This document shows, piece after piece, positions 1 through 64,000 of a stretch of 64,000 nucleotides of DNA; position 1 is the first letter of the stretch; each line of letters opens with the position of its first letter. This stretch comes from an uncultured Dehalococcoidales bacterium (lineage in GTDB: Bacteria > Chloroflexota > Dehalococcoidia > Dehalococcoidales > UBA2162): contig CAZBQL010000002.1 in assembly GCA_964493985.1 (NCBI GenBank), positions 2,824-66,823 of the forward strand, in the 5' to 3' direction. Below the pieces are notes generated by a model. The model saw only the letters and a program-made list of their open reading frames with translations. It searched no databases and was not told the origin of the DNA. The position numbers were made by a program, and so were the translations under genes.

Positions 1-492
1 TCCTTCAGCATCAATGGTAATTGGAGCATACTGAGTGACAGGCGACATTCGGCTTCACCGATGAGACCAGATCAAGGTGTTATCGAGAACAGTATTGTTA
101 GTCCAGGGTGTATTATCGAAGGTTGCGTGCAAAACTCTATCCTGTCACCCGGTGTCAGGATAGAAAAGCAGGCCACCGTCAGGAATTCGATCCTGATGTC
201 AGGGGTTTCGGTTGGTTACCACAGCGTAATCGACCGCTGTATTCTGGATGAGGATATCAATGTTGGCCGGTTCTGTTACATTGGATTTGGCAAGGACCTG
301 TTTACGGAATCCTGCGACATAACGACAGTAGGAAAGGGAGTAACGATCCCGAGTCATACTGCCGTGGGAAGAGATTGCACGATAATGCCCCATGTTGAAC
401 CATCTGATTTCCAGGGAAGCATGATTCCTTCAGGTACAACCTTATCTCGTAAAAGTGATAGACTGAGACAGCTCACTGAAATAATTGCTTGA
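1..492 (+). CDS. glgC: Glucose-1-phosphate adenylyltransferase, C-terminal part (5' end lies outside the window)
   Basis: Frame 1 is open from base 1 with no stop before the listed ATG at 61. The translation shows the repetitive left-handed beta-helix pattern (NSIVSPGCIIEG..NSILSPGVRI..NSILMSGVSVG..IDRCILDEDINVG) typical of the GlgC C-terminal domain. It sits at the head of a glucan operon. Confidence 0.75.
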   Translation, partial: SFSINGNWSILSDRRHSASPMRPDQGVIENSIVSPGCIIEGCVQNSILSPGVRIEKQATVRNSILMSGVSVGYHSVIDRCILDEDINVGRFCYIGFGKDLFTESCDITTVGKGVTIPSHTAVGRDCTIMPHVEPSDFQGSMIPSGTTLSRKSDRLRQLTEIIA

Positions 493-786
493 ATCGATTA
501 TTATTTTAATATCCGCCAAAGTGGGAAGAAAAGGACCAGTGTTATACCGGGAGCTCGAGACCTGCTTGAGAAAGATAGTATGTTAGATGCATTGGATCCT
601 TACTGAAACGCATCAGAGTAGTTTGACAGAATCTCCCGGTAAAGAAATCGAAGCCTACAACCAGGAAGAGAAAAGGAAACTGCCAACTGATTTTTAGAAA
701 GAAGCTGCCGAATTCTGGCCTTATAGACTGCTTTTGTATACAATGTAAGAATTGATGAGTAAGGTTCCAGATTCAGGTATCTTCAT

Positions 787-2772
787 ATGAACAAGAAAAA
801 ACTTAGCAATCAGCGAATCATTATTGACCGGGTAGAGCCAGAAATTGACTGTGGCCGGTTTCCTGCTAAACGAATAACAGGCGACACAGTGAAGGTCGAA
901 GCTGATATTTTTGCCGATGGCCACGATGTCCTCACGGCTGTTCTGAAACATCGGAGAGAATGGGAAACAGACTGGACTGAAACACACATGGAACCACTTG
1001 TTAATGACCGGTGGAGTGGTTCATTCGTTGTTCAAAATCCGGGGAAGTACAAATACACCATTTCTGCCTGGATAAACAGGTTCGGTACGTGGCAGCAAAA
1101 CCTGGAAAAGAAGGCAAACGTCAGGCAGTCTACTTCTGTGGATTTCATCGAAGGAGCCGAATTGCTGAAAGTTACCATTTCCGGTGCTTCGGTTAAAGAT
1201 AAGGAATCCCTCCGTAAAGCGATCGATGTTTTCGCGGGTGACGATAAATCTTTATCGTACAAGACAAGACTGGCTCTGAGTAAGAACCTTACAGGATTGA
1301 TGAAAAGGTACCCGGACACCGGTTCCATTGTAAGCTACTTCAAAGAACTTGAAATAATCGTCGATTCTGCTATTGCCGGGTTCAGTTCCTGGTATGAGAT
1401 TTTCCCACGCTCATGCGCTGAAAAAAGCGGAGAACACGGAACGTTCAAAGATTGTGAGAGGTGGCTGCCCTATATAGCCGGAATGGGTTTTGACGTACTT
1501 TATTTTCCTCCGATTCATCCTATCGGTAAGACCAGCCGGAAAGGTAAAAACAATACTACCGAAGCCATGCCTGATGATCCTGGTACCCCCTGGGCTATTG
1601 GTTCTATCGAGGGCGGGCACAAAGCGGTCCATCCTCAACTAGGTACACTGCAGGAATTTCATTCACTGTTGGAAAAAGCCCGGGAACATTGCATTGAAAT
1701 TGCCCTGGATATCGCCTTCCAGTGTTCGCCCGATCACCCCTACGTGAAAGAACATCCGGAGTGGTTCCGCTGGCGTCCGGATGGTACTGTACAGTATGCC
1801 GAAAATCCGCCGAAAAAATATCAGGATATCTATCCATTCAACTTTGAGACCGATCACTGGCAGGAACTATGGGAAGAATTAAAAAGCATCGTTGATTTCT
1901 GGATAGACCAGGGAGTGCGAATTTTCCGTGTAGACAACCCGCATACCAAGCCGTTTGGTTTCCTGGAATGGATGATAGCCGGAATTAAGCAAAAACATCC
2001 GGAAGTATTATTCCTTGCTGAAGCATTTACCCGCCCCAAGATAATGTACCGCCTGGCAAAACTGGGTTTCAGCCAGTCATATACTTACTTCACCTGGCGT
2101 AATACTAAATGGGAATTAACCCAGTACCTGACCGAGCTAACAACTACCGAAGTTGTAGAATTTTTCCGCCCGAACTTCTGGCTTAACACACCGGATATAC
2201 TAAGTGATTACCTGAGAGATGGCGGAAAACCTGCGTTTATGAGCCGGATTGTCCTTGCCGCTACTCTTTCCGGCAACTATGGAATTTACGGCCCTGCTTT
2301 CGAGTTGTACGAGAATCGTCGTAAAGATACGGAGAGTGAAGAATACCTTAACTCTGAAAAATACGAACTTAAACACTGGAACACAGAAAGCCCTGATAGC
2401 CTGAAGGAATTTATCACAGGGATAAATCTTATCCGGAGGGAAAACCCCTCTCTGCATAGTGTCTTGAATCTGCACTTTCATACGGTGGATAACGACCAGC
2501 TTATATGTTACAGCAGGCAGGATGAAAAGGCATCGAATAATCTTCTTATTGTGGTCAATCTTGATTACAGGTACAAGCAATCAGGATGGGTATATCTTGA
2601 ACTCGACAAACTCTCTATGAAGCAGGATGAATCTTACGAAGTACATGACCTGTTGACAGGAGCAGTATACAGGTGGCAAGGCTCGCGTAATTATGTGGAA
2701 TTGGACCCGGAGAAGATACCGGCGCATATCTTTAAAATCAGGCGTTTTGATCAGTTAGCGGAAATAGACTGA
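787..2772 (+). CDS. glgE: Alpha-1,4-glucan:maltose-1-phosphate maltosyltransferase (GH13_3)
   Basis: The N-terminus RIIIDRVEPEIDCGRFPAKRITGDTVKVEADIFADGHD is the characteristic GlgE start. A GH13 core follows (FRVDNPHTKP, LAEAFTRPK). Length of 661 aa fits, and it is followed by treS-pep2. Confidence 0.9.
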   Translation: MNKKKLSNQRIIIDRVEPEIDCGRFPAKRITGDTVKVEADIFADGHDVLTAVLKHRREWETDWTETHMEPLVNDRWSGSFVVQNPGKYKYTISAWINRFGTWQQNLEKKANVRQSTSVDFIEGAELLKVTISGASVKDKESLRKAIDVFAGDDKSLSYKTRLALSKNLTGLMKRYPDTGSIVSYFKELEIIVDSAIAGFSSWYEIFPRSCAEKSGEHGTFKDCERWLPYIAGMGFDVLYFPPIHPIGKTSRKGKNNTTEAMPDDPGTPWAIGSIEGGHKAVHPQLGTLQEFHSLLEKAREHCIEIALDIAFQCSPDHPYVKEHPEWFRWRPDGTVQYAENPPKKYQDIYPFNFETDHWQELWEELKSIVDFWIDQGVRIFRVDNPHTKPFGFLEWMIAGIKQKHPEVLFLAEAFTRPKIMYRLAKLGFSQSYTYFTWRNTKWELTQYLTELTTTEVVEFFRPNFWLNTPDILSDYLRDGGKPAFMSRIVLAATLSGNYGIYGPAFELYENRRKDTESEEYLNSEKYELKHWNTESPDSLKEFITGINLIRRENPSLHSVLNLHFHTVDNDQLICYSRQDEKASNNLLIVVNLDYRYKQSGWVYLELDKLSMKQDESYEVHDLLTGAVYRWQGSRNYVELDPEKIPAHIFKIRRFDQLAEID

Positions 2773-2780
2773 AAAAACGG

Positions 2781-5700
2781 TTGATAGACAGGAGCCATAT
2801 GGTAACGAAAGATAAAAATTATTTCTGGCGTGACGAAGATCCTCTTTGGTACAAGGATGCTGTTATCTATGAGTTGCATGTACGAGCCTTTTATGACAGT
2901 GACGGGGATGGCACCGGCGATTTTCCGGGGCTTACCCAGAAGCTTGATTATCTCCAGGACCTGGGTATTACTGCTATATGGCTGCTCCCATTTTATCCAT
3001 CACCATTCAAAGATGACGGATACGACGTTTCCTATTATACCGGAGTTCACCCCGGTTACGGATCGATCAGGGATGTTAAAAACTTAATTAGAGAAGCAAA
3101 TTTGCGCGGGCTTCGTGTTATTACCGAGTTGATACTGAACCATACTTCCAATCAGCATCCCTGGTTCCAGAGGGCGCGTCGTGCGCCACGAGAAAGTCCA
3201 GCCCATCAATTCTACGTCTGGAGTGATAATCAGGACAGATATAAAGAAGCCCGTGTAATCTTCAAAGATTTCGAACAGTCGAATTGGGCATGGGACCCTA
3301 TGGCCGGAAGCTATTACTGGCATCGTTTCTACTCTCACCAGCCGGATCTCAATTATAACAATCCTGAAGTGCGCCAGGAAATGCAGAAAGTAATCAATTT
3401 CTGGTTTGGCATGGGAGTTTCCGGTCTACGACTGGATGCCATTCCTTACCTCTACGAGAGAGAAGGGACCAATTGCGAAAATTTACCGGAAACACACGCA
3501 TATCTCAAAGAACTACGAAGAAAAATAGACTCGAGATTCCAGAACCGGATGCTTCTCGCCGAAGCAAATCAGTGGTCTGAGGACGCTGTTAATTATTTTG
3601 GTGATAGTGATGAGTGCCAAATGGCCTATCATTTTCCTTTAATGCCGCGAATGTTTATGGCAATTCGCATGGAAGACCGATTCCCGATTATTGATATACT
3701 CCAGAATACCCCTTCCATACCGGATACCTGCCAGTGGGCACTTTTTCTCCGAAATCATGACGAGCTTACTCTGGAAATGGTAACCGATGAAGAGCGCGAC
3801 TATATGTACCGGGTTTATGCCTATGACACCCACGCAAGGGTTAATCTTGGAATCAGACGCCGCCTGGCCCCTTTACTTAATAATGATCGAAAAAAGATAG
3901 AATTGATGAACGGTCTCCTTTTTTCACTACCCGGCACGCCGATTATATACTATGGCGATGAAATAGGTATGGGAGACAATATTTTTCTTGGTGACCGTGA
4001 CGGTGTTCGCACCCCGATGCAGTGGAGTGCAGACAGAAATGCCGGCTTCTCCCGCGCCAACCCTCAAAAACTATATTTACCGGTAATTTTTGATCCGGAG
4101 TACCACTATGAAGCCTGTAATGTCGAGAACCAGCAGAACAATCAGGATTCTCTTCTCTGGTGGATGAAGAGACTGATTTCTGCCAGGAAGCATTTTAAGG
4201 CTATTAGCCGCGGCAGCCTCAAATTTCTCCAACCGCCTAACCGGAAAATTCTTGCTTTCATAAGACGGTATGGAAATGAGAGCATACTCGTTGTTGCTAA
4301 CCTTTCCCGGCATGCTCAGCATACCGGACTGAACCTTACGGAATTTGAGGGACTCTCTCCGGTTGAAATTTTCGGTAAAGCTGAGTTCCCGGTTATCGGT
4401 GAATCAACCTACCAGTTGACACTCGGTCCCTATTCTTTCTACTGGTTTTCACTGGAACGGAGTCCGGAAGAACAAGTCACTGTAAAAAATTTACGGGTAA
4501 AACCTGTTATTCCGGAATTATTGGTTTCACAGAATTGGAAAAATCTTTATGCAAAAACAAAAAAACCGGCGTTTGCAGCGGTATTACTGCAATACGCTAC
4601 GGGGAAACGCTGGTTCGCCGGTAAATCCAGGGAAATAGTATCTTCTTCAATAGAGGAATGTATTACTATCCCATTTGATCAAAGTGAATATCACATGATT
4701 ATGTTGCGAATCGATTACACAGACGATGAGCCTGAGACGTACTTGATTCCTGTTGGCTTTGCCCTCGGAGAACAAGCTGAAAAGATAATGAACGAAAATC
4801 AACAAGCGATTATTTCAAGAGTAAAGCTAAAAACAAGAACCGGCGAAAGAACGGGCATCATATATGATCCAACGATATCGAGGTATTTTCGTGAAATGTT
4901 ACTGAATGCTGTGGGCAGACGGCGGCATTTCAAAGGAGAAAAGGGAGAGCTGGCGGCCGATTGCTCAAGACGTTTGTTTAATCTTTTACGTAAACCTGCA
5001 AAGGAAACTCAGGAGTCGTCTCTTTTGCAGGGCGAACAGTCAAATACATCGTTCGTGTATGGTGACAGGTTTAAATTTAAGCTGTTTCGTCGTTTGGAGG
5101 AAGGTGTAAGCCCTGAACTGGAAATTGGCAAGTTCTTTACCGAAATCCAGCCGTTTTCCAACACTGCATCCGTAGCAGGCTTCGTCGAGTACAGACGCCG
5201 CTGGAAGGAGTCGGTAACCCTGGGGATTTTACATGGTTATGTACAAAACGAAGGTGACGCCTGGCGTTATACGCTCGACTCCCTGGGACAATTTTTCGAA
5301 AGAGTTCTTGTACATCCGGAAGTTGAACTACAGATGCCCGCCGGAACATGTTTGCTGGATAATGCCAATGAAACTGTTCCCGAAGAAATAGGCAACCTGA
5401 TCGGTCCGTATTTAACTCCGGCGCAACTTCTCGGACAGCGCACCGCTGAAATGCACCTGGCTTTCGGATCGGCAGTTGATGACCCTAATTTCGTACCGGA
5501 ACCGTTTTCGATAACTTACCAGCGTGCTTTATTCCATGGCATGAGAAGTTTTGCCCACCAGGTTATGCAACGGTTAGAGAGCCGTGTAAGGTATCTGCCT
5601 GATGATGTAAAAGAAAGCGCCAGAAAAGTAATAGGGCTTGAAAATTCTATTGTAGAAAAATACCGAGAAGTTACAAGGAACAAGATAACAGGTATGAGAA

Positions 5701-6221
5701 CCAGGAATCATGGCGACTACCATCTTGGTCAGGTCCTTTATACGGGCAATGACTTCATTATCATTGATTTTGAGGGTGAACCTGCCCGTTCTCTCGGAGA
5801 GCGCCGTATTAAACGGACACCCCTCCGAGACGTCGCCGCCATGATACGCTCGTTTCATTACGCTGCGTACGTTGCCCTGCATGGTCAATCCGCAACGCCG
5901 CATCGTGTAGAAGATCTTCCGGTTCTCGAAAAATGGGCGGTTTGCTGGTATATGTGGGTTACTTCCGTATTCCTCAGCTCATACCTGGAAATAATGATGG
6001 ATTCCCCGATACTTCCGGAGACCAGGGACGGACAGAGAACCTTACTTGAGGCCTATCTACTGGACAAAGCCGTTTATGAAATAAATTACGAATTGAATAA
6101 TCGACCTGACTGGATAGGATTACCGATCCAGGGAGTTCTTGAAGTGCTCGGGATCGAAAACGAATCTGCCGGTGAAAAACTGCCTGAAAAACAGGGAGAA
6201 TTAACAAAGAGGCTGCAATGA
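2781..6221 (+). CDS. treS: Trehalose synthase / maltokinase fusion (TreS-Pep2)
   Basis: The N-terminal part is TreS-like GH13 (DPLWYKDAVIYELHVRAFYDSDGDGTGDFPGLTQKLDYLQDLGITAIWLLPFYPSP, GLRLDAIPYLYEREGT, FLRNHDELTLEM). The C-terminal ~450 aa is kinase-like (HGDYHLGQVL..DFIIIDFEGEP), as in maltokinase. The track start at 2781 is TTG. ATG at 2799 preceded by AGGAG is the more likely start. Confidence 0.9.
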   Translation: MIDRSHMVTKDKNYFWRDEDPLWYKDAVIYELHVRAFYDSDGDGTGDFPGLTQKLDYLQDLGITAIWLLPFYPSPFKDDGYDVSYYTGVHPGYGSIRDVKNLIREANLRGLRVITELILNHTSNQHPWFQRARRAPRESPAHQFYVWSDNQDRYKEARVIFKDFEQSNWAWDPMAGSYYWHRFYSHQPDLNYNNPEVRQEMQKVINFWFGMGVSGLRLDAIPYLYEREGTNCENLPETHAYLKELRRKIDSRFQNRMLLAEANQWSEDAVNYFGDSDECQMAYHFPLMPRMFMAIRMEDRFPIIDILQNTPSIPDTCQWALFLRNHDELTLEMVTDEERDYMYRVYAYDTHARVNLGIRRRLAPLLNNDRKKIELMNGLLFSLPGTPIIYYGDEIGMGDNIFLGDRDGVRTPMQWSADRNAGFSRANPQKLYLPVIFDPEYHYEACNVENQQNNQDSLLWWMKRLISARKHFKAISRGSLKFLQPPNRKILAFIRRYGNESILVVANLSRHAQHTGLNLTEFEGLSPVEIFGKAEFPVIGESTYQLTLGPYSFYWFSLERSPEEQVTVKNLRVKPVIPELLVSQNWKNLYAKTKKPAFAAVLLQYATGKRWFAGKSREIVSSSIEECITIPFDQSEYHMIMLRIDYTDDEPETYLIPVGFALGEQAEKIMNENQQAIISRVKLKTRTGERTGIIYDPTISRYFREMLLNAVGRRRHFKGEKGELAADCSRRLFNLLRKPAKETQESSLLQGEQSNTSFVYGDRFKFKLFRRLEEGVSPELEIGKFFTEIQPFSNTASVAGFVEYRRRWKESVTLGILHGYVQNEGDAWRYTLDSLGQFFERVLVHPEVELQMPAGTCLLDNANETVPEEIGNLIGPYLTPAQLLGQRTAEMHLAFGSAVDDPNFVPEPFSITYQRALFHGMRSFAHQVMQRLESRVRYLPDDVKESARKVIGLENSIVEKYREVTRNKITGMRTRNHGDYHLGQVLYTGNDFIIIDFEGEPARSLGERRIKRTPLRDVAAMIRSFHYAAYVALHGQSATPHRVEDLPVLEKWAVCWYMWVTSVFLSSYLEIMMDSPILPETRDGQRTLLEAYLLDKAVYEINYELNNRPDWIGLPIQGVLEVLGIENESAGEKLPEKQGELTKRLQ

Positions 6222-6269
6222 AGAACATACAGCAGGATACAAAGGAAACATCAGGGGAAAGATAGCGTA

Positions 6270-8399
6270 ATGAGTCCTGCCGCACGCATCCGTTTCCTTG
6301 ACCGGCTTGCCCGGCTTTACGGGATTCAGACCGCCTATTATGATGTTAACGATCAATACAGGCACAGCTCTCCCGAGGCTTTACTCGCATTGCTGCGGTC
6401 TCTCGGAGCGCCTGTTGAAACCGCTGCTGATGTTGAGAATGCCTGGCGTGAAAAACAACGCGATATCTGGCGGCAGCCGCTGGAGCCAGTCAGCGTTGTG
6501 CGTGAAGGAGAACCACCGCAGGTAGAAGTGCGTCTTCACTCATCCTTATCCGATACTGAAATACCCTGTTCGCTGATACTGGAAAATGGAGACGAACACA
6601 ATTTCATCTGGTCGGCTGCCGATACGCCGGTGATCAACTGTAATGAAGTAGATGGCGAACGATACTTCATAAAATATTTACCTTTGAATAAAAACATACC
6701 TTGGGGGTACCATACCATCATTGTTGAACTCCATCATGGAAGTGAGGAAGGCATGCTGATTTATTCCCCGGCTAAGGCCTACAATGCGGACCACGCAACC
6801 AGGCGCTGGTGGGGAATCTTTTTACCCCTTTATTCTCTGCGTAGTAAAAAAAGCTGGGGGGCAGGAGATTATTCCGACCTGGAAAAGTTTGCCGGGTGGG
6901 TGAGTGAAAAAGGTGGAGATATCATCGGGACTTTACCACTCCTGCCAACATTTACCGAAAGCGAAGCCAGCAACAGCCCCTATCTCCCTGTAAGCCGGTT
7001 AACATGGAATGACTTCTATCTTAACATCGAGGGTATTCCCGAATTAAGCGAGTGTCCGCAGGCACAGCTGATCATGGAATCAGAGTCATTTCGGAAAACT
7101 GTACAACATCTTAAAGATTCGGAATTGGTAAATTACCGGTCTGAGGCTGGACTAAAACGCCGGGTTCTAAAGGAGCTGAGTAGATTTTTCTTTTCCAGTG
7201 CATCGCATCGTTTACTTGAACTGCGGAAATTTGTGGATGAAAATCCTGCAATCGAAGACTATGCCCGGTTCCGTGCCGCCATTGATAAAAAGCAGTTACC
7301 CTGGAGGAAATGGGGGGAAGCAAGCCGGGATGGCGTTCTGGATGAGGGAGACTATTACGAAGAGGACAAAAATTACTATCTTTACGCGCAGTGGCTTGCC
7401 TATCAGCAAATAAATTCAGCAATAAAAAAAGCGGAAACGAAGGGTGTCGAGCTGTATCTGGACCTGCCTTTAGGCGTTCATCCCAATGGTTATGATGTAT
7501 GGCACGAACCTGATAATTTCATTAAGGATACCGCTACCGGATCTCCACCGGATACGGTGTTTACCAAAGGGCAGAACTGGACATTTAATCCTCCGCACCC
7601 TCAAAAAATAAGGGAACAGAGATACCGGTACATTATCTCCTACCTGCAACACCATATGAAACAGACCGGTTTACTTCGTATCGACCATGTAATGAGCTTA
7701 CACAGGTTGTTTACCATACCTGCAGGTTTTAGCGCGGAACAAGGAATTTACCTCAGGTATAATGCGAACGAGCTTTATGCCATACTCGCTTTGGAATCGC
7801 AACGAAATAAAACGGTAATAGTCGGAGAAGACCTGGGGACCGTACCGCCTTATGTGAAACCGGCAATGAATCGAAATGGCTTTGAACGAATGTATGTGCT
7901 GCATTATGAACTGGTCTCGAACAAAGGGAAAAACCTGCCGGCAGTTCCCCGAAATGTAGTAGCCAGTCTAAATACTCACGACATGTATCCGTTTGCCGCT
8001 TGCTGGCAGGGGCTGGATACTGAGCACCGTTTTAAACTGGGATTGATAAACAACGACCAGAAAATACAGGAACAGAATTCCCGGCGTGTGATGAGAGACT
8101 TACTCGCACGGGTATTGAAACAGAAAGGCCGGTTGAAAACCGACACACCTGACTTAACAACCGCTCTTGAGGCTAGTTTGTCGTTTCTGTCAGCGAGTCG
8201 AGCGTATGTATTGCTGATTAACCTGGAAGACCTATGGCTGGAAACAAAGCCCCAGAACATACCAAGTACGAGCACCGAATATCCCAACTGGAGACGCAGG
8301 GCTGCCTATCAACTGGATGATTTTAACCAGATATCAGGTTTACAGGAAATTCTAAAAAAGATAGACAGGCTTCGGCACCGGGAAAGCGGAAACGGGTAA
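6270..8399 (+). CDS. malQ: 4-alpha-glucanotransferase (amylomaltase, GH77) with long N-terminal extension
   Basis: GH77 motifs are present (LYLDLPLGVHPNGYDVW, LLRIDHVMSLHRLF, VIVGEDLGTVPPYV, LNTHDM). A ~200-aa N-terminal extension resembles that of actinobacterial-type long MalQ proteins. Confidence 0.9.
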   Translation: MSPAARIRFLDRLARLYGIQTAYYDVNDQYRHSSPEALLALLRSLGAPVETAADVENAWREKQRDIWRQPLEPVSVVREGEPPQVEVRLHSSLSDTEIPCSLILENGDEHNFIWSAADTPVINCNEVDGERYFIKYLPLNKNIPWGYHTIIVELHHGSEEGMLIYSPAKAYNADHATRRWWGIFLPLYSLRSKKSWGAGDYSDLEKFAGWVSEKGGDIIGTLPLLPTFTESEASNSPYLPVSRLTWNDFYLNIEGIPELSECPQAQLIMESESFRKTVQHLKDSELVNYRSEAGLKRRVLKELSRFFFSSASHRLLELRKFVDENPAIEDYARFRAAIDKKQLPWRKWGEASRDGVLDEGDYYEEDKNYYLYAQWLAYQQINSAIKKAETKGVELYLDLPLGVHPNGYDVWHEPDNFIKDTATGSPPDTVFTKGQNWTFNPPHPQKIREQRYRYIISYLQHHMKQTGLLRIDHVMSLHRLFTIPAGFSAEQGIYLRYNANELYAILALESQRNKTVIVGEDLGTVPPYVKPAMNRNGFERMYVLHYELVSNKGKNLPAVPRNVVASLNTHDMYPFAACWQGLDTEHRFKLGLINNDQKIQEQNSRRVMRDLLARVLKQKGRLKTDTPDLTTALEASLSFLSASRAYVLLINLEDLWLETKPQNIPSTSTEYPNWRRRAAYQLDDFNQISGLQEILKKIDRLRHRESGNG

Positions 8400-8404
8400 A
8401 GCGG

Positions 8405-10342
8405 ATGCAAAAGCACAAAATTTCTAATATGAATGTAAAAGGCGTATCCTGGCTTTCCGAAGAGGATATATTTCTCTTCAATGAAGGAAGTCACTATCGG
8501 CTTTATGAAAAACTCGGAGCTCATCCTGCAACAGTTTCAGGAAAAGAAGGGGCATATTTTGCTGTCTGGGCACCCAATGCAAGGCATGTATCCGTCACAG
8601 GTGACTTCAACGGCTGGAATAAAATGAGTCATCCCCTGCAGCCAAAAGCCAGTTCGGGAGTATGGGAAGGCTTTGTCGAAGGAATACCGGAAGGGTCTAT
8701 TTATAAGTATCATATCGAATCACGTTACAAAAGCTACAATGTCGATAAGGCTGATCCATTCGCATTCTATGCAGAGACACCTCCAAAAACCGGCTCGGTC
8801 ATTTACCGCCTTGATTACGAATGGGGAGATAGCGACTGGATGAAGACCAGGAGACCGCATAACTCGATCTATGCGCCGATCTCCATATACGAAATTCATC
8901 TCGGTTCCTGGAAGAGAAAGGTTGAAGAGGACCGTTTTCTCACGTACCGCGAACTTGCCCCCGAACTCACAGAACACATACTGAAAACAGGATTCACCCA
9001 CGTTGAATTTTTACCGATTATGGAACATCCTTTCTACGGTTCATGGGGATACCAGATTACAGGTTACTTTGCTCCGACAAGCCGCTACGGCACACCCCGG
9101 GACTTTATGTATCTTGTAGATTATCTTCATCAGAACGGCATCGGTGTTATTCTGGACTGGGTACCGTCCCACTTCCCCACCGACCAGCATGGTCTCGGTT
9201 ATTTCGATGGTACTCATCTCTATGAACACGAAGACCCCAGGAAAGGATTTCAACCTGACTGGCAAAGCTATATTTTTAATTATGGACGATCCGAGATCAG
9301 GAGTTTCCTGATATCAAGCGCTTTGTTCTGGCTGGATAAATATCACGTTGATGGAATTCGTGTTGACGCAGTTGCATCCATGCTGTACCTCGACTATTCA
9401 AGGAAAAAAGACTCGTGGATCCCAAATGAATACGGAGGTCGGGAAAATCTGGAAGCGATTGCCTTTTTAAAAAAGTTGAATGAGGCAGTATATCAGTACT
9501 ACCCGGACACGCAGACTATTGCCGAGGAATCAACAGCCTGGCCGATGGTTTCCAGGCCAACATATGTCGGTGGTCTGGGATTCGGCATGAAATGGGACAT
9601 GGGCTGGATGCATGATACTCTTCAATATATGTCACGTAATCCCGTGCACAGGAAATACCATCAGAATGAAATGACATTTCGGATGTTATACGCTTTCAAT
9701 GAAAACTTCGTTCTGCCCCTTTCCCATGATGAAGTTGTTTACGGCAAGGGTTCCCTGCTGGGAAAGATGCCGGGTGATGACTGGCAAAAGTTTGCCAATT
9801 ATCGTCTGCTGCTGGGCTATATGTACACCCAGCCAGGTAAGAAACTGCTTTTCATGGGTGCCGAATTTGGCCCATGGAATGAGTGGAATCACGACGGCAG
9901 CCTGGACTGGCATTTTCTGGAATACGACCGCCATCTCCAGCTTCAAAACTGGCTGATAGAATTAAACAAGTTTTACCGTGCCGAACCCGCCTTTCATGAA
10001 CTCGATTGTGATCCGGGCGGTTTCGAATGGATAGATGCCAGCGATGCCCTGCAAAGCATTTTGACTTATCTCAGAAGAGGTTCCAGCACCGGGGATATTA
10101 TAATTACGGTATGTAATTTTACCCCTACCGTTCACACAGGATACCGGATCGGCGTCCCGCGGGGAGGTGTATGGAAAGAGGTCCTAAACAGCGACGGACT
10201 CCAATACGGTGGCAGCGACCAGCGAAACCTGGCAAGCTTAAGGGCCGAAAAAATTCCCTGGCACGGACGTTCGCATTCCATTGAGATAATTGTGCCCCCA
10301 CTTTCACTCGTTTGTTTTGCCAGCCGGAGGAAAAGAAAATGA
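8405..10342 (+). CDS. glgB: 1,4-alpha-glucan branching enzyme (GH13_9)
   Basis: Canonical GlgB sequence throughout (AYFAVWAPNARHVSVTGDFNGWN, GVILDWVPSHFP, VDGIRVDAVASMLYLDYSR, IAEESTAWP, LPLSHDEVVYGK). Confidence 0.95.
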   Translation: MQKHKISNMNVKGVSWLSEEDIFLFNEGSHYRLYEKLGAHPATVSGKEGAYFAVWAPNARHVSVTGDFNGWNKMSHPLQPKASSGVWEGFVEGIPEGSIYKYHIESRYKSYNVDKADPFAFYAETPPKTGSVIYRLDYEWGDSDWMKTRRPHNSIYAPISIYEIHLGSWKRKVEEDRFLTYRELAPELTEHILKTGFTHVEFLPIMEHPFYGSWGYQITGYFAPTSRYGTPRDFMYLVDYLHQNGIGVILDWVPSHFPTDQHGLGYFDGTHLYEHEDPRKGFQPDWQSYIFNYGRSEIRSFLISSALFWLDKYHVDGIRVDAVASMLYLDYSRKKDSWIPNEYGGRENLEAIAFLKKLNEAVYQYYPDTQTIAEESTAWPMVSRPTYVGGLGFGMKWDMGWMHDTLQYMSRNPVHRKYHQNEMTFRMLYAFNENFVLPLSHDEVVYGKGSLLGKMPGDDWQKFANYRLLLGYMYTQPGKKLLFMGAEFGPWNEWNHDGSLDWHFLEYDRHLQLQNWLIELNKFYRAEPAFHELDCDPGGFEWIDASDALQSILTYLRRGSSTGDIIITVCNFTPTVHTGYRIGVPRGGVWKEVLNSDGLQYGGSDQRNLASLRAEKIPWHGRSHSIEIIVPPLSLVCFASRRKRK

Positions 10343-12180
10343 TGACCGGAGATCGTCTCGGTGCAAGTTACTCAGGCGAAGGTAACTGCAGCTTCACTGT
10401 CTGGGCACCCTTTGCCGATAAGCTGGAGGTGCATATCACATCACCGAAGGAACGCCTGATAGATATGGAAAAAGACTCGTGGGGATATTATCATTCGACT
10501 ACGAGTGATGTTTTACCGGGAACTCTCTATTTTCTTCGTCTCAATTCAGAAAAAGACCGCCCTGACCCGGCATCACGATTTCAGCCGGAAGGCGTTCATG
10601 GACCCTCCTGTGTTGTAGAGACCGGTTTCGACTGGCAGGATGCAGACTGGAAAGGAATACCGCTTGACCGGTATATTATATATGAAATTCATACAGGTAC
10701 TTTTACTTCTGAAGGAACGTTAACTGCAATCATTCCATACCTGGACTACCTCCTTGATCTCGGCATTACCGCTATTGAGTTAATGCCCGTCAACCAGTTT
10801 CCCGGGGAACGTAACTGGGGCTACGACGGCGTCTATCCCTACGCGGTACAGCATTCCTATGGAGGGCCTGAGGCACTGAAACGGCTGGTAAATGCCTGCC
10901 ATCTCAAAGGGCTGGCGGTCGCACTCGATGTTGTCCATAATCACTTCGGTCCGGAAGGAAATTATGTAAATGACTTCGGCCCTTATTTCACAGAAAAGTA
11001 TAGTACTCCCTGGGGATCGGCTATTAACTTCGATGGACCTCACAGCGATCATGTCCGGCGGTTTTTTATTGAAAGCGTCCTGTACTGGATGAGAGATTGC
11101 CATATCGATGCTTTTCGTCTCGATGCAATCCATACTATCCTGGATAATACGCCTTACACATTTATCGAGCAGCTTTCCGAAGAATTTCACGATTCTGTGA
11201 ATAAACTCGGTAGAAAGGCATTTCTGATTGGCGAAAGCTCAGCCGATAACGTTCGTCTTATCAGACCGCCTGAACTCGGTGGTTATGGTCTGGACGGGCA
11301 GTGGAATGATGATTTCCATCACTCGTTGCATTCCCTGTTAACCGGTGACCGGCAAGGATACTATCAGGACTATGGAGAAATGAAACACCTTGTAAAGGCA
11401 TTCCAGGAAGGGTTTGTGTATTCGGGAGAGTATTCTTTATTCCGTCAGAGAAGGCACGGTACTTCTTCGAAAGATATACCGGCTGAACGTTTCACCGTAT
11501 TTTCACAGAACCATGACCAGGTCGGTAATCGTGCGAAGAATGACCGTCTCACCCGGATCGTGACTTTCGATGCGCTCAAACTGGCAGCAGGAATCGTAAT
11601 ACTTTCACCTTTTGTGCCGCTGCTGTTCATGGGAGAAGAATATGGAGAAACAGCCCCGTTCCCGTTTTTCGTAGACCACTCGGACCCGGACTTAATCAAA
11701 GCAGTCCGTGAAGGCCGTCAGAAAGAGTTCGCTGCTTTCAAATGGGAAATTGAGATACCGGATCCCAAGGACAGGGCAACATTTCTCCGTGCGAAGCTGG
11801 ACCACGGTCTGAAAAATCGAGAACCAAGCACTACGCTCCTGGCTTATTATAAAGAGTTAATCAAACTCAGAAAAACAATCCCGGCCCTTTTTACTCTAAG
11901 CAAAGAAGGAATGGAAGTAAGCCATGGAGAAGACAATAATTTCCTGTTCACCCGGCGTGTTGATAAAAATAGTGAAGCAATTATCTTCTCCTGTTTCAAC
12001 GATAAACTCACAACTGTGGAACTAACAGTCCCGCCCGGAGTCTGGAACAGCGCAATCGATTCGGCTGATGACCGCTGGAAAGGAAAGGGCAGTAAAATGC
12101 CCAAACAAATACAATCCAACGACGAGAAACTCACTTTTCATCTCAGCCCATGGCAATTTATCCTCTATATTAAGGAATGA
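10339..12180 (+). CDS. treZ: Malto-oligosyltrehalose trehalohydrolase
   Basis: TreZ-like N-terminus (GNCSFTVWAPFADKLEVHI) and GH13 motifs (GLAVALDVVHNHFGPEGNY, DAFRLDAIHTI, FLIGESS, FSQNHDQVGNR). I place the start at ATG 10339, which overlaps the glgB stop as ATGA with GGAGG at 10326-10330. The track ORF start at 10312 is probably upstream read-in. Confidence 0.9.
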   Translation: MMTGDRLGASYSGEGNCSFTVWAPFADKLEVHITSPKERLIDMEKDSWGYYHSTTSDVLPGTLYFLRLNSEKDRPDPASRFQPEGVHGPSCVVETGFDWQDADWKGIPLDRYIIYEIHTGTFTSEGTLTAIIPYLDYLLDLGITAIELMPVNQFPGERNWGYDGVYPYAVQHSYGGPEALKRLVNACHLKGLAVALDVVHNHFGPEGNYVNDFGPYFTEKYSTPWGSAINFDGPHSDHVRRFFIESVLYWMRDCHIDAFRLDAIHTILDNTPYTFIEQLSEEFHDSVNKLGRKAFLIGESSADNVRLIRPPELGGYGLDGQWNDDFHHSLHSLLTGDRQGYYQDYGEMKHLVKAFQEGFVYSGEYSLFRQRRHGTSSKDIPAERFTVFSQNHDQVGNRAKNDRLTRIVTFDALKLAAGIVILSPFVPLLFMGEEYGETAPFPFFVDHSDPDLIKAVREGRQKEFAAFKWEIEIPDPKDRATFLRAKLDHGLKNREPSTTLLAYYKELIKLRKTIPALFTLSKEGMEVSHGEDNNFLFTRRVDKNSEAIIFSCFNDKLTTVELTVPPGVWNSAIDSADDRWKGKGSKMPKQIQSNDEKLTFHLSPWQFILYIKE

Positions 12181-12183
12181 TAA

Positions 12184-14622
12184 ATGGAAAAATATGTATG
12201 TATTCACGGACACTTTTATCAGCCTCCCAGGGAAAACGCCTGGCTGGAATATGTGGAGATGCAGGACTCCGCCTATCCTTATCATGACTGGAATGAGAGA
12301 ATAACCAACGAATGTTATGCTCCTAATGCTGCATCTCGGATACTGGATGAGGAAGGCTACATCCGGCAGATTACCAACAACTACGCCAGGATAAGCTTTA
12401 ATTTTGGACCAACTCTTCTGTCCTGGCTGAAAGACAATTCTCCGGAGACCTATCAGGCAATACTCGATGCCGACAAAGTTAGCCAGGAGACCTTTTCCGG
12501 TCACGGTTCGGCAATGGCACAGGCTTACAATCACATGATTATGCCGCTGGCTAACTCCAGGGATAAACACACGCAGGTACTATGGGGAATAAAAGACTTC
12601 GAGTATCGCTTTGGTCGAAAACCCGAAGGGATGTGGTTACCTGAAACAGCGGTAGATCTTGAGACGCTTGATATTATGGCTGAATCCGGACTCCTGTTTA
12701 CCATTTTAGCTCCACACCAGGCAAAACGTGTCCGCCGGATCGGGAAAAACGTTTGGAATGATAAAGAGACGGATCCCGTCGATCCAACGATGGCTTACGA
12801 GCTGGATTTACCCTCGGGAAGGAAGATAGCGGTATTCTTTTACGACGGTCGTACGTCGAACGAAATTGCTTTTAGCGACTTATTAAGAAGCGGTGAAAAT
12901 TTTGCTAAAAAGCTGATTGATGCTTTCCAGCCAGATAAACTTCATTCACAACTGATTAATATTGCATCGGACGGTGAGACCTATGGCCACCATCACCGGT
13001 TTGCCGATATGGCACTGGCTTATGCCATTGATTATATTGAATCCAGGGACCTGGCAAAATTTACCAATTACGCTGAATACCTGGAACACTTCCCTCCAAC
13101 CCATCAGGTCGAAATTATCGAAAATACTTCATGGAGCTGCAGTCACGGTATCGAACGATGGCGTTCCAACTGCGGTTGTAATGCCGGGAGAAATCCGGAA
13201 TGGAACCAGGAATGGCGGGCTCCTCTACGAAATGCGTTTGACTGGTTAAGGGATACCCTGGTTGAAAAATATCAGGAATCTGCCTCCCGTCTTTTGAAAG
13301 ACCCGTGGGCTGCCCGCGATGATTATATACAGGTAATCCTGAATCGCTCACCGGAAAATATTTCCGATTTCATTCACCGGAATTGCGATCGTGAGTTAAG
13401 CGACGAGGAAACCAGAGAAATGCTGAAGTTGCTGGAGTTGCAGCGACATGCCATGCTTATGTATACCTCTTGCGGCTGGTTTTTCGATGAGCTTTCCGGT
13501 ATAGAAACGGTCCAGGTCATTCAATATGCGGGCAGAGCGGTGCAGCTTGCCGGAGAGTTATTCGGTAATGATATCGAAAATCATTTCCTGGAACGTCTCG
13601 AACTGGCAAAGAGCAATCTGCGACAGCACGGCGACGGGCGTAAAATCTACGAAAAGTATATCAGACCGGCTATGGTCGATATCACCAAGGTTACCACTCA
13701 CTTTGCAGTAAGCTCTATGTTCGAAGACTATGGAGACCGTGCAGACATTTTTTGCTATCATGTCGATGTCAAAGACTATCAGACAGCAGAATGCGGCAGG
13801 ACAAGACTCGCTGCCGGATGGGCTGATATAACCTCTGAAATTACTCACGACCATGCGGAAAAAAGTTTCGGTGTTCTTCACTTCGGAGACCATAATATCA
13901 ATGCCGGCGTTCGGGATTATTATGGTGGGAATACTTATCAGTCCATGGTGGCAGAAATAACTCAGACCTGTATTATAGGCGACTTCCCGGAAGTTATACG
14001 CCTCCTTGATAAGCACTTCGGAATGTCCACCTATTCGATCAAAGACCTTTTCCGGGACGAACAGCGGAAAGTACTGGATAACATACTAAGATCGGTTATG
14101 GAGGAAATAGATTCCGCCTATTATCAGGTCTATGAACACCACTATCCTCCGATGCGTTTTCTTCATGAAATTGGATACCCTATTCCGAAAAGTTTCCATA
14201 TTGCCGCCGAATTTATCCTGAATGGTGGTCTGCGCAAGGCTATGGGTGAGGAGACGATTAATACGGATAATATTAAAAATCTCCTTGGCGAAGCCCAGAT
14301 ATGGCAGGCTGATATTGACTCGGAAGGTCTGAGCTACCTTCTGCAGAAAAGCCTTGAACGTTTAATGAATCAACTTCTGGAAAATCCCCCGGATGTCAGC
14401 CTGCTTACTCGATTGAATGAAATATGCAGTCTTTTTGATATCCTTCCGTTTCAGGTAGATATCTGGAAGGTCCAGAACTATTTCAACAGATTGCTTGAAA
14501 ATACTTACCCTGAATTCAAGCAAAAAACCGAACTGGGTGATAAAATGGCTGCCGAGTGGCTGGAACAATTCGTTTTACTCGGTAAAAAACTCTCAATGCG
14601 CGTAGAACAGGTGGCAGAGTGA
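12184..14622 (+). CDS. GH57-family glycoside hydrolase with large C-terminal domain (DUF3536-type architecture)
   Basis: The N-terminus YVCIHGHFYQPPRENAWLE and GHGSAMAQAYNHMIMPLAN / WLPETAV / ASDGETYGHHH match GH57 catalytic-region signatures as I remember them. Length is 812 aa. Confidence 0.8.
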   Translation: MEKYVCIHGHFYQPPRENAWLEYVEMQDSAYPYHDWNERITNECYAPNAASRILDEEGYIRQITNNYARISFNFGPTLLSWLKDNSPETYQAILDADKVSQETFSGHGSAMAQAYNHMIMPLANSRDKHTQVLWGIKDFEYRFGRKPEGMWLPETAVDLETLDIMAESGLLFTILAPHQAKRVRRIGKNVWNDKETDPVDPTMAYELDLPSGRKIAVFFYDGRTSNEIAFSDLLRSGENFAKKLIDAFQPDKLHSQLINIASDGETYGHHHRFADMALAYAIDYIESRDLAKFTNYAEYLEHFPPTHQVEIIENTSWSCSHGIERWRSNCGCNAGRNPEWNQEWRAPLRNAFDWLRDTLVEKYQESASRLLKDPWAARDDYIQVILNRSPENISDFIHRNCDRELSDEETREMLKLLELQRHAMLMYTSCGWFFDELSGIETVQVIQYAGRAVQLAGELFGNDIENHFLERLELAKSNLRQHGDGRKIYEKYIRPAMVDITKVTTHFAVSSMFEDYGDRADIFCYHVDVKDYQTAECGRTRLAAGWADITSEITHDHAEKSFGVLHFGDHNINAGVRDYYGGNTYQSMVAEITQTCIIGDFPEVIRLLDKHFGMSTYSIKDLFRDEQRKVLDNILRSVMEEIDSAYYQVYEHHYPPMRFLHEIGYPIPKSFHIAAEFILNGGLRKAMGEETINTDNIKNLLGEAQIWQADIDSEGLSYLLQKSLERLMNQLLENPPDVSLLTRLNEICSLFDILPFQVDIWKVQNYFNRLLENTYPEFKQKTELGDKMAAEWLEQFVLLGKKLSMRVEQVAE

Positions 14623-16976
14623 GAAAACCTTCCGCTACCTACCGGCTCCAGATGAACAGAGAATTCCCTTTTGAGGACGCAACAAAGCTTGTGCCCTATT
14701 TGTATGATCTCGGCATTACCGACATATATTCTTCACCGGTACTGAAATCCCGACAGGGGAGTCTCCACGGATACGATGTTATTGACCCAAAATCCTTGGA
14801 CCCGGAACTGGGGACAGAAACGGACTTTAATAAATTATCGGAAGTCTTGAAATCGTTAGACATGGGAATGCTTCTTGATATCGTTCCAAACCATATGGCA
14901 GCCAGCCATGAGAATCCCTGGTGGCAGAATTTCCTGGATAAGGGTAATGATTCCGTATATGCCGGATATTTTGATACCGACTGGCTTGCGTTCGGAGACC
15001 TTGAGAACTATTCGGGAGGTTATCGCCGGTTCTTTGATATCGGCGATCTGGTAGGCATCAGGGTTGAAAATCCCGCCGTTTTTGAGACAGTCCATTCACT
15101 CATTTTACGCTTTATAAACGAAAGGAAAATTACCGGTCTAAGGATCGATCATATAGATGGGCTTTATAATCCGCTGGAATACCTGACCCGCTTACAGGAA
15201 GCTACTCAATACTTGACTGGTGAAGATGATTATTACCTGGTCGTTGAAAAGATTCTTACCGGAAATGAGGCATTACCCGTAGAATGGCCGGTGTCCGGCA
15301 CCACCGGATACGATTTTACAAACTGGGTAAACAGCTTATTCATAAGTAAAGACGGAATTTCGAAACTTGACGCTGTGTACAGGCACGTTACCGGGCGTAA
15401 AGATTCTTATTCTGATATTGTTATTGAAAAACAAAAATGGGTGATTCATCATTTATTTTCCGACGAGATATCAGCCCTGGGCAGATACCTGTCACGGCTT
15501 TCTTCGAATGCAGGCTATCACGAAATAGAGGAAAAAAACATCAAGGCAGTTCTGGTACTGGTAACCGCCTGTCTGCCGGTATATCGAACGTATATAAGGG
15601 ATTATTCGGTTTCAGATGCAGACAGGCAATCTATTGAACAGGCATTCCGTATTGCCGGTTATCTGGATAAGCACCCTGATGTGCAGGCGTCAATGTTCCT
15701 GAAAAAGGTGCTGTTACTCGAATTCACCCACGATTGTCCTGATTCTGTAAAGAAAGAATGGCTTGAATTCGTCCTTCGCTGGCAGCAACTCACCGGAGCG
15801 ATAATGGCAAAAGGAGTTGAAGATACAGCCCTCTATAATTACCATCGACTGGTCTCAATGAATGAAGTGGGCGGAGACCCGGGCGGGAGCGGTATTACCC
15901 CTGTTGAATACCATTCCATCAATATGGACCGTTTGAGTCACTGGCCGGGGACGATGAATAGTACAAGCACTCACGATACTAAAAGAAGTGAGGATGTCAG
16001 GGCAAGAATAAACGTTCTCTCGGAAATTCCCGAGGAATGGGAAAATCATCTGAAAAAATGGATGGATTTGAATAAATCGTTAAAACAGGATGTTAAGGGA
16101 ATGCCGGTCCCGGGTCCGGAAACAGAGATACTCCTCTACCAGACTATGCTCGGTGCATGGCCTTTAGATGAGTCCGTGTTTACCGAATTCCAGCGACGTC
16201 TCAAGGACTACATGCTCAAAGCGGTTAAAGAAGCCAAGTCCAGGACCGGCTGGATTAATCCGCATGCAGACTATGAACATGCTCTCATCCGTTTTATTGA
16301 GGCGGTCCTGAATAGTTCGCTGAGTAAGAAGTTCCTTGATGATTTCCTGCTGCTTCAGCAGCAGGTGGCCTTTTTTGGTGCTTTAAATTCACTTTCGCAG
16401 ACATTGCTAAAGATAACTTCTCCAGGGGTACCCGATTTCTACCAGGGTAATGAACTCTGGAACTTCAGCCTTGTCGATCCTGATAACAGGCGACCGGTTG
16501 ATTATGAACTACGGACACAACTACTGGGAGAAATCAGAAAGCAGGAAACAGGTGACAAAGCAACGTTTATTCGACAAATTTCTGATTGCTGGCAAGATGG
16601 CAGAATAAAAATGTATACCATCTACAAGGCCCTGCATACACGTAAGGATTCTTTACCCCTGTTTTTACATGGAGACTACCTGCCTATGGAAGCTGGTAAT
16701 AAAGATAAACACATCTGTGCCTTCGCCAGAAATACCTCTGACAAATGGGCGGTATCCGTGGTACCTCTTTTCTTAACTAGCATGACAGTAACAGGTGTCT
16801 TACCATACGGTCAAGATATATGGGAAGAAGATGTTTTGTATTTTCCGAAAACAGCACCTGCGGACTGGGAAAATGTCTTTACGAGAGAGCACATCACATT
16901 ATCCCGGGAAGAGAAAACATTCCCTCTAGCCCAGGTATTTAATTCATTTCCCGTTGCGTTGCTGAGAAATAGATAG
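14619..16976 (+). CDS. treY: Malto-oligosyltrehalose synthase
   Basis: The N-terminus ATYRLQMNREFPFEDATKLVPYLYDLGITDIYSSPVLKSRQGSLHGYDV is classic TreY. LDIVPNHMA, GLRIDHIDGL and STHDTKRSEDVRARI follow. The GTG start overlaps the stop of the GH57 gene as GTGA. Confidence 0.9.
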   Translation: MRKPSATYRLQMNREFPFEDATKLVPYLYDLGITDIYSSPVLKSRQGSLHGYDVIDPKSLDPELGTETDFNKLSEVLKSLDMGMLLDIVPNHMAASHENPWWQNFLDKGNDSVYAGYFDTDWLAFGDLENYSGGYRRFFDIGDLVGIRVENPAVFETVHSLILRFINERKITGLRIDHIDGLYNPLEYLTRLQEATQYLTGEDDYYLVVEKILTGNEALPVEWPVSGTTGYDFTNWVNSLFISKDGISKLDAVYRHVTGRKDSYSDIVIEKQKWVIHHLFSDEISALGRYLSRLSSNAGYHEIEEKNIKAVLVLVTACLPVYRTYIRDYSVSDADRQSIEQAFRIAGYLDKHPDVQASMFLKKVLLLEFTHDCPDSVKKEWLEFVLRWQQLTGAIMAKGVEDTALYNYHRLVSMNEVGGDPGGSGITPVEYHSINMDRLSHWPGTMNSTSTHDTKRSEDVRARINVLSEIPEEWENHLKKWMDLNKSLKQDVKGMPVPGPETEILLYQTMLGAWPLDESVFTEFQRRLKDYMLKAVKEAKSRTGWINPHADYEHALIRFIEAVLNSSLSKKFLDDFLLLQQQVAFFGALNSLSQTLLKITSPGVPDFYQGNELWNFSLVDPDNRRPVDYELRTQLLGEIRKQETGDKATFIRQISDCWQDGRIKMYTIYKALHTRKDSLPLFLHGDYLPMEAGNKDKHICAFARNTSDKWAVSVVPLFLTSMTVTGVLPYGQDIWEEDVLYFPKTAPADWENVFTREHITLSREEKTFPLAQVFNSFPVALLRNR

Positions 16977-17165
16977 GTCTTTCCCCCTAATATTACAGCA
17001 ATCACCTTCCCACTATTCAAAATGTCATAATTTTGTAATATGTTCATTCTGTATTTTATAACTTCTCAATTTGCCTCAGGTTATGATTCTAGTATCACAT
17101 AGTTTTAAAAATCGGAATCGTAGTTTATTGAATATATTAAATATCATCAGGCGTGGCGGTGAATT

Positions 17166-17924
17166 ATGTTATATAAAGCAAAAGAATTAAACAACCATCA
17201 AATGAATGCTTCAGATGGGGAAATCGGTAAAGTAAAAGACCTTTATTTTGACGACAGGTACTGGACAGTCAGATACCTGGTAGCTAATACAGGGAACTGG
17301 CTTACAGGGAGGACGGTGCTGATTTCGCCGTATGCCCTTGACGGAGTAGATCCGGAGGAGAAGCAAATTAATGTAAAGTTAACCATGAAGGAGATCGAAA
17401 AAAGTCCATCACTTGAAGCTGACAAGCCGGTATCGAGGCAATACGAGCAGTCTTATTATGGGTATTTCGGCTGGCCGGGTTACTGGTATGGGCCTTATAC
17501 CTGGGGAGGCTATTATTATCCCATTCTTCCTCCCGTAAGATCCCAAACTCCTTCGGAAAAAGACAAGTGGGACCCTGATCTTCGCAGTACCGACGAAGTC
17601 CGCGGTTATCATCTCATGGCAAAAGACGGAGATATCGGACACATAGCGGATTTTCTTGTTGATGACAAGACATGGGCGATCAGATACCTGGTAATCGATA
17701 CTCGCGATTGGTTGCCCGGTAAACATGTTCTTGTTTCTCCCGAGTGGATGGAGGACGTGAATTGGGTTCTGCGTGAGGTATCCATGGACTTAATCCGTGA
17801 CACTGTCAAACAGGCCCCTGAATATACGGATGAAACCGTTATTGACCGCGATTACGAGGAAAGCCTGCATCGCCATTATGACCGTGAGCGCTACTGGATC
17901 AGAGAAGAAGCAGTCAAAATGTAA
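17166..17924 (+). CDS. Tandem PRC-barrel domain protein
   Basis: Two copies of the PRC-barrel pattern are present (DGEIGKVKDLYFDDRYWTVRYLVANTG..GRTVLISP and DGDIGHIADFLVDDKTWAIRYLVIDTRDWLPGKHVLVSP). An aromatic/Gly-rich linker (YYGYFGWPGYWYGPYTWGGYYYP) joins them. Confidence 0.7.
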   Translation: MLYKAKELNNHQMNASDGEIGKVKDLYFDDRYWTVRYLVANTGNWLTGRTVLISPYALDGVDPEEKQINVKLTMKEIEKSPSLEADKPVSRQYEQSYYGYFGWPGYWYGPYTWGGYYYPILPPVRSQTPSEKDKWDPDLRSTDEVRGYHLMAKDGDIGHIADFLVDDKTWAIRYLVIDTRDWLPGKHVLVSPEWMEDVNWVLREVSMDLIRDTVKQAPEYTDETVIDRDYEESLHRHYDRERYWIREEAVKM

Positions 17925-18002
17925 TATCACTTACTTAGACGGCAGAAGGATAAACGACAATGACGACGTAAGGGGTAACTGATTTTATGACAGGTATTAG
18001 TG

Positions 18003-18045
18003 AGTCCGGGGCTCTTCGAAATGGTTCTCTGGACTTATTTTTGTT
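18003..18045 (+). terminator. Candidate rho-independent terminator downstream of the PRC-barrel gene
   Basis: A 9-bp stem AGUCCGGGG (18003-18011) / CUCUGGACU (18027-18035) with two G-U pairs and a 15-nt loop is followed by UAUUUUUGUU. It was found by eye and no energy was computed. Confidence 0.4.
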
Positions 18046-18194
18046 AGGTAAATGCAGTCAGATAGAAAAGGAAGAAACGGATTTATGAAAATTGTCGAAT
18101 TTACGCCGGGGATTGACGGAATAAGCCATCTAAAAACAATTAAAAATCGGGAGTGAATTACTGATTACTAACGAATCGGTATTGGAGGATTTGA

Positions 18195-20606
18195 ATGGTA
18201 GTTAAAACACAGAAGGAAATAGCCTGGCTTGAGGAAGTATCTGTGTCAGATGTTGCACTGGTAGGCGGGAAGAATGCGTCTCTCGGAGAAATGGTGAGAG
18301 AGTTGAAAGATAAAGGTATTCGAGTACCTGACGGTTTCGCTACCACCGCCTCAGCCTACAGGACTTTCCTGGACGAAAATGATCTGAATGATAAAATAAA
18401 ATCACAACTGGAAGATTTTAGAAACGAAACAAAAAGTCTTCAGGAAACAGGAAGAGCCGTCCGCCAATTAATTCTTAACGCGAACTTTCCTGCTGATCTC
18501 GAAGATATGATTAAAGATTCATACCGTGAACTGAGTCGGCGCTATGATTCGAAGGAAATAAGCGTGGCAGTGCGAAGCAGTGCTACCGCAGAGGATTTAC
18601 CCGAGGCAAGTTTTGCCGGTCAGCAGGAGAGCTTTCTTAACATCAGGGGAGAAACCAGCCTCCTGGATATCTGCAAGAGATGTTATGCATCTCTTTTTAC
18701 TGATCGAGCTATTAACTATCGAAAAGACAAAGGTTTTGACGATATGGATATTGCCCTTTCTATTGGCATACAGAAGATGGTGCGTTCTGACAAGGCTTCT
18801 TCAGGAGTTATTTTTACTATAGACCCTGAAACGGGTTTTAGAAATGTTATAGTCATTAACTCTGCCTGGGGTCTTGGAGAAAGTGTAGTCCAGGGTCAGG
18901 TGAATCCTGATGAATTTATAATATTCAAACCGCTGCTGGACAGAGATAAATTTACTCCAATAATAAGCCGTTCACTGGGAGAAAAGTTACAAAAAATAAT
19001 TTATGCCATAGATAAAGCGAATCCCACCAGGACTGTAGCCACGTCCCGTGAAGAGCAAAATATGTATTCCCTGGATGACCACGAGGTTATCCAGCTTTCC
19101 CGCTGGGCTGTAACTATCGAAAACCACTACGGCAAGCCGATGGACATTGAATGGGCAAAGGATGGAGATACAGGTGAATTGTTCATTGTTCAAGCAAGGC
19201 CGGAGACGGTGCAGTCTCAGAAAACAGCGAATTCACTTAAAACATATCACCTGAAGGAAAGAGGTAATGTTCTGGTAATGGGGCTGAGCATTGGACAGGC
19301 GGTAGCCTCCGGAAAGGCCCAGCTCATCAAGAGCACAAGTGAAATCGACCGTTTCAAGGACGGCAACATTCTCGTGACAGGCATGACCGACCCCGACTGG
19401 GAGCCTATTATGAAGCGCGCAGCCGGTATCGTCACAGACCATGGAGGAAGAACATCTCATGCCGCTATCGTAAGCCGTGAGTTGGGAATCCCGGCTGTGG
19501 TAGGTACCAGAAAAGCGACTGCGATATTAAAAGATGAGCAGCGAATAACTATATCTTGCGTAAATGGCGATGAAGGCTCTGTCTACGAAGGTATTGTCGC
19601 ATATGAAACTGAAGATATTAATCTCGAAAATGTTCCGGAGACAAATACTGATGTAATGATGAATATCGCCAGTCCTGCAGGAGCTTTTCGCTGGTGGCAG
19701 CTACCCGCAAAGGGCATCGGTCTGGCACGTATAGAATTTATTATTAACAACGTTATCAAAATTCATCCTATGGCACTCCTGCGTCTCAATCAATTGAAAG
19801 ACAGGGATGCCAGGCGAAAGATAGAGGAACTGACAGCCGCTTATGAGGATAAAGGTCAGTACTTTATCGATCACCTTGCCCAGGGAATCGGTATAATCGC
19901 AGCTTCACAGTACCCGAATCCTGTTATTGTCCGGTTGAGCGATTTCAAGACCAATGAATATGCAAACCTCATCGGCGGCAGGGATTTCGAACCGGAGGAA
20001 GCCAATCCCATGCTGGGTTTCCGCGGTGCATCACGCTACTATAGCGAGCATTACCGGGATGGTTTTGCTCTCGAATGCCGGGCGATCAAACTGGTCAGAG
20101 AAACGATGGGCTTATCGAATGTTGTGGTAATGGTACCGTTCTGTCGCACCCCTGAAGAAGCGCAGCAAGTGTTGGAAGTCATGTCCAGGAACGGACTGGA
20201 ACGAGGAAAGAACGGACTCGAGGTTTACGTCATGGCGGAAGTGCCCACTAACATCATTCTCGCGAAAGAATTTTCTGAGTTCTTTGATGGCTTTTCTATC
20301 GGTTCCAATGATCTCACTCAACTTACTCTGGGAGTAGACCGTGACTCAGAAAACCTCGCTTATCTCTTCGATGAGCAGAATAAGGCGGTAAAGAGATCTA
20401 TTGCCAACCTTATCGAATCAGCCCACAAGGCTAATCGTAAAGTTGGATTGTGCGGTCAAGCACCCAGCGATCATCCGGAATTCGCAGGATTTCTGGTCGA
20501 ATCCGGTATAGATTCCATCTCCGTAAACCCGGACAGTGTACTTCCGGTGCTGAAGAAGATTGCCGAAACTGAACAGCGGTTGAGTGGTATTATGAATGAT
20601 AGATAA
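18195..20606 (+). CDS. ppsA: Phosphoenolpyruvate synthase (pyruvate, water dikinase)
   Basis: Full-length PpsA pattern: VGGKNASLGEM, phosphohistidine region GGRTSHAAIVSRELGIPAVVG, and C-terminal PEP-utilising TIM barrel (FSIGSNDLTQLTLGVDRD). Confidence 0.95.
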   Translation: MVVKTQKEIAWLEEVSVSDVALVGGKNASLGEMVRELKDKGIRVPDGFATTASAYRTFLDENDLNDKIKSQLEDFRNETKSLQETGRAVRQLILNANFPADLEDMIKDSYRELSRRYDSKEISVAVRSSATAEDLPEASFAGQQESFLNIRGETSLLDICKRCYASLFTDRAINYRKDKGFDDMDIALSIGIQKMVRSDKASSGVIFTIDPETGFRNVIVINSAWGLGESVVQGQVNPDEFIIFKPLLDRDKFTPIISRSLGEKLQKIIYAIDKANPTRTVATSREEQNMYSLDDHEVIQLSRWAVTIENHYGKPMDIEWAKDGDTGELFIVQARPETVQSQKTANSLKTYHLKERGNVLVMGLSIGQAVASGKAQLIKSTSEIDRFKDGNILVTGMTDPDWEPIMKRAAGIVTDHGGRTSHAAIVSRELGIPAVVGTRKATAILKDEQRITISCVNGDEGSVYEGIVAYETEDINLENVPETNTDVMMNIASPAGAFRWWQLPAKGIGLARIEFIINNVIKIHPMALLRLNQLKDRDARRKIEELTAAYEDKGQYFIDHLAQGIGIIAASQYPNPVIVRLSDFKTNEYANLIGGRDFEPEEANPMLGFRGASRYYSEHYRDGFALECRAIKLVRETMGLSNVVVMVPFCRTPEEAQQVLEVMSRNGLERGKNGLEVYVMAEVPTNIILAKEFSEFFDGFSIGSNDLTQLTLGVDRDSENLAYLFDEQNKAVKRSIANLIESAHKANRKVGLCGQAPSDHPEFAGFLVESGIDSISVNPDSVLPVLKKIAETEQRLSGIMNDR

Positions 20607-20758
20607 ACTCCCGAACATCTATAGCCTGAGAGTCATGGCCGACCGGAATCAGGTTATCATTCAGAATGGGATTCAACAGCCTGAAAACAGGAAATATGCC
20701 GGAGTTTGATCTTCATCCATTCGTCCAATCCAGTATTGAAGTTAATCATACCTGGAGA

Positions 20759-21448
20759 TTAGCATTCTATTTCCATTCCGTCGTAACCCGTTATCACTGA
20801 AACTCCGTCACTCTTTCCCAGGTCGTTCAGCTTTTTTCTGGCTTCACCGATGTCATTGAAAAACCAGGTCCCAAAATGGATAAACAAGATTTTGCCGGTA
20901 AACTGCTTGAAGATTCGAATCAAATCGGGAATTCCCGCGTGACCGTAAAGTTGTCCGGTCTCCTTGTCCTTTCTTATCATGCCACCACGGCGCAGGTAGC
21001 TGCCATCGGTAATCACCAGGCTCAGCCCAGAGAGCAAGGAGTGGTATTCCTTGTTTATCCAGATGACGTCCCCGGTATAAAGGATCCGTTTTTCGCCGTC
21101 ATCGACGAGAAAAGCTGTGGATTTCACTTTCTTACTGTGGTGGGTAGGGATAGGTGTAACCTGATATGTATCGTAGAGAATCATATGCTCGGGTTCCGTT
21201 AAATGGGTAACTCCGGGCACTTTTTCAGGAGCGTAAAACTCAATGCCATAATCATGGCCATCATTGATAAAGAAAGCATGGTCAGGGTGGAGATGGGTAA
21301 TGAACACACAGCCTGGTTTCAGGTCGAGGAACTCTTTTTCCCCCACGTCCAGCATCAGTTTTCCATCTATCAAGACTCCTGAGTGTTTCGAGTGGCGAGG
21401 TGCTGAAGACTTGATTTCCCCCCTTGTTCCCAATATGCGTAGCTTCAT
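20759..21448 (-). CDS. MBL-fold metallo-hydrolase
   Basis: The HxHxDH motif (ITHLHPDHAF) is present along with later conserved His/Asp positions. Length is 229 aa. Confidence 0.7.
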   Translation of the reverse strand: MKLRILGTRGEIKSSAPRHSKHSGVLIDGKLMLDVGEKEFLDLKPGCVFITHLHPDHAFFINDGHDYGIEFYAPEKVPGVTHLTEPEHMILYDTYQVTPIPTHHSKKVKSTAFLVDDGEKRILYTGDVIWINKEYHSLLSGLSLVITDGSYLRRGGMIRKDKETGQLYGHAGIPDLIRIFKQFTGKILFIHFGTWFFNDIGEARKKLNDLGKSDGVSVITGYDGMEIEC

Positions 21449-21539
21449 ATTCGCACGTCCTGAAAACTCTGCCCGCTATCTGTGCCGTTTAATTTCTTAA
21501 GGTTCTTCCCCCATCCTTCAGGCATATTTCTATCCCTCA

Positions 21540-22280
21540 TTACATTTTATCTTCCAGTAATTCTATCAGGCTCAGAGCATTTTGAGGGGCATAGCCGTTC
21601 TGATCATTGTCGAAATAGCAATACACGTCTTTACCATCCCCCGCCCAGGTTGAAATGGCTTCCGTCCAGTCGGAAAGAGCACCTTTATCGTATTTACCCC
21701 TGTAGGCGCCCTCAGGACCGTGAAGACGAATATAGATGAAGTCGGTTGTGACCGGGCGGGGTGATTGTCTTCCATCGAAATCATAAATGCAAAATGCGAC
21801 TTTCTTTTTGACCAGTAGATTCTCGGTATCCTGACCGAACCATGTGGTATCGCGAAATTCAAAAGAATAGCGATAAACACCTGGAAGCGCGTCTAAAAAC
21901 TCCTCGAGCCGGTCAAGGTTAACTTTCCATTTGGGAGGAAGCTGAAACAGAACCGGCCCTGCCTTATCACCCAGGACTTCGATTATGCTGAAAAATTTCC
22001 TTGTAGATTCTTCCGGGTCTTTGAGCTTTTTCATGTGAGTAATATAACGGCTGGCCTTGATAGAGAATACAAAACCGTCGGGTACTGTATCGCGCCATGA
22101 AGCCATGGTCTTTTCTGTAGGTAGCTGATAAAAAGTATTATTGATTTCAGTCGTCTGAAACTGCTTGGCGTAAAACATCAGAAAATCTTCAGATGATGTC
22201 TCTTTGGGGTATAAGGGACCTTTCCAGTGCCCGTAATGCCATCCGGAGGTCCCGATGTATATCTTTCCTTTCCTGCTCAA
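21540..22280 (-). CDS. DUF72 (YecE-like) family protein
   Basis: IYIGTSGWHYGHWKGPLYP and FQTTEINNTFYQLP are the typical DUF72 N-terminal signatures. The start is TTG with GGAGG 6 nt upstream. Confidence 0.8.
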   Translation of the reverse strand: MSRKGKIYIGTSGWHYGHWKGPLYPKETSSEDFLMFYAKQFQTTEINNTFYQLPTEKTMASWRDTVPDGFVFSIKASRYITHMKKLKDPEESTRKFFSIIEVLGDKAGPVLFQLPPKWKVNLDRLEEFLDALPGVYRYSFEFRDTTWFGQDTENLLVKKKVAFCIYDFDGRQSPRPVTTDFIYIRLHGPEGAYRGKYDKGALSDWTEAISTWAGDGKDVYCYFDNDQNGYAPQNALSLIELLEDKM

Positions 22281-22700
22281 TGCCTGCCTCCCCGACGCGG
22301 ATTATTTCTCCGAAATGAGCGCTTCAAACCCGCCTTATCGAGGCTTTTAACGTCATGAATAGAAATCATTCTATAAATACATCGATAAAAAAGTCATAAA
22401 AAGAGTAACAAGAATATTACAAATATATAGCATTTTAAAGGTCTGGCAGTCAGACAGTGGACCAGGTCGAACATCACTTTTCGAGTACGATGTCTCACAA
22501 GAATTTACCTCGAAGCTTCCGGGAGTCTCTTCAAATGATATAAATTTGTATTATTTCTGCCTTGCATTTTATGACATTGTCATATTACAGGAATTATGCT
22601 GGAGCAGGTTCATAATATATCACGCTAAACCAGAAGAGCAATTTATCATTTTTCCGAAATCAATTTGCCTGTTTAAAGTGCAAAGGGGGGCAGACATCTC

Positions 22701-24977
22701 ATGGATACGGTATATTCATTCAGAGATGGTTTTCACGACAAAGACCAGCTAGGGAACAAAGGTGCCAATCTTGTCATTATGAGCCAGTTAGGCCTGCCCG
22801 TACCCCCGGGCTTTGCGGTATCCATCGATGCCTATAAGAAATGGAAAGATACCGGTACGCTTCCCGAAAATGAAATCAAGCAATCAATGTCAATCCTGGA
22901 GACGGATATAGGGCGAGAGATGGGGCAGGGACTGGAAGTATCAGTACGTTCTTCTGCTCCTGTATCCATGCCCGGAATGATGGACACGCTGCTTAATATC
23001 GGAGACTACGCTAATATGCTGGCTGCCATCCGTCGTATATTTGAGTCGTGGGATAATTTAAGGGCTGTCGAATACCGGCGCCTGAACAATATACCAACCA
23101 CTCTTGGCACGGCGGCAGTCGTTCAAGCCATGGTCTACGGCAATCGTGACGAAAATTCCGGTACCGGAGTTGCCTTTTCCCGCAATCCCAACTCCGGCAT
23201 CAAGGATCTTTTTGGCGAATATCTTCGCCAAGCCCAGGGTGAAGCCATTGTTTCAGGAGAACGCACGCCTGAACCGATATCCGCTTTGAAGTCAGTCTTA
23301 CCTCAAGTTTTTGCAGAACTTCAGGAGATTGCTGATAGACTGGAGCGTCACTTCTGCGACATGCAGGACATCGAATTTACTGTTGAGTCCGGTAAACTGT
23401 ACATTCTTCAAACACGTACGGGAAAAAGGAGTGGATATGCTGCCATAAAGATTGCCACTGATCTGGTCTCGGAGGGTATCATCACGCGCCAGGAGAGCAT
23501 CATGCGTATTACAGTCAATGATATCCGTGGCCTTTTGCATAAACGTCTCACGGCGAACAGCTACAAGCCGTTTGCCAGGGGGCTTAACGCTGCTCCCGGG
23601 GCGGCCGCCGGGAAAATCGTTTTTGATGCGCATGATGCCCTGGCCATGGCCAGAAAAGGTGTACCGATTATCCTGGTACGCCCTGAGACGAATCCCGATG
23701 ATATACAGGGTATCGCCGCAGCTGATGGTGTCTTGACCTTACGGGGAGGTCTCACCTCTCATGCTGCTATAGTTACCCGCAGTATGGGTAAACCGTGCGT
23801 CTGTGGTGCGGAAGGTATCGGCATTAATCTGGAAACCCGACAACTGACCAGCAATAAAATCATGCTAAATGAAGGGGACGAGATAACTATCGACGGCACT
23901 GCCGGTGACATATTTCTCGGTATCCTGCCGCTTGAAGAGGCAAGCATGACCTCTGAGCTCGGGGAAATACTGAGTTGGGCAGACGGGTTCAAGAGACTCG
24001 GCGTCCGGGCCAACGCCGACACGCCTGAGATGATCGCCCAGGCAAGAAACCTGGGGGCGGAAGGTATCGGGCTGTGTCGTACGGAACGGATGTTCAACGC
24101 TCCCGAAAGACTCTCGGAAATACGTGAGTTCATTCTTGCCGGAAGCGATGCAGAGAGGAAGTCGGCAATCTCGCATCTCCTGGAACTACAGACTGAAGAC
24201 TTCACCGCTCTTTTCCGCGAGCTTCAAGGTCTTCCCATTATCGTCCGTCTACTGGACCTGCCGTTACACGAGTTTCTGCCGGGAGAAGCGACAGCAGATG
24301 ACCCGCGGATGAAACAACGCATCGAAGAGCTAAAGGAGATTAATCCGATGCTCGGTCACCGTGGCGTGAGGCTTGCCGTTACTACCCCTGAGATATACCA
24401 GATGCAGATAGAGGCTATCCAGCGAGCATGGAATCAGGTACCGGCGGACGTTTCTATCATGGTACCCCAGGTGGTCACCTCGCAGGAAGCATTGAATGTT
24501 AAAAGCCTGCTCAAAGGTGTAACTCTTAAATTTGGCGTGATGATAGAGACAGTACGGTCCTGCATGCGTGCCGAACGATTAGCCAAAGAGGTAGACTTTT
24601 TCTCATTTGGTACGAACGATCTCACCCAGGCAGTGTTTTCTTTCAGCCGGGAAGATGCCGAGAAAAAGTTCCTTTCGACGTACCTTGAGCTGGGCATACT
24701 CCTGGACAATCCCTTCGAGGTATTAGACGTGAATGGAGTCGGGCAACTCATGGAGACAGCCATATTCTGGGCAAGACGAGTGAAGAGGGACATAGAGATC
24801 GGCGTTTGCGGTGAGCAAGCCGGCGAGCCCCGGTCCATCAAATATCTGCATGGTATTGGAGTGGACTACGTCAGTTGCAGCCCGTTTCGAATACCCATAG
24901 CCAGGCTGGTAGCAGCCCAGAGTGCTATTGCTGGTAAAAAAGAAACATCACAAGTCGGTGCGGTCAGTGAAAAATAA
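22701..24977 (+). CDS. ppdK: Pyruvate, phosphate dikinase, compact form
   Basis: PPDK signatures are present: LGNKGANL, SVRSSAPVSMPGMMDTLLNIG, FESWDNLRAVEYRR, phosphohistidine loop RGGLTSHAAIVTRSMGKPCVCG, NADTPE, GIGLCRTERMF, FFSFGTNDLTQ, VSCSPFRIPIARL. At 758 aa it is short for the family (see finding). Confidence 0.85.
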   Translation: MDTVYSFRDGFHDKDQLGNKGANLVIMSQLGLPVPPGFAVSIDAYKKWKDTGTLPENEIKQSMSILETDIGREMGQGLEVSVRSSAPVSMPGMMDTLLNIGDYANMLAAIRRIFESWDNLRAVEYRRLNNIPTTLGTAAVVQAMVYGNRDENSGTGVAFSRNPNSGIKDLFGEYLRQAQGEAIVSGERTPEPISALKSVLPQVFAELQEIADRLERHFCDMQDIEFTVESGKLYILQTRTGKRSGYAAIKIATDLVSEGIITRQESIMRITVNDIRGLLHKRLTANSYKPFARGLNAAPGAAAGKIVFDAHDALAMARKGVPIILVRPETNPDDIQGIAAADGVLTLRGGLTSHAAIVTRSMGKPCVCGAEGIGINLETRQLTSNKIMLNEGDEITIDGTAGDIFLGILPLEEASMTSELGEILSWADGFKRLGVRANADTPEMIAQARNLGAEGIGLCRTERMFNAPERLSEIREFILAGSDAERKSAISHLLELQTEDFTALFRELQGLPIIVRLLDLPLHEFLPGEATADDPRMKQRIEELKEINPMLGHRGVRLAVTTPEIYQMQIEAIQRAWNQVPADVSIMVPQVVTSQEALNVKSLLKGVTLKFGVMIETVRSCMRAERLAKEVDFFSFGTNDLTQAVFSFSREDAEKKFLSTYLELGILLDNPFEVLDVNGVGQLMETAIFWARRVKRDIEIGVCGEQAGEPRSIKYLHGIGVDYVSCSPFRIPIARLVAAQSAIAGKKETSQVGAVSEK

Positions 24978-25022
24978 GATATCGATATCTACGTTAATTG
25001 AGTTCAAAAGGAGAGTGGTCCA

Positions 25023-25730
25023 ATGACAACAACAGCTGAAAAAACATTAATAGCTAACGGACTTGAGAGGAAGAAACCCGTTATCCAGCAGAACATGATA
25101 TTATGGTCAGACCTCTACCCTTCCCGTTACGTATGGCACTACCAGAGGAGCCATCCATACCAGGTTCTCATCGGCGAGATACTGGTGGAGAAAACCAGGC
25201 ATGATGTAGCGACCATACACGAACGATTCCTTCAGTTCTTCCCTTCCTTCGCTGACCTGGCAGCAGCTGACGAAGAGAAACTAAGCGAAGTGCTTGTCAG
25301 TCTTCATCTGGAAGAGCATCAACGGTTGTTCAAACAGATAGTGAAGGGGCTGGCAACACTGGATGAACTGCCGCGTGATTATGATGGTATCGCCGAGATT
25401 TCCGGATTAAAACACGAAGGTATAAAGGCGATGCTATGTTTTGGGTACGGTTTACCCGTGGGCGTCGTTAACAAGCACGTTTTCAGAATGTTGACGCGAA
25501 TCTTTGCTAATGAACTTCCACCTTTACCGTCAGCCGGACTTATCGAAGCTATAGGAGAAAGCCTTGCGTTTGTCGCAGACCCGCAAAAGTATAATGGGGC
25601 AATGCTTGACGTAAGTGAATTGATATGCCGGTCTAAGGTCCCAAGCTGCCGGGACTGTCCGGTTTATTCTCAATGTGACTATGCAATCGATGTTCAGAAG
25701 TCAAAACCTCTGGTTCAAAAAGTAGCTTGA
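25023..25730 (+). CDS. HhH-GPD superfamily protein (MutY/Nth-like catalytic domain with [4Fe-4S] cluster loop)
   Basis: YQVLIGEILVEKTRHDVA resembles the MutY helix carrying the catalytic Glu. An HhH region follows. The C-terminal C-x6-C-x2-C-x5-C motif (CRSKVPSCRDCPVYSQC) matches the iron-sulfur cluster loop. No NUDIX-like C-terminal domain is present. Confidence 0.7.
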   Translation: MTTTAEKTLIANGLERKKPVIQQNMILWSDLYPSRYVWHYQRSHPYQVLIGEILVEKTRHDVATIHERFLQFFPSFADLAAADEEKLSEVLVSLHLEEHQRLFKQIVKGLATLDELPRDYDGIAEISGLKHEGIKAMLCFGYGLPVGVVNKHVFRMLTRIFANELPPLPSAGLIEAIGESLAFVADPQKYNGAMLDVSELICRSKVPSCRDCPVYSQCDYAIDVQKSKPLVQKVA

Positions 25731-25803
25731 AACTCATCACAGCCAGGCAACATAGTGAAAAAAATGCATATAAAATAGAAAGAAAGTTTTACAGGTAAAA
25801 TTA

Positions 25804-27939
25804 ATGCCACGTGATTGCGGAACAGAAGTAAAACTACCGGAGCGAATAGACAGGCTCGATGAGCTTGCCTACAACCTCTGGTGGAGCTGGCACCCGGAAG
25901 CCCGTAATCTGTTTCGTAAATTGGACCATCCGCTCTGGTCAGAGAGTAACCATAATCCGGTAAAGCAACTCCGCGAAATCTCCGAACAGACATTGCAATC
26001 AGCAGCTTCGGATGAGCACTTTATCCGTTCATATGATGCCGTTATGGCTGCTTTTGACGCCGAAATGGCCTCCGTCGGTAACCGGATCGATAGCGGTAAC
26101 GACCATTTGCCGTTGGTGGCGTTTTTCTCCATGGAATTTGCCATCCATCAATCTTTACCGATGTATGCCGGCGGACTTGGTATCCTTGCCGGTGATATCT
26201 GTAAAGAAGCCAGCGACCTTGGTTTACCTGTCGTCGCTCTTGGGTTCATGTATCCGCAAGGATACTTCTTCCAGCGTGTTTCATCGGATGGATGGCAGGA
26301 AGAGGTATATCAGCTCCTTGATTTCAACACCGCTCCTTTGAGCTCTTGTCCCGACAGAGAAGGAAATGAACTGCTGCTGGAAATGCGGCTTGGTAATCAG
26401 AGACTACTTATTAAGGTATGGCTGGTCCGCATTGGTAAAATAAATCTCTACCTCCTGGACACTGATCTGGTGGAAAATACTCCGCAAGACCGGCTGCTTA
26501 CCGCACGTCTATACACTGCTGATAAAGAACAGAGGTTAAAGCAGGAAATGGTGCTTGGCATTGGCGGTGTCCGGGTCTTACAGGCACTTGGACTTGAACC
26601 TTCGGTCTGGCACGCGAATGAAGGACATACTTCTTTCATGATGCTGGAGCGGCTGCGGCAGGAGGTGGAGAAAGGTTCCTCCTTCTCTGAAGGAATGAAT
26701 AAGGTACAAACGACAACGCTTTTCACCACTCATACGCCGGTAGCAGCCGGTCACGATGTTTTTCCTGTATCCATGGTGCACAGGCATCTTAGAGACTGTT
26801 TTGGAAAGGATGAATCATACTGGCAGGAATTTCTGGACCTGGGTAAATATCCAAACGTAAATGATGGCAACTTTAACATGACCGTCCTTGGTTTCAGATT
26901 ATCCGGTATTCGTAATGCCGTCAGTGCAATCCACGAAAAGACCAGTCAAACAATGTGGCAGCCTGTCTTGTCTGCGACTACCGAAAAAACTGAACCGATC
27001 ACCCGGGTAACTAACGGCGTACATCTGCCCACATGGATCGCCCCGGAAATGAGCGAGTTATACGCCAGACATCTGGGTACCAGCTGGCTGGAAGCACAGG
27101 ACGACGCCAAACTGTGGGAAAAAATAGAATCAATCCCTGATGAAGAATTATGGGCGGTCCGGCAGGTATTAAAAAGAACTCTGGTCCAAATAATGCTGGC
27201 GCGTAACAGGGAGTGTTCCAGCACGCGCGTATGCAGTGCCGACCAGGTATTAGCTCGAGGAGCCATGTTTGACGTCGATACATTAACTATTGGTTTTGGC
27301 CGGCGATTTACCGAATACAAGCGACCGGAGTTAATTTTGAGTGACACCCAACTCCTGAAAAAGATTCTGACTGACCAAAAGCGGCCTGTACAGCTTGTAT
27401 TCGCCGGTAAATCTCATCCGGCGGACTTTGCTTCTAAAAGCCTTCTCAATAGAGTGTATGCGTCAGCGCTGGACCGAAATTTTGAAGGGCGGATTGCATT
27501 CATCGAGGACTACGATATCCACCTGGCACATAACCTTGTATCAGGAGTCGATGTCTGGCTTAACACGCCGCGCAGACTTGAAGAAGCCTGCGGTACCAGC
27601 GGAATGAAAGCCGCACTTAACGGGACGCTTAACTTCAGTGTGCCCGATGGATGGTGGTACGAAGTTTTTAATCAGTCTAATGGCTGGATAATTGGTAACT
27701 TTGATAAGCCAAAAGAGTTATCGCAAGAGGATATTGAAGATGCCCGTTCACTATATGAGACCTTGGGTAACAGCATAATACCGCTTTATTATGAACGTGA
27801 CCGCGCCGGAATTCCACATGGCTGGGTCCGCATGATCAAAGACTCTATCTGCTCGATCGTACCGCGAATTTGTGCTCGCCGGATGATGCATGAATATTAC
27901 AACCTGTATCGCGCCCTATCTCTAAATAAATATAAGTAA
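25804..27939 (+). CDS. glgP: Alpha-glucan phosphorylase (GT35, short maltodextrin-phosphorylase type)
   Basis: ELAYNLWWSWHPEARNLF is the N-terminal signature of the short alpha-glucan phosphorylase family. YAGGLGILAGD, TTHTPVAAGHD and EACGTSGMKAALNG (pyridoxal-phosphate Lys region) are also present. Confidence 0.85.
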   Translation: MPRDCGTEVKLPERIDRLDELAYNLWWSWHPEARNLFRKLDHPLWSESNHNPVKQLREISEQTLQSAASDEHFIRSYDAVMAAFDAEMASVGNRIDSGNDHLPLVAFFSMEFAIHQSLPMYAGGLGILAGDICKEASDLGLPVVALGFMYPQGYFFQRVSSDGWQEEVYQLLDFNTAPLSSCPDREGNELLLEMRLGNQRLLIKVWLVRIGKINLYLLDTDLVENTPQDRLLTARLYTADKEQRLKQEMVLGIGGVRVLQALGLEPSVWHANEGHTSFMMLERLRQEVEKGSSFSEGMNKVQTTTLFTTHTPVAAGHDVFPVSMVHRHLRDCFGKDESYWQEFLDLGKYPNVNDGNFNMTVLGFRLSGIRNAVSAIHEKTSQTMWQPVLSATTEKTEPITRVTNGVHLPTWIAPEMSELYARHLGTSWLEAQDDAKLWEKIESIPDEELWAVRQVLKRTLVQIMLARNRECSSTRVCSADQVLARGAMFDVDTLTIGFGRRFTEYKRPELILSDTQLLKKILTDQKRPVQLVFAGKSHPADFASKSLLNRVYASALDRNFEGRIAFIEDYDIHLAHNLVSGVDVWLNTPRRLEEACGTSGMKAALNGTLNFSVPDGWWYEVFNQSNGWIIGNFDKPKELSQEDIEDARSLYETLGNSIIPLYYERDRAGIPHGWVRMIKDSICSIVPRICARRMMHEYYNLYRALSLNKYK

Positions 27940-28113
27940 CCACAAACCTGTCCCTGGAGATATCTTAATTTATCTAATCTAAATATAATATCTTTGCTGC
28001 TAATGGAGCCAAAAAGATAAAAGTTACCACCATCGATAAGTTCTGAAGTTGTAGTTAGTACATGAGTTTTTTTACCTTAGCTCTTATTTGGATCCTCAAG
28101 AAGTTTTATTAAT

Positions 28114-28560
28114 TTAACGTTCGTTTTTCTCATATTTCTGTATTATGTTTTTAATTTTGTTAATGTCTGCTTCAAATCTCTTTCTAACCTCGGGAAATCT
28201 CATTGCAGCCGCCGGGTGGTATGTTTCTATATACTCTATTCCTTCGAAGCGGGGTGTTTTCCAGGCCACACGGCCCATGAGAACAATAAGTTTGGGCTTG
28301 ATCCGTTTTATTTCAACTATCAGACACGGCATCCAGCGGGCGATTTCGTGAGCATAGGGCTTTCTATTTCCTGGCGTTGCCTCCTTCACAACCCCTGTCA
28401 CATAGAGTTTACTTCTATCAATACCGTTTTGCTGGAGGACCTTATCCAGGTAACGCCCGGATCTTCCAACGAAAGGCCGTTTTTGCTTTATTTCCTCTTT
28501 ACCGGGATTTTGGCCTACCAGCATAACAATTGCATCATCAGGCCCTTCTCCGAAGTACAT
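28114..28560 (-). CDS. Uracil-DNA glycosylase superfamily protein (family 4/5-like)
   Basis: FGEGPDDAIVMLVGQNPGKEE, RPFVGRSGRYLDKVL, LYVTGVVK and TYHPAA align by eye with family-4 UDG motifs (GEAPG is GQNPG here). I place the start at ATG 28560 (AGGAG 7 nt upstream) rather than the track start at 28617. Confidence 0.65.
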   Translation of the reverse strand: MYFGEGPDDAIVMLVGQNPGKEEIKQKRPFVGRSGRYLDKVLQQNGIDRSKLYVTGVVKEATPGNRKPYAHEIARWMPCLIVEIKRIKPKLIVLMGRVAWKTPRFEGIEYIETYHPAAAMRFPEVRKRFEADINKIKNIIQKYEKNER

Positions 28561-28828
28561 CACTTTTCTCCTTACTAGGTAAATGGTAACTACGAAGTGA
28601 ACCTCCCTGCTCATCACCTTCGAATGCAGTATAATTCGCTCGTCGTGGAGAAATCATAAAATATTTACATTGGAGATGACAAAATTATGACATTTTACGC
28701 TTAACAGGTCTTCAAACTATCCTCCGGTTCTTTTTCAACTGGTCAAGCACTATATCCCTCAAACAGGATCCAGGAAGAATCCAACACTCTTTCTAAACCA
28801 AAACTAATGAATTTGTGCTTTTGATTAC

Positions 28829-29125
28829 CTACACCCGGAAGATTTCTCCAGTTTCCTTGTGTTTCCAGAAGCCTCGCTGCTGCAATGGCCAGTTGAATTT
28901 AACCGCCCCGGGAACGGGACATTCATTGACACATGTGCCGCAGTACCAGCATTCGTCCGGATGTAATATCATAGGGGGCTTTCCTTTCTCACGGTTAGGG
29001 ATATAAACATCTATCGGACACACCTCTACACATCTGTTACAGCCGTTACAGACCTCGGCATTAAAAATTACAGGCTTACTCGGTGTAATCACATTGGGAA
29101 GTGCGTACACTTTTTCTTTCGTCAT
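28829..29125 (-). CDS. 2x[4Fe-4S] ferredoxin subunit, AprB-like
   Basis: Two CxxCxxCxxxCP motifs are present (CNGCNRCVEVCP, CWYCGTCVNECP). The PDECWYCGTC spacing resembles the adenylylsulfate reductase beta N-terminal domain. It is translationally adjacent to the AprA-like gene (AAGGAG before the ATG). Confidence 0.7.
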   Translation of the reverse strand: MTKEKVYALPNVITPSKPVIFNAEVCNGCNRCVEVCPIDVYIPNREKGKPPMILHPDECWYCGTCVNECPVPGAVKFNWPLQQRGFWKHKETGEIFRV

Positions 29126-29140
29126 GATTGAGTCTCCTTT

Positions 29141-31057
29141 CTATCCTACATAAACACCGGTGTAGTCTTTGTTGTTGGCTTCATAATTTTCTTTTAGATT
29201 GCCCCAGTAGTCCAGGGGTACCTCACCGATAGTTACCTTATCGTTTTCAAGTCGTATAGTGATAAACTTGTTCCATTCCGGCGGGTCCAGTTCCGGGTAA
29301 TCAATCCTGTAGAAATCGAGATACCGGCTGCTTGCTTTACGCGCCAGAGAAGCGTGGAGGATTATCTGGGCATAGGTTAGAATGCTCAGGTCTTCCAGGC
29401 TGCGCAGCAGTTTATGCGGGTCAAGCGCGTACAGCTTCGGCACCCAGTTCTCTTCAATGTCCTTAAGTGAGTTTAACGCCAGATTGAAAAGCGATTCGGT
29501 CTTGTATTCGCTGCAGAAATACTGCATGGTCCTGGCAATCCCCGCATGGAGTTCCTTCCACTCTATTCCATCACTTCTCTTAACAGGGGCGTAGACCCTT
29601 GCCTTCTCTCTGGATATCTGCTCTCGTGATATCGTTGGTTTGCCGGCTTGCCGGGCAAAGTCGGCAGCCTTTCTTCCGGCGTATCGGCCCGTGGAAGCAG
29701 CAAAACTGGTATCTCCGATGGCAAATAGCTGGCTTCCGGCGGCATACAGCCCTTCCACGCTGCTTCTTAAATCCCAGTCAATCATCACACCACTGCCACG
29801 GGTACCCGGTATATCGATTGCGCGCCATTGAGGTGGGCTGACTCCCTCTATCAACTGGTAATTCATTAACTGGTCTTTCGATGGGTCGAATCCTGCTTCG
29901 TTGAAGGTATCTACAATTATCTTGGTAACCGATTCCTCCTGCAGCATCATACCCCACGTTATGTTTCGTTCCATTTCGGGCATACCGGGGAAATCTCCGT
30001 AGAATGGCAGAGCGTATTCCCCTTTGAGAACACCATCACGAATTGCCTGCCACGGTCCGGTTCGCGCCTGCCGGTCGACAGGCTGGGGATTTACTCCCCA
30101 TCCCTGATTTCCTACCGGAAGCTTCTTACCGTTAGCATCCACAAGCTGAACATTCTCGTAACTGGCATCTCCGGCACCGCCATACCATTTATGTTTGTAG
30201 CCGGTACCGATGCCCAGCAGCCCGGATTTCTCCATCAAAGTAAGAGAAGCCCCCGCCCTCCAGGCCATAGCATTGCCATCGCCGGACAGGGCACGGGACT
30301 GGTGAGTGGAAATACCGGCTAGTTCCGTATTGAAAACCCAGATCGAGCCGGGTACTCCCGTACACAGTACCGTCGCTCTGGATTTGAAGACCATGAATTC
30401 GCCGGTCCTGTTATTTATTCCCGTAGCACCGACAATCCTGGCCCCCTGGATGCCTTTTTCATTTAACAGGCTGGTGACCATCACTCTATCGTAAATACTG
30501 ACTCCCAGGCGCAGACATTCTTTTCGCAGTACTGGCTTAAAAGTAGTCCCCCAGACACGGAATACAACATTCGACTCATGAAACGCATTGTTCCTTGGAG
30601 AAAACATGAATTTGGTCTCTTCATCCCTGCCCTCGGCACCTTTCCATTCATCATCGGTATCTCTGATTTTACCGCCCATCTGTTCCAGTTCAAGAAGTGT
30701 ATCATAGTCTTCCCGGCATTGTATCTGACGACCAATCCCACAGTTATAGCCGCCATTTGCGTTTGTCAATCGCTGCGCCCACTCATCGGGGTCAACCCTG
30801 GATAAAGGGTGGTTGGGCGCATCACACCAGTGGTCGACTCCGGGACCAACGGCGCCGCTCCTTACTGTAGCCGACTTTTCGACCAGTGCCACTCTCAGAC
30901 CTTCTCTGGCAGCACTGATTGCCGCCCAGCACCCTGCCATCCCGCCACCTATTACAAGAATATCCGTATCGATTTCCTGTTCTTCGTCATAAAGTATCGG
31001 ATACGGCCAGTCGGGTGGACGGGATTCTTGATTAATAAATTCGTGAAATAATGCCAT
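29141..31057 (-). CDS. FAD-dependent oxidoreductase, adenylylsulfate-reductase-alpha-like / fumarate-reductase flavoprotein superfamily
   Basis: A dinucleotide fold DILVIGGGMAGCWAAISAAREG is followed by LVEKSATVRSGAVGPGVDHW, which resembles the AprA pattern (EK..RSGAV..G). Length is 638 aa and it is paired with an AprB-like ferredoxin. The substrate is unknown. Confidence 0.65.
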   Translation of the reverse strand: MALFHEFINQESRPPDWPYPILYDEEQEIDTDILVIGGGMAGCWAAISAAREGLRVALVEKSATVRSGAVGPGVDHWCDAPNHPLSRVDPDEWAQRLTNANGGYNCGIGRQIQCREDYDTLLELEQMGGKIRDTDDEWKGAEGRDEETKFMFSPRNNAFHESNVVFRVWGTTFKPVLRKECLRLGVSIYDRVMVTSLLNEKGIQGARIVGATGINNRTGEFMVFKSRATVLCTGVPGSIWVFNTELAGISTHQSRALSGDGNAMAWRAGASLTLMEKSGLLGIGTGYKHKWYGGAGDASYENVQLVDANGKKLPVGNQGWGVNPQPVDRQARTGPWQAIRDGVLKGEYALPFYGDFPGMPEMERNITWGMMLQEESVTKIIVDTFNEAGFDPSKDQLMNYQLIEGVSPPQWRAIDIPGTRGSGVMIDWDLRSSVEGLYAAGSQLFAIGDTSFAASTGRYAGRKAADFARQAGKPTISREQISREKARVYAPVKRSDGIEWKELHAGIARTMQYFCSEYKTESLFNLALNSLKDIEENWVPKLYALDPHKLLRSLEDLSILTYAQIILHASLARKASSRYLDFYRIDYPELDPPEWNKFITIRLENDKVTIGEVPLDYWGNLKENYEANNKDYTGVYVG

Positions 31058-31163
31058 TTTCTTACCTCCATATCATACAAAAACTCTCATCTGGTCACAT
31101 AAAAAGCCCGCAATGCTTCATTATTTTTTTTTGTATTTCGCCTCTCTTCGTATTATCAATACA

Positions 31164-32504
31164 TTAATAACTATTAAGTTGAACCGGTGGAGTCGGTTTG
31201 GGTGTAAACAAAAACAGTACCGATGAAATAATTGCGAACGATATCGCTACTATCCAGGCAAGCTCATACGTGCCATAGACATCAAAAATTATCCCTGCAA
31301 AGGGCGCACCGGCGAAACTTAAAGCTGTGGTTACAGGCAACGCAAGTCCTCTTATACTTCCTATATTGGCTTTGCCAAAATAATTAGGGTATATGATACT
31401 CATTATAATCATCTGGCTTGTTGCTGCGATGCCAAAAAGTCCATTAGCCACAAAAGCCTGCCATGCTTCCGTGGTTACAAACATAAGCAAGATGACAATT
31501 ACCCTTACAAGCTGAGACCCTATCAGCAGGTAACGCAGTCGTATACGCCCGGCTGCATAGCCTATGGGCATAATTATAGCCAGGACAATCACCGCCTCAA
31601 AAGAAAGGGAGTAGGCTACGATCTGCGGATCAATTCCCCGGCTGACGAAATGAGGAACACGAAATAGCTGGATAGTGCCATTGGCGAACGCAGCCAGCCC
31701 AAAGGCCAGAGAAAGCTTCCAGAAAGCTGGAGAATGAATAGCTTCTGCTCGCGTCCAGGAATACTCTTCCAAGGCTTCATCAGGGTCATCTTGCCGTTGT
31801 TCGCCTTCAATCGGACCATTATTATCAATATCAGGTACTTGTATAGAATTGCCGTCGATGAACTGACCTATATCTTCCGGCTTACGCCTTATAAGCAGAG
31901 CGACAAGAAGAACAACCACACCTCCGACAATTCCCAGGATGACCGTAGCATTACGCCATCCTATACTCTCAATCAGGTACGCTGTCAGAGGAGCAAATAT
32001 GAGTATCCCGATCGAGGTGCCGAGGAATACTCGGGACATTGCCTGGCTCCGCTTGCGTACGAACCAGTTTGAAATGGTAACCACCGTGTATAAATTACCG
32101 CCGCCTCCCTGTAGCCCTATCAGCCCCATCATTAAAAAAATAGCAACTACCTGCCAGCCTTCCTGTATAATCGACATCATTAGTATAACGCCGCAGATAA
32201 GAATTCCGGCGATTGCCATCGGCCAGCGGGCTCCATAGCGATCCAATATTCGCCCGAGAACTAACCCGGAAGCAGCACTGCCAAGTAACCTGGCCGACTG
32301 CGCCCATCCAAAGAATGTCTGGCCGATCTTTAACTCGCGGCTGATAGGTTCAATGAAGAGTCCGAAGTTTATTCCCAGCATACCCATCGAGACCATGGTA
32401 ACCAGGCCAAGGCCGCTTACAATTACCCAGCCATAGAAGATTGGTTTCTCTCTGAATGACAGATTATAAAAATTCATAATGTGTTTGATCTTCACACCAC
32501 CCAA
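31164..32504 (-). CDS. MFS transporter
   Basis: About 12 predicted hydrophobic helices surround a central charged loop (PEDIGQFIDG...DDPDEALEEY), and an MFS-type GRILDRYG motif is present. The track start at 32504 is TTG. ATG at 32477 (MNFYNL...) is an alternative. Confidence 0.8.
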   Translation of the reverse strand: MGGVKIKHIMNFYNLSFREKPIFYGWVIVSGLGLVTMVSMGMLGINFGLFIEPISRELKIGQTFFGWAQSARLLGSAASGLVLGRILDRYGARWPMAIAGILICGVILMMSIIQEGWQVVAIFLMMGLIGLQGGGGNLYTVVTISNWFVRKRSQAMSRVFLGTSIGILIFAPLTAYLIESIGWRNATVILGIVGGVVVLLVALLIRRKPEDIGQFIDGNSIQVPDIDNNGPIEGEQRQDDPDEALEEYSWTRAEAIHSPAFWKLSLAFGLAAFANGTIQLFRVPHFVSRGIDPQIVAYSLSFEAVIVLAIIMPIGYAAGRIRLRYLLIGSQLVRVIVILLMFVTTEAWQAFVANGLFGIAATSQMIIMSIIYPNYFGKANIGSIRGLALPVTTALSFAGAPFAGIIFDVYGTYELAWIVAISFAIISSVLFLFTPKPTPPVQLNSY

Positions 32505-32705
32505 CAGCCCGGCTTAAATCGGTTGGGTATGTTTTTTAGCATGAAGGATATAGTACTATAACCATATTAAAAACCGTGATAACCTGCAACCTGCATGTTG
32601 GTGAGGAAAAGACATATATTGTCAAAAGACCTCCGATTTTATCCAGAGGTCCAATAATTGACTCTTATTTAAGACCACTATCAGTGCAATATATATTACG
32701 GGCGG

Positions 32706-34499
32706 TTATGCACTGCCGGCTTTCGTTAGCGTAGCGCCTGTAATCTGCTTTGTTAAAATCCCTTTTGGTGCATATAAAGCCTCTCTAAGGTAATTAAAGG
32801 AGAAAGCAGAGCCGGGCGACCCACCGCTAACAAAGAAGTGAATACATTCCGGCGAAACAAGAACAGGGACCACCTCTCCCGGATTTAGCGCTTTTTCAAA
32901 AACAGGTCTTCGATCTGCGGGAATTGCCCCATTTTCGATTGCCTGTTGAATACCTTTCTTATCGTCCTCATTGAGGTCTTCATACCTCACTGCAATTCTT
33001 CGATATAGCTCGTTTCTAAGACTTTCCTGGTCGTAGCCCATCTTATTCAATTCACTAACCAGTTCGGGGAACAGAATAATATAATGATTGTTGGTTACTT
33101 TCTGAAGGACCATTCCCGTAATTCCCCAGCGGGGGAACAACCAGCGGTCGGTAAATATCAAACGGGCAACAATATTATCCAGTATCGAATCTGCTGTCCA
33201 GGTCCCGATCATACCTCCGTAGTGATTGGTCTGAGGGGTGGCGTTTGATACTGTAGCGACAGTGACGCAGCTGTCATCCGGTTGAAAACCCTGAGTCGTA
33301 TGGTAAGGTAGCCAGGGGTTTGCGTCGTTCTCCGTAAAAGTATAAAAAATATGCGGGTTTACCCTTCCGGTAATGGCCATATCATTCAAACCGGGCCAGG
33401 TCCGACCGATATTGAGTGTCACCAATCTCACAGCACGCCCGATCGAGCTGTTCGCCCGCCAGCCATGCCCGAGGAAGCCGATTCCGGAATTCATATTGAT
33501 TTCTTTTCCCATCGGACCTGATACCACTATCATAAAAGAGAAAGAACCTGCCGAAGTAAGGACATGAAGGTGGTCGAAATCCGGATCAAGTATTATTTCC
33601 ACGGCAGTTATGATTACCGGAAAGTATTCAGGTCTTGCTCCCGCCATTACAGCGTTTATAGCGATTTTTTCTATAGTAGCTGTGCCTAACTTAGGTTTCA
33701 TCTTGCCAATCACTTCATCAGGAGAACGCTTTGTTCCGGAAAGCATCCACTCAACATGTTCGGGAGTAGGAGGTACCAGGGGCAGTCCATCACCCCAGCC
33801 TTTGGAGAGATAATCTTGACCGAATTCCTCGCAGACCATCGGGATAAACTCTGAGATGTATGTAAGTGTACCTGGTCCGTCTTCGTCAATTTCCTGTGGA
33901 GGCGTGTTTGTTTCTTCCGGTGTCAGAGGAATGGTTAATGCGTCGATAAGATCGTCAAACACTGCTTCCACAAGCGGTCTTATTGTATCTATGGTCCCCC
34001 GTAGTTTATAAAATTCAGATGATTTAATTTGTCGATGACGGAAATTGGGCATAGAATGATCGCCTGCTGCAGAAATCGCATCGAAATTAAAAGTATCACA
34101 ATTAATAAATACGCCAGGTTTACCCATTCTCTCCAGCTTTACTGTACCGGCAACGCCGGTATACGTGCAGGAACCTCAATCTCCAACCCCGTAAATAAAG
34201 GTATCGATCTGAGAACCCCACTCATTTGCGTTTTTATCATTTATCAGGTAATCACCCGATAAATAGATTGTCTTCGCAGTGGGATATTTCCCTTTTAACA
34301 GTTCCGCGAATACCGTGTAAAATCTATCTACTCCATCTTTCCCATTCGAGTATAAGCCCACTGTTTTACCTTCCAGGCTATCGATACGTGGTGCAGGCGC
34401 ATAGGTCGGGGACGATTCAACTACTCCGCGGGGATTAAGAACTTCTATTTTTTCTATTTTACTCACTTTGGACCTCGAACTTTTTCTTGAGTATACCAT
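32706..34499 (-). CDS. Putative selenoprotein: UGSC-motif domain fused to a ~430-aa conserved uncharacterised domain (in-frame TGA at 34176-34178 read as Sec)
   Basis: Track ORFs 34176..34499 and 32706..34127 share one frame and are separated only by a TGA. Hand translation across the junction gives ...FIYGVGD-U-GSCTYTGVAGTVKLERMGKPGVF... A hairpin lies 14 nt downstream of the TGA. The likely true start is GTG 34466 (GAGG 6 nt upstream). See finding. Confidence 0.65.
34145..34161 (-). promoter_or_regulatory. Candidate bacterial SECIS stem-loop
   Basis: On the minus-strand RNA, UACCGGC-GUU-GCCGGUA forms a perfect 7-bp stem with a 3-nt G/U loop. It starts 14 nt 3' of the in-frame UGA. Confidence 0.45.
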
Positions 34500-34560
34500 T
34501 AACTATTGGGAAGAGTTAAAATCAAATAACAATAATACACTGATCGAAGGAGACGAAATT

Positions 34561-35364
34561 ATGAGTCTGCCAGATTTCTCTTTAAATGACAAAGTTGCCC
34601 TGGTTATAGGAGCAGGGAGTGTCAGGGGTATAGGGAGAGAAATAGCGTTAACCTTTGCTGAAGCCGGCGCTGATGTAGCAATTTCCGGTATAAGCTCCAA
34701 ATCATCGACCAGCGATCTGGATAGTACTGCCCGGGCTATCAAAGAGTTAGGACACCGCACTCTCGCTATGCGAACCGATGCCACGAAAGAGAGTGAAGTG
34801 AACGCCCTCATGGACGCGGTGGCTAAGGAGTTCGGCACTATCGATATCCTGGTAAATAATGCCGGTGCATCCGCTCACGAAACACTTCTGAAAACCACCG
34901 AAGAACTGTGGGACAGGGCAATGAATATCAACTTGAAAAGTGCATATTTAGGTTGTCGTGCCGCAGCGCGTATAATGACGGAAAATAATTCCGGTAATAT
35001 TATTAATATGGCATCGATAGGGGGACTCAAGACAGGCAGCGCCTGCGTATATGGTATCGCCAAAGCCGGGGTAATCGTTCTGACCGAATGGTTAGCCAAT
35101 GAATTAGCGGCGTATAATATCAGGGTAAATTGCCTCGCTCCAGGACCTATCGATACCGATATAGGCTTAAACAGGATCGGACGTCCACCCTGGGAAGTAG
35201 CCAGTGGTACGTATGAACAAATGATTCAGAAAGGTGAAACACCCCTGGGTGGAAAAGGTAAAACGAGCGACGTGGCAAGTGCGGCATTATTCCTGGCATC
35301 AAATGCTTCGCGTTTTATTACGGGAGAAACAATAATAATCGATGGTGGTATGGTCCTGATATAA
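34561..35364 (+). CDS. Short-chain dehydrogenase/reductase (SDR)
   Basis: KVALVIGAGSVRGIG (Rossmann), NNAG, and catalytic S...YGIAKAG (YxxxK) are present. The start is ATG 34561 after GGAG. The track extension to 34468 (TTG) has no SDR-like sequence. Confidence 0.85.
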   Translation: MSLPDFSLNDKVALVIGAGSVRGIGREIALTFAEAGADVAISGISSKSSTSDLDSTARAIKELGHRTLAMRTDATKESEVNALMDAVAKEFGTIDILVNNAGASAHETLLKTTEELWDRAMNINLKSAYLGCRAAARIMTENNSGNIINMASIGGLKTGSACVYGIAKAGVIVLTEWLANELAAYNIRVNCLAPGPIDTDIGLNRIGRPPWEVASGTYEQMIQKGETPLGGKGKTSDVASAALFLASNASRFITGETIIIDGGMVLI

Positions 35365-35489
35365 CTGATGGCTACGGGTGGGCTGGCCTACCGATAAGCT
35401 CTGCAATTTAAAAGAAAGCGATTTTCTATTATAATGCCAGAATACCACTTCATCCGGATAATTGACGGGCAAAGCACGGAGAGACCAAG

Positions 35490-37124
35490 ATGGCACTCGA
35501 AGGATTTATCGGACCGCATATAGAAGACGAAAAACGCTATATCGCCAATGGCTGGTGGCGGAACGTAACTTTCGGTGACGTGCTGGACGAGGTTGCTGAG
35601 AAATACCCGGAAAAAGAGGCATTTGTCGATAACAAAGTGAGACTAACCTTCACACAGCTGCGGGAAACGATAAACAGTCTTGCGGCGAATCTTGTTGAGC
35701 TTGGAATCGCAAAAGGCGACCGCGTGTTACTTCAACTACCGAACTGGTCAGAATTTCTTTTCAGTTTTTACGCTCTACAGAAGATCGGTGCGCCGGCAGT
35801 GCTGATGCTGCCGAGGCATGGTCTTAGAGAAATTGACCATTTCAGCCGCATGACGAAAGCCAAAGCCTGGATAATGCCTGAAAACTATCACAAAACTAAC
35901 TATATTCCTGTGATAGTTCAAGCTTTGAAATCCAATCCCACGCTAAAACACATCATCATTGTTCGGGGAAGAGAAAACAGCTCTTTCATCTCTTTCGATA
36001 AACTCCTGAATGGCAGAACGCCCAACCGAAAACCACAAATCATAGAGAATGGACCGGAGGCATCGGATGTGGTGTTTATTATGCCTACCGGAGGTACTAC
36101 CGGTCTACCAAAGGCAGTACCGCGTACTCATAACAGCGCCGCCTGTGATGCCTGGTATAGGACAGAAGCCCGGGAACAGGGAAAAGATGATATCTGCCTT
36201 CTTTCGGTACCCTTGGAGCATAATCTTGGACTGGCAGCAATGAATGGAACAATTCTTACCGGCGGGAAACTGGTATTTCTGGATTCTACTAAACCGGAAG
36301 ACTTCTGCGAGACTGTTGAGAAGGAAAAGGTAACCTGCGCTCCACTGGTGCCGACATTACTTTCGAGGCTGGTAAATTTTTCTAACCTGGATAATTATGA
36401 TTTACGTTCGCTGAGGGCTTTGTATGTAGGCGGTGCGAAAACTCCTCCCGATATAATTCGTGCGGTGCATAAAAGGATGGGCAACATATATATATGTGCT
36501 TTCGGCATGTCCGAAGGTACCGGCTGCACTACCCGATTGGATGACAACCTGGATGTAATTCTAAATTCCGTCGGAAAGCCATGCTGTCCTCATGATGATT
36601 ACAGGATAGTTGATGATGAAGGAAGGGAAGTTCCGGTAAACACCGAAGGCGAACTGATAGTCAAGGGACCGAGTATATTTTTCGGTTACCTGAACAATCC
36701 TGAGGAAAACGCACGAGCATTTACAAAGGAGGGCTATTTCATCACCGGAGACCAGGCGGTGATAGATGAAAATGGGTATTTCAGGATAACAGGCCGGTCA
36801 AAGGATATTATTATACGTGGGGGAGAAAACATCAGTCCGGCTGATATCGAGGTAATGATTCGAGACCACCCGAAAGTGGAAGATGTTGCTGTTATCGGCA
36901 TACCCGATGAAGAATTTGGAGAGAGAGTATGCGCATATATAAAGACTAAAGGAGATACCACCATTTCCCTATCGGACATCACCGGATTCTTAAACGAGCA
37001 GGGTGCATCGGTCCTTCAACTCCCGGAAAGGATTGAGATAATTGATGAAATTCCATTGACTAATATCGGTAAGCCGGACAAGAAAGCACTGAAAGAAGAC
37101 TATTTAAGGCGTAGAGACGGATAG
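35490..37124 (+). CDS. Aryl-acid adenylating enzyme / CoA ligase (ANL superfamily, EntE/DhbE-like)
   Basis: The AMP-binding motifs are MPTGGTTGLPKAVPRTH, GYFITGDQ and IIRGGENISPADIE. The N-terminal region GWWRNVTFGDVLDEVAEKYPEKEAF..LQLPNWSEF aligns by eye with 2,3-dihydroxybenzoate-AMP ligase. Confidence 0.85.
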   Translation: MALEGFIGPHIEDEKRYIANGWWRNVTFGDVLDEVAEKYPEKEAFVDNKVRLTFTQLRETINSLAANLVELGIAKGDRVLLQLPNWSEFLFSFYALQKIGAPAVLMLPRHGLREIDHFSRMTKAKAWIMPENYHKTNYIPVIVQALKSNPTLKHIIIVRGRENSSFISFDKLLNGRTPNRKPQIIENGPEASDVVFIMPTGGTTGLPKAVPRTHNSAACDAWYRTEAREQGKDDICLLSVPLEHNLGLAAMNGTILTGGKLVFLDSTKPEDFCETVEKEKVTCAPLVPTLLSRLVNFSNLDNYDLRSLRALYVGGAKTPPDIIRAVHKRMGNIYICAFGMSEGTGCTTRLDDNLDVILNSVGKPCCPHDDYRIVDDEGREVPVNTEGELIVKGPSIFFGYLNNPEENARAFTKEGYFITGDQAVIDENGYFRITGRSKDIIIRGGENISPADIEVMIRDHPKVEDVAVIGIPDEEFGERVCAYIKTKGDTTISLSDITGFLNEQGASVLQLPERIEIIDEIPLTNIGKPDKKALKEDYLRRRDG

Positions 37125-37182
37125 CAAATTGAGTATACAAGAAAGTTATAACTTATTAACAGTTTGTGAAAAGGACGACAAT

Positions 37183-37533
37183 ATGAAAATAACGAGAATG
37201 TACACCGGTGAGGATGGCGAATCCCATTTCGAAGACATCGATATCTCTTTGGGCAGTCCTGACAAATCCGACCGACGGTCGGAACTTATTAAAGCAACAG
37301 GTATCATCTTCAGGGAGACCGGAGGTGATTACTCTCTGAAATTCCACAACGCACCGCGCCGCCAGTTTGTAATCAACCTTGAAGGCTCTGTAGAGATAAT
37401 TTTGGGTGACGGGTCAAGCCGGATACTCGGACCTGGAGAAATCCTCCTGGCGGAAGATACCACCGGTAGAGGACACATAAGCCGAGCCGTCAACAACCAG
37501 TCAAGAAAGTCTATCTTTGTTACTCTTGACTGA
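37183..37533 (+). CDS. Small cupin-like protein of unknown function
   Basis: Length is 116 aa from ATG 37183. It is beta-rich with a G-x-x-x-L-x-ED-x-G-x-GH pattern (GPGEILLAEDTTGRGH) reminiscent of a cupin fold. This is a weak assignment. Confidence 0.45.
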   Translation: MKITRMYTGEDGESHFEDIDISLGSPDKSDRRSELIKATGIIFRETGGDYSLKFHNAPRRQFVINLEGSVEIILGDGSSRILGPGEILLAEDTTGRGHISRAVNNQSRKSIFVTLD

Positions 37534-37579
37534 AATTTAAATCTTCTCATTTCAGCCAGTACTGGTAAGGGGGAACGAT

Positions 37580-38365
37580 ATGGCAGAAAGGAAGCCACGA
37601 CTCGAGGGAAAGGTAGCAATAGTGACCGGTGCCGGTTCACGCGGACAGGGGATCGGTAATGGCAAAGCAGCGGCGGTATTGTTTGCGAGGGAAGGCGCCA
37701 AAGTATTGCTTGTAGATCTTATTCCTGACAGGGTGAATGAAACACTGGAGATGATTGTGACCGAAGGTGGTGAAGCCAGCGTTTTCACCGGTGATGTAAC
37801 CTTGCCCGAAGACTGCCTGGTAATAGTGAAAACAGCAGTTGAACGCTACGGAAAGCTGGATATACTTCACAACAACGTCGGAATCGACAGCGCCGGAGGC
37901 ATAGTCGACGTTGAAATAGAAGAGTGGGACAGGGTAATGAACGTCAACCTGAAGAGTATGATGCTGATGTGCCGTGCCGCTGTTCCGCAAATGATTTCCG
38001 GTGGAGGTGGCTCCATTACCAATATTTCGTCCATTGCCGCGTTAAGGCCGCGTAACATGGACGCTTATTCCACCTCTAAAGGCGGTGTTATCGCGTTGAC
38101 AAAGACACTGGCATCCTCCCACGCAAAAGACCACATCCGCGTGAATTGCATCATCCCCGGTATGGTCTACACGCCGATGGTTGCCGGGGGAATGGACGAG
38201 GAAACGCGCGAGAAACGCTGGCAGTCGACTCCGCTTCAAACAGAAGGCACAGCCTGGGATATCGGCTGGGCGGCAGTATTCCTGAACAGCGACGAGGCAC
38301 GATGGATTACAGGAACCATTCTGCCGGTGGACGGAGGGGCGTTACTGACGAGGCGTAGCTTCTAA
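37580..38365 (+). CDS. Short-chain dehydrogenase/reductase (SDR)
   Basis: GKVAIVTGAGSRGQGIGNGKA, HNNVG and catalytic YSTSKGG are present. It is a paralogue of the SDR at 39427. Confidence 0.85.
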   Translation: MAERKPRLEGKVAIVTGAGSRGQGIGNGKAAAVLFAREGAKVLLVDLIPDRVNETLEMIVTEGGEASVFTGDVTLPEDCLVIVKTAVERYGKLDILHNNVGIDSAGGIVDVEIEEWDRVMNVNLKSMMLMCRAAVPQMISGGGGSITNISSIAALRPRNMDAYSTSKGGVIALTKTLASSHAKDHIRVNCIIPGMVYTPMVAGGMDEETREKRWQSTPLQTEGTAWDIGWAAVFLNSDEARWITGTILPVDGGALLTRRSF

Positions 38366-38413
38366 ACGAACAATGTATTGAATTATTTCTATACCAGTGA
38401 AAGGTAATATAAG

Positions 38414-39361
38414 ATGGCAATGATCAATTCGGTACTTGGACCACTCGATACATCCGACATAGGAACGACACTGCTTCACGAACATATCCTCAGTTCGTCC
38501 ACAGCCATTCCCCAGAATTACCCGGAAGTACTCGATACGGGATATATGAGAATGATAGTCAGGAAATTGAAAGAGGCGAAAGCCGGTGGGATCGACACTG
38601 TCGTCGATGCCACTACACTCGACCTTGGCAGGGACGTGAACGTGCTGGCTGAAGCCTCGCGCAAAAGCGGCGTTAATATTATCTGCTGTACCGGCTGGTG
38701 GACAGAGAAACCTCGCTTTCTGAGTGGAATATCGATCGACAGACTGGCGAAGGGGTTCATTCGCGAGATACGCGAGGGAATTGCTGGAACGGACATCAAG
38801 GCAGGGATATTAAAAGGAGCTTCGGATAAAGCAGGCGTGCAACCGGAAGAAGAAAAGGTCCTGCGAGCGGTAGCCCGGGCCCATCACGAGACCGGTGTTC
38901 CAATTATGGTCCATTCCTACTCGCCGGGTCAGGTCGGCGGACGGCAGATAGCCATCCTGAAAGAAGAAGGTGTTCCTCTCAACCGGGTAAAGATAGACCA
39001 TTCAAACGATACTACCGACCTTGAATACCTTTTCTGGATGCTGGAACAAGGGTGCTACCTGGGAATGGACCGCTATCCCGGAGAAGGCGCCAGTCCGCTG
39101 GCAAGGACCAGGACCCTCAAGGCACTTATCGATGCCGGTTACAAAGATAAACTGGGAGTCTCCCATGACTGGTCGCTGGCTCGATACGTCGCCAGTGATT
39201 CTATAATCGGCTCATCCTCTAAGAGAAAGAAGATCAATCCGTATGATTACCTCTACATAAAGAAAGTGGTGTTCCCGATGTTGCGTGAGATGGGAGTTCC
39301 CGATAAGGTTATCGATAAAATCCTCGTAGACACCCCACGTAAATTCTTCGAGGGAGTCTAA
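38414..39361 (+). CDS. Phosphotriesterase-family (PTE/PHP-like) metal hydrolase, possible lactonase
   Basis: The N-terminal GPLDTSDIGTTLLHEHIL (HxH metal site) is present. AGILKGA, VPIMVHS and IDHSND are spaced as in amidohydrolase-superfamily PTE-related proteins. Confidence 0.8.
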   Translation: MAMINSVLGPLDTSDIGTTLLHEHILSSSTAIPQNYPEVLDTGYMRMIVRKLKEAKAGGIDTVVDATTLDLGRDVNVLAEASRKSGVNIICCTGWWTEKPRFLSGISIDRLAKGFIREIREGIAGTDIKAGILKGASDKAGVQPEEEKVLRAVARAHHETGVPIMVHSYSPGQVGGRQIAILKEEGVPLNRVKIDHSNDTTDLEYLFWMLEQGCYLGMDRYPGEGASPLARTRTLKALIDAGYKDKLGVSHDWSLARYVASDSIIGSSSKRKKINPYDYLYIKKVVFPMLREMGVPDKVIDKILVDTPRKFFEGV

Positions 39362-39426
39362 CTACCGTAAACAATTCAGAATATAATTACACCTATTTAG
39401 ACCATGTATATCAGAGGAGGAAGAAA

Positions 39427-40227
39427 ATGCGATTGGATGGAAAGACGGCAATAATTATCGGTGCCGGTCAGAGTCCCGGTGAAGGGATCGGTAACGGTCG
39501 AGCCACGGCAATTCGATTCGCCCGGGAAGGGGCGCGGGTAATGGCGGTAGACCGTGATTTTACTTCCGCCGAAGAAACAGTTGCACTACTGGAGAAGAAA
39601 AACGGCAAACATTTCGCCTTTGAAGCCGATGTTACCAGAGAAGCTACGTTAAAAGCCGTCGTAGACGAAGCGGTTAAGCAATGGGGTAGAATCGATATTC
39701 TTCATTATAACGTAGGCGTCAGCCTCGGTGGCGGTGATACGGAATTGCTGGAATTTACCGAGGAAACTTTCGACCGTATATTCAGAATCAATCTTCGTGG
39801 CGTTATCATGGCCTGTAAGCATGTGGTACCCGTAATGAGGAAGCAGCAGAGCGGTGTCATCCTGATGATCGGTTCACTGGCAGTTTACGAGAATTATCCT
39901 TATGTGGCATATAAAGCATCGAAAGCGGGGATGGTCGCTTTCATGCACCAGCTGGCAATACGCAATGCTGAATACGGCATCCGTGCCAATGCCATTTTAC
40001 CCGGCATAATGGATACACCGATGGCAGTAGATACCAGGGCAAAAGTGTTCGGGAAAAGTCGCGCGGAAGTAGCCGCACAAAGGGATTCCCGCGTACCTTT
40101 GAAGCATAAAATGGGCACTGCATGGGATGTAGCTAATGCAGCGCTGTTTCTTGCTTCGGATGAAGCCGGCTTTATTACCGGAGTATCACTGCTGGTCGAT
40201 GGTGGCAGTGCACTTAAAGTAGGGTAA
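39427..40227 (+). CDS. Short-chain dehydrogenase/reductase (SDR)
   Basis: GKTAIIIGAGQSPGEGIGNGRA, YNVG and catalytic YKASKAG are present. Confidence 0.85.
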   Translation: MRLDGKTAIIIGAGQSPGEGIGNGRATAIRFAREGARVMAVDRDFTSAEETVALLEKKNGKHFAFEADVTREATLKAVVDEAVKQWGRIDILHYNVGVSLGGGDTELLEFTEETFDRIFRINLRGVIMACKHVVPVMRKQQSGVILMIGSLAVYENYPYVAYKASKAGMVAFMHQLAIRNAEYGIRANAILPGIMDTPMAVDTRAKVFGKSRAEVAAQRDSRVPLKHKMGTAWDVANAALFLASDEAGFITGVSLLVDGGSALKVG

Positions 40228-40320
40228 AATCGGTATATCAACGGGAATTAATTTCCAGAACGATTTAATCTATGGTTAAAGACAAGAGCGAACGTTATTC
40301 ATGAAGACTGTTCCTGGATA

Positions 40321-42675
40321 TTAATCAGCACGACAGCCCAGAACGGCTCTTTTCACCAGAATTTTCGCTATCTGAATCTTGTATGTGTTATCCGGGAGTG
40401 GACATACATCTTCAACAGCAATATTGCCGGCTGCTTCGGCAGTAGTATCATCGATACTTTTTCCCGTTAAATACTGCTCTGCGCTGACAGCCCGGTAAGG
40501 TGTATTATATACTGCATTCAGGCATATTCTCGACGACGTAACAGTCCCGTTTTCAATCTCAAGCGCTACCGCGCAATTTAGTATTGAAAAATCGATAGAT
40601 TTCCTTAAGGCAAACTTGATGAATTTACTCCTCGCCCCGTTTTTCATCGGTGGTAACTCTATTTCCGTTATTATTTCATTTTCGATTATCGTCGTATTAT
40701 CGCCTTTTACCGTGAAGAAATTTTCCGCATCGATCACTCTCCGGGTGGTCCTGATTTTAACGTCAAGGGCTATAAGCACCGGGGCAATATCAGATGAGTT
40801 GACCGCCAGACAACCGCAGTTGAAACACCTGCCGGCTTCTTCCATTACCTTTTCCTTTTCCATGTTTCCGGTCTCTTCCAACTCTATATTCTTTACCCGC
40901 TCGGATACGGATAGTCCGGAGACATCGTTCCGGGCGGTCGGTCGCAGGTAATCCTTATCGAATTTTTCCGGATGGGTACTATCTGTATCCTGATATTTTC
41001 TAATTCCTTTCCCACCGAGATAACGGTCAATAGACTCGGCGGTATTCCTTCCTGAGGTTATTGCCTCTATAACTGTTGACGACCCGGTTACGCAATCACC
41101 TCCGGCAAAGATATTAGCGTCCAGTAAACCGTCCATATTGACTTCAAGACGGTCATCCGAACCAAGTAATTCCGCCGGTAAAATCGAATAATCCGGCACC
41201 TCGCCCGTAGCCTTTATAACAGCATCGTATTCGACAGTAAATTCAGAACCCTCGACAGGTTCAGGTCTTGGTCTGCCACTTTCATCGGTAGCACCAAGTT
41301 TCATCCTGGTACACTCAAGTACAATGTTCCCTTCTTGACCTTTTGCCGAAACCGGAAGTGTCAGGAACTGCATTTCAATGCTTTCCTCTTCCGCCTTTAT
41401 TATTTCCTCTTCGATCGCAGGCATTTCTTCGCGACTGCGACGGTAGAGTATTACCGGTTCTGCTCCCAGTCTCAAGAGAGTCCTGGCAACATCTATTGCC
41501 ACATTGCCGCCACCCATCACGGCTACTTTTTTCCCTGAAGATTCACCGATTATTTTATTATTTCTGAGGAATTCAGTACCCGAAACCATCAGTTCTTCGC
41601 CCCTTATTCCGAGGGGTCTCTCTTTCCAGGCACCCGTCGCCATGAATACGGCATCGTAATCTCCTGATATCTTCCTGATATCCTCGATTCTGCCGTCAGC
41701 AGGTCCTGTCCTGAAAATAATACCTGACTCTGCCAGTGCCGATATCTGTTTTTTTACAATATCTTTCGGCAGGCGGTATGGAGGGATACCGTACGTCAGC
41801 ACTCCTCCCGGTTCTTCCATAGCCTCGAAGACGGTCACGCTATATCCAGTCTTTCTGAGATACCAGGCGCATGAAAGTCCTGCCGGTCCTGAACCGATTA
41901 CGGCTACTGTTCCATTATTCTCTACTTCAGGAGGTCTATAAATCGACTTCGAATTCTCAAGGGCGTAATTGCCAATATACCTTTCGATATTCCTGATTGA
42001 TACGGCTTCGTCCAGTTCATCTCTGTTACAGACACTTTCACAGAAATGAGGACAAACCCTCCCGGTTATCGCCGGAAACGGATTCGAGTCCACTAGTATT
42101 TTTACTGCGCTGTCAATATCTCCCTCTCTCAGCTTACTCATGTAATCCGGGATATTTACGCCGGCAGGGCATTCGGTAACACATGGAGTATCATTCATCC
42201 TTGTGCTGCCGAAGATGGAATGATATCTACCTTCGCCGGCATAGGCATAACACCTTTTTCCGCCCTTTCTGATACAGTAAAACCTGTTATCCGGCACCCA
42301 GTAGTACCAGCACCTGTTACTCTGGCAGATATTTCCTGCAATCGTTCCCTGTTCCCTGATATGAGGTGAAGCGGTTTTCGCAGCAGCTTCGGCAAGAGCG
42401 GGATAGCTTTTCTTAACCTCTGAATTCCGGGCAATATCTTCAAGCCTGGTAAGAGCGCCGATTTTCAGGAAGTTGTCTTCTTCCTTTATATAGTCCAGTT
42501 CGTCAATTTTCTTGATGTTTATAAGTACTTCGGGATATTCGGGCAATATGTTATCTTTCATCTGCCCGAGAAGGTCAGTACCACCGGCTATTACTTTCGC
42601 TTTGCTTCCATATTCCTCGATCGCCTGGGCTGCTTCTTCAAGTGACGTCGCGTTAATATGTTTGAATCTCTTCAT
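40321..42675 (-). CDS. Molybdenum-hydroxylase FAD subunit (CoxM/HcrB-like) interrupted by a GltD-like [4Fe-4S]/FAD/NAD(P)H oxidoreductase module
   Basis: The N-terminus KVIAGGTDLLGQMK is followed by a Cys-rich stretch CQSNRCWYYWVPDNRFYCIRKGGKRCYA. GltD signatures follow (NPFPAITGRVCPHFCESVCNR, VAVIGSGPAGLSCAWYL, KVAVMGGGNVAIDVARTL). The sequence then returns to a CoxM middle/C-terminal domain (CFNCGC..., RSKFIKFALRKSIDFSILNCAVALE). Confidence 0.8.
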   Translation of the reverse strand: MKRFKHINATSLEEAAQAIEEYGSKAKVIAGGTDLLGQMKDNILPEYPEVLINIKKIDELDYIKEEDNFLKIGALTRLEDIARNSEVKKSYPALAEAAAKTASPHIREQGTIAGNICQSNRCWYYWVPDNRFYCIRKGGKRCYAYAGEGRYHSIFGSTRMNDTPCVTECPAGVNIPDYMSKLREGDIDSAVKILVDSNPFPAITGRVCPHFCESVCNRDELDEAVSIRNIERYIGNYALENSKSIYRPPEVENNGTVAVIGSGPAGLSCAWYLRKTGYSVTVFEAMEEPGGVLTYGIPPYRLPKDIVKKQISALAESGIIFRTGPADGRIEDIRKISGDYDAVFMATGAWKERPLGIRGEELMVSGTEFLRNNKIIGESSGKKVAVMGGGNVAIDVARTLLRLGAEPVILYRRSREEMPAIEEEIIKAEEESIEMQFLTLPVSAKGQEGNIVLECTRMKLGATDESGRPRPEPVEGSEFTVEYDAVIKATGEVPDYSILPAELLGSDDRLEVNMDGLLDANIFAGGDCVTGSSTVIEAITSGRNTAESIDRYLGGKGIRKYQDTDSTHPEKFDKDYLRPTARNDVSGLSVSERVKNIELEETGNMEKEKVMEEAGRCFNCGCLAVNSSDIAPVLIALDVKIRTTRRVIDAENFFTVKGDNTTIIENEIITEIELPPMKNGARSKFIKFALRKSIDFSILNCAVALEIENGTVTSSRICLNAVYNTPYRAVSAEQYLTGKSIDDTTAEAAGNIAVEDVCPLPDNTYKIQIAKILVKRAVLGCRAD

Positions 42676-42681
42676 ATGCTT

Positions 42682-45135
42682 CTATGCCTTTCCCAGCGCT
42701 TTCAATACCTTATCGGGCGTCATCGGCAGGTCCTGAATCCACATTCCTATGGCGTTATGCACTGCGGGGATTATAAGCGTAGGCACTATTGTTGCTACAT
42801 CCTCACCGATGCCAACCAGACCATACGGACCGTATCCCATTCCGGTCTCTACCAGGAGAGTATCTATCGGCCCGATGTCCAGCATTGTCGGGATCTTATA
42901 ATTCAGCAGGTTGCCGTTCAGCATGACTCCAGTCGACTTGTCGTAGACGACTTCTTCGCTACGTCCTCTGCCTACCGCCATGCAGGTACCGCCATACTGC
43001 TGACCTTCGCAGCCGTCCCAGCTTATAACCTTGCCTACGTCGTTAACATTGACAACCCTTGTTATGTCAACCTCACCTGTATCGGTATCAACCTCCACCT
43101 CCATAAAGTGTGCCTGGCGGCAAAGTCGCAATCGAATTCCGGCATAAGCTCCGGTCTGCATCTGCCAGCTATATTCGAAGAACGGTTCCCTGTAAGGATA
43201 TCCCTGTTCTTCATCGGGAGATTTAACCGGTTCGCCCTTGGGAGCGGTCAACGGTCCCATTGCCCCCGAGGGCCCGATAAACTCAGCCATCGAAATATTA
43301 TTTTCAGGGTGTGCTATTTCAAAGATAATACTGTCCTTTATATCGAGTTCTTCGGGTTTCTTACTTGGGAAAGCAGGAGGAAAGCTGCCAAGTTGTGTTA
43401 CGCCGGTGGGGCTTGTTGCCGCTTCAAGTACTTTTCTTCTAAGGAGTCGGGCGGCATTCCGTATGGCGTAACCGTTTACCGACATGTTTGTCGAGGTATC
43501 GGGTGTCATGGTGAAGAAGCCTGTGTCATGGTGTGGACGGTAATAGACGTCTTCCATTTTCATTCCCAGCTCATCGGCAGCTATCTGGCAGTAGGAAGTC
43601 TCAGCGTTCACGCCCACATCGGCTCGGCATCCGTAGATACAGGCTGTTCCGTCATTACGTTCAAGACGAATTGCTATTTCACTCGACCCTGCCGAATCGT
43701 CCCATTCATGACTCCATGCAAAACCAATACCGTGCATCTTTCCGTTGGGCAGCTTCTTTGTCCCGGGCGTGTGCCATCTTTCATCCCAGTGTATTGCTGC
43801 TTTGCCTTTTTCAATACATTCTCTGAGGCTGTCCCTGGCAGGGAAACCCATTTTCACTTTCTGCTCGTTGAGCCATTCCATATCATGGCCTTCGGCGCCA
43901 TCGTTCTTGAGAGCAACCTCTATAGGGTCCATACCGAGAACATCTGCAACACGATTGAATACCAGCGTGATGCTGTGACAGTTTGCATTCTGCTCACAGC
44001 GTGTTGGTACGGTCGGGCCTTTATTAACCTTGACCGCTTCAGTCTTCCCATAAATATTGGGGATTCTGGTGTTGTCCATCAGGTGTTTAACGATGCCGAA
44101 AACCGGCATTGTCTGGTTCACCATAACCGCTCTCGCCTGGACGGCGGTTATGGTACCGTCCATTTTCATGCCTACTTTATAATAATAGACCCCTATATCC
44201 ATTTCGCCGCCATAAAAGTCTTCCCTGCGGCTGAATGTCCACTTGACCGGCCTGCCCGTCCGCCTGGATATAACGGCAGCGCAGTAATGCCCGCCCAGGT
44301 TCCAGGCCATCTGGCTCCACCCACCGAAACTGGCTCCCTGGTAGAGGCAGTGCACCTGGATATGATTCATTGGTATTCCACCGAACCAGGTTGATACAGC
44401 TCGTTTGGCAATATGCGGTCGCTGTTGCTTTACCCAGAGCTCAGGATATTCACCATTCCAGGTAAACACACCGCAGGGACATTCCGGTCCTATCCAGGTA
44501 TTAAGCCCCTGGACGAACTTGAATTCGATTATCTTGTCGGCTTCAGAAAAACCTTTCTCAACGTCTCCCTGGGATTCAACCGACGTCTCCTGGCCGTAAA
44601 GGTTGCCGTCAGGATTCTCCTCCGGGTTTGCTAGAGGCGAGTCCGACTCAAGGGCTTTTTCCGGGTCGAGTACAAAGGGGCGTTCTTCCCACTCTACTTC
44701 TATCAGTGCCAATGCTTCCTGAGCAATTGCCTCTGTATCGGCTGCCACCGCCGCGCCTGCTTCCTCACCCTGGAAATGGGCTATATGAGGTATGGAAGGT
44801 TCTGCCGAAGGCTCATGCCCACCCACATCGACTGTCGCAGGCAGCTCCGGATCGTCATATCTCAACACCATCCTTACTCCGGGAAATGCTTCTGCTTTAC
44901 TTGTGTCCATTTTTTTAATCTCAGCATGAGGGTAAGGACTGGTCAGGAATCTCATATACAACATACCCGGCAGGTGTACATCCATCGTATATACGGCTTT
45001 TCCGCTGGCTTTCTCGTATCCGTCTATCTTCCTTATGCCGCGTTTTCCTATGCTGCGATATTGTTCCAGGGGATATTTATCACTCCTCAGGTTATCGAAC
45101 TGCTCACTGATTTTAGACATTTCATTGCCGTTCAT
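42682..45135 (-). CDS. Molybdopterin-binding large subunit of a xanthine-dehydrogenase-family hydroxylase/reductase
   Basis: The Ald_Xan_dh N-terminal domain is present (IDGYEKASGKAVYTMDVHLPGMLYMRFLTSPYPHAEI), followed by FGG, EQNANCH and GIGED-type segments. Length is 817 aa. It sits between the 2Fe-2S and FAD subunit genes. Confidence 0.85.
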   Translation of the reverse strand: MNGNEMSKISEQFDNLRSDKYPLEQYRSIGKRGIRKIDGYEKASGKAVYTMDVHLPGMLYMRFLTSPYPHAEIKKMDTSKAEAFPGVRMVLRYDDPELPATVDVGGHEPSAEPSIPHIAHFQGEEAGAAVAADTEAIAQEALALIEVEWEERPFVLDPEKALESDSPLANPEENPDGNLYGQETSVESQGDVEKGFSEADKIIEFKFVQGLNTWIGPECPCGVFTWNGEYPELWVKQQRPHIAKRAVSTWFGGIPMNHIQVHCLYQGASFGGWSQMAWNLGGHYCAAVISRRTGRPVKWTFSRREDFYGGEMDIGVYYYKVGMKMDGTITAVQARAVMVNQTMPVFGIVKHLMDNTRIPNIYGKTEAVKVNKGPTVPTRCEQNANCHSITLVFNRVADVLGMDPIEVALKNDGAEGHDMEWLNEQKVKMGFPARDSLRECIEKGKAAIHWDERWHTPGTKKLPNGKMHGIGFAWSHEWDDSAGSSEIAIRLERNDGTACIYGCRADVGVNAETSYCQIAADELGMKMEDVYYRPHHDTGFFTMTPDTSTNMSVNGYAIRNAARLLRRKVLEAATSPTGVTQLGSFPPAFPSKKPEELDIKDSIIFEIAHPENNISMAEFIGPSGAMGPLTAPKGEPVKSPDEEQGYPYREPFFEYSWQMQTGAYAGIRLRLCRQAHFMEVEVDTDTGEVDITRVVNVNDVGKVISWDGCEGQQYGGTCMAVGRGRSEEVVYDKSTGVMLNGNLLNYKIPTMLDIGPIDTLLVETGMGYGPYGLVGIGEDVATIVPTLIIPAVHNAIGMWIQDLPMTPDKVLKALGKA

Positions 45136-45136
45136 A

Positions 45137-45640
45137 TCATTTCCCCTCTTTGTGAAGTATACTGGCTGCTTCCTTCACAGCTTTGATGTGCTGCGGGTAT
45201 GTCCCGCACCGGCAAAGATTACCGGCGAGAGCTTCCTTGATTTCATCCACCGTTGGTGAAGGATTCCTGTCCAGCAATGCTTTAGCCGTGACGACAAAAC
45301 CGGGTGTGCAGTACCCGCATTGCATTGCGCTGTGTTTAACATACGTTTCAACAAGAGGATGCTGCTCGCGTGCTATACCTTCTATCGTTTCAATATTCTT
45401 ACCGCCACATTCTATAGCCAGTGTCATGCATGAAAGGACAGGCCTTCCCTCCATGATAACAGTGCAGGCACCACAGGCACCTTCATCGCAAAAAACCTTG
45501 GTACCCGTAAGGCCCAGCACATCGTGAATGACATACTGTAAAGTCCAGTTTTCCTGTACTATTACTTCATGTTTTTCGCCGTTGACGATAAGACTAATTT
45601 TCATCTCTGACATCGTACCTCTATCTTCTTTTTCGGACAT
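45137..45640 (-). CDS. [2Fe-2S]x2 small subunit of the molybdenum hydroxylase (CoxS/HcrC-like)
   Basis: CDEGACGACTV (plant-type 2Fe-2S) and QCGYCTPGF...CRCGTY (second 2Fe-2S) are present. ATG 45613 is an alternative start. Confidence 0.9.
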   Translation of the reverse strand: MSEKEDRGTMSEMKISLIVNGEKHEVIVQENWTLQYVIHDVLGLTGTKVFCDEGACGACTVIMEGRPVLSCMTLAIECGGKNIETIEGIAREQHPLVETYVKHSAMQCGYCTPGFVVTAKALLDRNPSPTVDEIKEALAGNLCRCGTYPQHIKAVKEAASILHKEGK

Positions 45641-45928
45641 GATACATACATCTCCCTTCTGTATAGATAGTTATGGGCATAGCCATGTGTTTTTCGTGAA
45701 ATATTAGTATACTTGATATATTTTATTAAATAACCTTCAAATGTATTATATTAACACAATACCCGTCCGTAGTTTTATATAGCAGAGCTACCTCAGGCAT
45801 GGCTCTCATTGGTTGCACGACCTGCAAACACAGGTCTAAATATCAGAGAGCCTGACGAAGTATCAAGACAGAATATAATTAATCCGTCCAATCAGGATAT
45901 AGTTGCTGCAAACGGATAGATAATCGTA

Positions 45929-48598
45929 CTAAAGGTCAAGTACTATCTTAGTCTCTTCGTTAGACAATTTTTCAAATCTACATCCTAACCGCCTGGCCAG
46001 GCCTAATGCCCGGTCATTTTCGTTAAGAACGGTGCCATAAACGCTAGCTAATTGCTTTTCCCGAGCTATCCCAACGATGATATCACATAACTTCAATCCC
46101 AGACCTACACCTTCAAAATCCTGGGCTACAATCCAGGCAAATTCACCTGAATCTTTACCAACAGGTACCGATAAAGAGCCTATACCCACAATACGATGTT
46201 CTTCAGCAGAGTTGTATTCAGCAATAATTGCCATTTCACGGTCATAATCGATATTGCACAAAAGGGTAAGCATATCGTGAGTCATCTCTTTAATTGCATG
46301 TGTAAAGCGATAACGTAAGGCCGTTTCCGAAAGGTTTTCAAAGAGATTCTTCTCAAGTATTTCATCGTCCGGTTTGACCGGTCTGAGGATGACCTGCCGG
46401 CCATCTTTGCTGGTCCACGGCTGAACGTAATGGGCGGGATACGGCATGATAATCAGATGAGGGTATTTCGATCCATCATCATCAATCGAGTCAGGATCTA
46501 AAATTATCCGTGTATCTAGAGCAGCAAGTTTTCCGTCACTCACAACAAGAGGATTTATGTCAATTTCTTTTATTTCCGGGAAATCAACAATCATGTCCGA
46601 TACCTTAACAAGAACATCATCAAGAAGACGTAAATCAATCGGCGGATTACTGCGAAAACCGTCACGTAACATGTTATAAATTCTCGTTTTTTCTATTATC
46701 CGTCTGGCCAGTATCTGGTTTAAGGGAGGTAATCCGGCAGCAACATCCTTGAAATACTCGGCTTCTACTCCGCCCCTGCCAAACATTATAACCACGCCGA
46801 AAACAGGGTCCTTTTTACATCCAATAATGAATTCGTAATCCGGAGTGTCCACCATCTTTTGTACGACGATTCCTTCGATATGACAGTCAGCATAATTCTT
46901 CATAACATTGGCAACAATTTTGTCATATTTGTCCTTTACCTCTTCATTTGATTGAATATTAAGAGCTATTCCTCCGATATCCGATTTATGGATAATATCC
47001 GGCGAAGAAACCTTGAGTGCTACCGGATACCCTATCCGGTTGGCTGCAATTACTGCAGCGTCCGGACTGGTTACTAATTCTTGAGGAGGGAAAGGAATAG
47101 AATACGTACTTATCAAGCGACGGGTATCTTCAGGATTTAAGAATGTGACCCGGTCTCGCAATAAGTGATTAATAATCGCTTTTATATGGTTTTTATTGAC
47201 ACCGATAATCGGATGTTCGCTAGGGGTTTCATAAAGCATTTCAAGATTACGAGTATGATTGTATATATAAAGGCAGGTACGAACAGCGTCTTCAGGATAC
47301 TCAAAAGTTGGAATTCGGTTATTACTAAAAATCTGCCTGGCTTCTGCTACATCATCACCCCCTATAAAGGAGGTGAGAATCGGTTTATTACTTTTCTTGG
47401 CTAGTTCAACTATAGCGTTCGCCAGGGCTACGGCTTCAGCTATTCCCTGCGGAGTAAAAATAACCAGGATACTGTCCACATTGCTATCTTTTATTACTAT
47501 TTCAATCGCCTTCATAAACCGCTGATAATCTGCATCCTCACGGATGTCTACAGGATTTGTTTTACTCCACTTCTCAGGAATTAACTGGTCCAGAGTGCCA
47601 ATGGTCTCTTCACTCAACGTAGCTAAAACTCCACCACGACTAATAAGAATATCTGTAGTAATCGCGGCAGGCCCTCCGCCGTTAGTAATAATAGCAAGCC
47701 TGTTGCCTTTGCATAAATGAATTGCATTCATCATAGATGCACAGTAAAATAGGTCTTTCATTTCTTCTACGCGTATGATTCCAGCACGCTGGAATAAGGC
47801 ATCATAATAGATATCTTCGCCCATTAGAGCTCCGGTGTGCGTCTTTGCTACGGCTACAGCTTCCTGTGATTTTCCCGGTTTAAGTGTTATTATGGGTTTA
47901 TTACGAGCAAACTCACGGGCTGCGCTCGAAAATTTCCGGGCATTTCCAATTGATTCTGGGTAGATAATGATACTTCTTGTTTCCGGATCTTGACCGAAAT
48001 AATCAATTACTTCAGCAAAATCTACCCCGGCCATAGAACCAAGAGATACGTAAGCACTAAACCCGATATTCTTACTTATCGCCCAATCAAGAATCCCTGA
48101 ACCGAGGGCACCACTTTGTGAGATAAAGGCTACATAACCAGGTTTGGGCATTTTCTGGATGAATGTAGTGTTAAGATTGGCACTTGGTCTAATAACACCC
48201 ATGCAATTAGGACCCATGATTTTAAGTTGATACTGATTAGAAAGTTCTATCAATTTCTCGTGGCGGTTAAGACCTTCATCCCCAATTTCACTAAATCCTG
48301 ATGATACAATGATCAGGGCTTTGACCCCTGCCTGTCCACATTCATCAACAATATCAACGACAGTATTAGCAGGTGTTATTATTACCGTTAAATCCGGTAA
48401 CTCCGGTAAAGAGTGAATAGTAGGATAACACTTGAGATCAAAGACAGAATCACGATTGGGGTTAACGGGATATATCTTTCTGCTATCATGAGCAAGCAAC
48501 AGATTTTCCAGCGTAATTCGCCCTGCCGCCCCTTCACGGTCTGTACTCCCCACAAGTGCAACACTTCGAGGATTAAAAAACGATCTCATCTCATCCAT
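45929..48598 (-). CDS. ADP-forming acetyl-CoA synthetase-like / GNAT acetyltransferase fusion (Pat/PatZ-type protein lysine acetyltransferase architecture)
   Basis: The N-terminal CoA-binding domain is FFNPRSVALVGSTDREG..YPVNP. Succinyl-CoA-synthetase-like flavodoxin and ATP-grasp regions follow. The C-terminal GNAT core is VAQDFEGVGLGLKL. Length is 889 aa. Confidence 0.85.
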   Translation of the reverse strand: MDEMRSFFNPRSVALVGSTDREGAAGRITLENLLLAHDSRKIYPVNPNRDSVFDLKCYPTIHSLPELPDLTVIITPANTVVDIVDECGQAGVKALIIVSSGFSEIGDEGLNRHEKLIELSNQYQLKIMGPNCMGVIRPSANLNTTFIQKMPKPGYVAFISQSGALGSGILDWAISKNIGFSAYVSLGSMAGVDFAEVIDYFGQDPETRSIIIYPESIGNARKFSSAAREFARNKPIITLKPGKSQEAVAVAKTHTGALMGEDIYYDALFQRAGIIRVEEMKDLFYCASMMNAIHLCKGNRLAIITNGGGPAAITTDILISRGGVLATLSEETIGTLDQLIPEKWSKTNPVDIREDADYQRFMKAIEIVIKDSNVDSILVIFTPQGIAEAVALANAIVELAKKSNKPILTSFIGGDDVAEARQIFSNNRIPTFEYPEDAVRTCLYIYNHTRNLEMLYETPSEHPIIGVNKNHIKAIINHLLRDRVTFLNPEDTRRLISTYSIPFPPQELVTSPDAAVIAANRIGYPVALKVSSPDIIHKSDIGGIALNIQSNEEVKDKYDKIVANVMKNYADCHIEGIVVQKMVDTPDYEFIIGCKKDPVFGVVIMFGRGGVEAEYFKDVAAGLPPLNQILARRIIEKTRIYNMLRDGFRSNPPIDLRLLDDVLVKVSDMIVDFPEIKEIDINPLVVSDGKLAALDTRIILDPDSIDDDGSKYPHLIIMPYPAHYVQPWTSKDGRQVILRPVKPDDEILEKNLFENLSETALRYRFTHAIKEMTHDMLTLLCNIDYDREMAIIAEYNSAEEHRIVGIGSLSVPVGKDSGEFAWIVAQDFEGVGLGLKLCDIIVGIAREKQLASVYGTVLNENDRALGLARRLGCRFEKLSNEETKIVLDL

Positions 48599-48745
48599 AG
48601 TACGTCTCCCTTACTTATACCAGATACGACGCAGATTATAAAAGCACAAAATTATAATATATGGATAGGTATTTAGCAACAATATCAATTTATCCGGAAA
48701 TGTATCCTGATCAAATTAAATGTATTAATGAGTTTATAGCTGTTT

Positions 48746-50710
48746 CTAATCAGGGATTCTCAGGGTTACTGTCGTTCCCTTACCGATTTCCGACTGTATA
48801 ATCAAAGTTCCACCAACCAGACGGGCTCTTTCTCTCATCCCGATAATCCCCAACCGTCCGGAGACAGCAAGGTCACTGGTCCGTTTAGGTAATACAAAGC
48901 CCTGCCCGTCATCACGTATAATTATGGTTAATGCGGCAGTCTCATGATCAAGAGTTATCCGAACAATTTTAGCTCCGGAATGTCTTCTAATATTACTTAA
49001 TACTTCCTGACAGATACGGAAAACAGCCAGTTCTTTATCAGGAACAAGCCTGAATTCAGCTTCCGAGAAATCAGCTTCGACCGATATTCCCGTATTTTTT
49101 TCAAGGTTTGATATTAACCACTCGAAAGCTGGTACAAGTCCAAGGTCATCCAGAATCGATGGTCTAAGGTCCTGGCTATAACGGCGCACTCCTTCGAGAG
49201 CGAGGTCCGCTATATCGTGAAGTTTATTGATCTCGTTTATCACGGGTTTCTCCAACCCCCGGGTTGACGACATCAATGAGTCCAGACCACGTGATAAATT
49301 CGCCAGGGCTTGCGCGGTATCATCATGCAATTCACGCGATATCCTTAACCGTTCATCTTCCTGTGCCCGGGTAATCTGAGTTATATAGTAGTCCATGTTT
49401 TTGCGAAGTTGTCTTTCCTCGGTCACATCCCTGGCAATAATCTGAGAGCCTATCTTGATATCATTACGGTATATAGGACCTACTTTCAGTTCAATTGAAG
49501 CTTCCGTTCCATCTTTCTTGATCAGAGATATTTCTTCAGTTTCCCTCAGTAATACAGGATCCGTATCTTCCAGCACTATCTTCTTGAGTTTATCGGAACT
49601 AACCCCGCTAAAAAGGTGAAATATCGTTGTATTTATTAGTTCATCCTGGCTATATCCGGTCAATTGGGTACATGCTTTGTTGACCATAATAATCCTGCCG
49701 GTCGTAGAATAAACCAGAATCGCTTCACTGGAATTTTCGAAGATCCCACGGTACCGTTCTTCTGATACCTGAAGTTGCTGCGTTATTATGCGTTCCTGCT
49801 GATAAAGGTTAGCGTTTTCAACGGCAATACCTATCTGGTATCCGACAGCCGATAGCAATTCTGCTTCCTCTGTCTGGAATTCACGCAGGTCGTACATAGC
49901 GATACAGATTGTACCGTTTACCTTATTTTTTGACATCATTGGGACTATCAGCGTGGAACGGACCTGGTATTTGCTTATAATTTCCCTGGTTAATCTGGGA
50001 TTCCTGGATGCATCCTCTACGATCAGGGGTTCTCCGGATTCGGCGACTCTGCCGTTAAATCCTTCACCGATTTTGAGTCTGTCTACCCCTCTGGCAAGCT
50101 CTTCATCAGCGCCACGATAAGTAGCCAGGGAAAGTTCACCTTTTTCGTCATCGACAAGAAATATCCAGGCGACATCAGCCTGTGTCAGGTCCATAATGTT
50201 ATCGATAGCATGATTAAGAATATTGTGTAGGTCCAGTGATTCTGAAACGGTGCTTGCTATCCGGTTTAAAGAAGCAAGCGTATTTTCATGATTCTTTATT
50301 ATCTGGATATCTGTCTGTAATTCCTGTTCCGTTTTTTTCAGCCGGTCAACCGTTAGTTGTTGCCGATGTATCAGCCAGGTCACCAGGATACCTATGAGCA
50401 GAAAGGCAACTGTTTCAATTATTGCTTCCAGTCTTTCGGACGATATGAATAATGCCCTGGGTAGCAGTCCCAGACTGATGAATATCGCTGTTATTAATCC
50501 ACCCTTTGATCTGAATACGAAGGCAGAGTATGCGACAGGGATAATAGAAAGGATCCGGTAAGTCGAATAGCGGATTACCTGTAAAGGCAAATGGAGGGCA
50601 AATGTTTCAAGAAACGGAATCTGCTCAGCGTAAAAAACGGTAGCTCCAACTCCCATGATTGCTAAGATTCCCCAAAAATGAAGATTTCTGAGTATCTGTC
50701 TCACCGACAA
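48746..50710 (-). CDS. Membrane sensor histidine kinase (TM - GAF - PAS - HisKA_3 - HATPase_c)
   Basis: About 4 N-terminal hydrophobic helices are present, then GAF-like and PAS-like (SEERYRGIFENSSEAILV) regions. The H-box is RISRELHDDTAQAL, followed by a C-terminal ATPase (GRLGIIGMRERARLVGG). The start is TTG 50710 or GTG 50704. Confidence 0.85.
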   Translation of the reverse strand: MSVRQILRNLHFWGILAIMGVGATVFYAEQIPFLETFALHLPLQVIRYSTYRILSIIPVAYSAFVFRSKGGLITAIFISLGLLPRALFISSERLEAIIETVAFLLIGILVTWLIHRQQLTVDRLKKTEQELQTDIQIIKNHENTLASLNRIASTVSESLDLHNILNHAIDNIMDLTQADVAWIFLVDDEKGELSLATYRGADEELARGVDRLKIGEGFNGRVAESGEPLIVEDASRNPRLTREIISKYQVRSTLIVPMMSKNKVNGTICIAMYDLREFQTEEAELLSAVGYQIGIAVENANLYQQERIITQQLQVSEERYRGIFENSSEAILVYSTTGRIIMVNKACTQLTGYSQDELINTTIFHLFSGVSSDKLKKIVLEDTDPVLLRETEEISLIKKDGTEASIELKVGPIYRNDIKIGSQIIARDVTEERQLRKNMDYYITQITRAQEDERLRISRELHDDTAQALANLSRGLDSLMSSTRGLEKPVINEINKLHDIADLALEGVRRYSQDLRPSILDDLGLVPAFEWLISNLEKNTGISVEADFSEAEFRLVPDKELAVFRICQEVLSNIRRHSGAKIVRITLDHETAALTIIIRDDGQGFVLPKRTSDLAVSGRLGIIGMRERARLVGGTLIIQSEIGKGTTVTLRIPD

Positions 50711-50727
50711 AAGCTCCTGGTTCCTTA

Positions 50728-51390
50728 TTAACTCAGGTCGTCGATACTGAGTAAACCTGTTTTTATCGATCGCAGGACAGCTTCAGTTCTTGAACTGACA
50801 TCCATTTTACGAAAGATATTTGCGAGATGAGTCTGTACTGTACGACGGCTTACAAACACGCTATCAGCAATGTCCTGGTTACTCATGCCCTTGGCCGCCA
50901 GCTTCAATATCTCCAGTTCACGTTCACTAATCTCTATATCCTGCACTGGCTCATGTTTACCTTTATCAGGTGCAAAACGACTTAAAACTTTCTGAGCAAT
51001 AACAGGATGTAATACAGATTCCCCGGTAAAGACAGAGCGTATAGCATTAATCAGTTCCGTACCGCGGACATTTTTTAACAGGTATCCTGCCGCTCCAGCT
51101 TCCAGGAGTGCCGAAATATATTTATCGTTATCGTACGCAGTTAATATGATTACAGCCGTAGATGGCCGTATGATTTTTATCCGCTTTGTCGCCTCGATGC
51201 CGTTTACTTCCGGCATCGATATATCCATCAGGACGATGTCAGGCTTCAGTTTCTCTACCATTTCAATGGCCTCTTTGCCATTTACAGCTTCGCCAACAAC
51301 CTCGATATCTTCTTCATTTTCTATCAGGTTTCGTGTCCCCTGACGAAAAAGTTCATGGTCGTCTGCGATTACTACCGTTATTTTGCTCAT
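50728..51390 (-). CDS. NarL/LuxR-family response regulator
   Basis: The receiver is ITVVIADDHELFRQG..PDIVLMDISMPEVNG and the C-terminal LuxR HTH is LSERELEILKLAAKGMSNQDIADSVFVSRRTVQTHLANIFRKM. I place the start at ATG 51390 rather than the track start at 51429. Confidence 0.9.
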   Translation of the reverse strand: MSKITVVIADDHELFRQGTRNLIENEEDIEVVGEAVNGKEAIEMVEKLKPDIVLMDISMPEVNGIEATKRIKIIRPSTAVIILTAYDNDKYISALLEAGAAGYLLKNVRGTELINAIRSVFTGESVLHPVIAQKVLSRFAPDKGKHEPVQDIEISERELEILKLAAKGMSNQDIADSVFVSRRTVQTHLANIFRKMDVSSRTEAVLRSIKTGLLSIDDLS

Positions 51391-51646
51391 TTCAACGCGA
51401 ATTACCTGTCGGTATGCATTCCGTACCAATTATAGTCCAATTTACATGAAGCGTTAAAACTTGTTTTTTCTTTACATTATCACTGAATACACACTCCGGC
51501 AACTTATAAAAGGGTAATTTGCACATAATACGTATCCAAAATACGCCCATTGTGAAGGAGTAAGCAGTGTAATTACTGTTTTTTTCAGCGTTGACCGGCA
51601 CTACTATGGTATTGGAACCAATTTATCTGTGAAGGAGGTGATAACG

Positions 51647-52012
51647 TTGAAATATTTGGCAGAGGATGAAAAACAAACAAGAAATTTTCCTCCTATTGCG
51701 CAGATTTTAAAGGAACTTGATAAAGACCTGAGAGTCGATACCATTGAAAAGGTACCCATTAAAAAGAAATCAGAGCAGCCTTCAGGGAAAGAGGCAATAC
51801 TTGCAGTTCTAACTCGAGCTGCTGATGACAACAAATTCCTGGCAAGGCTGGCAGAAGACCCCGGAAAAGTTCTTAGCGAGTATAACCTGACCCTGGAAGA
51901 AAAAGCAGCTCTTGGATCGGGTGATATTCTCCGGATCGAATCATGGGTAGGTAAGCTTGATACGCGATTATGTACATGGATTACCTGCCGTCTTCAGCAG
52001 GAAAAATGGTAA
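51647..52012 (+). CDS. Small protein whose C-terminal ~72 aa duplicates the C-terminal tail of the downstream FdhA (LigA-like helical domain)
   Basis: A strong SD (AGGAGG 51633-51638) precedes TTG 51647. The track start is GTG 51629. By my count, 52 of the last 72 aa are identical to FdhA residues encoded at 57214-57429. Confidence 0.55.
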   Translation: MKYLAEDEKQTRNFPPIAQILKELDKDLRVDTIEKVPIKKKSEQPSGKEAILAVLTRAADDNKFLARLAEDPGKVLSEYNLTLEEKAALGSGDILRIESWVGKLDTRLCTWITCRLQQEKW

Positions 52013-52016
52013 AAGA

Positions 52017-52559
52017 ATGGCGAGAACAATGAGCATATCTGAAACTGCAAGCAGGGATACTCAAACAATTCTGAAAGATGAACAGGCAATTAATGGTCGG
52101 TTAGATGAAATTTTAGCTTCGTATCGGGGAGATAAATCCGAACTGGTCTCCATTTTGCAGCATGTACAGCAGGATATGGGTTATCTGGCTGAAGACGTTT
52201 TAGGCCGAATAGCCAGATTTGTTGACACGCCGGCAAGTACCGTGTTCGGCGTAGCGACCTTCTATACTCAACTCAAGTTGAGACCGATCGGGAAAAACGT
52301 CATCAAGGTATGCCGGGGGACAGGCTGCTATGTTAAAGGGTCTCCTCAGATACTTGCGGAACTTGAAAAACACCTCGGCATTCAAGATGGAGAAACAACG
52401 GAAGACATGGAATTCACCCTGGAAACCGTTGCCTGCTTCGGTGCCTGTGCGCTGGCACCTGTAATGGTAATCAATGATGAGGTTTACGGGAAAATGACCG
52501 TCGATAAAGTAAAACAAATACTGGATACCTATAAAGAGAAGAAACCGAATGAAAAATAA
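52017..52559 (+). CDS. NuoE/HydC/FdsG-like [2Fe-2S] thioredoxin-fold subunit
   Basis: VFGVATFYTQLKLRPIGKNVIKVCRGTGCYVKG...TLETVACFGACALAPVM is the NuoE cluster-binding pattern. The start is ATG 52017. Confidence 0.85.
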   Translation: MARTMSISETASRDTQTILKDEQAINGRLDEILASYRGDKSELVSILQHVQQDMGYLAEDVLGRIARFVDTPASTVFGVATFYTQLKLRPIGKNVIKVCRGTGCYVKGSPQILAELEKHLGIQDGETTEDMEFTLETVACFGACALAPVMVINDEVYGKMTVDKVKQILDTYKEKKPNEK

Positions 52560-54429
52560 TTATGGTGAAAAAAGAACCGGAGATAAAGCAATAACTCGGA
52601 CCGTATTCGTCTGCCAGGGCACCGGTTGTGTTTCAGGAGGGTCCAGGAAAATTTACGATGCCCTTAAGGAGGAGATCGAATCGGCGAATCTGGAGAATGT
52701 GAAGGTTGATATCACCGGTTGTCATGGTTTTTGCCAGCAGGGACCGATCGTTAATATCGAACCCGAAGGATTTTTCTATACGGAGGTTCGATTAGAGGAC
52801 ATAAATGATATCGTCCATTCCCATCTGGTAAACGGGCAACCGGTAGAACGATTATTTTATCGGGACCTGACAACCGATATGCCCATACCTCTTTACCATG
52901 ATGTCCCCTTTTATAAGCAGCAGCATCGCGTTATCCTTCGCAATTGTGGTCATATTAATCCGGAGCGGATCGATGATTATATTGGAGTTGGGGGTTACGA
53001 AGCGATACGACGAGTCCTTTCAGAAATGACACCCGAGGAGGTAATAGAGGAAATCAAGCGGTCGGGATTAAGGGGGCGCGGAGGTGCCGGATTTTCTACC
53101 GGTCAGAAATGGGATTTTTGTAGAGCTGCACCGGGCAACGAAAAATATCTGATATGCAATGCTGACGAGGGTGATCCAGGAGCTTTCATGGACAGGAGTA
53201 TTTTGGAGGCAGATCCCCACTCGGTCCTGGAAGGTATGCTTATTGCCGGTTATGCCATTGGCGCTACGCACGGATATATTTATTGCCGTGCAGAATACCC
53301 TCTGGCAATAGAAAGGTTGAAGATTGCACTCGCCCAGATGCAGGAGCGTCACCTGCTCGGAGAAAAGATACTGAAATCTAATTTCAGCTTTGATATATCG
53401 ATAAAGGAAGGTGCCGGAGCCTTTGTCTGCGGTGAAGAGACAGCTCTTATGGCATCGATCGAGGGAGAACGAGGTATGCCCCGGCCTCGCCCACCATTCC
53501 CGGCGACATCCGGTTTGTGGGGGAAACCGACCAATATTAACAATGTAAAGACGCTGGCATCCGTATGTAGAATAATCGAGAAAGGGGCCGAATGGTTCTC
53601 GAATATCGGGACCGAAACCAGTAAAGGAACAGCAGTATTCGCCTTAACGGGGAAAATAAAGAACTCCGGTCTGATTGAAGTTCCAATGGGAATGACATTA
53701 TCCGACATTATATATGGAATCGGCGGAGGTATTCCAGGTAACAAACAGTTCAAAGCTGTGCAAACCGGAGGTCCGTCTGGAGGGTGTTTACCGGCAAGTA
53801 TGCTGCATCTTCCGGTAGAGTATGAATCTCTGGCGAAGGCCGGTTCCATAATGGGTTCGGGAGGAATGGTGGTACTTGATGAGGATACCTGTATGGTTGA
53901 TATTGCCCGATATTTTCTCTCCTTCACACAGCTTGAATCGTGCGGAAAGTGTATACAGTGCCGCTGGGGTACCAAGCAGATGCTGGATATCCTGGAAGAT
54001 ATTGTTGATGGAAGAGGAAAAGAAGGCGATATCGATCTGCTGCTGGAACTGGGTGAGGCTGTAAAGAACGGCTCGTTGTGTGCTTTAGGACAGACCGCAC
54101 CGAACCCGGTACTCACGACAATACGCTATTTTCGTGATGAATATGAAGAACATATTAACGAGAAACGATGCCGGGCACTATCCTGCAAAGCTTTACTGAC
54201 TTATACTATCGATCCTGACAAGTGCAAAGGATGTGGCCTTTGTGCTAAAGCCTGTCCTGTCACAGCTATCAGCGGTGAAAAGCGAGAAGCACATATTATC
54301 GACCAGGAAAAGTGCATCAAGTGTGGTACGTGCTTCAATGTCTGCCCGGATAAAGTTAAGGCTGTAGTGAAAACGTCCGGGAATGAAATCGCAGTTCCGG
54401 AGGCTGTCGGTACAGGCAGTAAGAACTGA
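52549..54429 (+). CDS. NuoF/HydB/FdsB-like FMN- and NAD(H)-binding subunit with extra Fe-S domains
   Basis: GLRGRGGAGFSTGQKW (FMN), ICNADEGDPGAFMDR (NADH) and ESCGKCIQCRWG (N3 cluster) are present. An N-terminal thioredoxin-like 2Fe-2S domain (VCQGTGCVS...GCHGFCQQGP) and a C-terminal 2x[4Fe-4S] domain (CKGCGLCAKACP, CIKCGTCFNVCP) flank them. Confidence 0.9.
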   Translation: MKNNYGEKRTGDKAITRTVFVCQGTGCVSGGSRKIYDALKEEIESANLENVKVDITGCHGFCQQGPIVNIEPEGFFYTEVRLEDINDIVHSHLVNGQPVERLFYRDLTTDMPIPLYHDVPFYKQQHRVILRNCGHINPERIDDYIGVGGYEAIRRVLSEMTPEEVIEEIKRSGLRGRGGAGFSTGQKWDFCRAAPGNEKYLICNADEGDPGAFMDRSILEADPHSVLEGMLIAGYAIGATHGYIYCRAEYPLAIERLKIALAQMQERHLLGEKILKSNFSFDISIKEGAGAFVCGEETALMASIEGERGMPRPRPPFPATSGLWGKPTNINNVKTLASVCRIIEKGAEWFSNIGTETSKGTAVFALTGKIKNSGLIEVPMGMTLSDIIYGIGGGIPGNKQFKAVQTGGPSGGCLPASMLHLPVEYESLAKAGSIMGSGGMVVLDEDTCMVDIARYFLSFTQLESCGKCIQCRWGTKQMLDILEDIVDGRGKEGDIDLLLELGEAVKNGSLCALGQTAPNPVLTTIRYFRDEYEEHINEKRCRALSCKALLTYTIDPDKCKGCGLCAKACPVTAISGEKREAHIIDQEKCIKCGTCFNVCPDKVKAVVKTSGNEIAVPEAVGTGSKN

Positions 54430-54471
54430 TACAGGTATTGAAAGGGCAAGATATACTGGAGGTAATCGAAA

Positions 54472-63606: not shown

Positions 63607-64000
63607 AACGAAAAAATTAACTCAAACTGAACTCGAAAAGATCGATACTATTATCGCGGAACACAAGGAGGAAGAGTGGGGATTGATTCCCTGTCTGCAG
63701 GATATACAGGAACTGCTGGGCTATATTCCTTCACCCGTAATAAAACGCATCGCAGAAGGACTTGGCTTGTTCCCGAGTCAGGTACAGGGAGTGGTCACAT
63801 TCTATGAGCAGCTCTATACCACTCCGAGGGGTAAAAATATCGTCAGGGTATGCAGGGGCACTGCATGTCATGTCCGTGGAGGAAAAACTATCCTGAACCT
63901 TGTTAAGCAGCAGCTCAACCTTGAAGAAGGAGAAACTTCTCCCGACCTTGAATATACACTGGAAACCGTTGCCTGCATAGGTGTATGTGCCCTCGCTCCG
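63599..64000 (+). CDS. Second NuoE-like [2Fe-2S] subunit, 5' part (runs off the window end)
   Basis: This ORF is not in the track because it has no stop in the window. My translation from ATG 63599 (overlapping the upstream stop) is MTETKKLTQTELEKIDTIIAEHKEEEWGLIPCLQDIQELLGYIP...VVTFYEQLYTTPRGKNIVRVCRGTACHVRGG...TLETVACIGVCALAP. That is the NuoE pattern. Confidence 0.8.
   Translation, partial: MTETKKLTQTELEKIDTIIAEHKEEEWGLIPCLQDIQELLGYIPSPVIKRIAEGLGLFPSQVQGVVTFYEQLYTTPRGKNIVRVCRGTACHVRGGKTILNLVKQQLNLEEGETSPDLEYTLETVACIGVCALAP

What the first reader, a model, noticed from the sequence alone, without database searches (positions are those of the whole stretch)
28829..45640. 17-kb redox/catabolic island of unknown substrate, possibly an anaerobic hydroxy-aromatic acid pathway
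Fourteen consecutive genes form three transcription units.
- **Minus strand:** the UGSC selenoprotein candidate, an MFS transporter, an AprA-like flavoprotein and an AprB-like ferredoxin.
- **Divergent plus strand:** SDR, EntE/DhbE-like aryl-acid adenylating enzyme/CoA ligase, a cupin-like protein, SDR, a phosphotriesterase-family hydrolase (lactonase-like) and SDR.
- **Convergent minus strand:** the 2Fe-2S, Mo-pterin and FAD/GltD subunits of a xanthine-dehydrogenase-family enzyme.

The combination suggests a specific chemistry. An aryl-acid-type ligase sits beside a Mo enzyme whose FAD subunit has the Cys-rich insertion I associate with 4-hydroxybenzoyl-CoA reductase beta. Together they suggest CoA activation followed by reductive dehydroxylation or hydroxylation of an aromatic or heterocyclic acid. 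Ring reduction (SDRs) and ring or lactone hydrolysis (PTE-like) could follow.

No gene in the island has an assignable substrate, and no dedicated regulator is present. The co-occurrence of a selenoprotein, an orphan AprAB-like pair and a chimeric Mo enzyme is not a pathway I recognise.
Basis: inference. Interest (0 to 1): 0.6.

Follow-up and report, generated by a model that had tools for sequence, protein, structure and literature searches.

The report
Patchwork of unrelated redox gene units
The 17-kb stretch holds real and partly unusual redox and catabolic genes, but in related genomes they occur as about six separate small units, so it is a chance neighbourhood in a paralogue-rich Dehalococcoidales genome, not one new pathway.

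Summary
The genes are there as described. There are 13 genes, or 14 ORFs because the selenoprotein is split at its TGA. The window comes from a Dehalococcoidales MAG.

Across 60 relatives, 28 loci from other phyla and 80 metagenome contigs, the stretch breaks into units that are found separately:
- ferredoxin plus AprA/FrdA-like flavoprotein
- MFS transporter
- UGSC selenoprotein fused to a large unknown domain
- SDR1
- ligase-cupin-SDR-PTE-SDR
- the 2Fe2S-Mo-FAD enzyme

In the closest relative (about 90% identity) the units lie on different contigs with other neighbours. None of the 28 loci carrying the chimeric Mo enzyme has the ligase, PTE, cupin or flavoprotein nearby.

- The ligase belongs to the DhbE/EntE clade, but with an altered pocket.
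- The Mo subunit's closest solved relative is HcrA.
- The FAD subunit has the HcrB-type four-Cys loop plus an NfnB/GltD-like module.

That FAD-subunit architecture and the gene order match UxdFOC, a urolithin dehydroxylase published in 2025. This scan had already met the same design in another genome.

One weak lead remains. The unknown domain family (34 copies) lies near four of the six flavoprotein loci.

Interest is low for the island. The parts are members or variants of known kinds.

The parts
28829..29125 (-). Unit A, gene 2: 98-aa ferredoxin with two [4Fe-4S] motifs, 15 bp downstream of the flavoprotein gene
   Evidence: It matches the Fer4 families. The AprB model scores 28 bits against a cut-off of 135. 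It travels with the flavoprotein in G003, G016, G031 and G019.
29141..31057 (-). Unit A, gene 1: 638-aa FrdA/AprA-superfamily flavoprotein of unknown substrate
   Evidence: FAD_binding_2. The best solved relatives are AprA at 90 bits and the PAPS reductase alpha subunit. No NCBIfam model reaches its cut-off. Orthologues of 71-91% identity sit in other contexts.
31164..32504 (-). Unit E: MFS transporter resembling organic-anion or monocarboxylate carriers
   Evidence: MFS_1 scores 132 bits. The lactate and oxalate/formate MFS models are weak and below cut-off. The 87% orthologue in G007:C33 has no other island gene within about 9 kb upstream and 5.6 kb downstream, where the contig ends.
32706..34499 (-). 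Unit B: selenoprotein with a UGSC domain, Sec codon TGA at 34176-34178, fused to a roughly 430-aa domain that may correspond to the 'Unknown_1' of the 2008 paper
   Evidence: Read-through gives GD-U-GSC. UGSC Pfam scores 77.5 bits. The TGA is conserved in G003, G026, G006, G014 and in paralogues. A UGSC/Unknown_1 fusion is noted in PMC2398784; that its Unknown_1 is this domain was not checked. The AF2 model of the C domain has pLDDT 91 and no match in the PDB.
34110..34175 (-). Possible SECIS: a 7-bp G+C-rich hairpin with a GUU loop, starting 14 nt after the UGA
   Evidence: The hairpin is present in the fold, but the whole stretch folds no better than shuffles (z 0.07). This is suggestive only.
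34468..35364 (+). SDR1: classical short-chain dehydrogenase. The true start is probably near 34561.
   Evidence: adh_short_C2 scores 211 bits from residue 42. Orthologues of 71-72% identity in G001:C105 and G005:C15 stand without any other island gene.
35490..37124 (+). Unit C, gene 1: ANL adenylating enzyme or CoA ligase of the DhbE/EntE clade with a changed pocket
   Evidence: DhbE, EntE and salicylate-AMP ligase score 333-334 bits. Asn235 is kept, with Y236L, S240A, V329A and V337G in DhbE numbering. TIGR02275 scores 395 bits against a cut-off of 724. An orthologue in the same position was seen only in G003:C39.
37129..37533 (+). Unit C, gene 2: small protein, weakly cupin-like
   Evidence: Cupin_2 matches at E 0.005 only. 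It is adjacent to or near SDR2-PTE in G003, G026 and G031. It stands alone at about 60% identity elsewhere.
37580..38365 (+). Unit C, gene 3: SDR2
   Evidence: The PRK07231 'glucose 1-dehydrogenase' subfamily scores 235 bits against a cut-off of 215. It is next to PTE in G003, G015, G026 and G031.
38414..39361 (+). Unit C, gene 4: phosphotriesterase-family hydrolase, most likely a lactonase
   Evidence: PF02126 scores 237 bits. The OPH equivalog scores 205 against a cut-off of 500. Homologues of 68% identity or less stand alone in 13 relatives and in about 75 metagenome contigs.
39427..40227 (+). Unit C, gene 5: SDR3
   Evidence: adh_short_C2. It follows PTE in G003, G026 and L093/L094.
40321..42675 (-). 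Unit D, gene 3: FAD subunit made of a CoxM-like FAD domain, an HcrB/PaoB-type four-Cys loop (C117, C122, C134, C142), an inserted NfnB/GltD-like module (two [4Fe-4S], FAD, NAD(P)H) and the CO_deh_flav_C end
   Evidence: Pfam domains, PDB matches and the Cys-loop alignment. It occurs full length in 28 loci of several phyla.
42682..45135 (-). Unit D, gene 2: Mo-pterin subunit of the xanthine oxidase family
   Evidence: Three Pfam domains. Its best solved relative is HcrA at 184 bits over the full length. No NCBIfam equivalog reaches cut-off. It is 64-93% identical in 27 of the 28 loci.
45137..45640 (-). [quoted passage not shown]
   Evidence: Fer2_2 and Fer2. It is present in 25 of the 28 loci.

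Best explanation
The stretch is a lineage-specific juxtaposition of about six separately inherited functional units, in a genome packed with paralogous catabolic and redox genes. It is not one pathway.

**The units and their likely roles**
- **A, flavoprotein plus ferredoxin.** A soluble two-subunit flavin/iron-sulfur oxidoreductase of the AprA/FrdA superfamily. It probably reduces an organic acid, taking electrons through the ferredoxin subunit (inferred).
- **E, MFS transporter.** An organic-anion carrier (inferred from weak family matches).
- **B, UGSC selenoprotein.** A redox-active Sec-x-x-Cys domain fused to an enzyme-like domain of unknown fold. That it is a selenoprotein is shown. Its function is unknown.
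- **SDR1.** An orphan dehydrogenase.
- **C, ligase-cupin-SDR2-PTE-SDR3.** A small operon that most likely opens a lactone or cyclic ester (PTE), oxidises or reduces hydroxyl/keto groups (SDRs), and activates the resulting bulky, probably aromatic, carboxylate as an acyl-adenylate or CoA thioester (ligase). All of this is inferred.
- **D, 2Fe2S-Mo-FAD subunit.** A self-contained Uxd/Hcr-like molybdenum enzyme. NAD(P)H reduces the FAD of the inserted NfnB-like module. Electrons then pass through its two [4Fe-4S] clusters and the HcrB-type [4Fe-4S] to the second FAD, through the two [2Fe-2S] clusters, and on to the Mo centre. There a phenolic or heteroaromatic substrate is reductively dehydroxylated. 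The architecture is shown. The direction of electron flow and the substrate are inferred.
For: **Each unit is conserved, but apart from the others**
- Unit A: G003:C25 (91%), G016:C22, G031:C24 and G019:C38, with SDR, MR_MLE and MmgE/PrpD neighbours in place of MFS and UGSC.
- MFS: G007:C33 (87%), alone.
- UGSC fusion: G003:C7 and G026:C148, with other neighbours.
- SDR1: G001 and G005, alone.
- Unit C: the full order in G003:C39, mid-contig with other flanks. Only the SDR2-PTE core is kept in G015, G026 and G031.
- Unit D: G006:C4 (79-93%), G001, G019, G004, G032 and G055.

**Wider samples**
- In 28 loci from Chloroflexota, Actinomycetota and 'Deltaproteobacteria' MAGs, the Mo subunit accompanies the chimeric FAD subunit in 27 and the 2Fe2S subunit in 25. 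Ligase, PTE, cupin, flavoprotein and ferredoxin accompany it in none.
- Of 80 metagenome contigs with a PTE relative, only the 100%-identical L090 repeats the arrangement.

**Phyletic patterns are independent**
- G003 and G031 (92-93% complete) have unit C but no full-length chimeric subunit.
- G006 (92% complete) has unit D but no PTE.

**Architecture of unit D**
-, and PMC12658268 for UxdFOC.
Against: - Gene order in this lineage is poorly conserved in general. The flanking genes of the island also lack close syntenic counterparts in same-genus genomes. Absence of synteny is therefore weaker evidence here than in a well-conserved lineage.
- Relatives are fragmented MAGs with 64-97% completeness.
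- The unknown-domain family lies within 6.3 kb of four of the six flavoprotein loci in this genome. Two of these paralogous pairings are kept in four genomes each. Units A and B may therefore be linked at family level.
- A lactonase, an aryl-acid ligase with an enlarged pocket and a Uxd-like dehydroxylase could in principle act on one polyphenol lactone.
- No expression data exist.
Confidence: 0.7

Rival explanations
1. One pathway, in the first reader's sense, updated with the Uxd precedent. A hydroxylated aromatic lactone or acid (urolithin-, coumarin- or hydroxybenzoate-like) is taken up by the MFS carrier. The PTE lactonase opens it, the DhbE-like ligase activates it, the Uxd/Hcr-like Mo enzyme dehydroxylates it, and the SDRs and the flavoprotein process it further.
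For: - The ligase lies in the aryl-acid clade, with a pocket enlarged at four positions.
- HcrA is the closest solved relative of the Mo subunit, and the FAD subunit has the HcrB-type loop.
- UxdFOC has the same architecture and acts on a phenolic lactone (PMC12658268).
- Had and Oah show that a benzoyl-CoA route exists in the organism.
- All the genes are adjacent, and a second record (L090) confirms part of the order.
Against: - No other genome or contig examined keeps the units together.
- Units C and D each occur without the other in 92-93% complete genomes.
- None of the 28 Mo-enzyme loci has a ligase, PTE or cupin nearby.
- Seven other ligases in the genome look more like benzoate-CoA ligase.
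- Units C and D are convergent, so they cannot share a transcript.
Confidence: 0.1
2. Partial coupling. The four minus-strand genes (ferredoxin, flavoprotein, MFS, UGSC-unknown-domain protein) form one working cassette of a type that recurs as paralogues in this lineage. The plus-strand operon and the Mo enzyme are independent of it.
For: - In this genome four of the six flavoprotein loci have a member of the unknown-domain family within 1.6-6.3 kb. The naive expectation is about 12% per locus, giving P of about 0.003.
- The C4-type and C16-type pairings are kept in four genomes each.
- Locus C4 also has an MFS gene between the two.
Against: - The closest orthologues of this particular flavoprotein have no unknown-domain gene within about 10 kb in G016 and G031, and the nearest one in G003 is 16 kb away.
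- The MFS orthologue stands alone in G007.
- The MFS at locus C4 is not detectably related at E 1e-8.
- Paralogous loci may be block duplications, so the P value overstates the case.
- Gaps of 106 and 201 bp allow separate promoters.
Confidence: 0.2

Closest known systems
UxdFOC, the 10-hydroxy-urolithin dehydroxylase of Enterocloster species (PMC12658268, 2025)
   Same: - The gene order is the same: 2Fe-2S subunit, Mo subunit, FAD subunit.
- The FAD subunit is lengthened by a 4Fe-4S-binding domain and a second FAD/NAD(P)-binding domain.
- It belongs to the xanthine oxidase family and is modelled on 4-HBCR.
   Different: - Sequence relatedness to UxdO and UxdC could not be tested here because no sequence was on hand.
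- The host is a sediment- or soil-type Dehalococcoidales, not a gut Firmicute.
- The substrate is unknown.
- There is no ucd-type partner operon next to it.
4-hydroxybenzoyl-CoA reductase HcrABC of Thauera aromatica (PDB 1RM6)
   Same: - HcrA is the best solved match of the Mo subunit, at 184 bits over the full length.
- The four-Cys [4Fe-4S] loop of HcrB aligns with C117, C122, C134 and C142.
- The subunits are the same three types.
   Different: - All three NCBIfam Hcr equivalog models are far below cut-off: 286 against 995, 137 against 405, and 161 against 258 bits.
- The FAD subunit has an extra NfnB-like module, so NAD(P)H rather than ferredoxin is the likely partner.
- No CoA ligase accompanies the enzyme in any of the 28 loci.
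NfnB/GltD-type NADPH-oxidising flavin/iron-sulfur modules (PDB 4YLF_B, 5JCA_L, 9N5U_A)
   Same: Residues 163-560 of the FAD subunit match these chains at 279-355 bits. The match includes the Fer4_20 two-cluster domain and the Pyr_redox_2 domain.
   Different: Here the module is nested inside a CoxM-type FAD subunit instead of pairing with NfnA or a glutamate synthase large subunit. Nothing here shows electron bifurcation.
DhbE/EntE/salicylate-AMP ligases (PDB 1MD9, 6E8O, 5WM2)
   Same: - This is the closest clade by a wide margin, at 333-334 bits.
- Asn235, the mark of aryl-acid activation, is kept.
   Different: - It scores below the equivalog cut-off (395 against 724 bits).
- The pocket residues are changed: Y236L, S240A, V329A and V337G.
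- No aryl carrier protein or NRPS is in the stretch, so CoA is the likely acceptor.
Phosphotriesterase-like lactonases and phosphotriesterases (PF02126)
   Same: It gives a full-length family match, and the best solved relatives are PTE/OPH chains at about 210 bits.
   Different: It scores below the OPH equivalog cut-off (205 against 500 bits). The substrate is unknown. It is paired with SDRs only in the closest relatives.
UGSC-containing selenoproteins and the UGSC/Unknown_1 fusion (Zhang and Gladyshev 2008, PMC2398784)
   Same: It has the UGSC motif with Sec encoded by TGA, and it is fused to a large conserved domain of unknown function.
   Different: That the paper's Unknown_1 is this same domain was not checked. 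Here the family is greatly expanded, with 34 copies of the fused domain in one genome, at least five of them behind an in-frame TGA.
Adenylylsulfate reductase AprAB
   Same: The best solved relatives of the flavoprotein are AprA chains, and a small two-cluster ferredoxin follows it.
   Different: AprA scores 96 bits against a cut-off of 642, and AprB 28 against 136. There is no sulfate-reduction context in the window. The genome has six close paralogues, with organic-acid genes around the orthologues.

Membership tests
Conserved gene cluster or genomic island encoding one pathway | The same genes are adjacent in other genomes that have the orthologues | tested here: not met
   This was tested in 60 relatives, 28 loci of other phyla and 80 metagenome contigs. 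Only a 100%-identical contig repeats part of the order.
Conserved gene cluster or genomic island encoding one pathway | The parts co-occur across genomes | tested here: not met
   Unit C occurs without unit D in G003, G015, G026 and G031. Unit D occurs without PTE in G006. No genome but G000 has all the units.
4-hydroxybenzoyl-CoA reductase (HcrABC) | The curated equivalog models TIGR03194, TIGR03195 and TIGR03193 are reached | tested here: not met
   286.5 against 994.55, 136.7 against 404.55, and 161.4 against 257.8 bits.
4-hydroxybenzoyl-CoA reductase (HcrABC) | An extra [4Fe-4S] loop with four Cys in the FAD subunit | tested here: met
   C117, C122, C134 and C142 align with the Cys of 1RM6_B and of PaoB.
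4-hydroxybenzoyl-CoA reductase (HcrABC) | Acts on a CoA thioester made by a linked ligase | tested here: inconclusive
   None of the 28 loci has a relative of the island's ligase within 10 kb, and no ligase family appeared among the recurrent neighbour clusters that were annotated. Substrate use itself is not testable here.
UxdFOC-type dehydroxylase | Gene order 2Fe2S-Mo-FAD, and an FAD subunit with added 4Fe-4S and FAD/NAD(P) domains | tested here: met
   Coordinates and Pfam domains, compared with the description in PMC12658268.
UxdFOC-type dehydroxylase | Sequence orthology of the Mo subunit to UxdO | not testable with these tools
   No Uxd sequence could be obtained by reference.
Adenylylsulfate reductase AprAB | The curated equivalog models TIGR02061 and TIGR02060 are reached | tested here: not met
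   95.9 against 641.75, and 28.1 against 135.65 bits.
DhbE/EntE (2,3-dihydroxybenzoate-AMP ligase) | The equivalog model is reached, and the pocket code N235, Y236, S240, V329, V337 is kept | tested here: not met
   394.7 against 723.55 bits. N235 is kept, but L, A, A and G stand at the other four positions.
UGSC selenoprotein family | UGSC domain with in-frame TGA at the U, conserved in relatives, and Sec machinery in the genome | tested here: met
   PF24696 scores 77.5 bits. GD-U-GSC is read. The TGA is conserved in eight further genes. SelB is over cut-off.
UGSC selenoprotein family | A bacterial SECIS hairpin just after the UGA | tested here: inconclusive
   A 7-bp hairpin lies 14 nt downstream, but the stretch folds no better than shuffles.
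Phosphotriesterase family (PF02126) | Full-length match over the gathering score | tested here: met
   237.5 against 22.4 bits. The OPH equivalog is not reached.

The most novel reading that the evidence does not exclude
In this organism the neighbouring units have been brought together into a working anaerobic route for a hydroxylated aromatic lactone, such as a plant polyphenol derivative of the urolithin or coumarin kind. The route would comprise lactone opening by the PTE-family enzyme, CoA activation by a DhbE-clade ligase with an enlarged pocket, and NAD(P)H-driven phenol dehydroxylation by a Uxd-like Mo enzyme. The flavoprotein and the UGSC selenoprotein would act as further redox steps.
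Probability: 0.1. Interest if true: 0.6.

Novelty: not a real feature. Interest (0 to 1): 0.22.

Why it matters
The result mostly guards against over-reading. In Dehalococcoidales MAGs rich in paralogues, a long run of redox genes is not evidence of a pathway. Automated labels such as '4-hydroxybenzoyl-CoA reductase' or 'AprA' should not be chained into one.

The parts keep some value on their own:
- The three-gene Mo enzyme with a built-in NADPH module is widespread in uncultured Chloroflexota and Actinomycetota. It now has a characterised gut counterpart (Uxd), so phenol dehydroxylation in sediments and soils becomes testable.
- The UGSC-fused unknown domain is a very large family with a confident model and no known fold.

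Tried and rejected
Context had to be rebuilt with the genome search, the fetch from genomes and the search for related loci.
- **Fold of the unknown C domain.** The model is confident (pLDDT 91). Foldseek against the PDB gave nothing at E 0.001 or better. VIA-align over 48,161 chains gave Z of 5.9 at most, for small sub-domains only. The weak likeness to class-I fumarate hydratase and YjgF-type folds is not used. The ESM Atlas returned only UGSC-named or unnamed clusters.
- **Promoter and terminator scan**. There were many consensus hits, none decisive. A promoter-like site before the ligase (35407-35435) and one before the MFS gene (32582-32555) fit separate units but prove nothing.
- **SECIS by folding energy.** Not significant.
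- **Flank synteny.** The GlgP-like gene was not found at E 1e-100 in five same-genus genomes. The Pat-like gene has only 32-52% matches. The island cannot be shown to be an insertion between conserved flanks, and the lineage has weak synteny overall.
- **Aromatic context for the Mo enzyme.** G006 has two HGD-D genes and a BcrAD-type ATPase beside it, and G019 has the ATPase. Across 28 loci the recurrent neighbours are instead GlcD-like FAD oxidase (8 loci), Zn-ADH (6), MobA-like (4), CCG Fe-S (4) and IlvD/Edd (4). No consistent partner emerged.
- **Tree of the Mo subunit against HcrA, NdhL, XdhB and CoxL.** Not made, because reference sequences could not be brought in by reference. Bit-score ranks were used instead.

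Full report
**What is there**

The window is contig C2 of a 3.27-Mb, 198-contig MAG (92% complete). Close protein relatives are named Dehalococcoidales.

On the minus strand:
- a 98-aa 2x[4Fe-4S] ferredoxin
- a 638-aa FAD_binding_2 flavoprotein
- an MFS transporter
- a gene of about 597 codons with one in-frame TGA

Read through, that TGA gives ...GD-U-GSC..., the UGSC motif, and the UGSC Pfam model then matches at 77.5 bits. The remaining 430 or so residues have no Pfam match.

On the plus strand:
- an SDR
- an ANL ligase
- a 134-aa ORF with only a weak cupin match
- an SDR
- a PTE-family hydrolase
- an SDR

[quoted passage not shown] The FAD subunit carries FAD_binding_5, Fer4_20, Pyr_redox_2 and CO_deh_flav_C in that order. 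That makes 13 genes, or 14 ORFs.

**The selenoprotein is real**

- SelB is present above its curated cut-off.
- The TGA at the U of UGSC is kept in the orthologues of G003, G026, G006 and G014.
- It is also kept in four paralogues of the same genome (C105, C93 twice, C60). One paralogue (C33) has an open frame.
- The family, and a fusion of the UGSC domain to an 'Unknown_1' domain, were described in 2008 (PMC2398784). I did not check that Unknown_1 is the domain seen here.
- The hairpin after the UGA is plausible but not significant by folding energy.

**Is the stretch one unit?**

This is the heart of the finding.

I searched 60 relatives (same genus, family and order) with six marker proteins: the selenoprotein's C domain, the FAD subunit, the flavoprotein, PTE, the cupin-like ORF and the MFS transporter. 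I then searched them with SDR1. I fetched the surrounding DNA and compared it with all island proteins.

The stretch falls apart into units that are each conserved, but separately:
- **Ferredoxin plus flavoprotein.** They stay together in G003:C25 (91%), G016:C22 (88%), G031:C24 (76%) and G019:C38 (71%). Their neighbours there are an SDR, an enolase-superfamily protein, MmgE/PrpD proteins and a CoA-transferase. MFS and the selenoprotein are not among them.
- **MFS.** The orthologue (87%) in G007:C33 has no other island gene within about 9 kb upstream and 5.6 kb downstream, where the contig ends.
- **UGSC fusion.** In G003:C7 it follows URO-D-like and DUF362 genes. In G026:C148 it is followed by an Fe-ADH.
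- **SDR1.** Orthologues (71-72%) in G001 and G005 stand alone.
- **Ligase-cupin-SDR2-PTE-SDR3.** The order is kept in full only in G003:C39, in the middle of a 54-kb contig, between a different SDR and unrelated genes. G026, G031 and G015 keep the SDR2-PTE core. In G026 and G031 the cupin-like gene lies 1.5-4.3 kb away, with a racemase-family gene upstream of SDR2. PTE relatives of 68% identity or less, and cupin relatives of about 60%, stand alone.
- **The three Mo-enzyme genes.** They stay together in G006:C4 (79-93%), G001, G019, G004, G032 and G055, each time with other neighbours.

**Wider samples agree**

- A scan of one genome per species found 28 loci that encode the full-length chimeric FAD subunit, in Chloroflexota, Actinomycetota and 'Deltaproteobacteria' MAGs.
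- The Mo subunit is next to it in 27 of them, at 64-93% identity. The 2Fe-2S subunit is there in 25. The ligase, PTE, cupin, flavoprotein and ferredoxin are there in none.
- A metagenome scan with PTE gave 80 contigs. Only L090, which is 99-100% identical and so the same population, repeats the order UGSC-SDR1-ligase-cupin-SDR2-PTE-SDR3. That at least shows this junction is not an assembly error.
- The phyletic patterns are independent. G003 and G031 (92-93% complete) have the PTE unit but no full-length chimeric subunit. G006 (92% complete) has the Mo enzyme but no PTE.

**Caveats**

- Synteny is weak in this lineage in general. The genes flanking the island have no close counterparts in five same-genus genomes either.
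- The relatives are fragmented MAGs.
- Operon-sized units do survive while the joints between them do not, which is the pattern expected of independent units.
- The genome is crowded with paralogues: 34 copies of the unknown domain, about 35 URO-D-like genes, 24 family-III CoA-transferases, 9 ANL ligases and 11 GltD/NfnB-like modules. A run of 13 redox or catabolic genes is not surprising.

**What the parts are: the Mo enzyme**

- The Mo subunit's best solved relative is HcrA (1RM6_A, 184 bits over the full length), ahead of quinoline oxidoreductase and CoxL.
- No NCBIfam equivalog is reached. XdhA scores 294 against 780, and HcrA 286 against 995.
- The FAD subunit has the four-Cys loop that binds the extra [4Fe-4S] cluster in HcrB and PaoB. 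C117, C122, C134 and C142 align Cys for Cys.
- Directly after that loop a complete NfnB/GltD-like module is inserted, matching NfnB, NfnA and GltD chains at 225-355 bits.
I read the paper (PMC12658268). It describes the operon order uxdF (2Fe-2S), uxdO (Mo), uxdC (FAD). It also states that UxdC has an added 4Fe-4S domain and a second FAD/NAD(P) domain, with two FADs predicted.
- That is the order and make-up seen here. Uxd removes the 10-hydroxyl of urolithins.
- Together with 4-HBCR and Ucd(h), Uxd defines a reductive branch of this family (bioRxiv 10.1101/2025.01.17.632430).
- A reductive dehydroxylase fed by NAD(P)H is therefore the best guess for unit D. Sequence orthology to Uxd could not be tested.
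- Nothing supports a CoA-thioester substrate. No relative of the island's ligase accompanies the enzyme in the 28 loci. Its recurrent neighbours are GlcD-like oxidases, Zn-ADHs, MobA-like and IlvD/Edd genes. HGD-D and BcrAD genes appear only in G006, and BcrAD alone in G019.

**What the parts are: the ligase and PTE**

- The ligase is clearly nearest to DhbE, EntE and salicylate-AMP ligase, at 333-334 bits against 190 for the next group.
- It keeps Asn235. It has Leu, Ala, Ala and Gly at DhbE positions 236, 240, 329 and 337. That makes a larger, less polar pocket.
- It is below the equivalog cut-off, and there is no carrier protein nearby.
- It is only the eighth-best match to the benzoate-CoA ligase family in this genome.
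- Had and Oah, both above their cut-offs, lie together on contig C25. The benzoyl-CoA route exists, but elsewhere in the genome.
- PTE is a full-length family member below the OPH cut-off. A lactonase role next to SDRs is the usual inference.

**What the parts are: the flavoprotein**

- Its best solved relatives are AprA chains, at only 90 bits.
- The AprA and AprB models are far below cut-off.
- The genome has six close paralogues.

**One lead in favour of a link**

- In this genome four of the six flavoprotein loci have a member of the unknown-domain family within 1.6-6.3 kb.
- With 34 copies in 3.27 Mb the naive chance is about 12% per locus, giving P of about 0.003.
- Two of these pairings are kept in four genomes each.
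- One of them has an MFS gene and a URO-D-like gene in between.
- This supports a family-level tie between units A and B.
- Against it, the orthologues of this particular flavoprotein mostly lack such a neighbour, and block duplication would inflate the P value.

**The unknown domain**

- The family has at least 4,279 clusters at 50% identity.
- Its model is confident (pLDDT 91).
- It has no convincing match among solved structures.

**Verdict**

The best reading, at about 0.7, is a patchwork of six independent units. A partial cassette on the minus strand gets about 0.2. The single-pathway reading gets about 0.1.

The parts are members or variants of known kinds. The most unusual one, the Mo enzyme with a nested NADPH module, already has a published counterpart, and this scan had seen it before on other DNA.

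Noticed in passing
window 32706-34127 (C domain of the selenoprotein); G000 contigs C105, C98, C33, C93, C60, C4, C16, C31 and others: The unknown domain fused to UGSC is a very large family: at least 4,279 clusters at 50% identity, and 34 copies in this one genome. Most copies lack the UGSC part. The AlphaFold model is confident (pLDDT 91), yet no solved structure matches it (best Z 5.9 on a sub-domain).
   Followed up: partly
G000:C4:12789-21811, C16:28334-33489, C15:29990-35321; window 29141-34127: Four of the six AprA-like flavoprotein loci in the genome have a gene of the unknown-domain family within 1.6-6.3 kb. Two of these pairings recur in four genomes of the genus. URO-D-like, MFS and Fe-ADH genes recur around them.
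   Followed up: partly
G000:C105, C93 (two genes), C60: Besides the gene in the window, at least four further genes have an in-frame TGA at the UGSC-type position. The paralogue on C33 has no stop there. The genome therefore has several selenoproteins of this family.
   Followed up: partly
G000:C25:29649-31852: Had (466 bits, cut-off 339) and Oah (476 bits, cut-off 464) of the anaerobic benzoyl-CoA ring-opening route lie side by side on another contig. The organism probably degrades aromatic acids through benzoyl-CoA.
   Followed up: no
L012 (G006:C4) 12463-15824; L019 (G019:C75) 164-985: In G006 the orthologous Mo enzyme is followed by two HGD-D genes (2-hydroxyacyl-CoA dehydratase or benzoyl-CoA reductase type) and a BcrAD/BadFG ATPase. 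G019 has the same ATPase family upstream. This was not seen in the other loci.
   Followed up: partly
L031-L064: The Mo subunit of the three-gene enzyme is 64-75% identical between Dehalococcoidales, Actinomycetota (Gaiellales, Thermoleophilia) and 'Deltaproteobacteria' MAGs. That is high for such distant hosts. It suggests horizontal spread or very strong constraint.
   Followed up: no
L093 and L094, 6682-11900; window 25804-27939: In two metagenome contigs with a 75% PTE relative, a GlgP/DUF3417-like gene (55% identical to the window's) lies about 1-3 kb upstream of PTE-SDR3. In the window the same gene is 10 kb upstream. This may be a remnant of an older, shorter arrangement.
   Followed up: no
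G000:C21:30511-34279: A second xanthine-oxidase-family enzyme in the genome has an ordinary FAD subunit without the NfnB-like insert. The N- and C-terminal parts of the query match contiguously.
   Followed up: no
window 45929-48598: The gene just beyond the island is an 889-aa fusion of an ADP-forming acyl-CoA synthetase-like part and a GNAT domain, which is the Pat-type protein acetyltransferase architecture.
   Followed up: no

Follow-up and report, generated by a model that had tools for sequence, protein, structure and literature searches.

The UGSC-containing family of selenoproteins, reportedly described by Zhang and Gladyshev in 2007/2008, is among the most abundant selenoprotein families of prokaryotes and is without known function. 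Its classical members (Pfam PF24696, NCBIfam NF041046) are stand-alone proteins of ~150 aa (profile length 147) that carry the motif U-G-S-C after a beta-strand ending in G-x-G-D, together with an N-terminal 'LNPRG...GK.IG' signature. In the Global Ocean Sampling selenoproteome, 255 UGSC forms with selenocysteine (Sec) stand against 21 with cysteine (PMC2398784). The same 2008 paper proposed a thioredoxin-like fold for UGSC and reported a 'UGSC/Unknown_1 fusion' (PMC2398784, Fig. S1A), in which, as far as its description there goes, UGSC is joined to a conserved domain with no assigned function in a limited range of aquatic organisms; a 2026 review still gives the function of the family as uncharacterised. 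The bacterial SECIS (bSECIS) model, of the Escherichia coli fdhF type, calls for a loop of 3-9 nt with G within its first two positions, a stem of 4-16 bp, a spacing of 16-37 nt and a minimum free energy (MFE) of -7.5 kcal/mol or lower (PMC13188914).

A candidate member of this family lies in the window analysed here, a stretch of 64,000 nucleotides (64 kb) from an uncultured Dehalococcoidales bacterium, where a sequence-only reading had pointed to two minus-strand ORFs in one frame with a lone TGA between them. Re-derived coordinates and translations agree in full: 34176..34499 (107 aa, C-terminus ...FIYGVGD) and 32706..34127 (473 aa) share one frame, the TGA at 34176-34178 is the sole stop between them, and the frame has no other disruption. 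Translation of the intervening 48 nt as GSCTYTGVAGTVKLER confirms that decoding the TGA as Sec yields U-G-S-C, with a predicted junction peptide of ...IDTFIYGVGD-U-GSCTYTGVAGTVK. The two ORFs are very probably one gene, whose UGA would be decoded as Sec by means of a SelB-type SECIS element 14 nt downstream and whose product would join a UGSC domain to an obligate-partner domain. Its predicted features are as follows.

32706..34499, minus strand: whole predicted selenoprotein gene; maximal frame from ATG 34499, 597 codons, stop TAA 32706-32708
34464..34476, minus strand: putative ribosome-binding site GAGG (34476-34473) and start GTG (34466-34464), assigned on inspection of the sequence
34023..34445, minus strand: UGSC redox domain, Pfam PF24696 (residues 19-159 of the 597-codon frame; E = 1.8e-21)
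34176..34178, minus strand: in-frame TGA, predicted Sec that opens the U-G-S-C redox motif, from conservation of a TGA/Cys column
34145..34161, minus strand: bacterial SECIS-type hairpin, from folding, covariation, the contrast between Sec and non-Sec forms and the bSECIS limits
34125..34134, minus strand: internal GGAG (34134-34131) and ATG (34127-34125), where gene callers restart; probably a non-functional start
33912..33941, minus strand: linker 'ALTIPLTPEE' between the domains, common to all paralogue classes
32709..33845, minus strand: unnamed partner domain of ~380 aa, with no Pfam, NCBIfam or PDB relative

The read-through product has ~586-597 aa depending on the start codon. The true start is probably GTG 34466, giving 586 codons and not 597, because GAGG is positioned 6 nt upstream of this GTG, a promoter-like match (34519..34490) overlaps ATG 34499, and the N-termini of homologues extend about 7-9 residues ahead of 'LEVLNPRG'.

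The family assignment of the initial reading holds at the level of the domain. PF24696 scores 77.5 bits on the read-through product (gathering threshold 25), and the match, covering profile positions 1-144 of 172, takes in both codon 108, the TGA, and codon 125, the internal ATG; the same profile matches 45 of 70 aligned family members. The motif stands at its conserved position as GVGD-(TGA)-GSC, in a column that holds U or C among homologues, and both the G-x-G-D strand and the N-terminal signature of the family are present. NF041046 scores 56.3 bits (E = 3.6e-15, profile 1-115 of 147), below its equivalog cut-off of 125 bits, and distant full-length fusions score 33-45 bits. The protein is therefore a member of the UGSC domain family that falls outside the equivalog group of small stand-alone proteins (~147 aa), from which it differs by an extra ~380-aa domain that brings it to ~590 aa. 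An orthologue 78% identical to it (P0005) bears the NCBI name 'UGSC family (seleno)protein'. No thioredoxin-family Pfam profile matches the full-length protein, and the N-terminal domain is modelled at low confidence in the P0034 structure (pLDDT ~25-65); GRDB (PF07355) has no match at E <= 1 on the full-length protein, nor among the 70 family members. The selenoprotein is credible but of a kind already known, the UGSC family dating from 2007-2008 and one UGSC fusion having been reported in 2008.

Conservation of the TGA extends far beyond this genome. Relatives are encoded at no fewer than 575 genome loci (tblastn), and the best 80 of these, from Dehalococcoidales, Acidobacteriota, Deltaproteobacteria/Thermodesulfobacteriota, Anaerolineales and others, cover the query from residue ~18 to ~595 in one piece. 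At 59 of 76 homologous sites, drawn from several phyla, TGA is the aligned codon, and at none of the 76 is it TAA or TAG; coding conservation extends on both flanks of the in-frame UGA. Homologues with Cys at the aligned position are continuous across the junction: P0034/L081 has the codon TGT and an uninterrupted 'GDCSSC', three others (P0187, P0207 and P0218) have an uninterrupted 'GDCGSC', and P0270 likewise has Cys in this column. Whole branches of the family are redox-dead: N, S or A occupies the Sec column, the second Cys is gone, and both domains are kept; the redox chemistry of the motif is thus dispensable for some members. Such redox-dead paralogues often adjoin other paralogues, and the window itself contains no second copy of the gene.

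The hairpin that the initial reading placed 14 nt 3' of the UGA, a perfect 7-bp stem UACCGGC/GCCGGUA with the apical loop GUU (34161..34145), is borne out by sequence and folding alike. With a UGA-to-loop spacing of 21 nt and a local 30-nt fold of -10.8 kcal/mol, it falls within all four bSECIS constraints (loop, stem, spacing and MFE), as do the elements of 39 of 48 distinct Sec-form homologues. It departs from the bSECIS consensus in lying wholly inside the coding sequence of a conserved peptide and in having two stem solutions across phyla, and no Rfam family is matched in the window at the gathering threshold. The hairpin alone is not significant in shuffle tests (30 nt: z = -1.41, with 18 of 200 shuffles folding equally well; 66 nt: z = -0.55), and comparative evidence was therefore used instead. 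Across the alignment, 90.5% of the cells are paired, against 21-61% in slid controls, and 13 double-sided changes are observed where 4.2 are expected, a number reached in 0 of 500 shuffles; pair 19:33 occurs as GC, AU, UA and GU, and pair 22:30 as GC and AU. In Acidobacteriota, where the encoded peptide differs (CTWWGSHD), a hairpin, GUGGG-GUU-CCCAC, is still kept at a near-equal distance. Median local folding energy is -10.6 in 42 Sec forms versus -4.3 in 17 non-redox paralogues (p = 7e-9), and that of the Cys form is -3.0. Taken as evidence from comparison of sequences, the TGA column, the covariation and the absence of the hairpin from non-Sec forms are judged decisive against a chance occurrence; the PF24696 match across the TGA, the Cys homologues and the bSECIS-compliant hairpin all support the selenoprotein first suggested for this locus.

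It is very improbable that the TGA is a genuine stop, leaving a 107-aa fragment and a 473-aa protein begun separately at ATG 34127, even though gene callers annotate just such pieces in public data. The GGAG that would serve this second start does lie 3 nt before the ATG, as the first reading had cautioned; functional relevance of the site is nevertheless unlikely, since just 10 of the 48 Sec-form homologues have Met there (the others having L, S, T, A or Y), the ATG falls within the UGSC domain, and the GGAG is accounted for as the Leu-Glu codons of a conserved 'LEK/R' peptide. Moreover, each piece would be the broken half of a single Pfam domain, the Cys-bearing homologues are continuous, and the TGA column, its flanks and the covarying hairpin are kept across phyla. 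A stop would also accord with the Sec machinery, in that selA, selB, selD and tRNA-Sec genes are not found in the window, which contains no tRNA of any kind (ARAGORN). The FdhA encoded in the window is of the Cys type, and the window therefore gives no independent sign of Sec use by the organism. Genes for tRNA-Sec are present on the homologous contigs L025 and L049, and Dehalococcoidia MAGs rank among the most selenoprotein-rich bacteria (PMC13326102); we infer that the source organism inserts Sec. Global recoding of TGA is ruled out, because TGA is the ordinary stop of 10 of the 37 genes in the window, in which no other credible gene with an in-frame TGA was found. A pseudogene, or a sequencing or assembly error in a Cys codon, is barely credible: TGT or TGC becomes TGA by one base change, but 59 independent assemblies carry TGA at the same column, the hairpin is retained in TGA forms and decayed in the TGT form L081, and the frame is otherwise undisrupted.

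Sec decoding would join the UGSC domain to a large unnamed domain, and that part of the original description was correct: neither Pfam nor NCBIfam has a match there, stand-alone relatives included, and hmmsearch of PDB sequences also found none. Relatives of the partner domain fall into 4,279 clusters; all source names read 'hypothetical protein'. Their invariant core reads DG(L)PxxPPT ... AxNxVMAG..P...P ... R-A..L...N.G ... E...W, in which Cys is not among the invariant residues (D, T, N, R, E, W), and no conserved His or Cys cluster occurs in the domain across the superfamily. An AlphaFold2 model of the 473-aa piece is confident (pLDDT 83, pTM 0.84). Foldseek against the PDB gave no trusted match for this model or that of P0034, the best hit, the class I fumarase alpha subunit 7xky_A, being rejected (E = 0.043, TM = 0.24/0.34); neither a recognisable fold nor a catalytic motif was found in the partner domain. 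Two arrangements are seen: the domain is fused to UGSC, or its own stand-alone gene comes immediately after one for a stand-alone UGSC selenoprotein, as in L083, L084/L085, L087 and L089. To judge from fusion and adjacency, the partner domain (~350-380 aa) is an obligate partner of UGSC domains.

A third component is suggested by gene order. A TrxB-like gene of ~320 aa (TIGR01292, E = 1.4e-92, motif CAFC) lies directly downstream in 11 TGA loci and in the Cys locus L081, and is a neighbour in 0 of 17 non-redox loci. It is not found in the window, where the downstream genes encode an MFS transporter and an SdhA/AprA-like flavoprotein. Most cases of this adjacency come from a single lineage, with L027 and L081 in addition, and shared synteny could account for part of the pattern. 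In L011, what looked like a triple fusion of UGSC, partner and TrxB proved to be an artefact of a masked N-run. There are other neighbours as well: SBP_bac_5 transporters, which recur, and TRAP transporters near family loci, HypA and CobW/HypB-type genes after the UGSC-partner pair in L089, and rhodanese and Trx-like genes, conserved in Acidobacteriota. Genes for an acyl-CoA ligase, an SDR and a lactonase are also adjacent.

From these associations we propose a mechanism, plausible but tentative in the form given here. The N-terminal UGSC domain would carry a redox-active selenol/thiol pair, U-G-S-C, that cycles between selenol/thiol and selenenylsulfide; the cycling pair would reduce, or nucleophilically attack, a small organic substrate that is imported and sits in the partner domain, and a thioredoxin-reductase-type flavoprotein would re-reduce the pair with NAD(P)H. 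Electron direction, substrate class and the partner domain's part in catalysis are accordingly conditional parts of the proposal. The Sec-dependent glycine and D-proline reductases use the thioredoxin system. By analogy, the logic of GrdA/GrdB and PrdB may be alike, with Sec beside a resolving Cys, re-reduction of the thioredoxin-reductase type, and a setting of small-molecule catabolism and transport; PrdB is listed as UxxC (PMC2398784). Unlike those reductases, the present protein, which has no sequence relationship to them, has no identified pyruvoyl-forming subunit. Thioredoxin/TrxR pairs, NTRC and AhpF offer a second parallel, in which a CxxC-type dithiol module stands beside a low-Mr TrxR homologue with its own CxxC, as in many orthologues of this gene with their CAFC protein; the sequence of the UGSC domain shows no detectable kinship with thioredoxin, and the domain is tethered to a specific partner, where thioredoxin is a general reductant.

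UGSC might instead be a redox switch or thioredoxin-like accessory that regulates or matures the partner, whose own chemistry would not be reduction. The redox-dead branches that retain both domains, and the lack of Cys among the invariant partner residues, speak for this alternative, which we consider unlikely. The dedicated TrxR-like gene follows only redox-active forms, the redox-dead paralogues beside other paralogues could be non-catalytic subunits, and Sec is costly and in known cases typically serves catalysis. It is more unlikely still that the Sec/Cys pair binds a metal or sulfur/selenium species as part of a trafficking or detoxification module with the partner domain. The HypA and CobW/HypB-type genes, the recurrent SBP_bac_5 transporters and the acidobacterial rhodanese and Trx-like genes are compatible with such a role, and many metal-binding selenoprotein families are noted in the 2026 review; against it, each such neighbour is confined to one lineage, and a conserved His/Cys cluster is missing from the partner superfamily.

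The preferred reading, catalysis by the Sec/Cys pair, leads to a broader proposal that we regard as possible, though less likely than the mechanism itself: UGSC, the partner of ~350-380 aa and, in many lineages, a TrxR-like flavoprotein may together form an undescribed Sec-dependent reductase acting on imported small organic compounds, widespread and paralogue-expanded in anaerobes (Dehalococcoidia, Acidobacteriota, Desulfobacterota and Firmicutes), with a partner that would represent a new enzyme fold. If true, this would assign a first function to an 'orphan' selenoprotein family that ranks among the most abundant. Coupling of UGSC to a partner family of more than 4,000 clusters, with a frequent TrxR-like neighbour of the redox-active forms, turns the orphan selenoprotein into a testable three-part redox system.

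The same Sec codon has consequences for annotation: in public databases, the records of this gene and of thousands of relatives are broken or cut short there. Most database matches begin at 'VAGTVKLEK' or at the internal Met, and a word-based search with the N-terminal domain returns mostly TGA-truncated fragments.

Two minus-strand ORFs of the window lie in one frame and are separated by a single stop codon, and the arrangement described in the sequence-only reading, with its UGSC junction and its GGAG before an internal ATG, holds on the sequence:

34176..34499, minus strand: upstream ORF of 107 aa, ending ...IDTFIYGVGD, read directly from the sequence
34176-34178, minus strand: TGA, the sole stop separating the two ORFs, from sequence reading
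34161..34145, minus strand: hairpin with a 7-bp stem (UACCGGC/GCCGGUA) and a GUU loop, starting 14 nt past the UGA
34134-34131, minus strand: GGAG, 3 nt 5' of ATG 34127
32706..34127, minus strand: downstream ORF of 473 aa, in the same frame as the 107-aa ORF

The 48 nt joining the ORFs encode GSCTYTGVAGTVKLER, which gives U-G-S-C if the TGA is read as selenocysteine (Sec). The gene likely starts at GTG 34466 (GAGG 6 nt 5') rather than at ATG 34499, because homologues start 7-9 residues before 'LEVLNPRG' and a promoter-like match overlaps ATG 34499; the product would be 586 aa from the GTG and 597 aa from the ATG.

The two ORFs are very probably one gene, with the TGA decoded as Sec and a single fused protein as product. 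Residues 19-159 of the read-through protein match the Pfam UGSC model (PF24696) with 77.5 bits (cut-off 25; E = 1.8e-21), a span that includes both the TGA (codon 108) and the internal ATG (codon 125); the NCBIfam equivalog NF041046 (147 aa) scores 56 bits (E = 3.6e-15), below its 125-bit cut-off. A protein search returned 3,097 relatives, mostly of 470-500 aa and starting 'VAGTVKLEK...' or 'MGKPGV...', just past the stop position, as expected of gene callers that cannot read a Sec codon. Homologues with Cys run uninterrupted through the junction: P0034 (582 aa) reads '...IDTFIYALGD-C-SSC-TFSGVTGTVKLEKMGKPGVF...', and an exhaustive search found distant fusions with 'GD-C-GSC-T' (P0187, P0207, P0218) or CGGC (P0270). 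These continuous Cys forms, the domain match across the TGA and the conservation of the TGA uphold the selenoprotein reading first made from the U-G-S-C (UxxC) motif; a 78%-identical orthologue (P0005) bears the NCBI name 'UGSC family (seleno)protein [Dehalococcoidales bacterium]'.

Relatives are encoded at no fewer than 575 loci in a scan limited to a single genome from each species. The top 80 align over query residues ~18-595 as a single unit and derive from Dehalococcoidales/Dehalococcoidia, Acidobacteriota (Acidiferrales), Deltaproteobacteria/Thermodesulfobacteriota, Anaerolineales, Phycisphaerae and one gammaproteobacterium. The codon aligned with the window TGA, read at 76 sites, is TGA at 59, Asn at 8, Ser at 7 and Ala at 2. 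Paralogues with Asn, Ser or Ala at this position are missing the second Cys as well ('GVGDNGMGGW', 'GVGDSGQGAW'); TGA forms at two loci (L027, L029) retain Sec alone (U-G-T/S-F-T). Independent initiation at ATG 34127, raised as a caveat in the sequence-only reading, finds little favour in the alignment: just 10 of 48 Sec forms have Met where the window protein has Met125 (otherwise L 16, S 7, T 6, A 6, Y 3), the GGAG falls on the Leu-Glu codons of a conserved 'LEK/R' peptide, and a 473-aa product would start in the middle of the UGSC domain. Judged from these sequences, the internal start lacks conservation. TGA cannot have been reassigned throughout the genome, since it terminates 10 of 37 ordinary window genes.

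Comparative sequence data identify the hairpin 3' of the TGA as a predicted SECIS element. The bSECIS model (PMC13188914) describes an apical loop of 3-9 nt on a stem of 4-16 bp, a G in the first two loop positions (usually G then G or U), 16-37 nt from UGA to loop and a minimum free energy (MFE) of at most -7.5 kcal/mol; the window hairpin agrees on all four counts (loop GUU, 7 bp, 21 nt, -10.8 kcal/mol), as do the MFE folds of 39 of 48 distinct Sec forms. Folded singly, it does not stand out from a G+C-rich coding sequence such as this (z = -1.41, with 18 of 200 shuffles folding equally well), so the case rests on comparison. In an in-register alignment of 27 distinct sequences, 90.5% of stem cells pair, against 21-61% with the 3' arm slid by 1-3 nt, and 13 double-sided changes occur against 4.2 expected, a number reached by 0 of 500 shuffles. 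Pair 19:33 is GC (19), AU (4), GU (2) or UA (1), and pair 22:30 is GC (25) or AU (2). Covariation at 19:33 couples a Val/Ala to Thr/Ser change in codon 6 with a synonymous Gly-codon change four codons on, for which protein-level selection alone is insufficient. Acidobacterial orthologues encode another peptide (CTWWGSHD) and keep a hairpin, GUGGG-GUU-CCCAC, 2 nt nearer the UGA. Median local folding energy is -10.6 kcal/mol in 42 Sec forms versus -4.3 in 17 non-redox paralogues (Mann-Whitney p = 7e-9), and -3.0 kcal/mol in the Cys form at L081 (TGT). The SECIS-like hairpin noticed in the sequence-only reading gains covariation in its support.

Within the 64-kb window, no selA, selB or selD was found among the annotated ORFs, no tRNA and no Rfam match, and the window FdhA (54472-57432; TIGR01591, 844 bits) has Cys at the Sec position of E. 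coli FdhF ('CARLCHAST'); the window therefore offers no independent proof that the organism uses Sec. A tRNA-Sec lies ~1.3 kb downstream of the orthologue at L025 and ~4.3 kb upstream of that at L049, and Dehalococcoidia MAGs, at 46-49 selenoproteins each, rank among the bacteria richest in selenoproteins (PMC13326102). The Cys-type formate dehydrogenase alpha subunit follows NuoE-like and NuoF-like genes (51957-57432), and a second NuoG/FdhA-like molybdopterin oxidoreductase (60922-63606) stands behind a two-component system.

The C-terminal partner domain was rightly taken for a large conserved hypothetical family: no Pfam or NCBIfam model matches it in the window protein, 70 family members or distant relatives, its relatives are all named 'hypothetical protein' at source, and 4,279 clusters (50% identity) reach E <= 1e-3 when 1.84 billion representatives are searched exhaustively with HMMER, 2,768 of them E <= 1e-10. 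The domain occurs fused (~570-610 aa), stand-alone (~350 aa) and in longer proteins (700-990 aa), among them some that carry fn3 domains or contain a ~200-aa core twice. Structure prediction, proposed with the sequence-only reading, gave a confident AlphaFold2 model of the 473-aa piece (pLDDT 83, pTM 0.84), for which Foldseek found no relative in the PDB (best E = 0.043, TM = 0.24/0.34); nor did Foldseek with the P0034 model or profile searches of PDB sequences. An alignment at 28-36% identity has an invariant core (DG.P..PPT, A.N.VMAG..P...P, R-A..L...N.G, E...W) that contains no invariant Cys or His.

Stand-alone partner-domain genes with upstream DNA have two small Pfam-UGSC ORFs directly 5' (L083, L084/L085, L087, L089). 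At L084 and L083, translation shows that both ORFs belong to a single UGSC selenoprotein gene (~190-200 aa) that stands alone and is interrupted by a TGA in frame ('...TGSGD-U-GSCTSWSVHDAIE...'); this gene, too, has a hairpin. The pairs at L087 and L089 are known as called ORFs only. Fusion in some genomes and adjacency in others are classical evidence of functional partnership. A second branch of the superfamily that contains Sec, marked by 'GH-U-S(T/S/A)-C-(A/S)P' or 'NAG-U-GGC', is found close to the main gene at L017 (~1851), L027 (3120-3680), L036 (3313-2846, minus) and L025 (14230-14592). At other loci (L037, L040, L051, L053, L076), its non-Sec counterparts ('GIGQLDTCAP') are divergently encoded beside redox-dead 'GVGDNGMGGW' forms; a single locus can hold as many as 6 family pieces (L016).

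The neighbourhood survey, likewise proposed earlier, shows neighbours that vary with lineage. In the closest Dehalococcoidia orthologues (L001, L004-L011, L035) the next gene downstream encodes a 306-aa thioredoxin-disulfide reductase (TrxR) homologue with a CAFC redox motif, matching TIGR01292 over its full length (E = 1.4e-92; 310 bits, just under the equivalog cut-off of 343); such a gene also lies directly downstream in L027 (Thermodesulfobacteriota) and at the Cys form L081. It neighbours 12 of 60 redox-motif loci versus 0 of 17 redox-dead loci (one-sided hypergeometric p ~0.04, the loci not being phylogenetically independent), and is absent from the whole 64-kb window. There, an MFS transporter and an SdhA/AprA-like flavoprotein lie downstream of the selenoprotein gene, and a divergent cluster encodes SDR, acyl-CoA ligase, cupin-like, SDR, PTE-lactonase and SDR proteins. 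Other loci have TRAP or SBP_bac_5 transporters and URO-D-like, FAD_binding_2 and MTS methyltransferase genes; those of Acidobacteriota have PQQ dehydrogenases, rhodanese, a Trx-like protein and cytochrome c. An apparent 812-aa UGSC-partner-TrxB triple fusion at L011 (~11750-11850) is an artefact of a masked N-run in the public record. A ~180-aa protein with cupin-like motifs ('HVHKYDEFLIFLG', 'IPRGVLHCP') and no Pfam match (neighbour cluster 4) is encoded beside UGSC-fusion genes, typically just upstream, in 13 loci (L003, L004, L011 and 10 others).

The Sec/Cys pair sits on a domain tied physically or genetically to one specific partner, usually amid transporters and small-molecule metabolism and often, in redox-active forms, followed by a TrxR-type flavoprotein. 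NAD(P)H might supply electrons that the TrxR-like flavoprotein hands on to the U-x-x-C pair, whose selenol would reduce, or nucleophilically attack, a substrate held by the partner domain, the Cys resolving the intermediate as a selenenylsulfide; we offer this specific mechanism tentatively, with the balance slightly against it. Glycine and D-proline reductases draw on the thioredoxin system by similar logic but have no sequence relationship with the window protein or 70 family members. As a less likely alternative, suggested by the redox-dead branches, the UGSC domain may have a regulatory or accessory redox role. As a further alternative, both domains may handle metals or chalcogens: HypA and CobW/HypB-type GTPase genes (nickel metallochaperone types) directly follow the split UGSC-partner pair at one locus only (L089, 3183-4177), a lead to a possible metal link, and rhodanese occurs in Acidobacteriota.

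In 2007, a selenoprotein whose function was unknown received the name 'UGSC-containing protein' (PMC1976440), and the family still counts as functionally uncharacterised in a 2026 review. The GOS paper (PMC2398784) places UGSC among the most abundant selenoprotein families (255 Sec versus 21 Cys forms), describes it as likely Trx-like and reports a 'UGSC/Unknown_1 fusion', in which Unknown_1 may or may not equal the present partner domain; the window gene therefore adds to a known selenoprotein family, in fused architecture. The literature searched contained no description of obligate UGSC pairing with a very large unnamed domain family, of the redox-active/redox-dead split or of the TrxR-like neighbour, features that make the function of the family experimentally approachable.

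Elsewhere, the window encodes an alpha-glucan/glycogen cluster (787-16976: GlgE-like maltosyltransferase, 1146-aa alpha-amylase-family protein, MalQ, GlgB-like branching enzyme, GH57/DUF3536 and further GH13 proteins), two PEP-utilising enzymes of PPDK/PEP-synthase type less than 5 kb apart (18195-20606, 22701-24977) and a glycogen-phosphorylase-like protein (25804-27939; DUF3417 + Phosphorylase). ORFs 25023-25730 (235 aa) and 37129-37533 (134 aa) have no Pfam match at normal thresholds and at best a weak resemblance to HhH-GPD (E = 0.003) and Cupin_2 (E = 0.005). A xanthine-dehydrogenase-family molybdoenzyme (40321-45640, minus) comprises a 2Fe-2S subunit, a MoCo subunit and an unusual 784-aa subunit joining FAD_binding_5/CO_deh_flav_C to Fer4_20 and Pyr_redox_2 (NADPH-dependent glutamate-synthase-like), and an 889-aa fusion (45929-48598, minus) combines ADP-forming acyl-CoA synthetase domains with a C-terminal GNAT domain, the architecture of Pat-like protein acetyltransferases.
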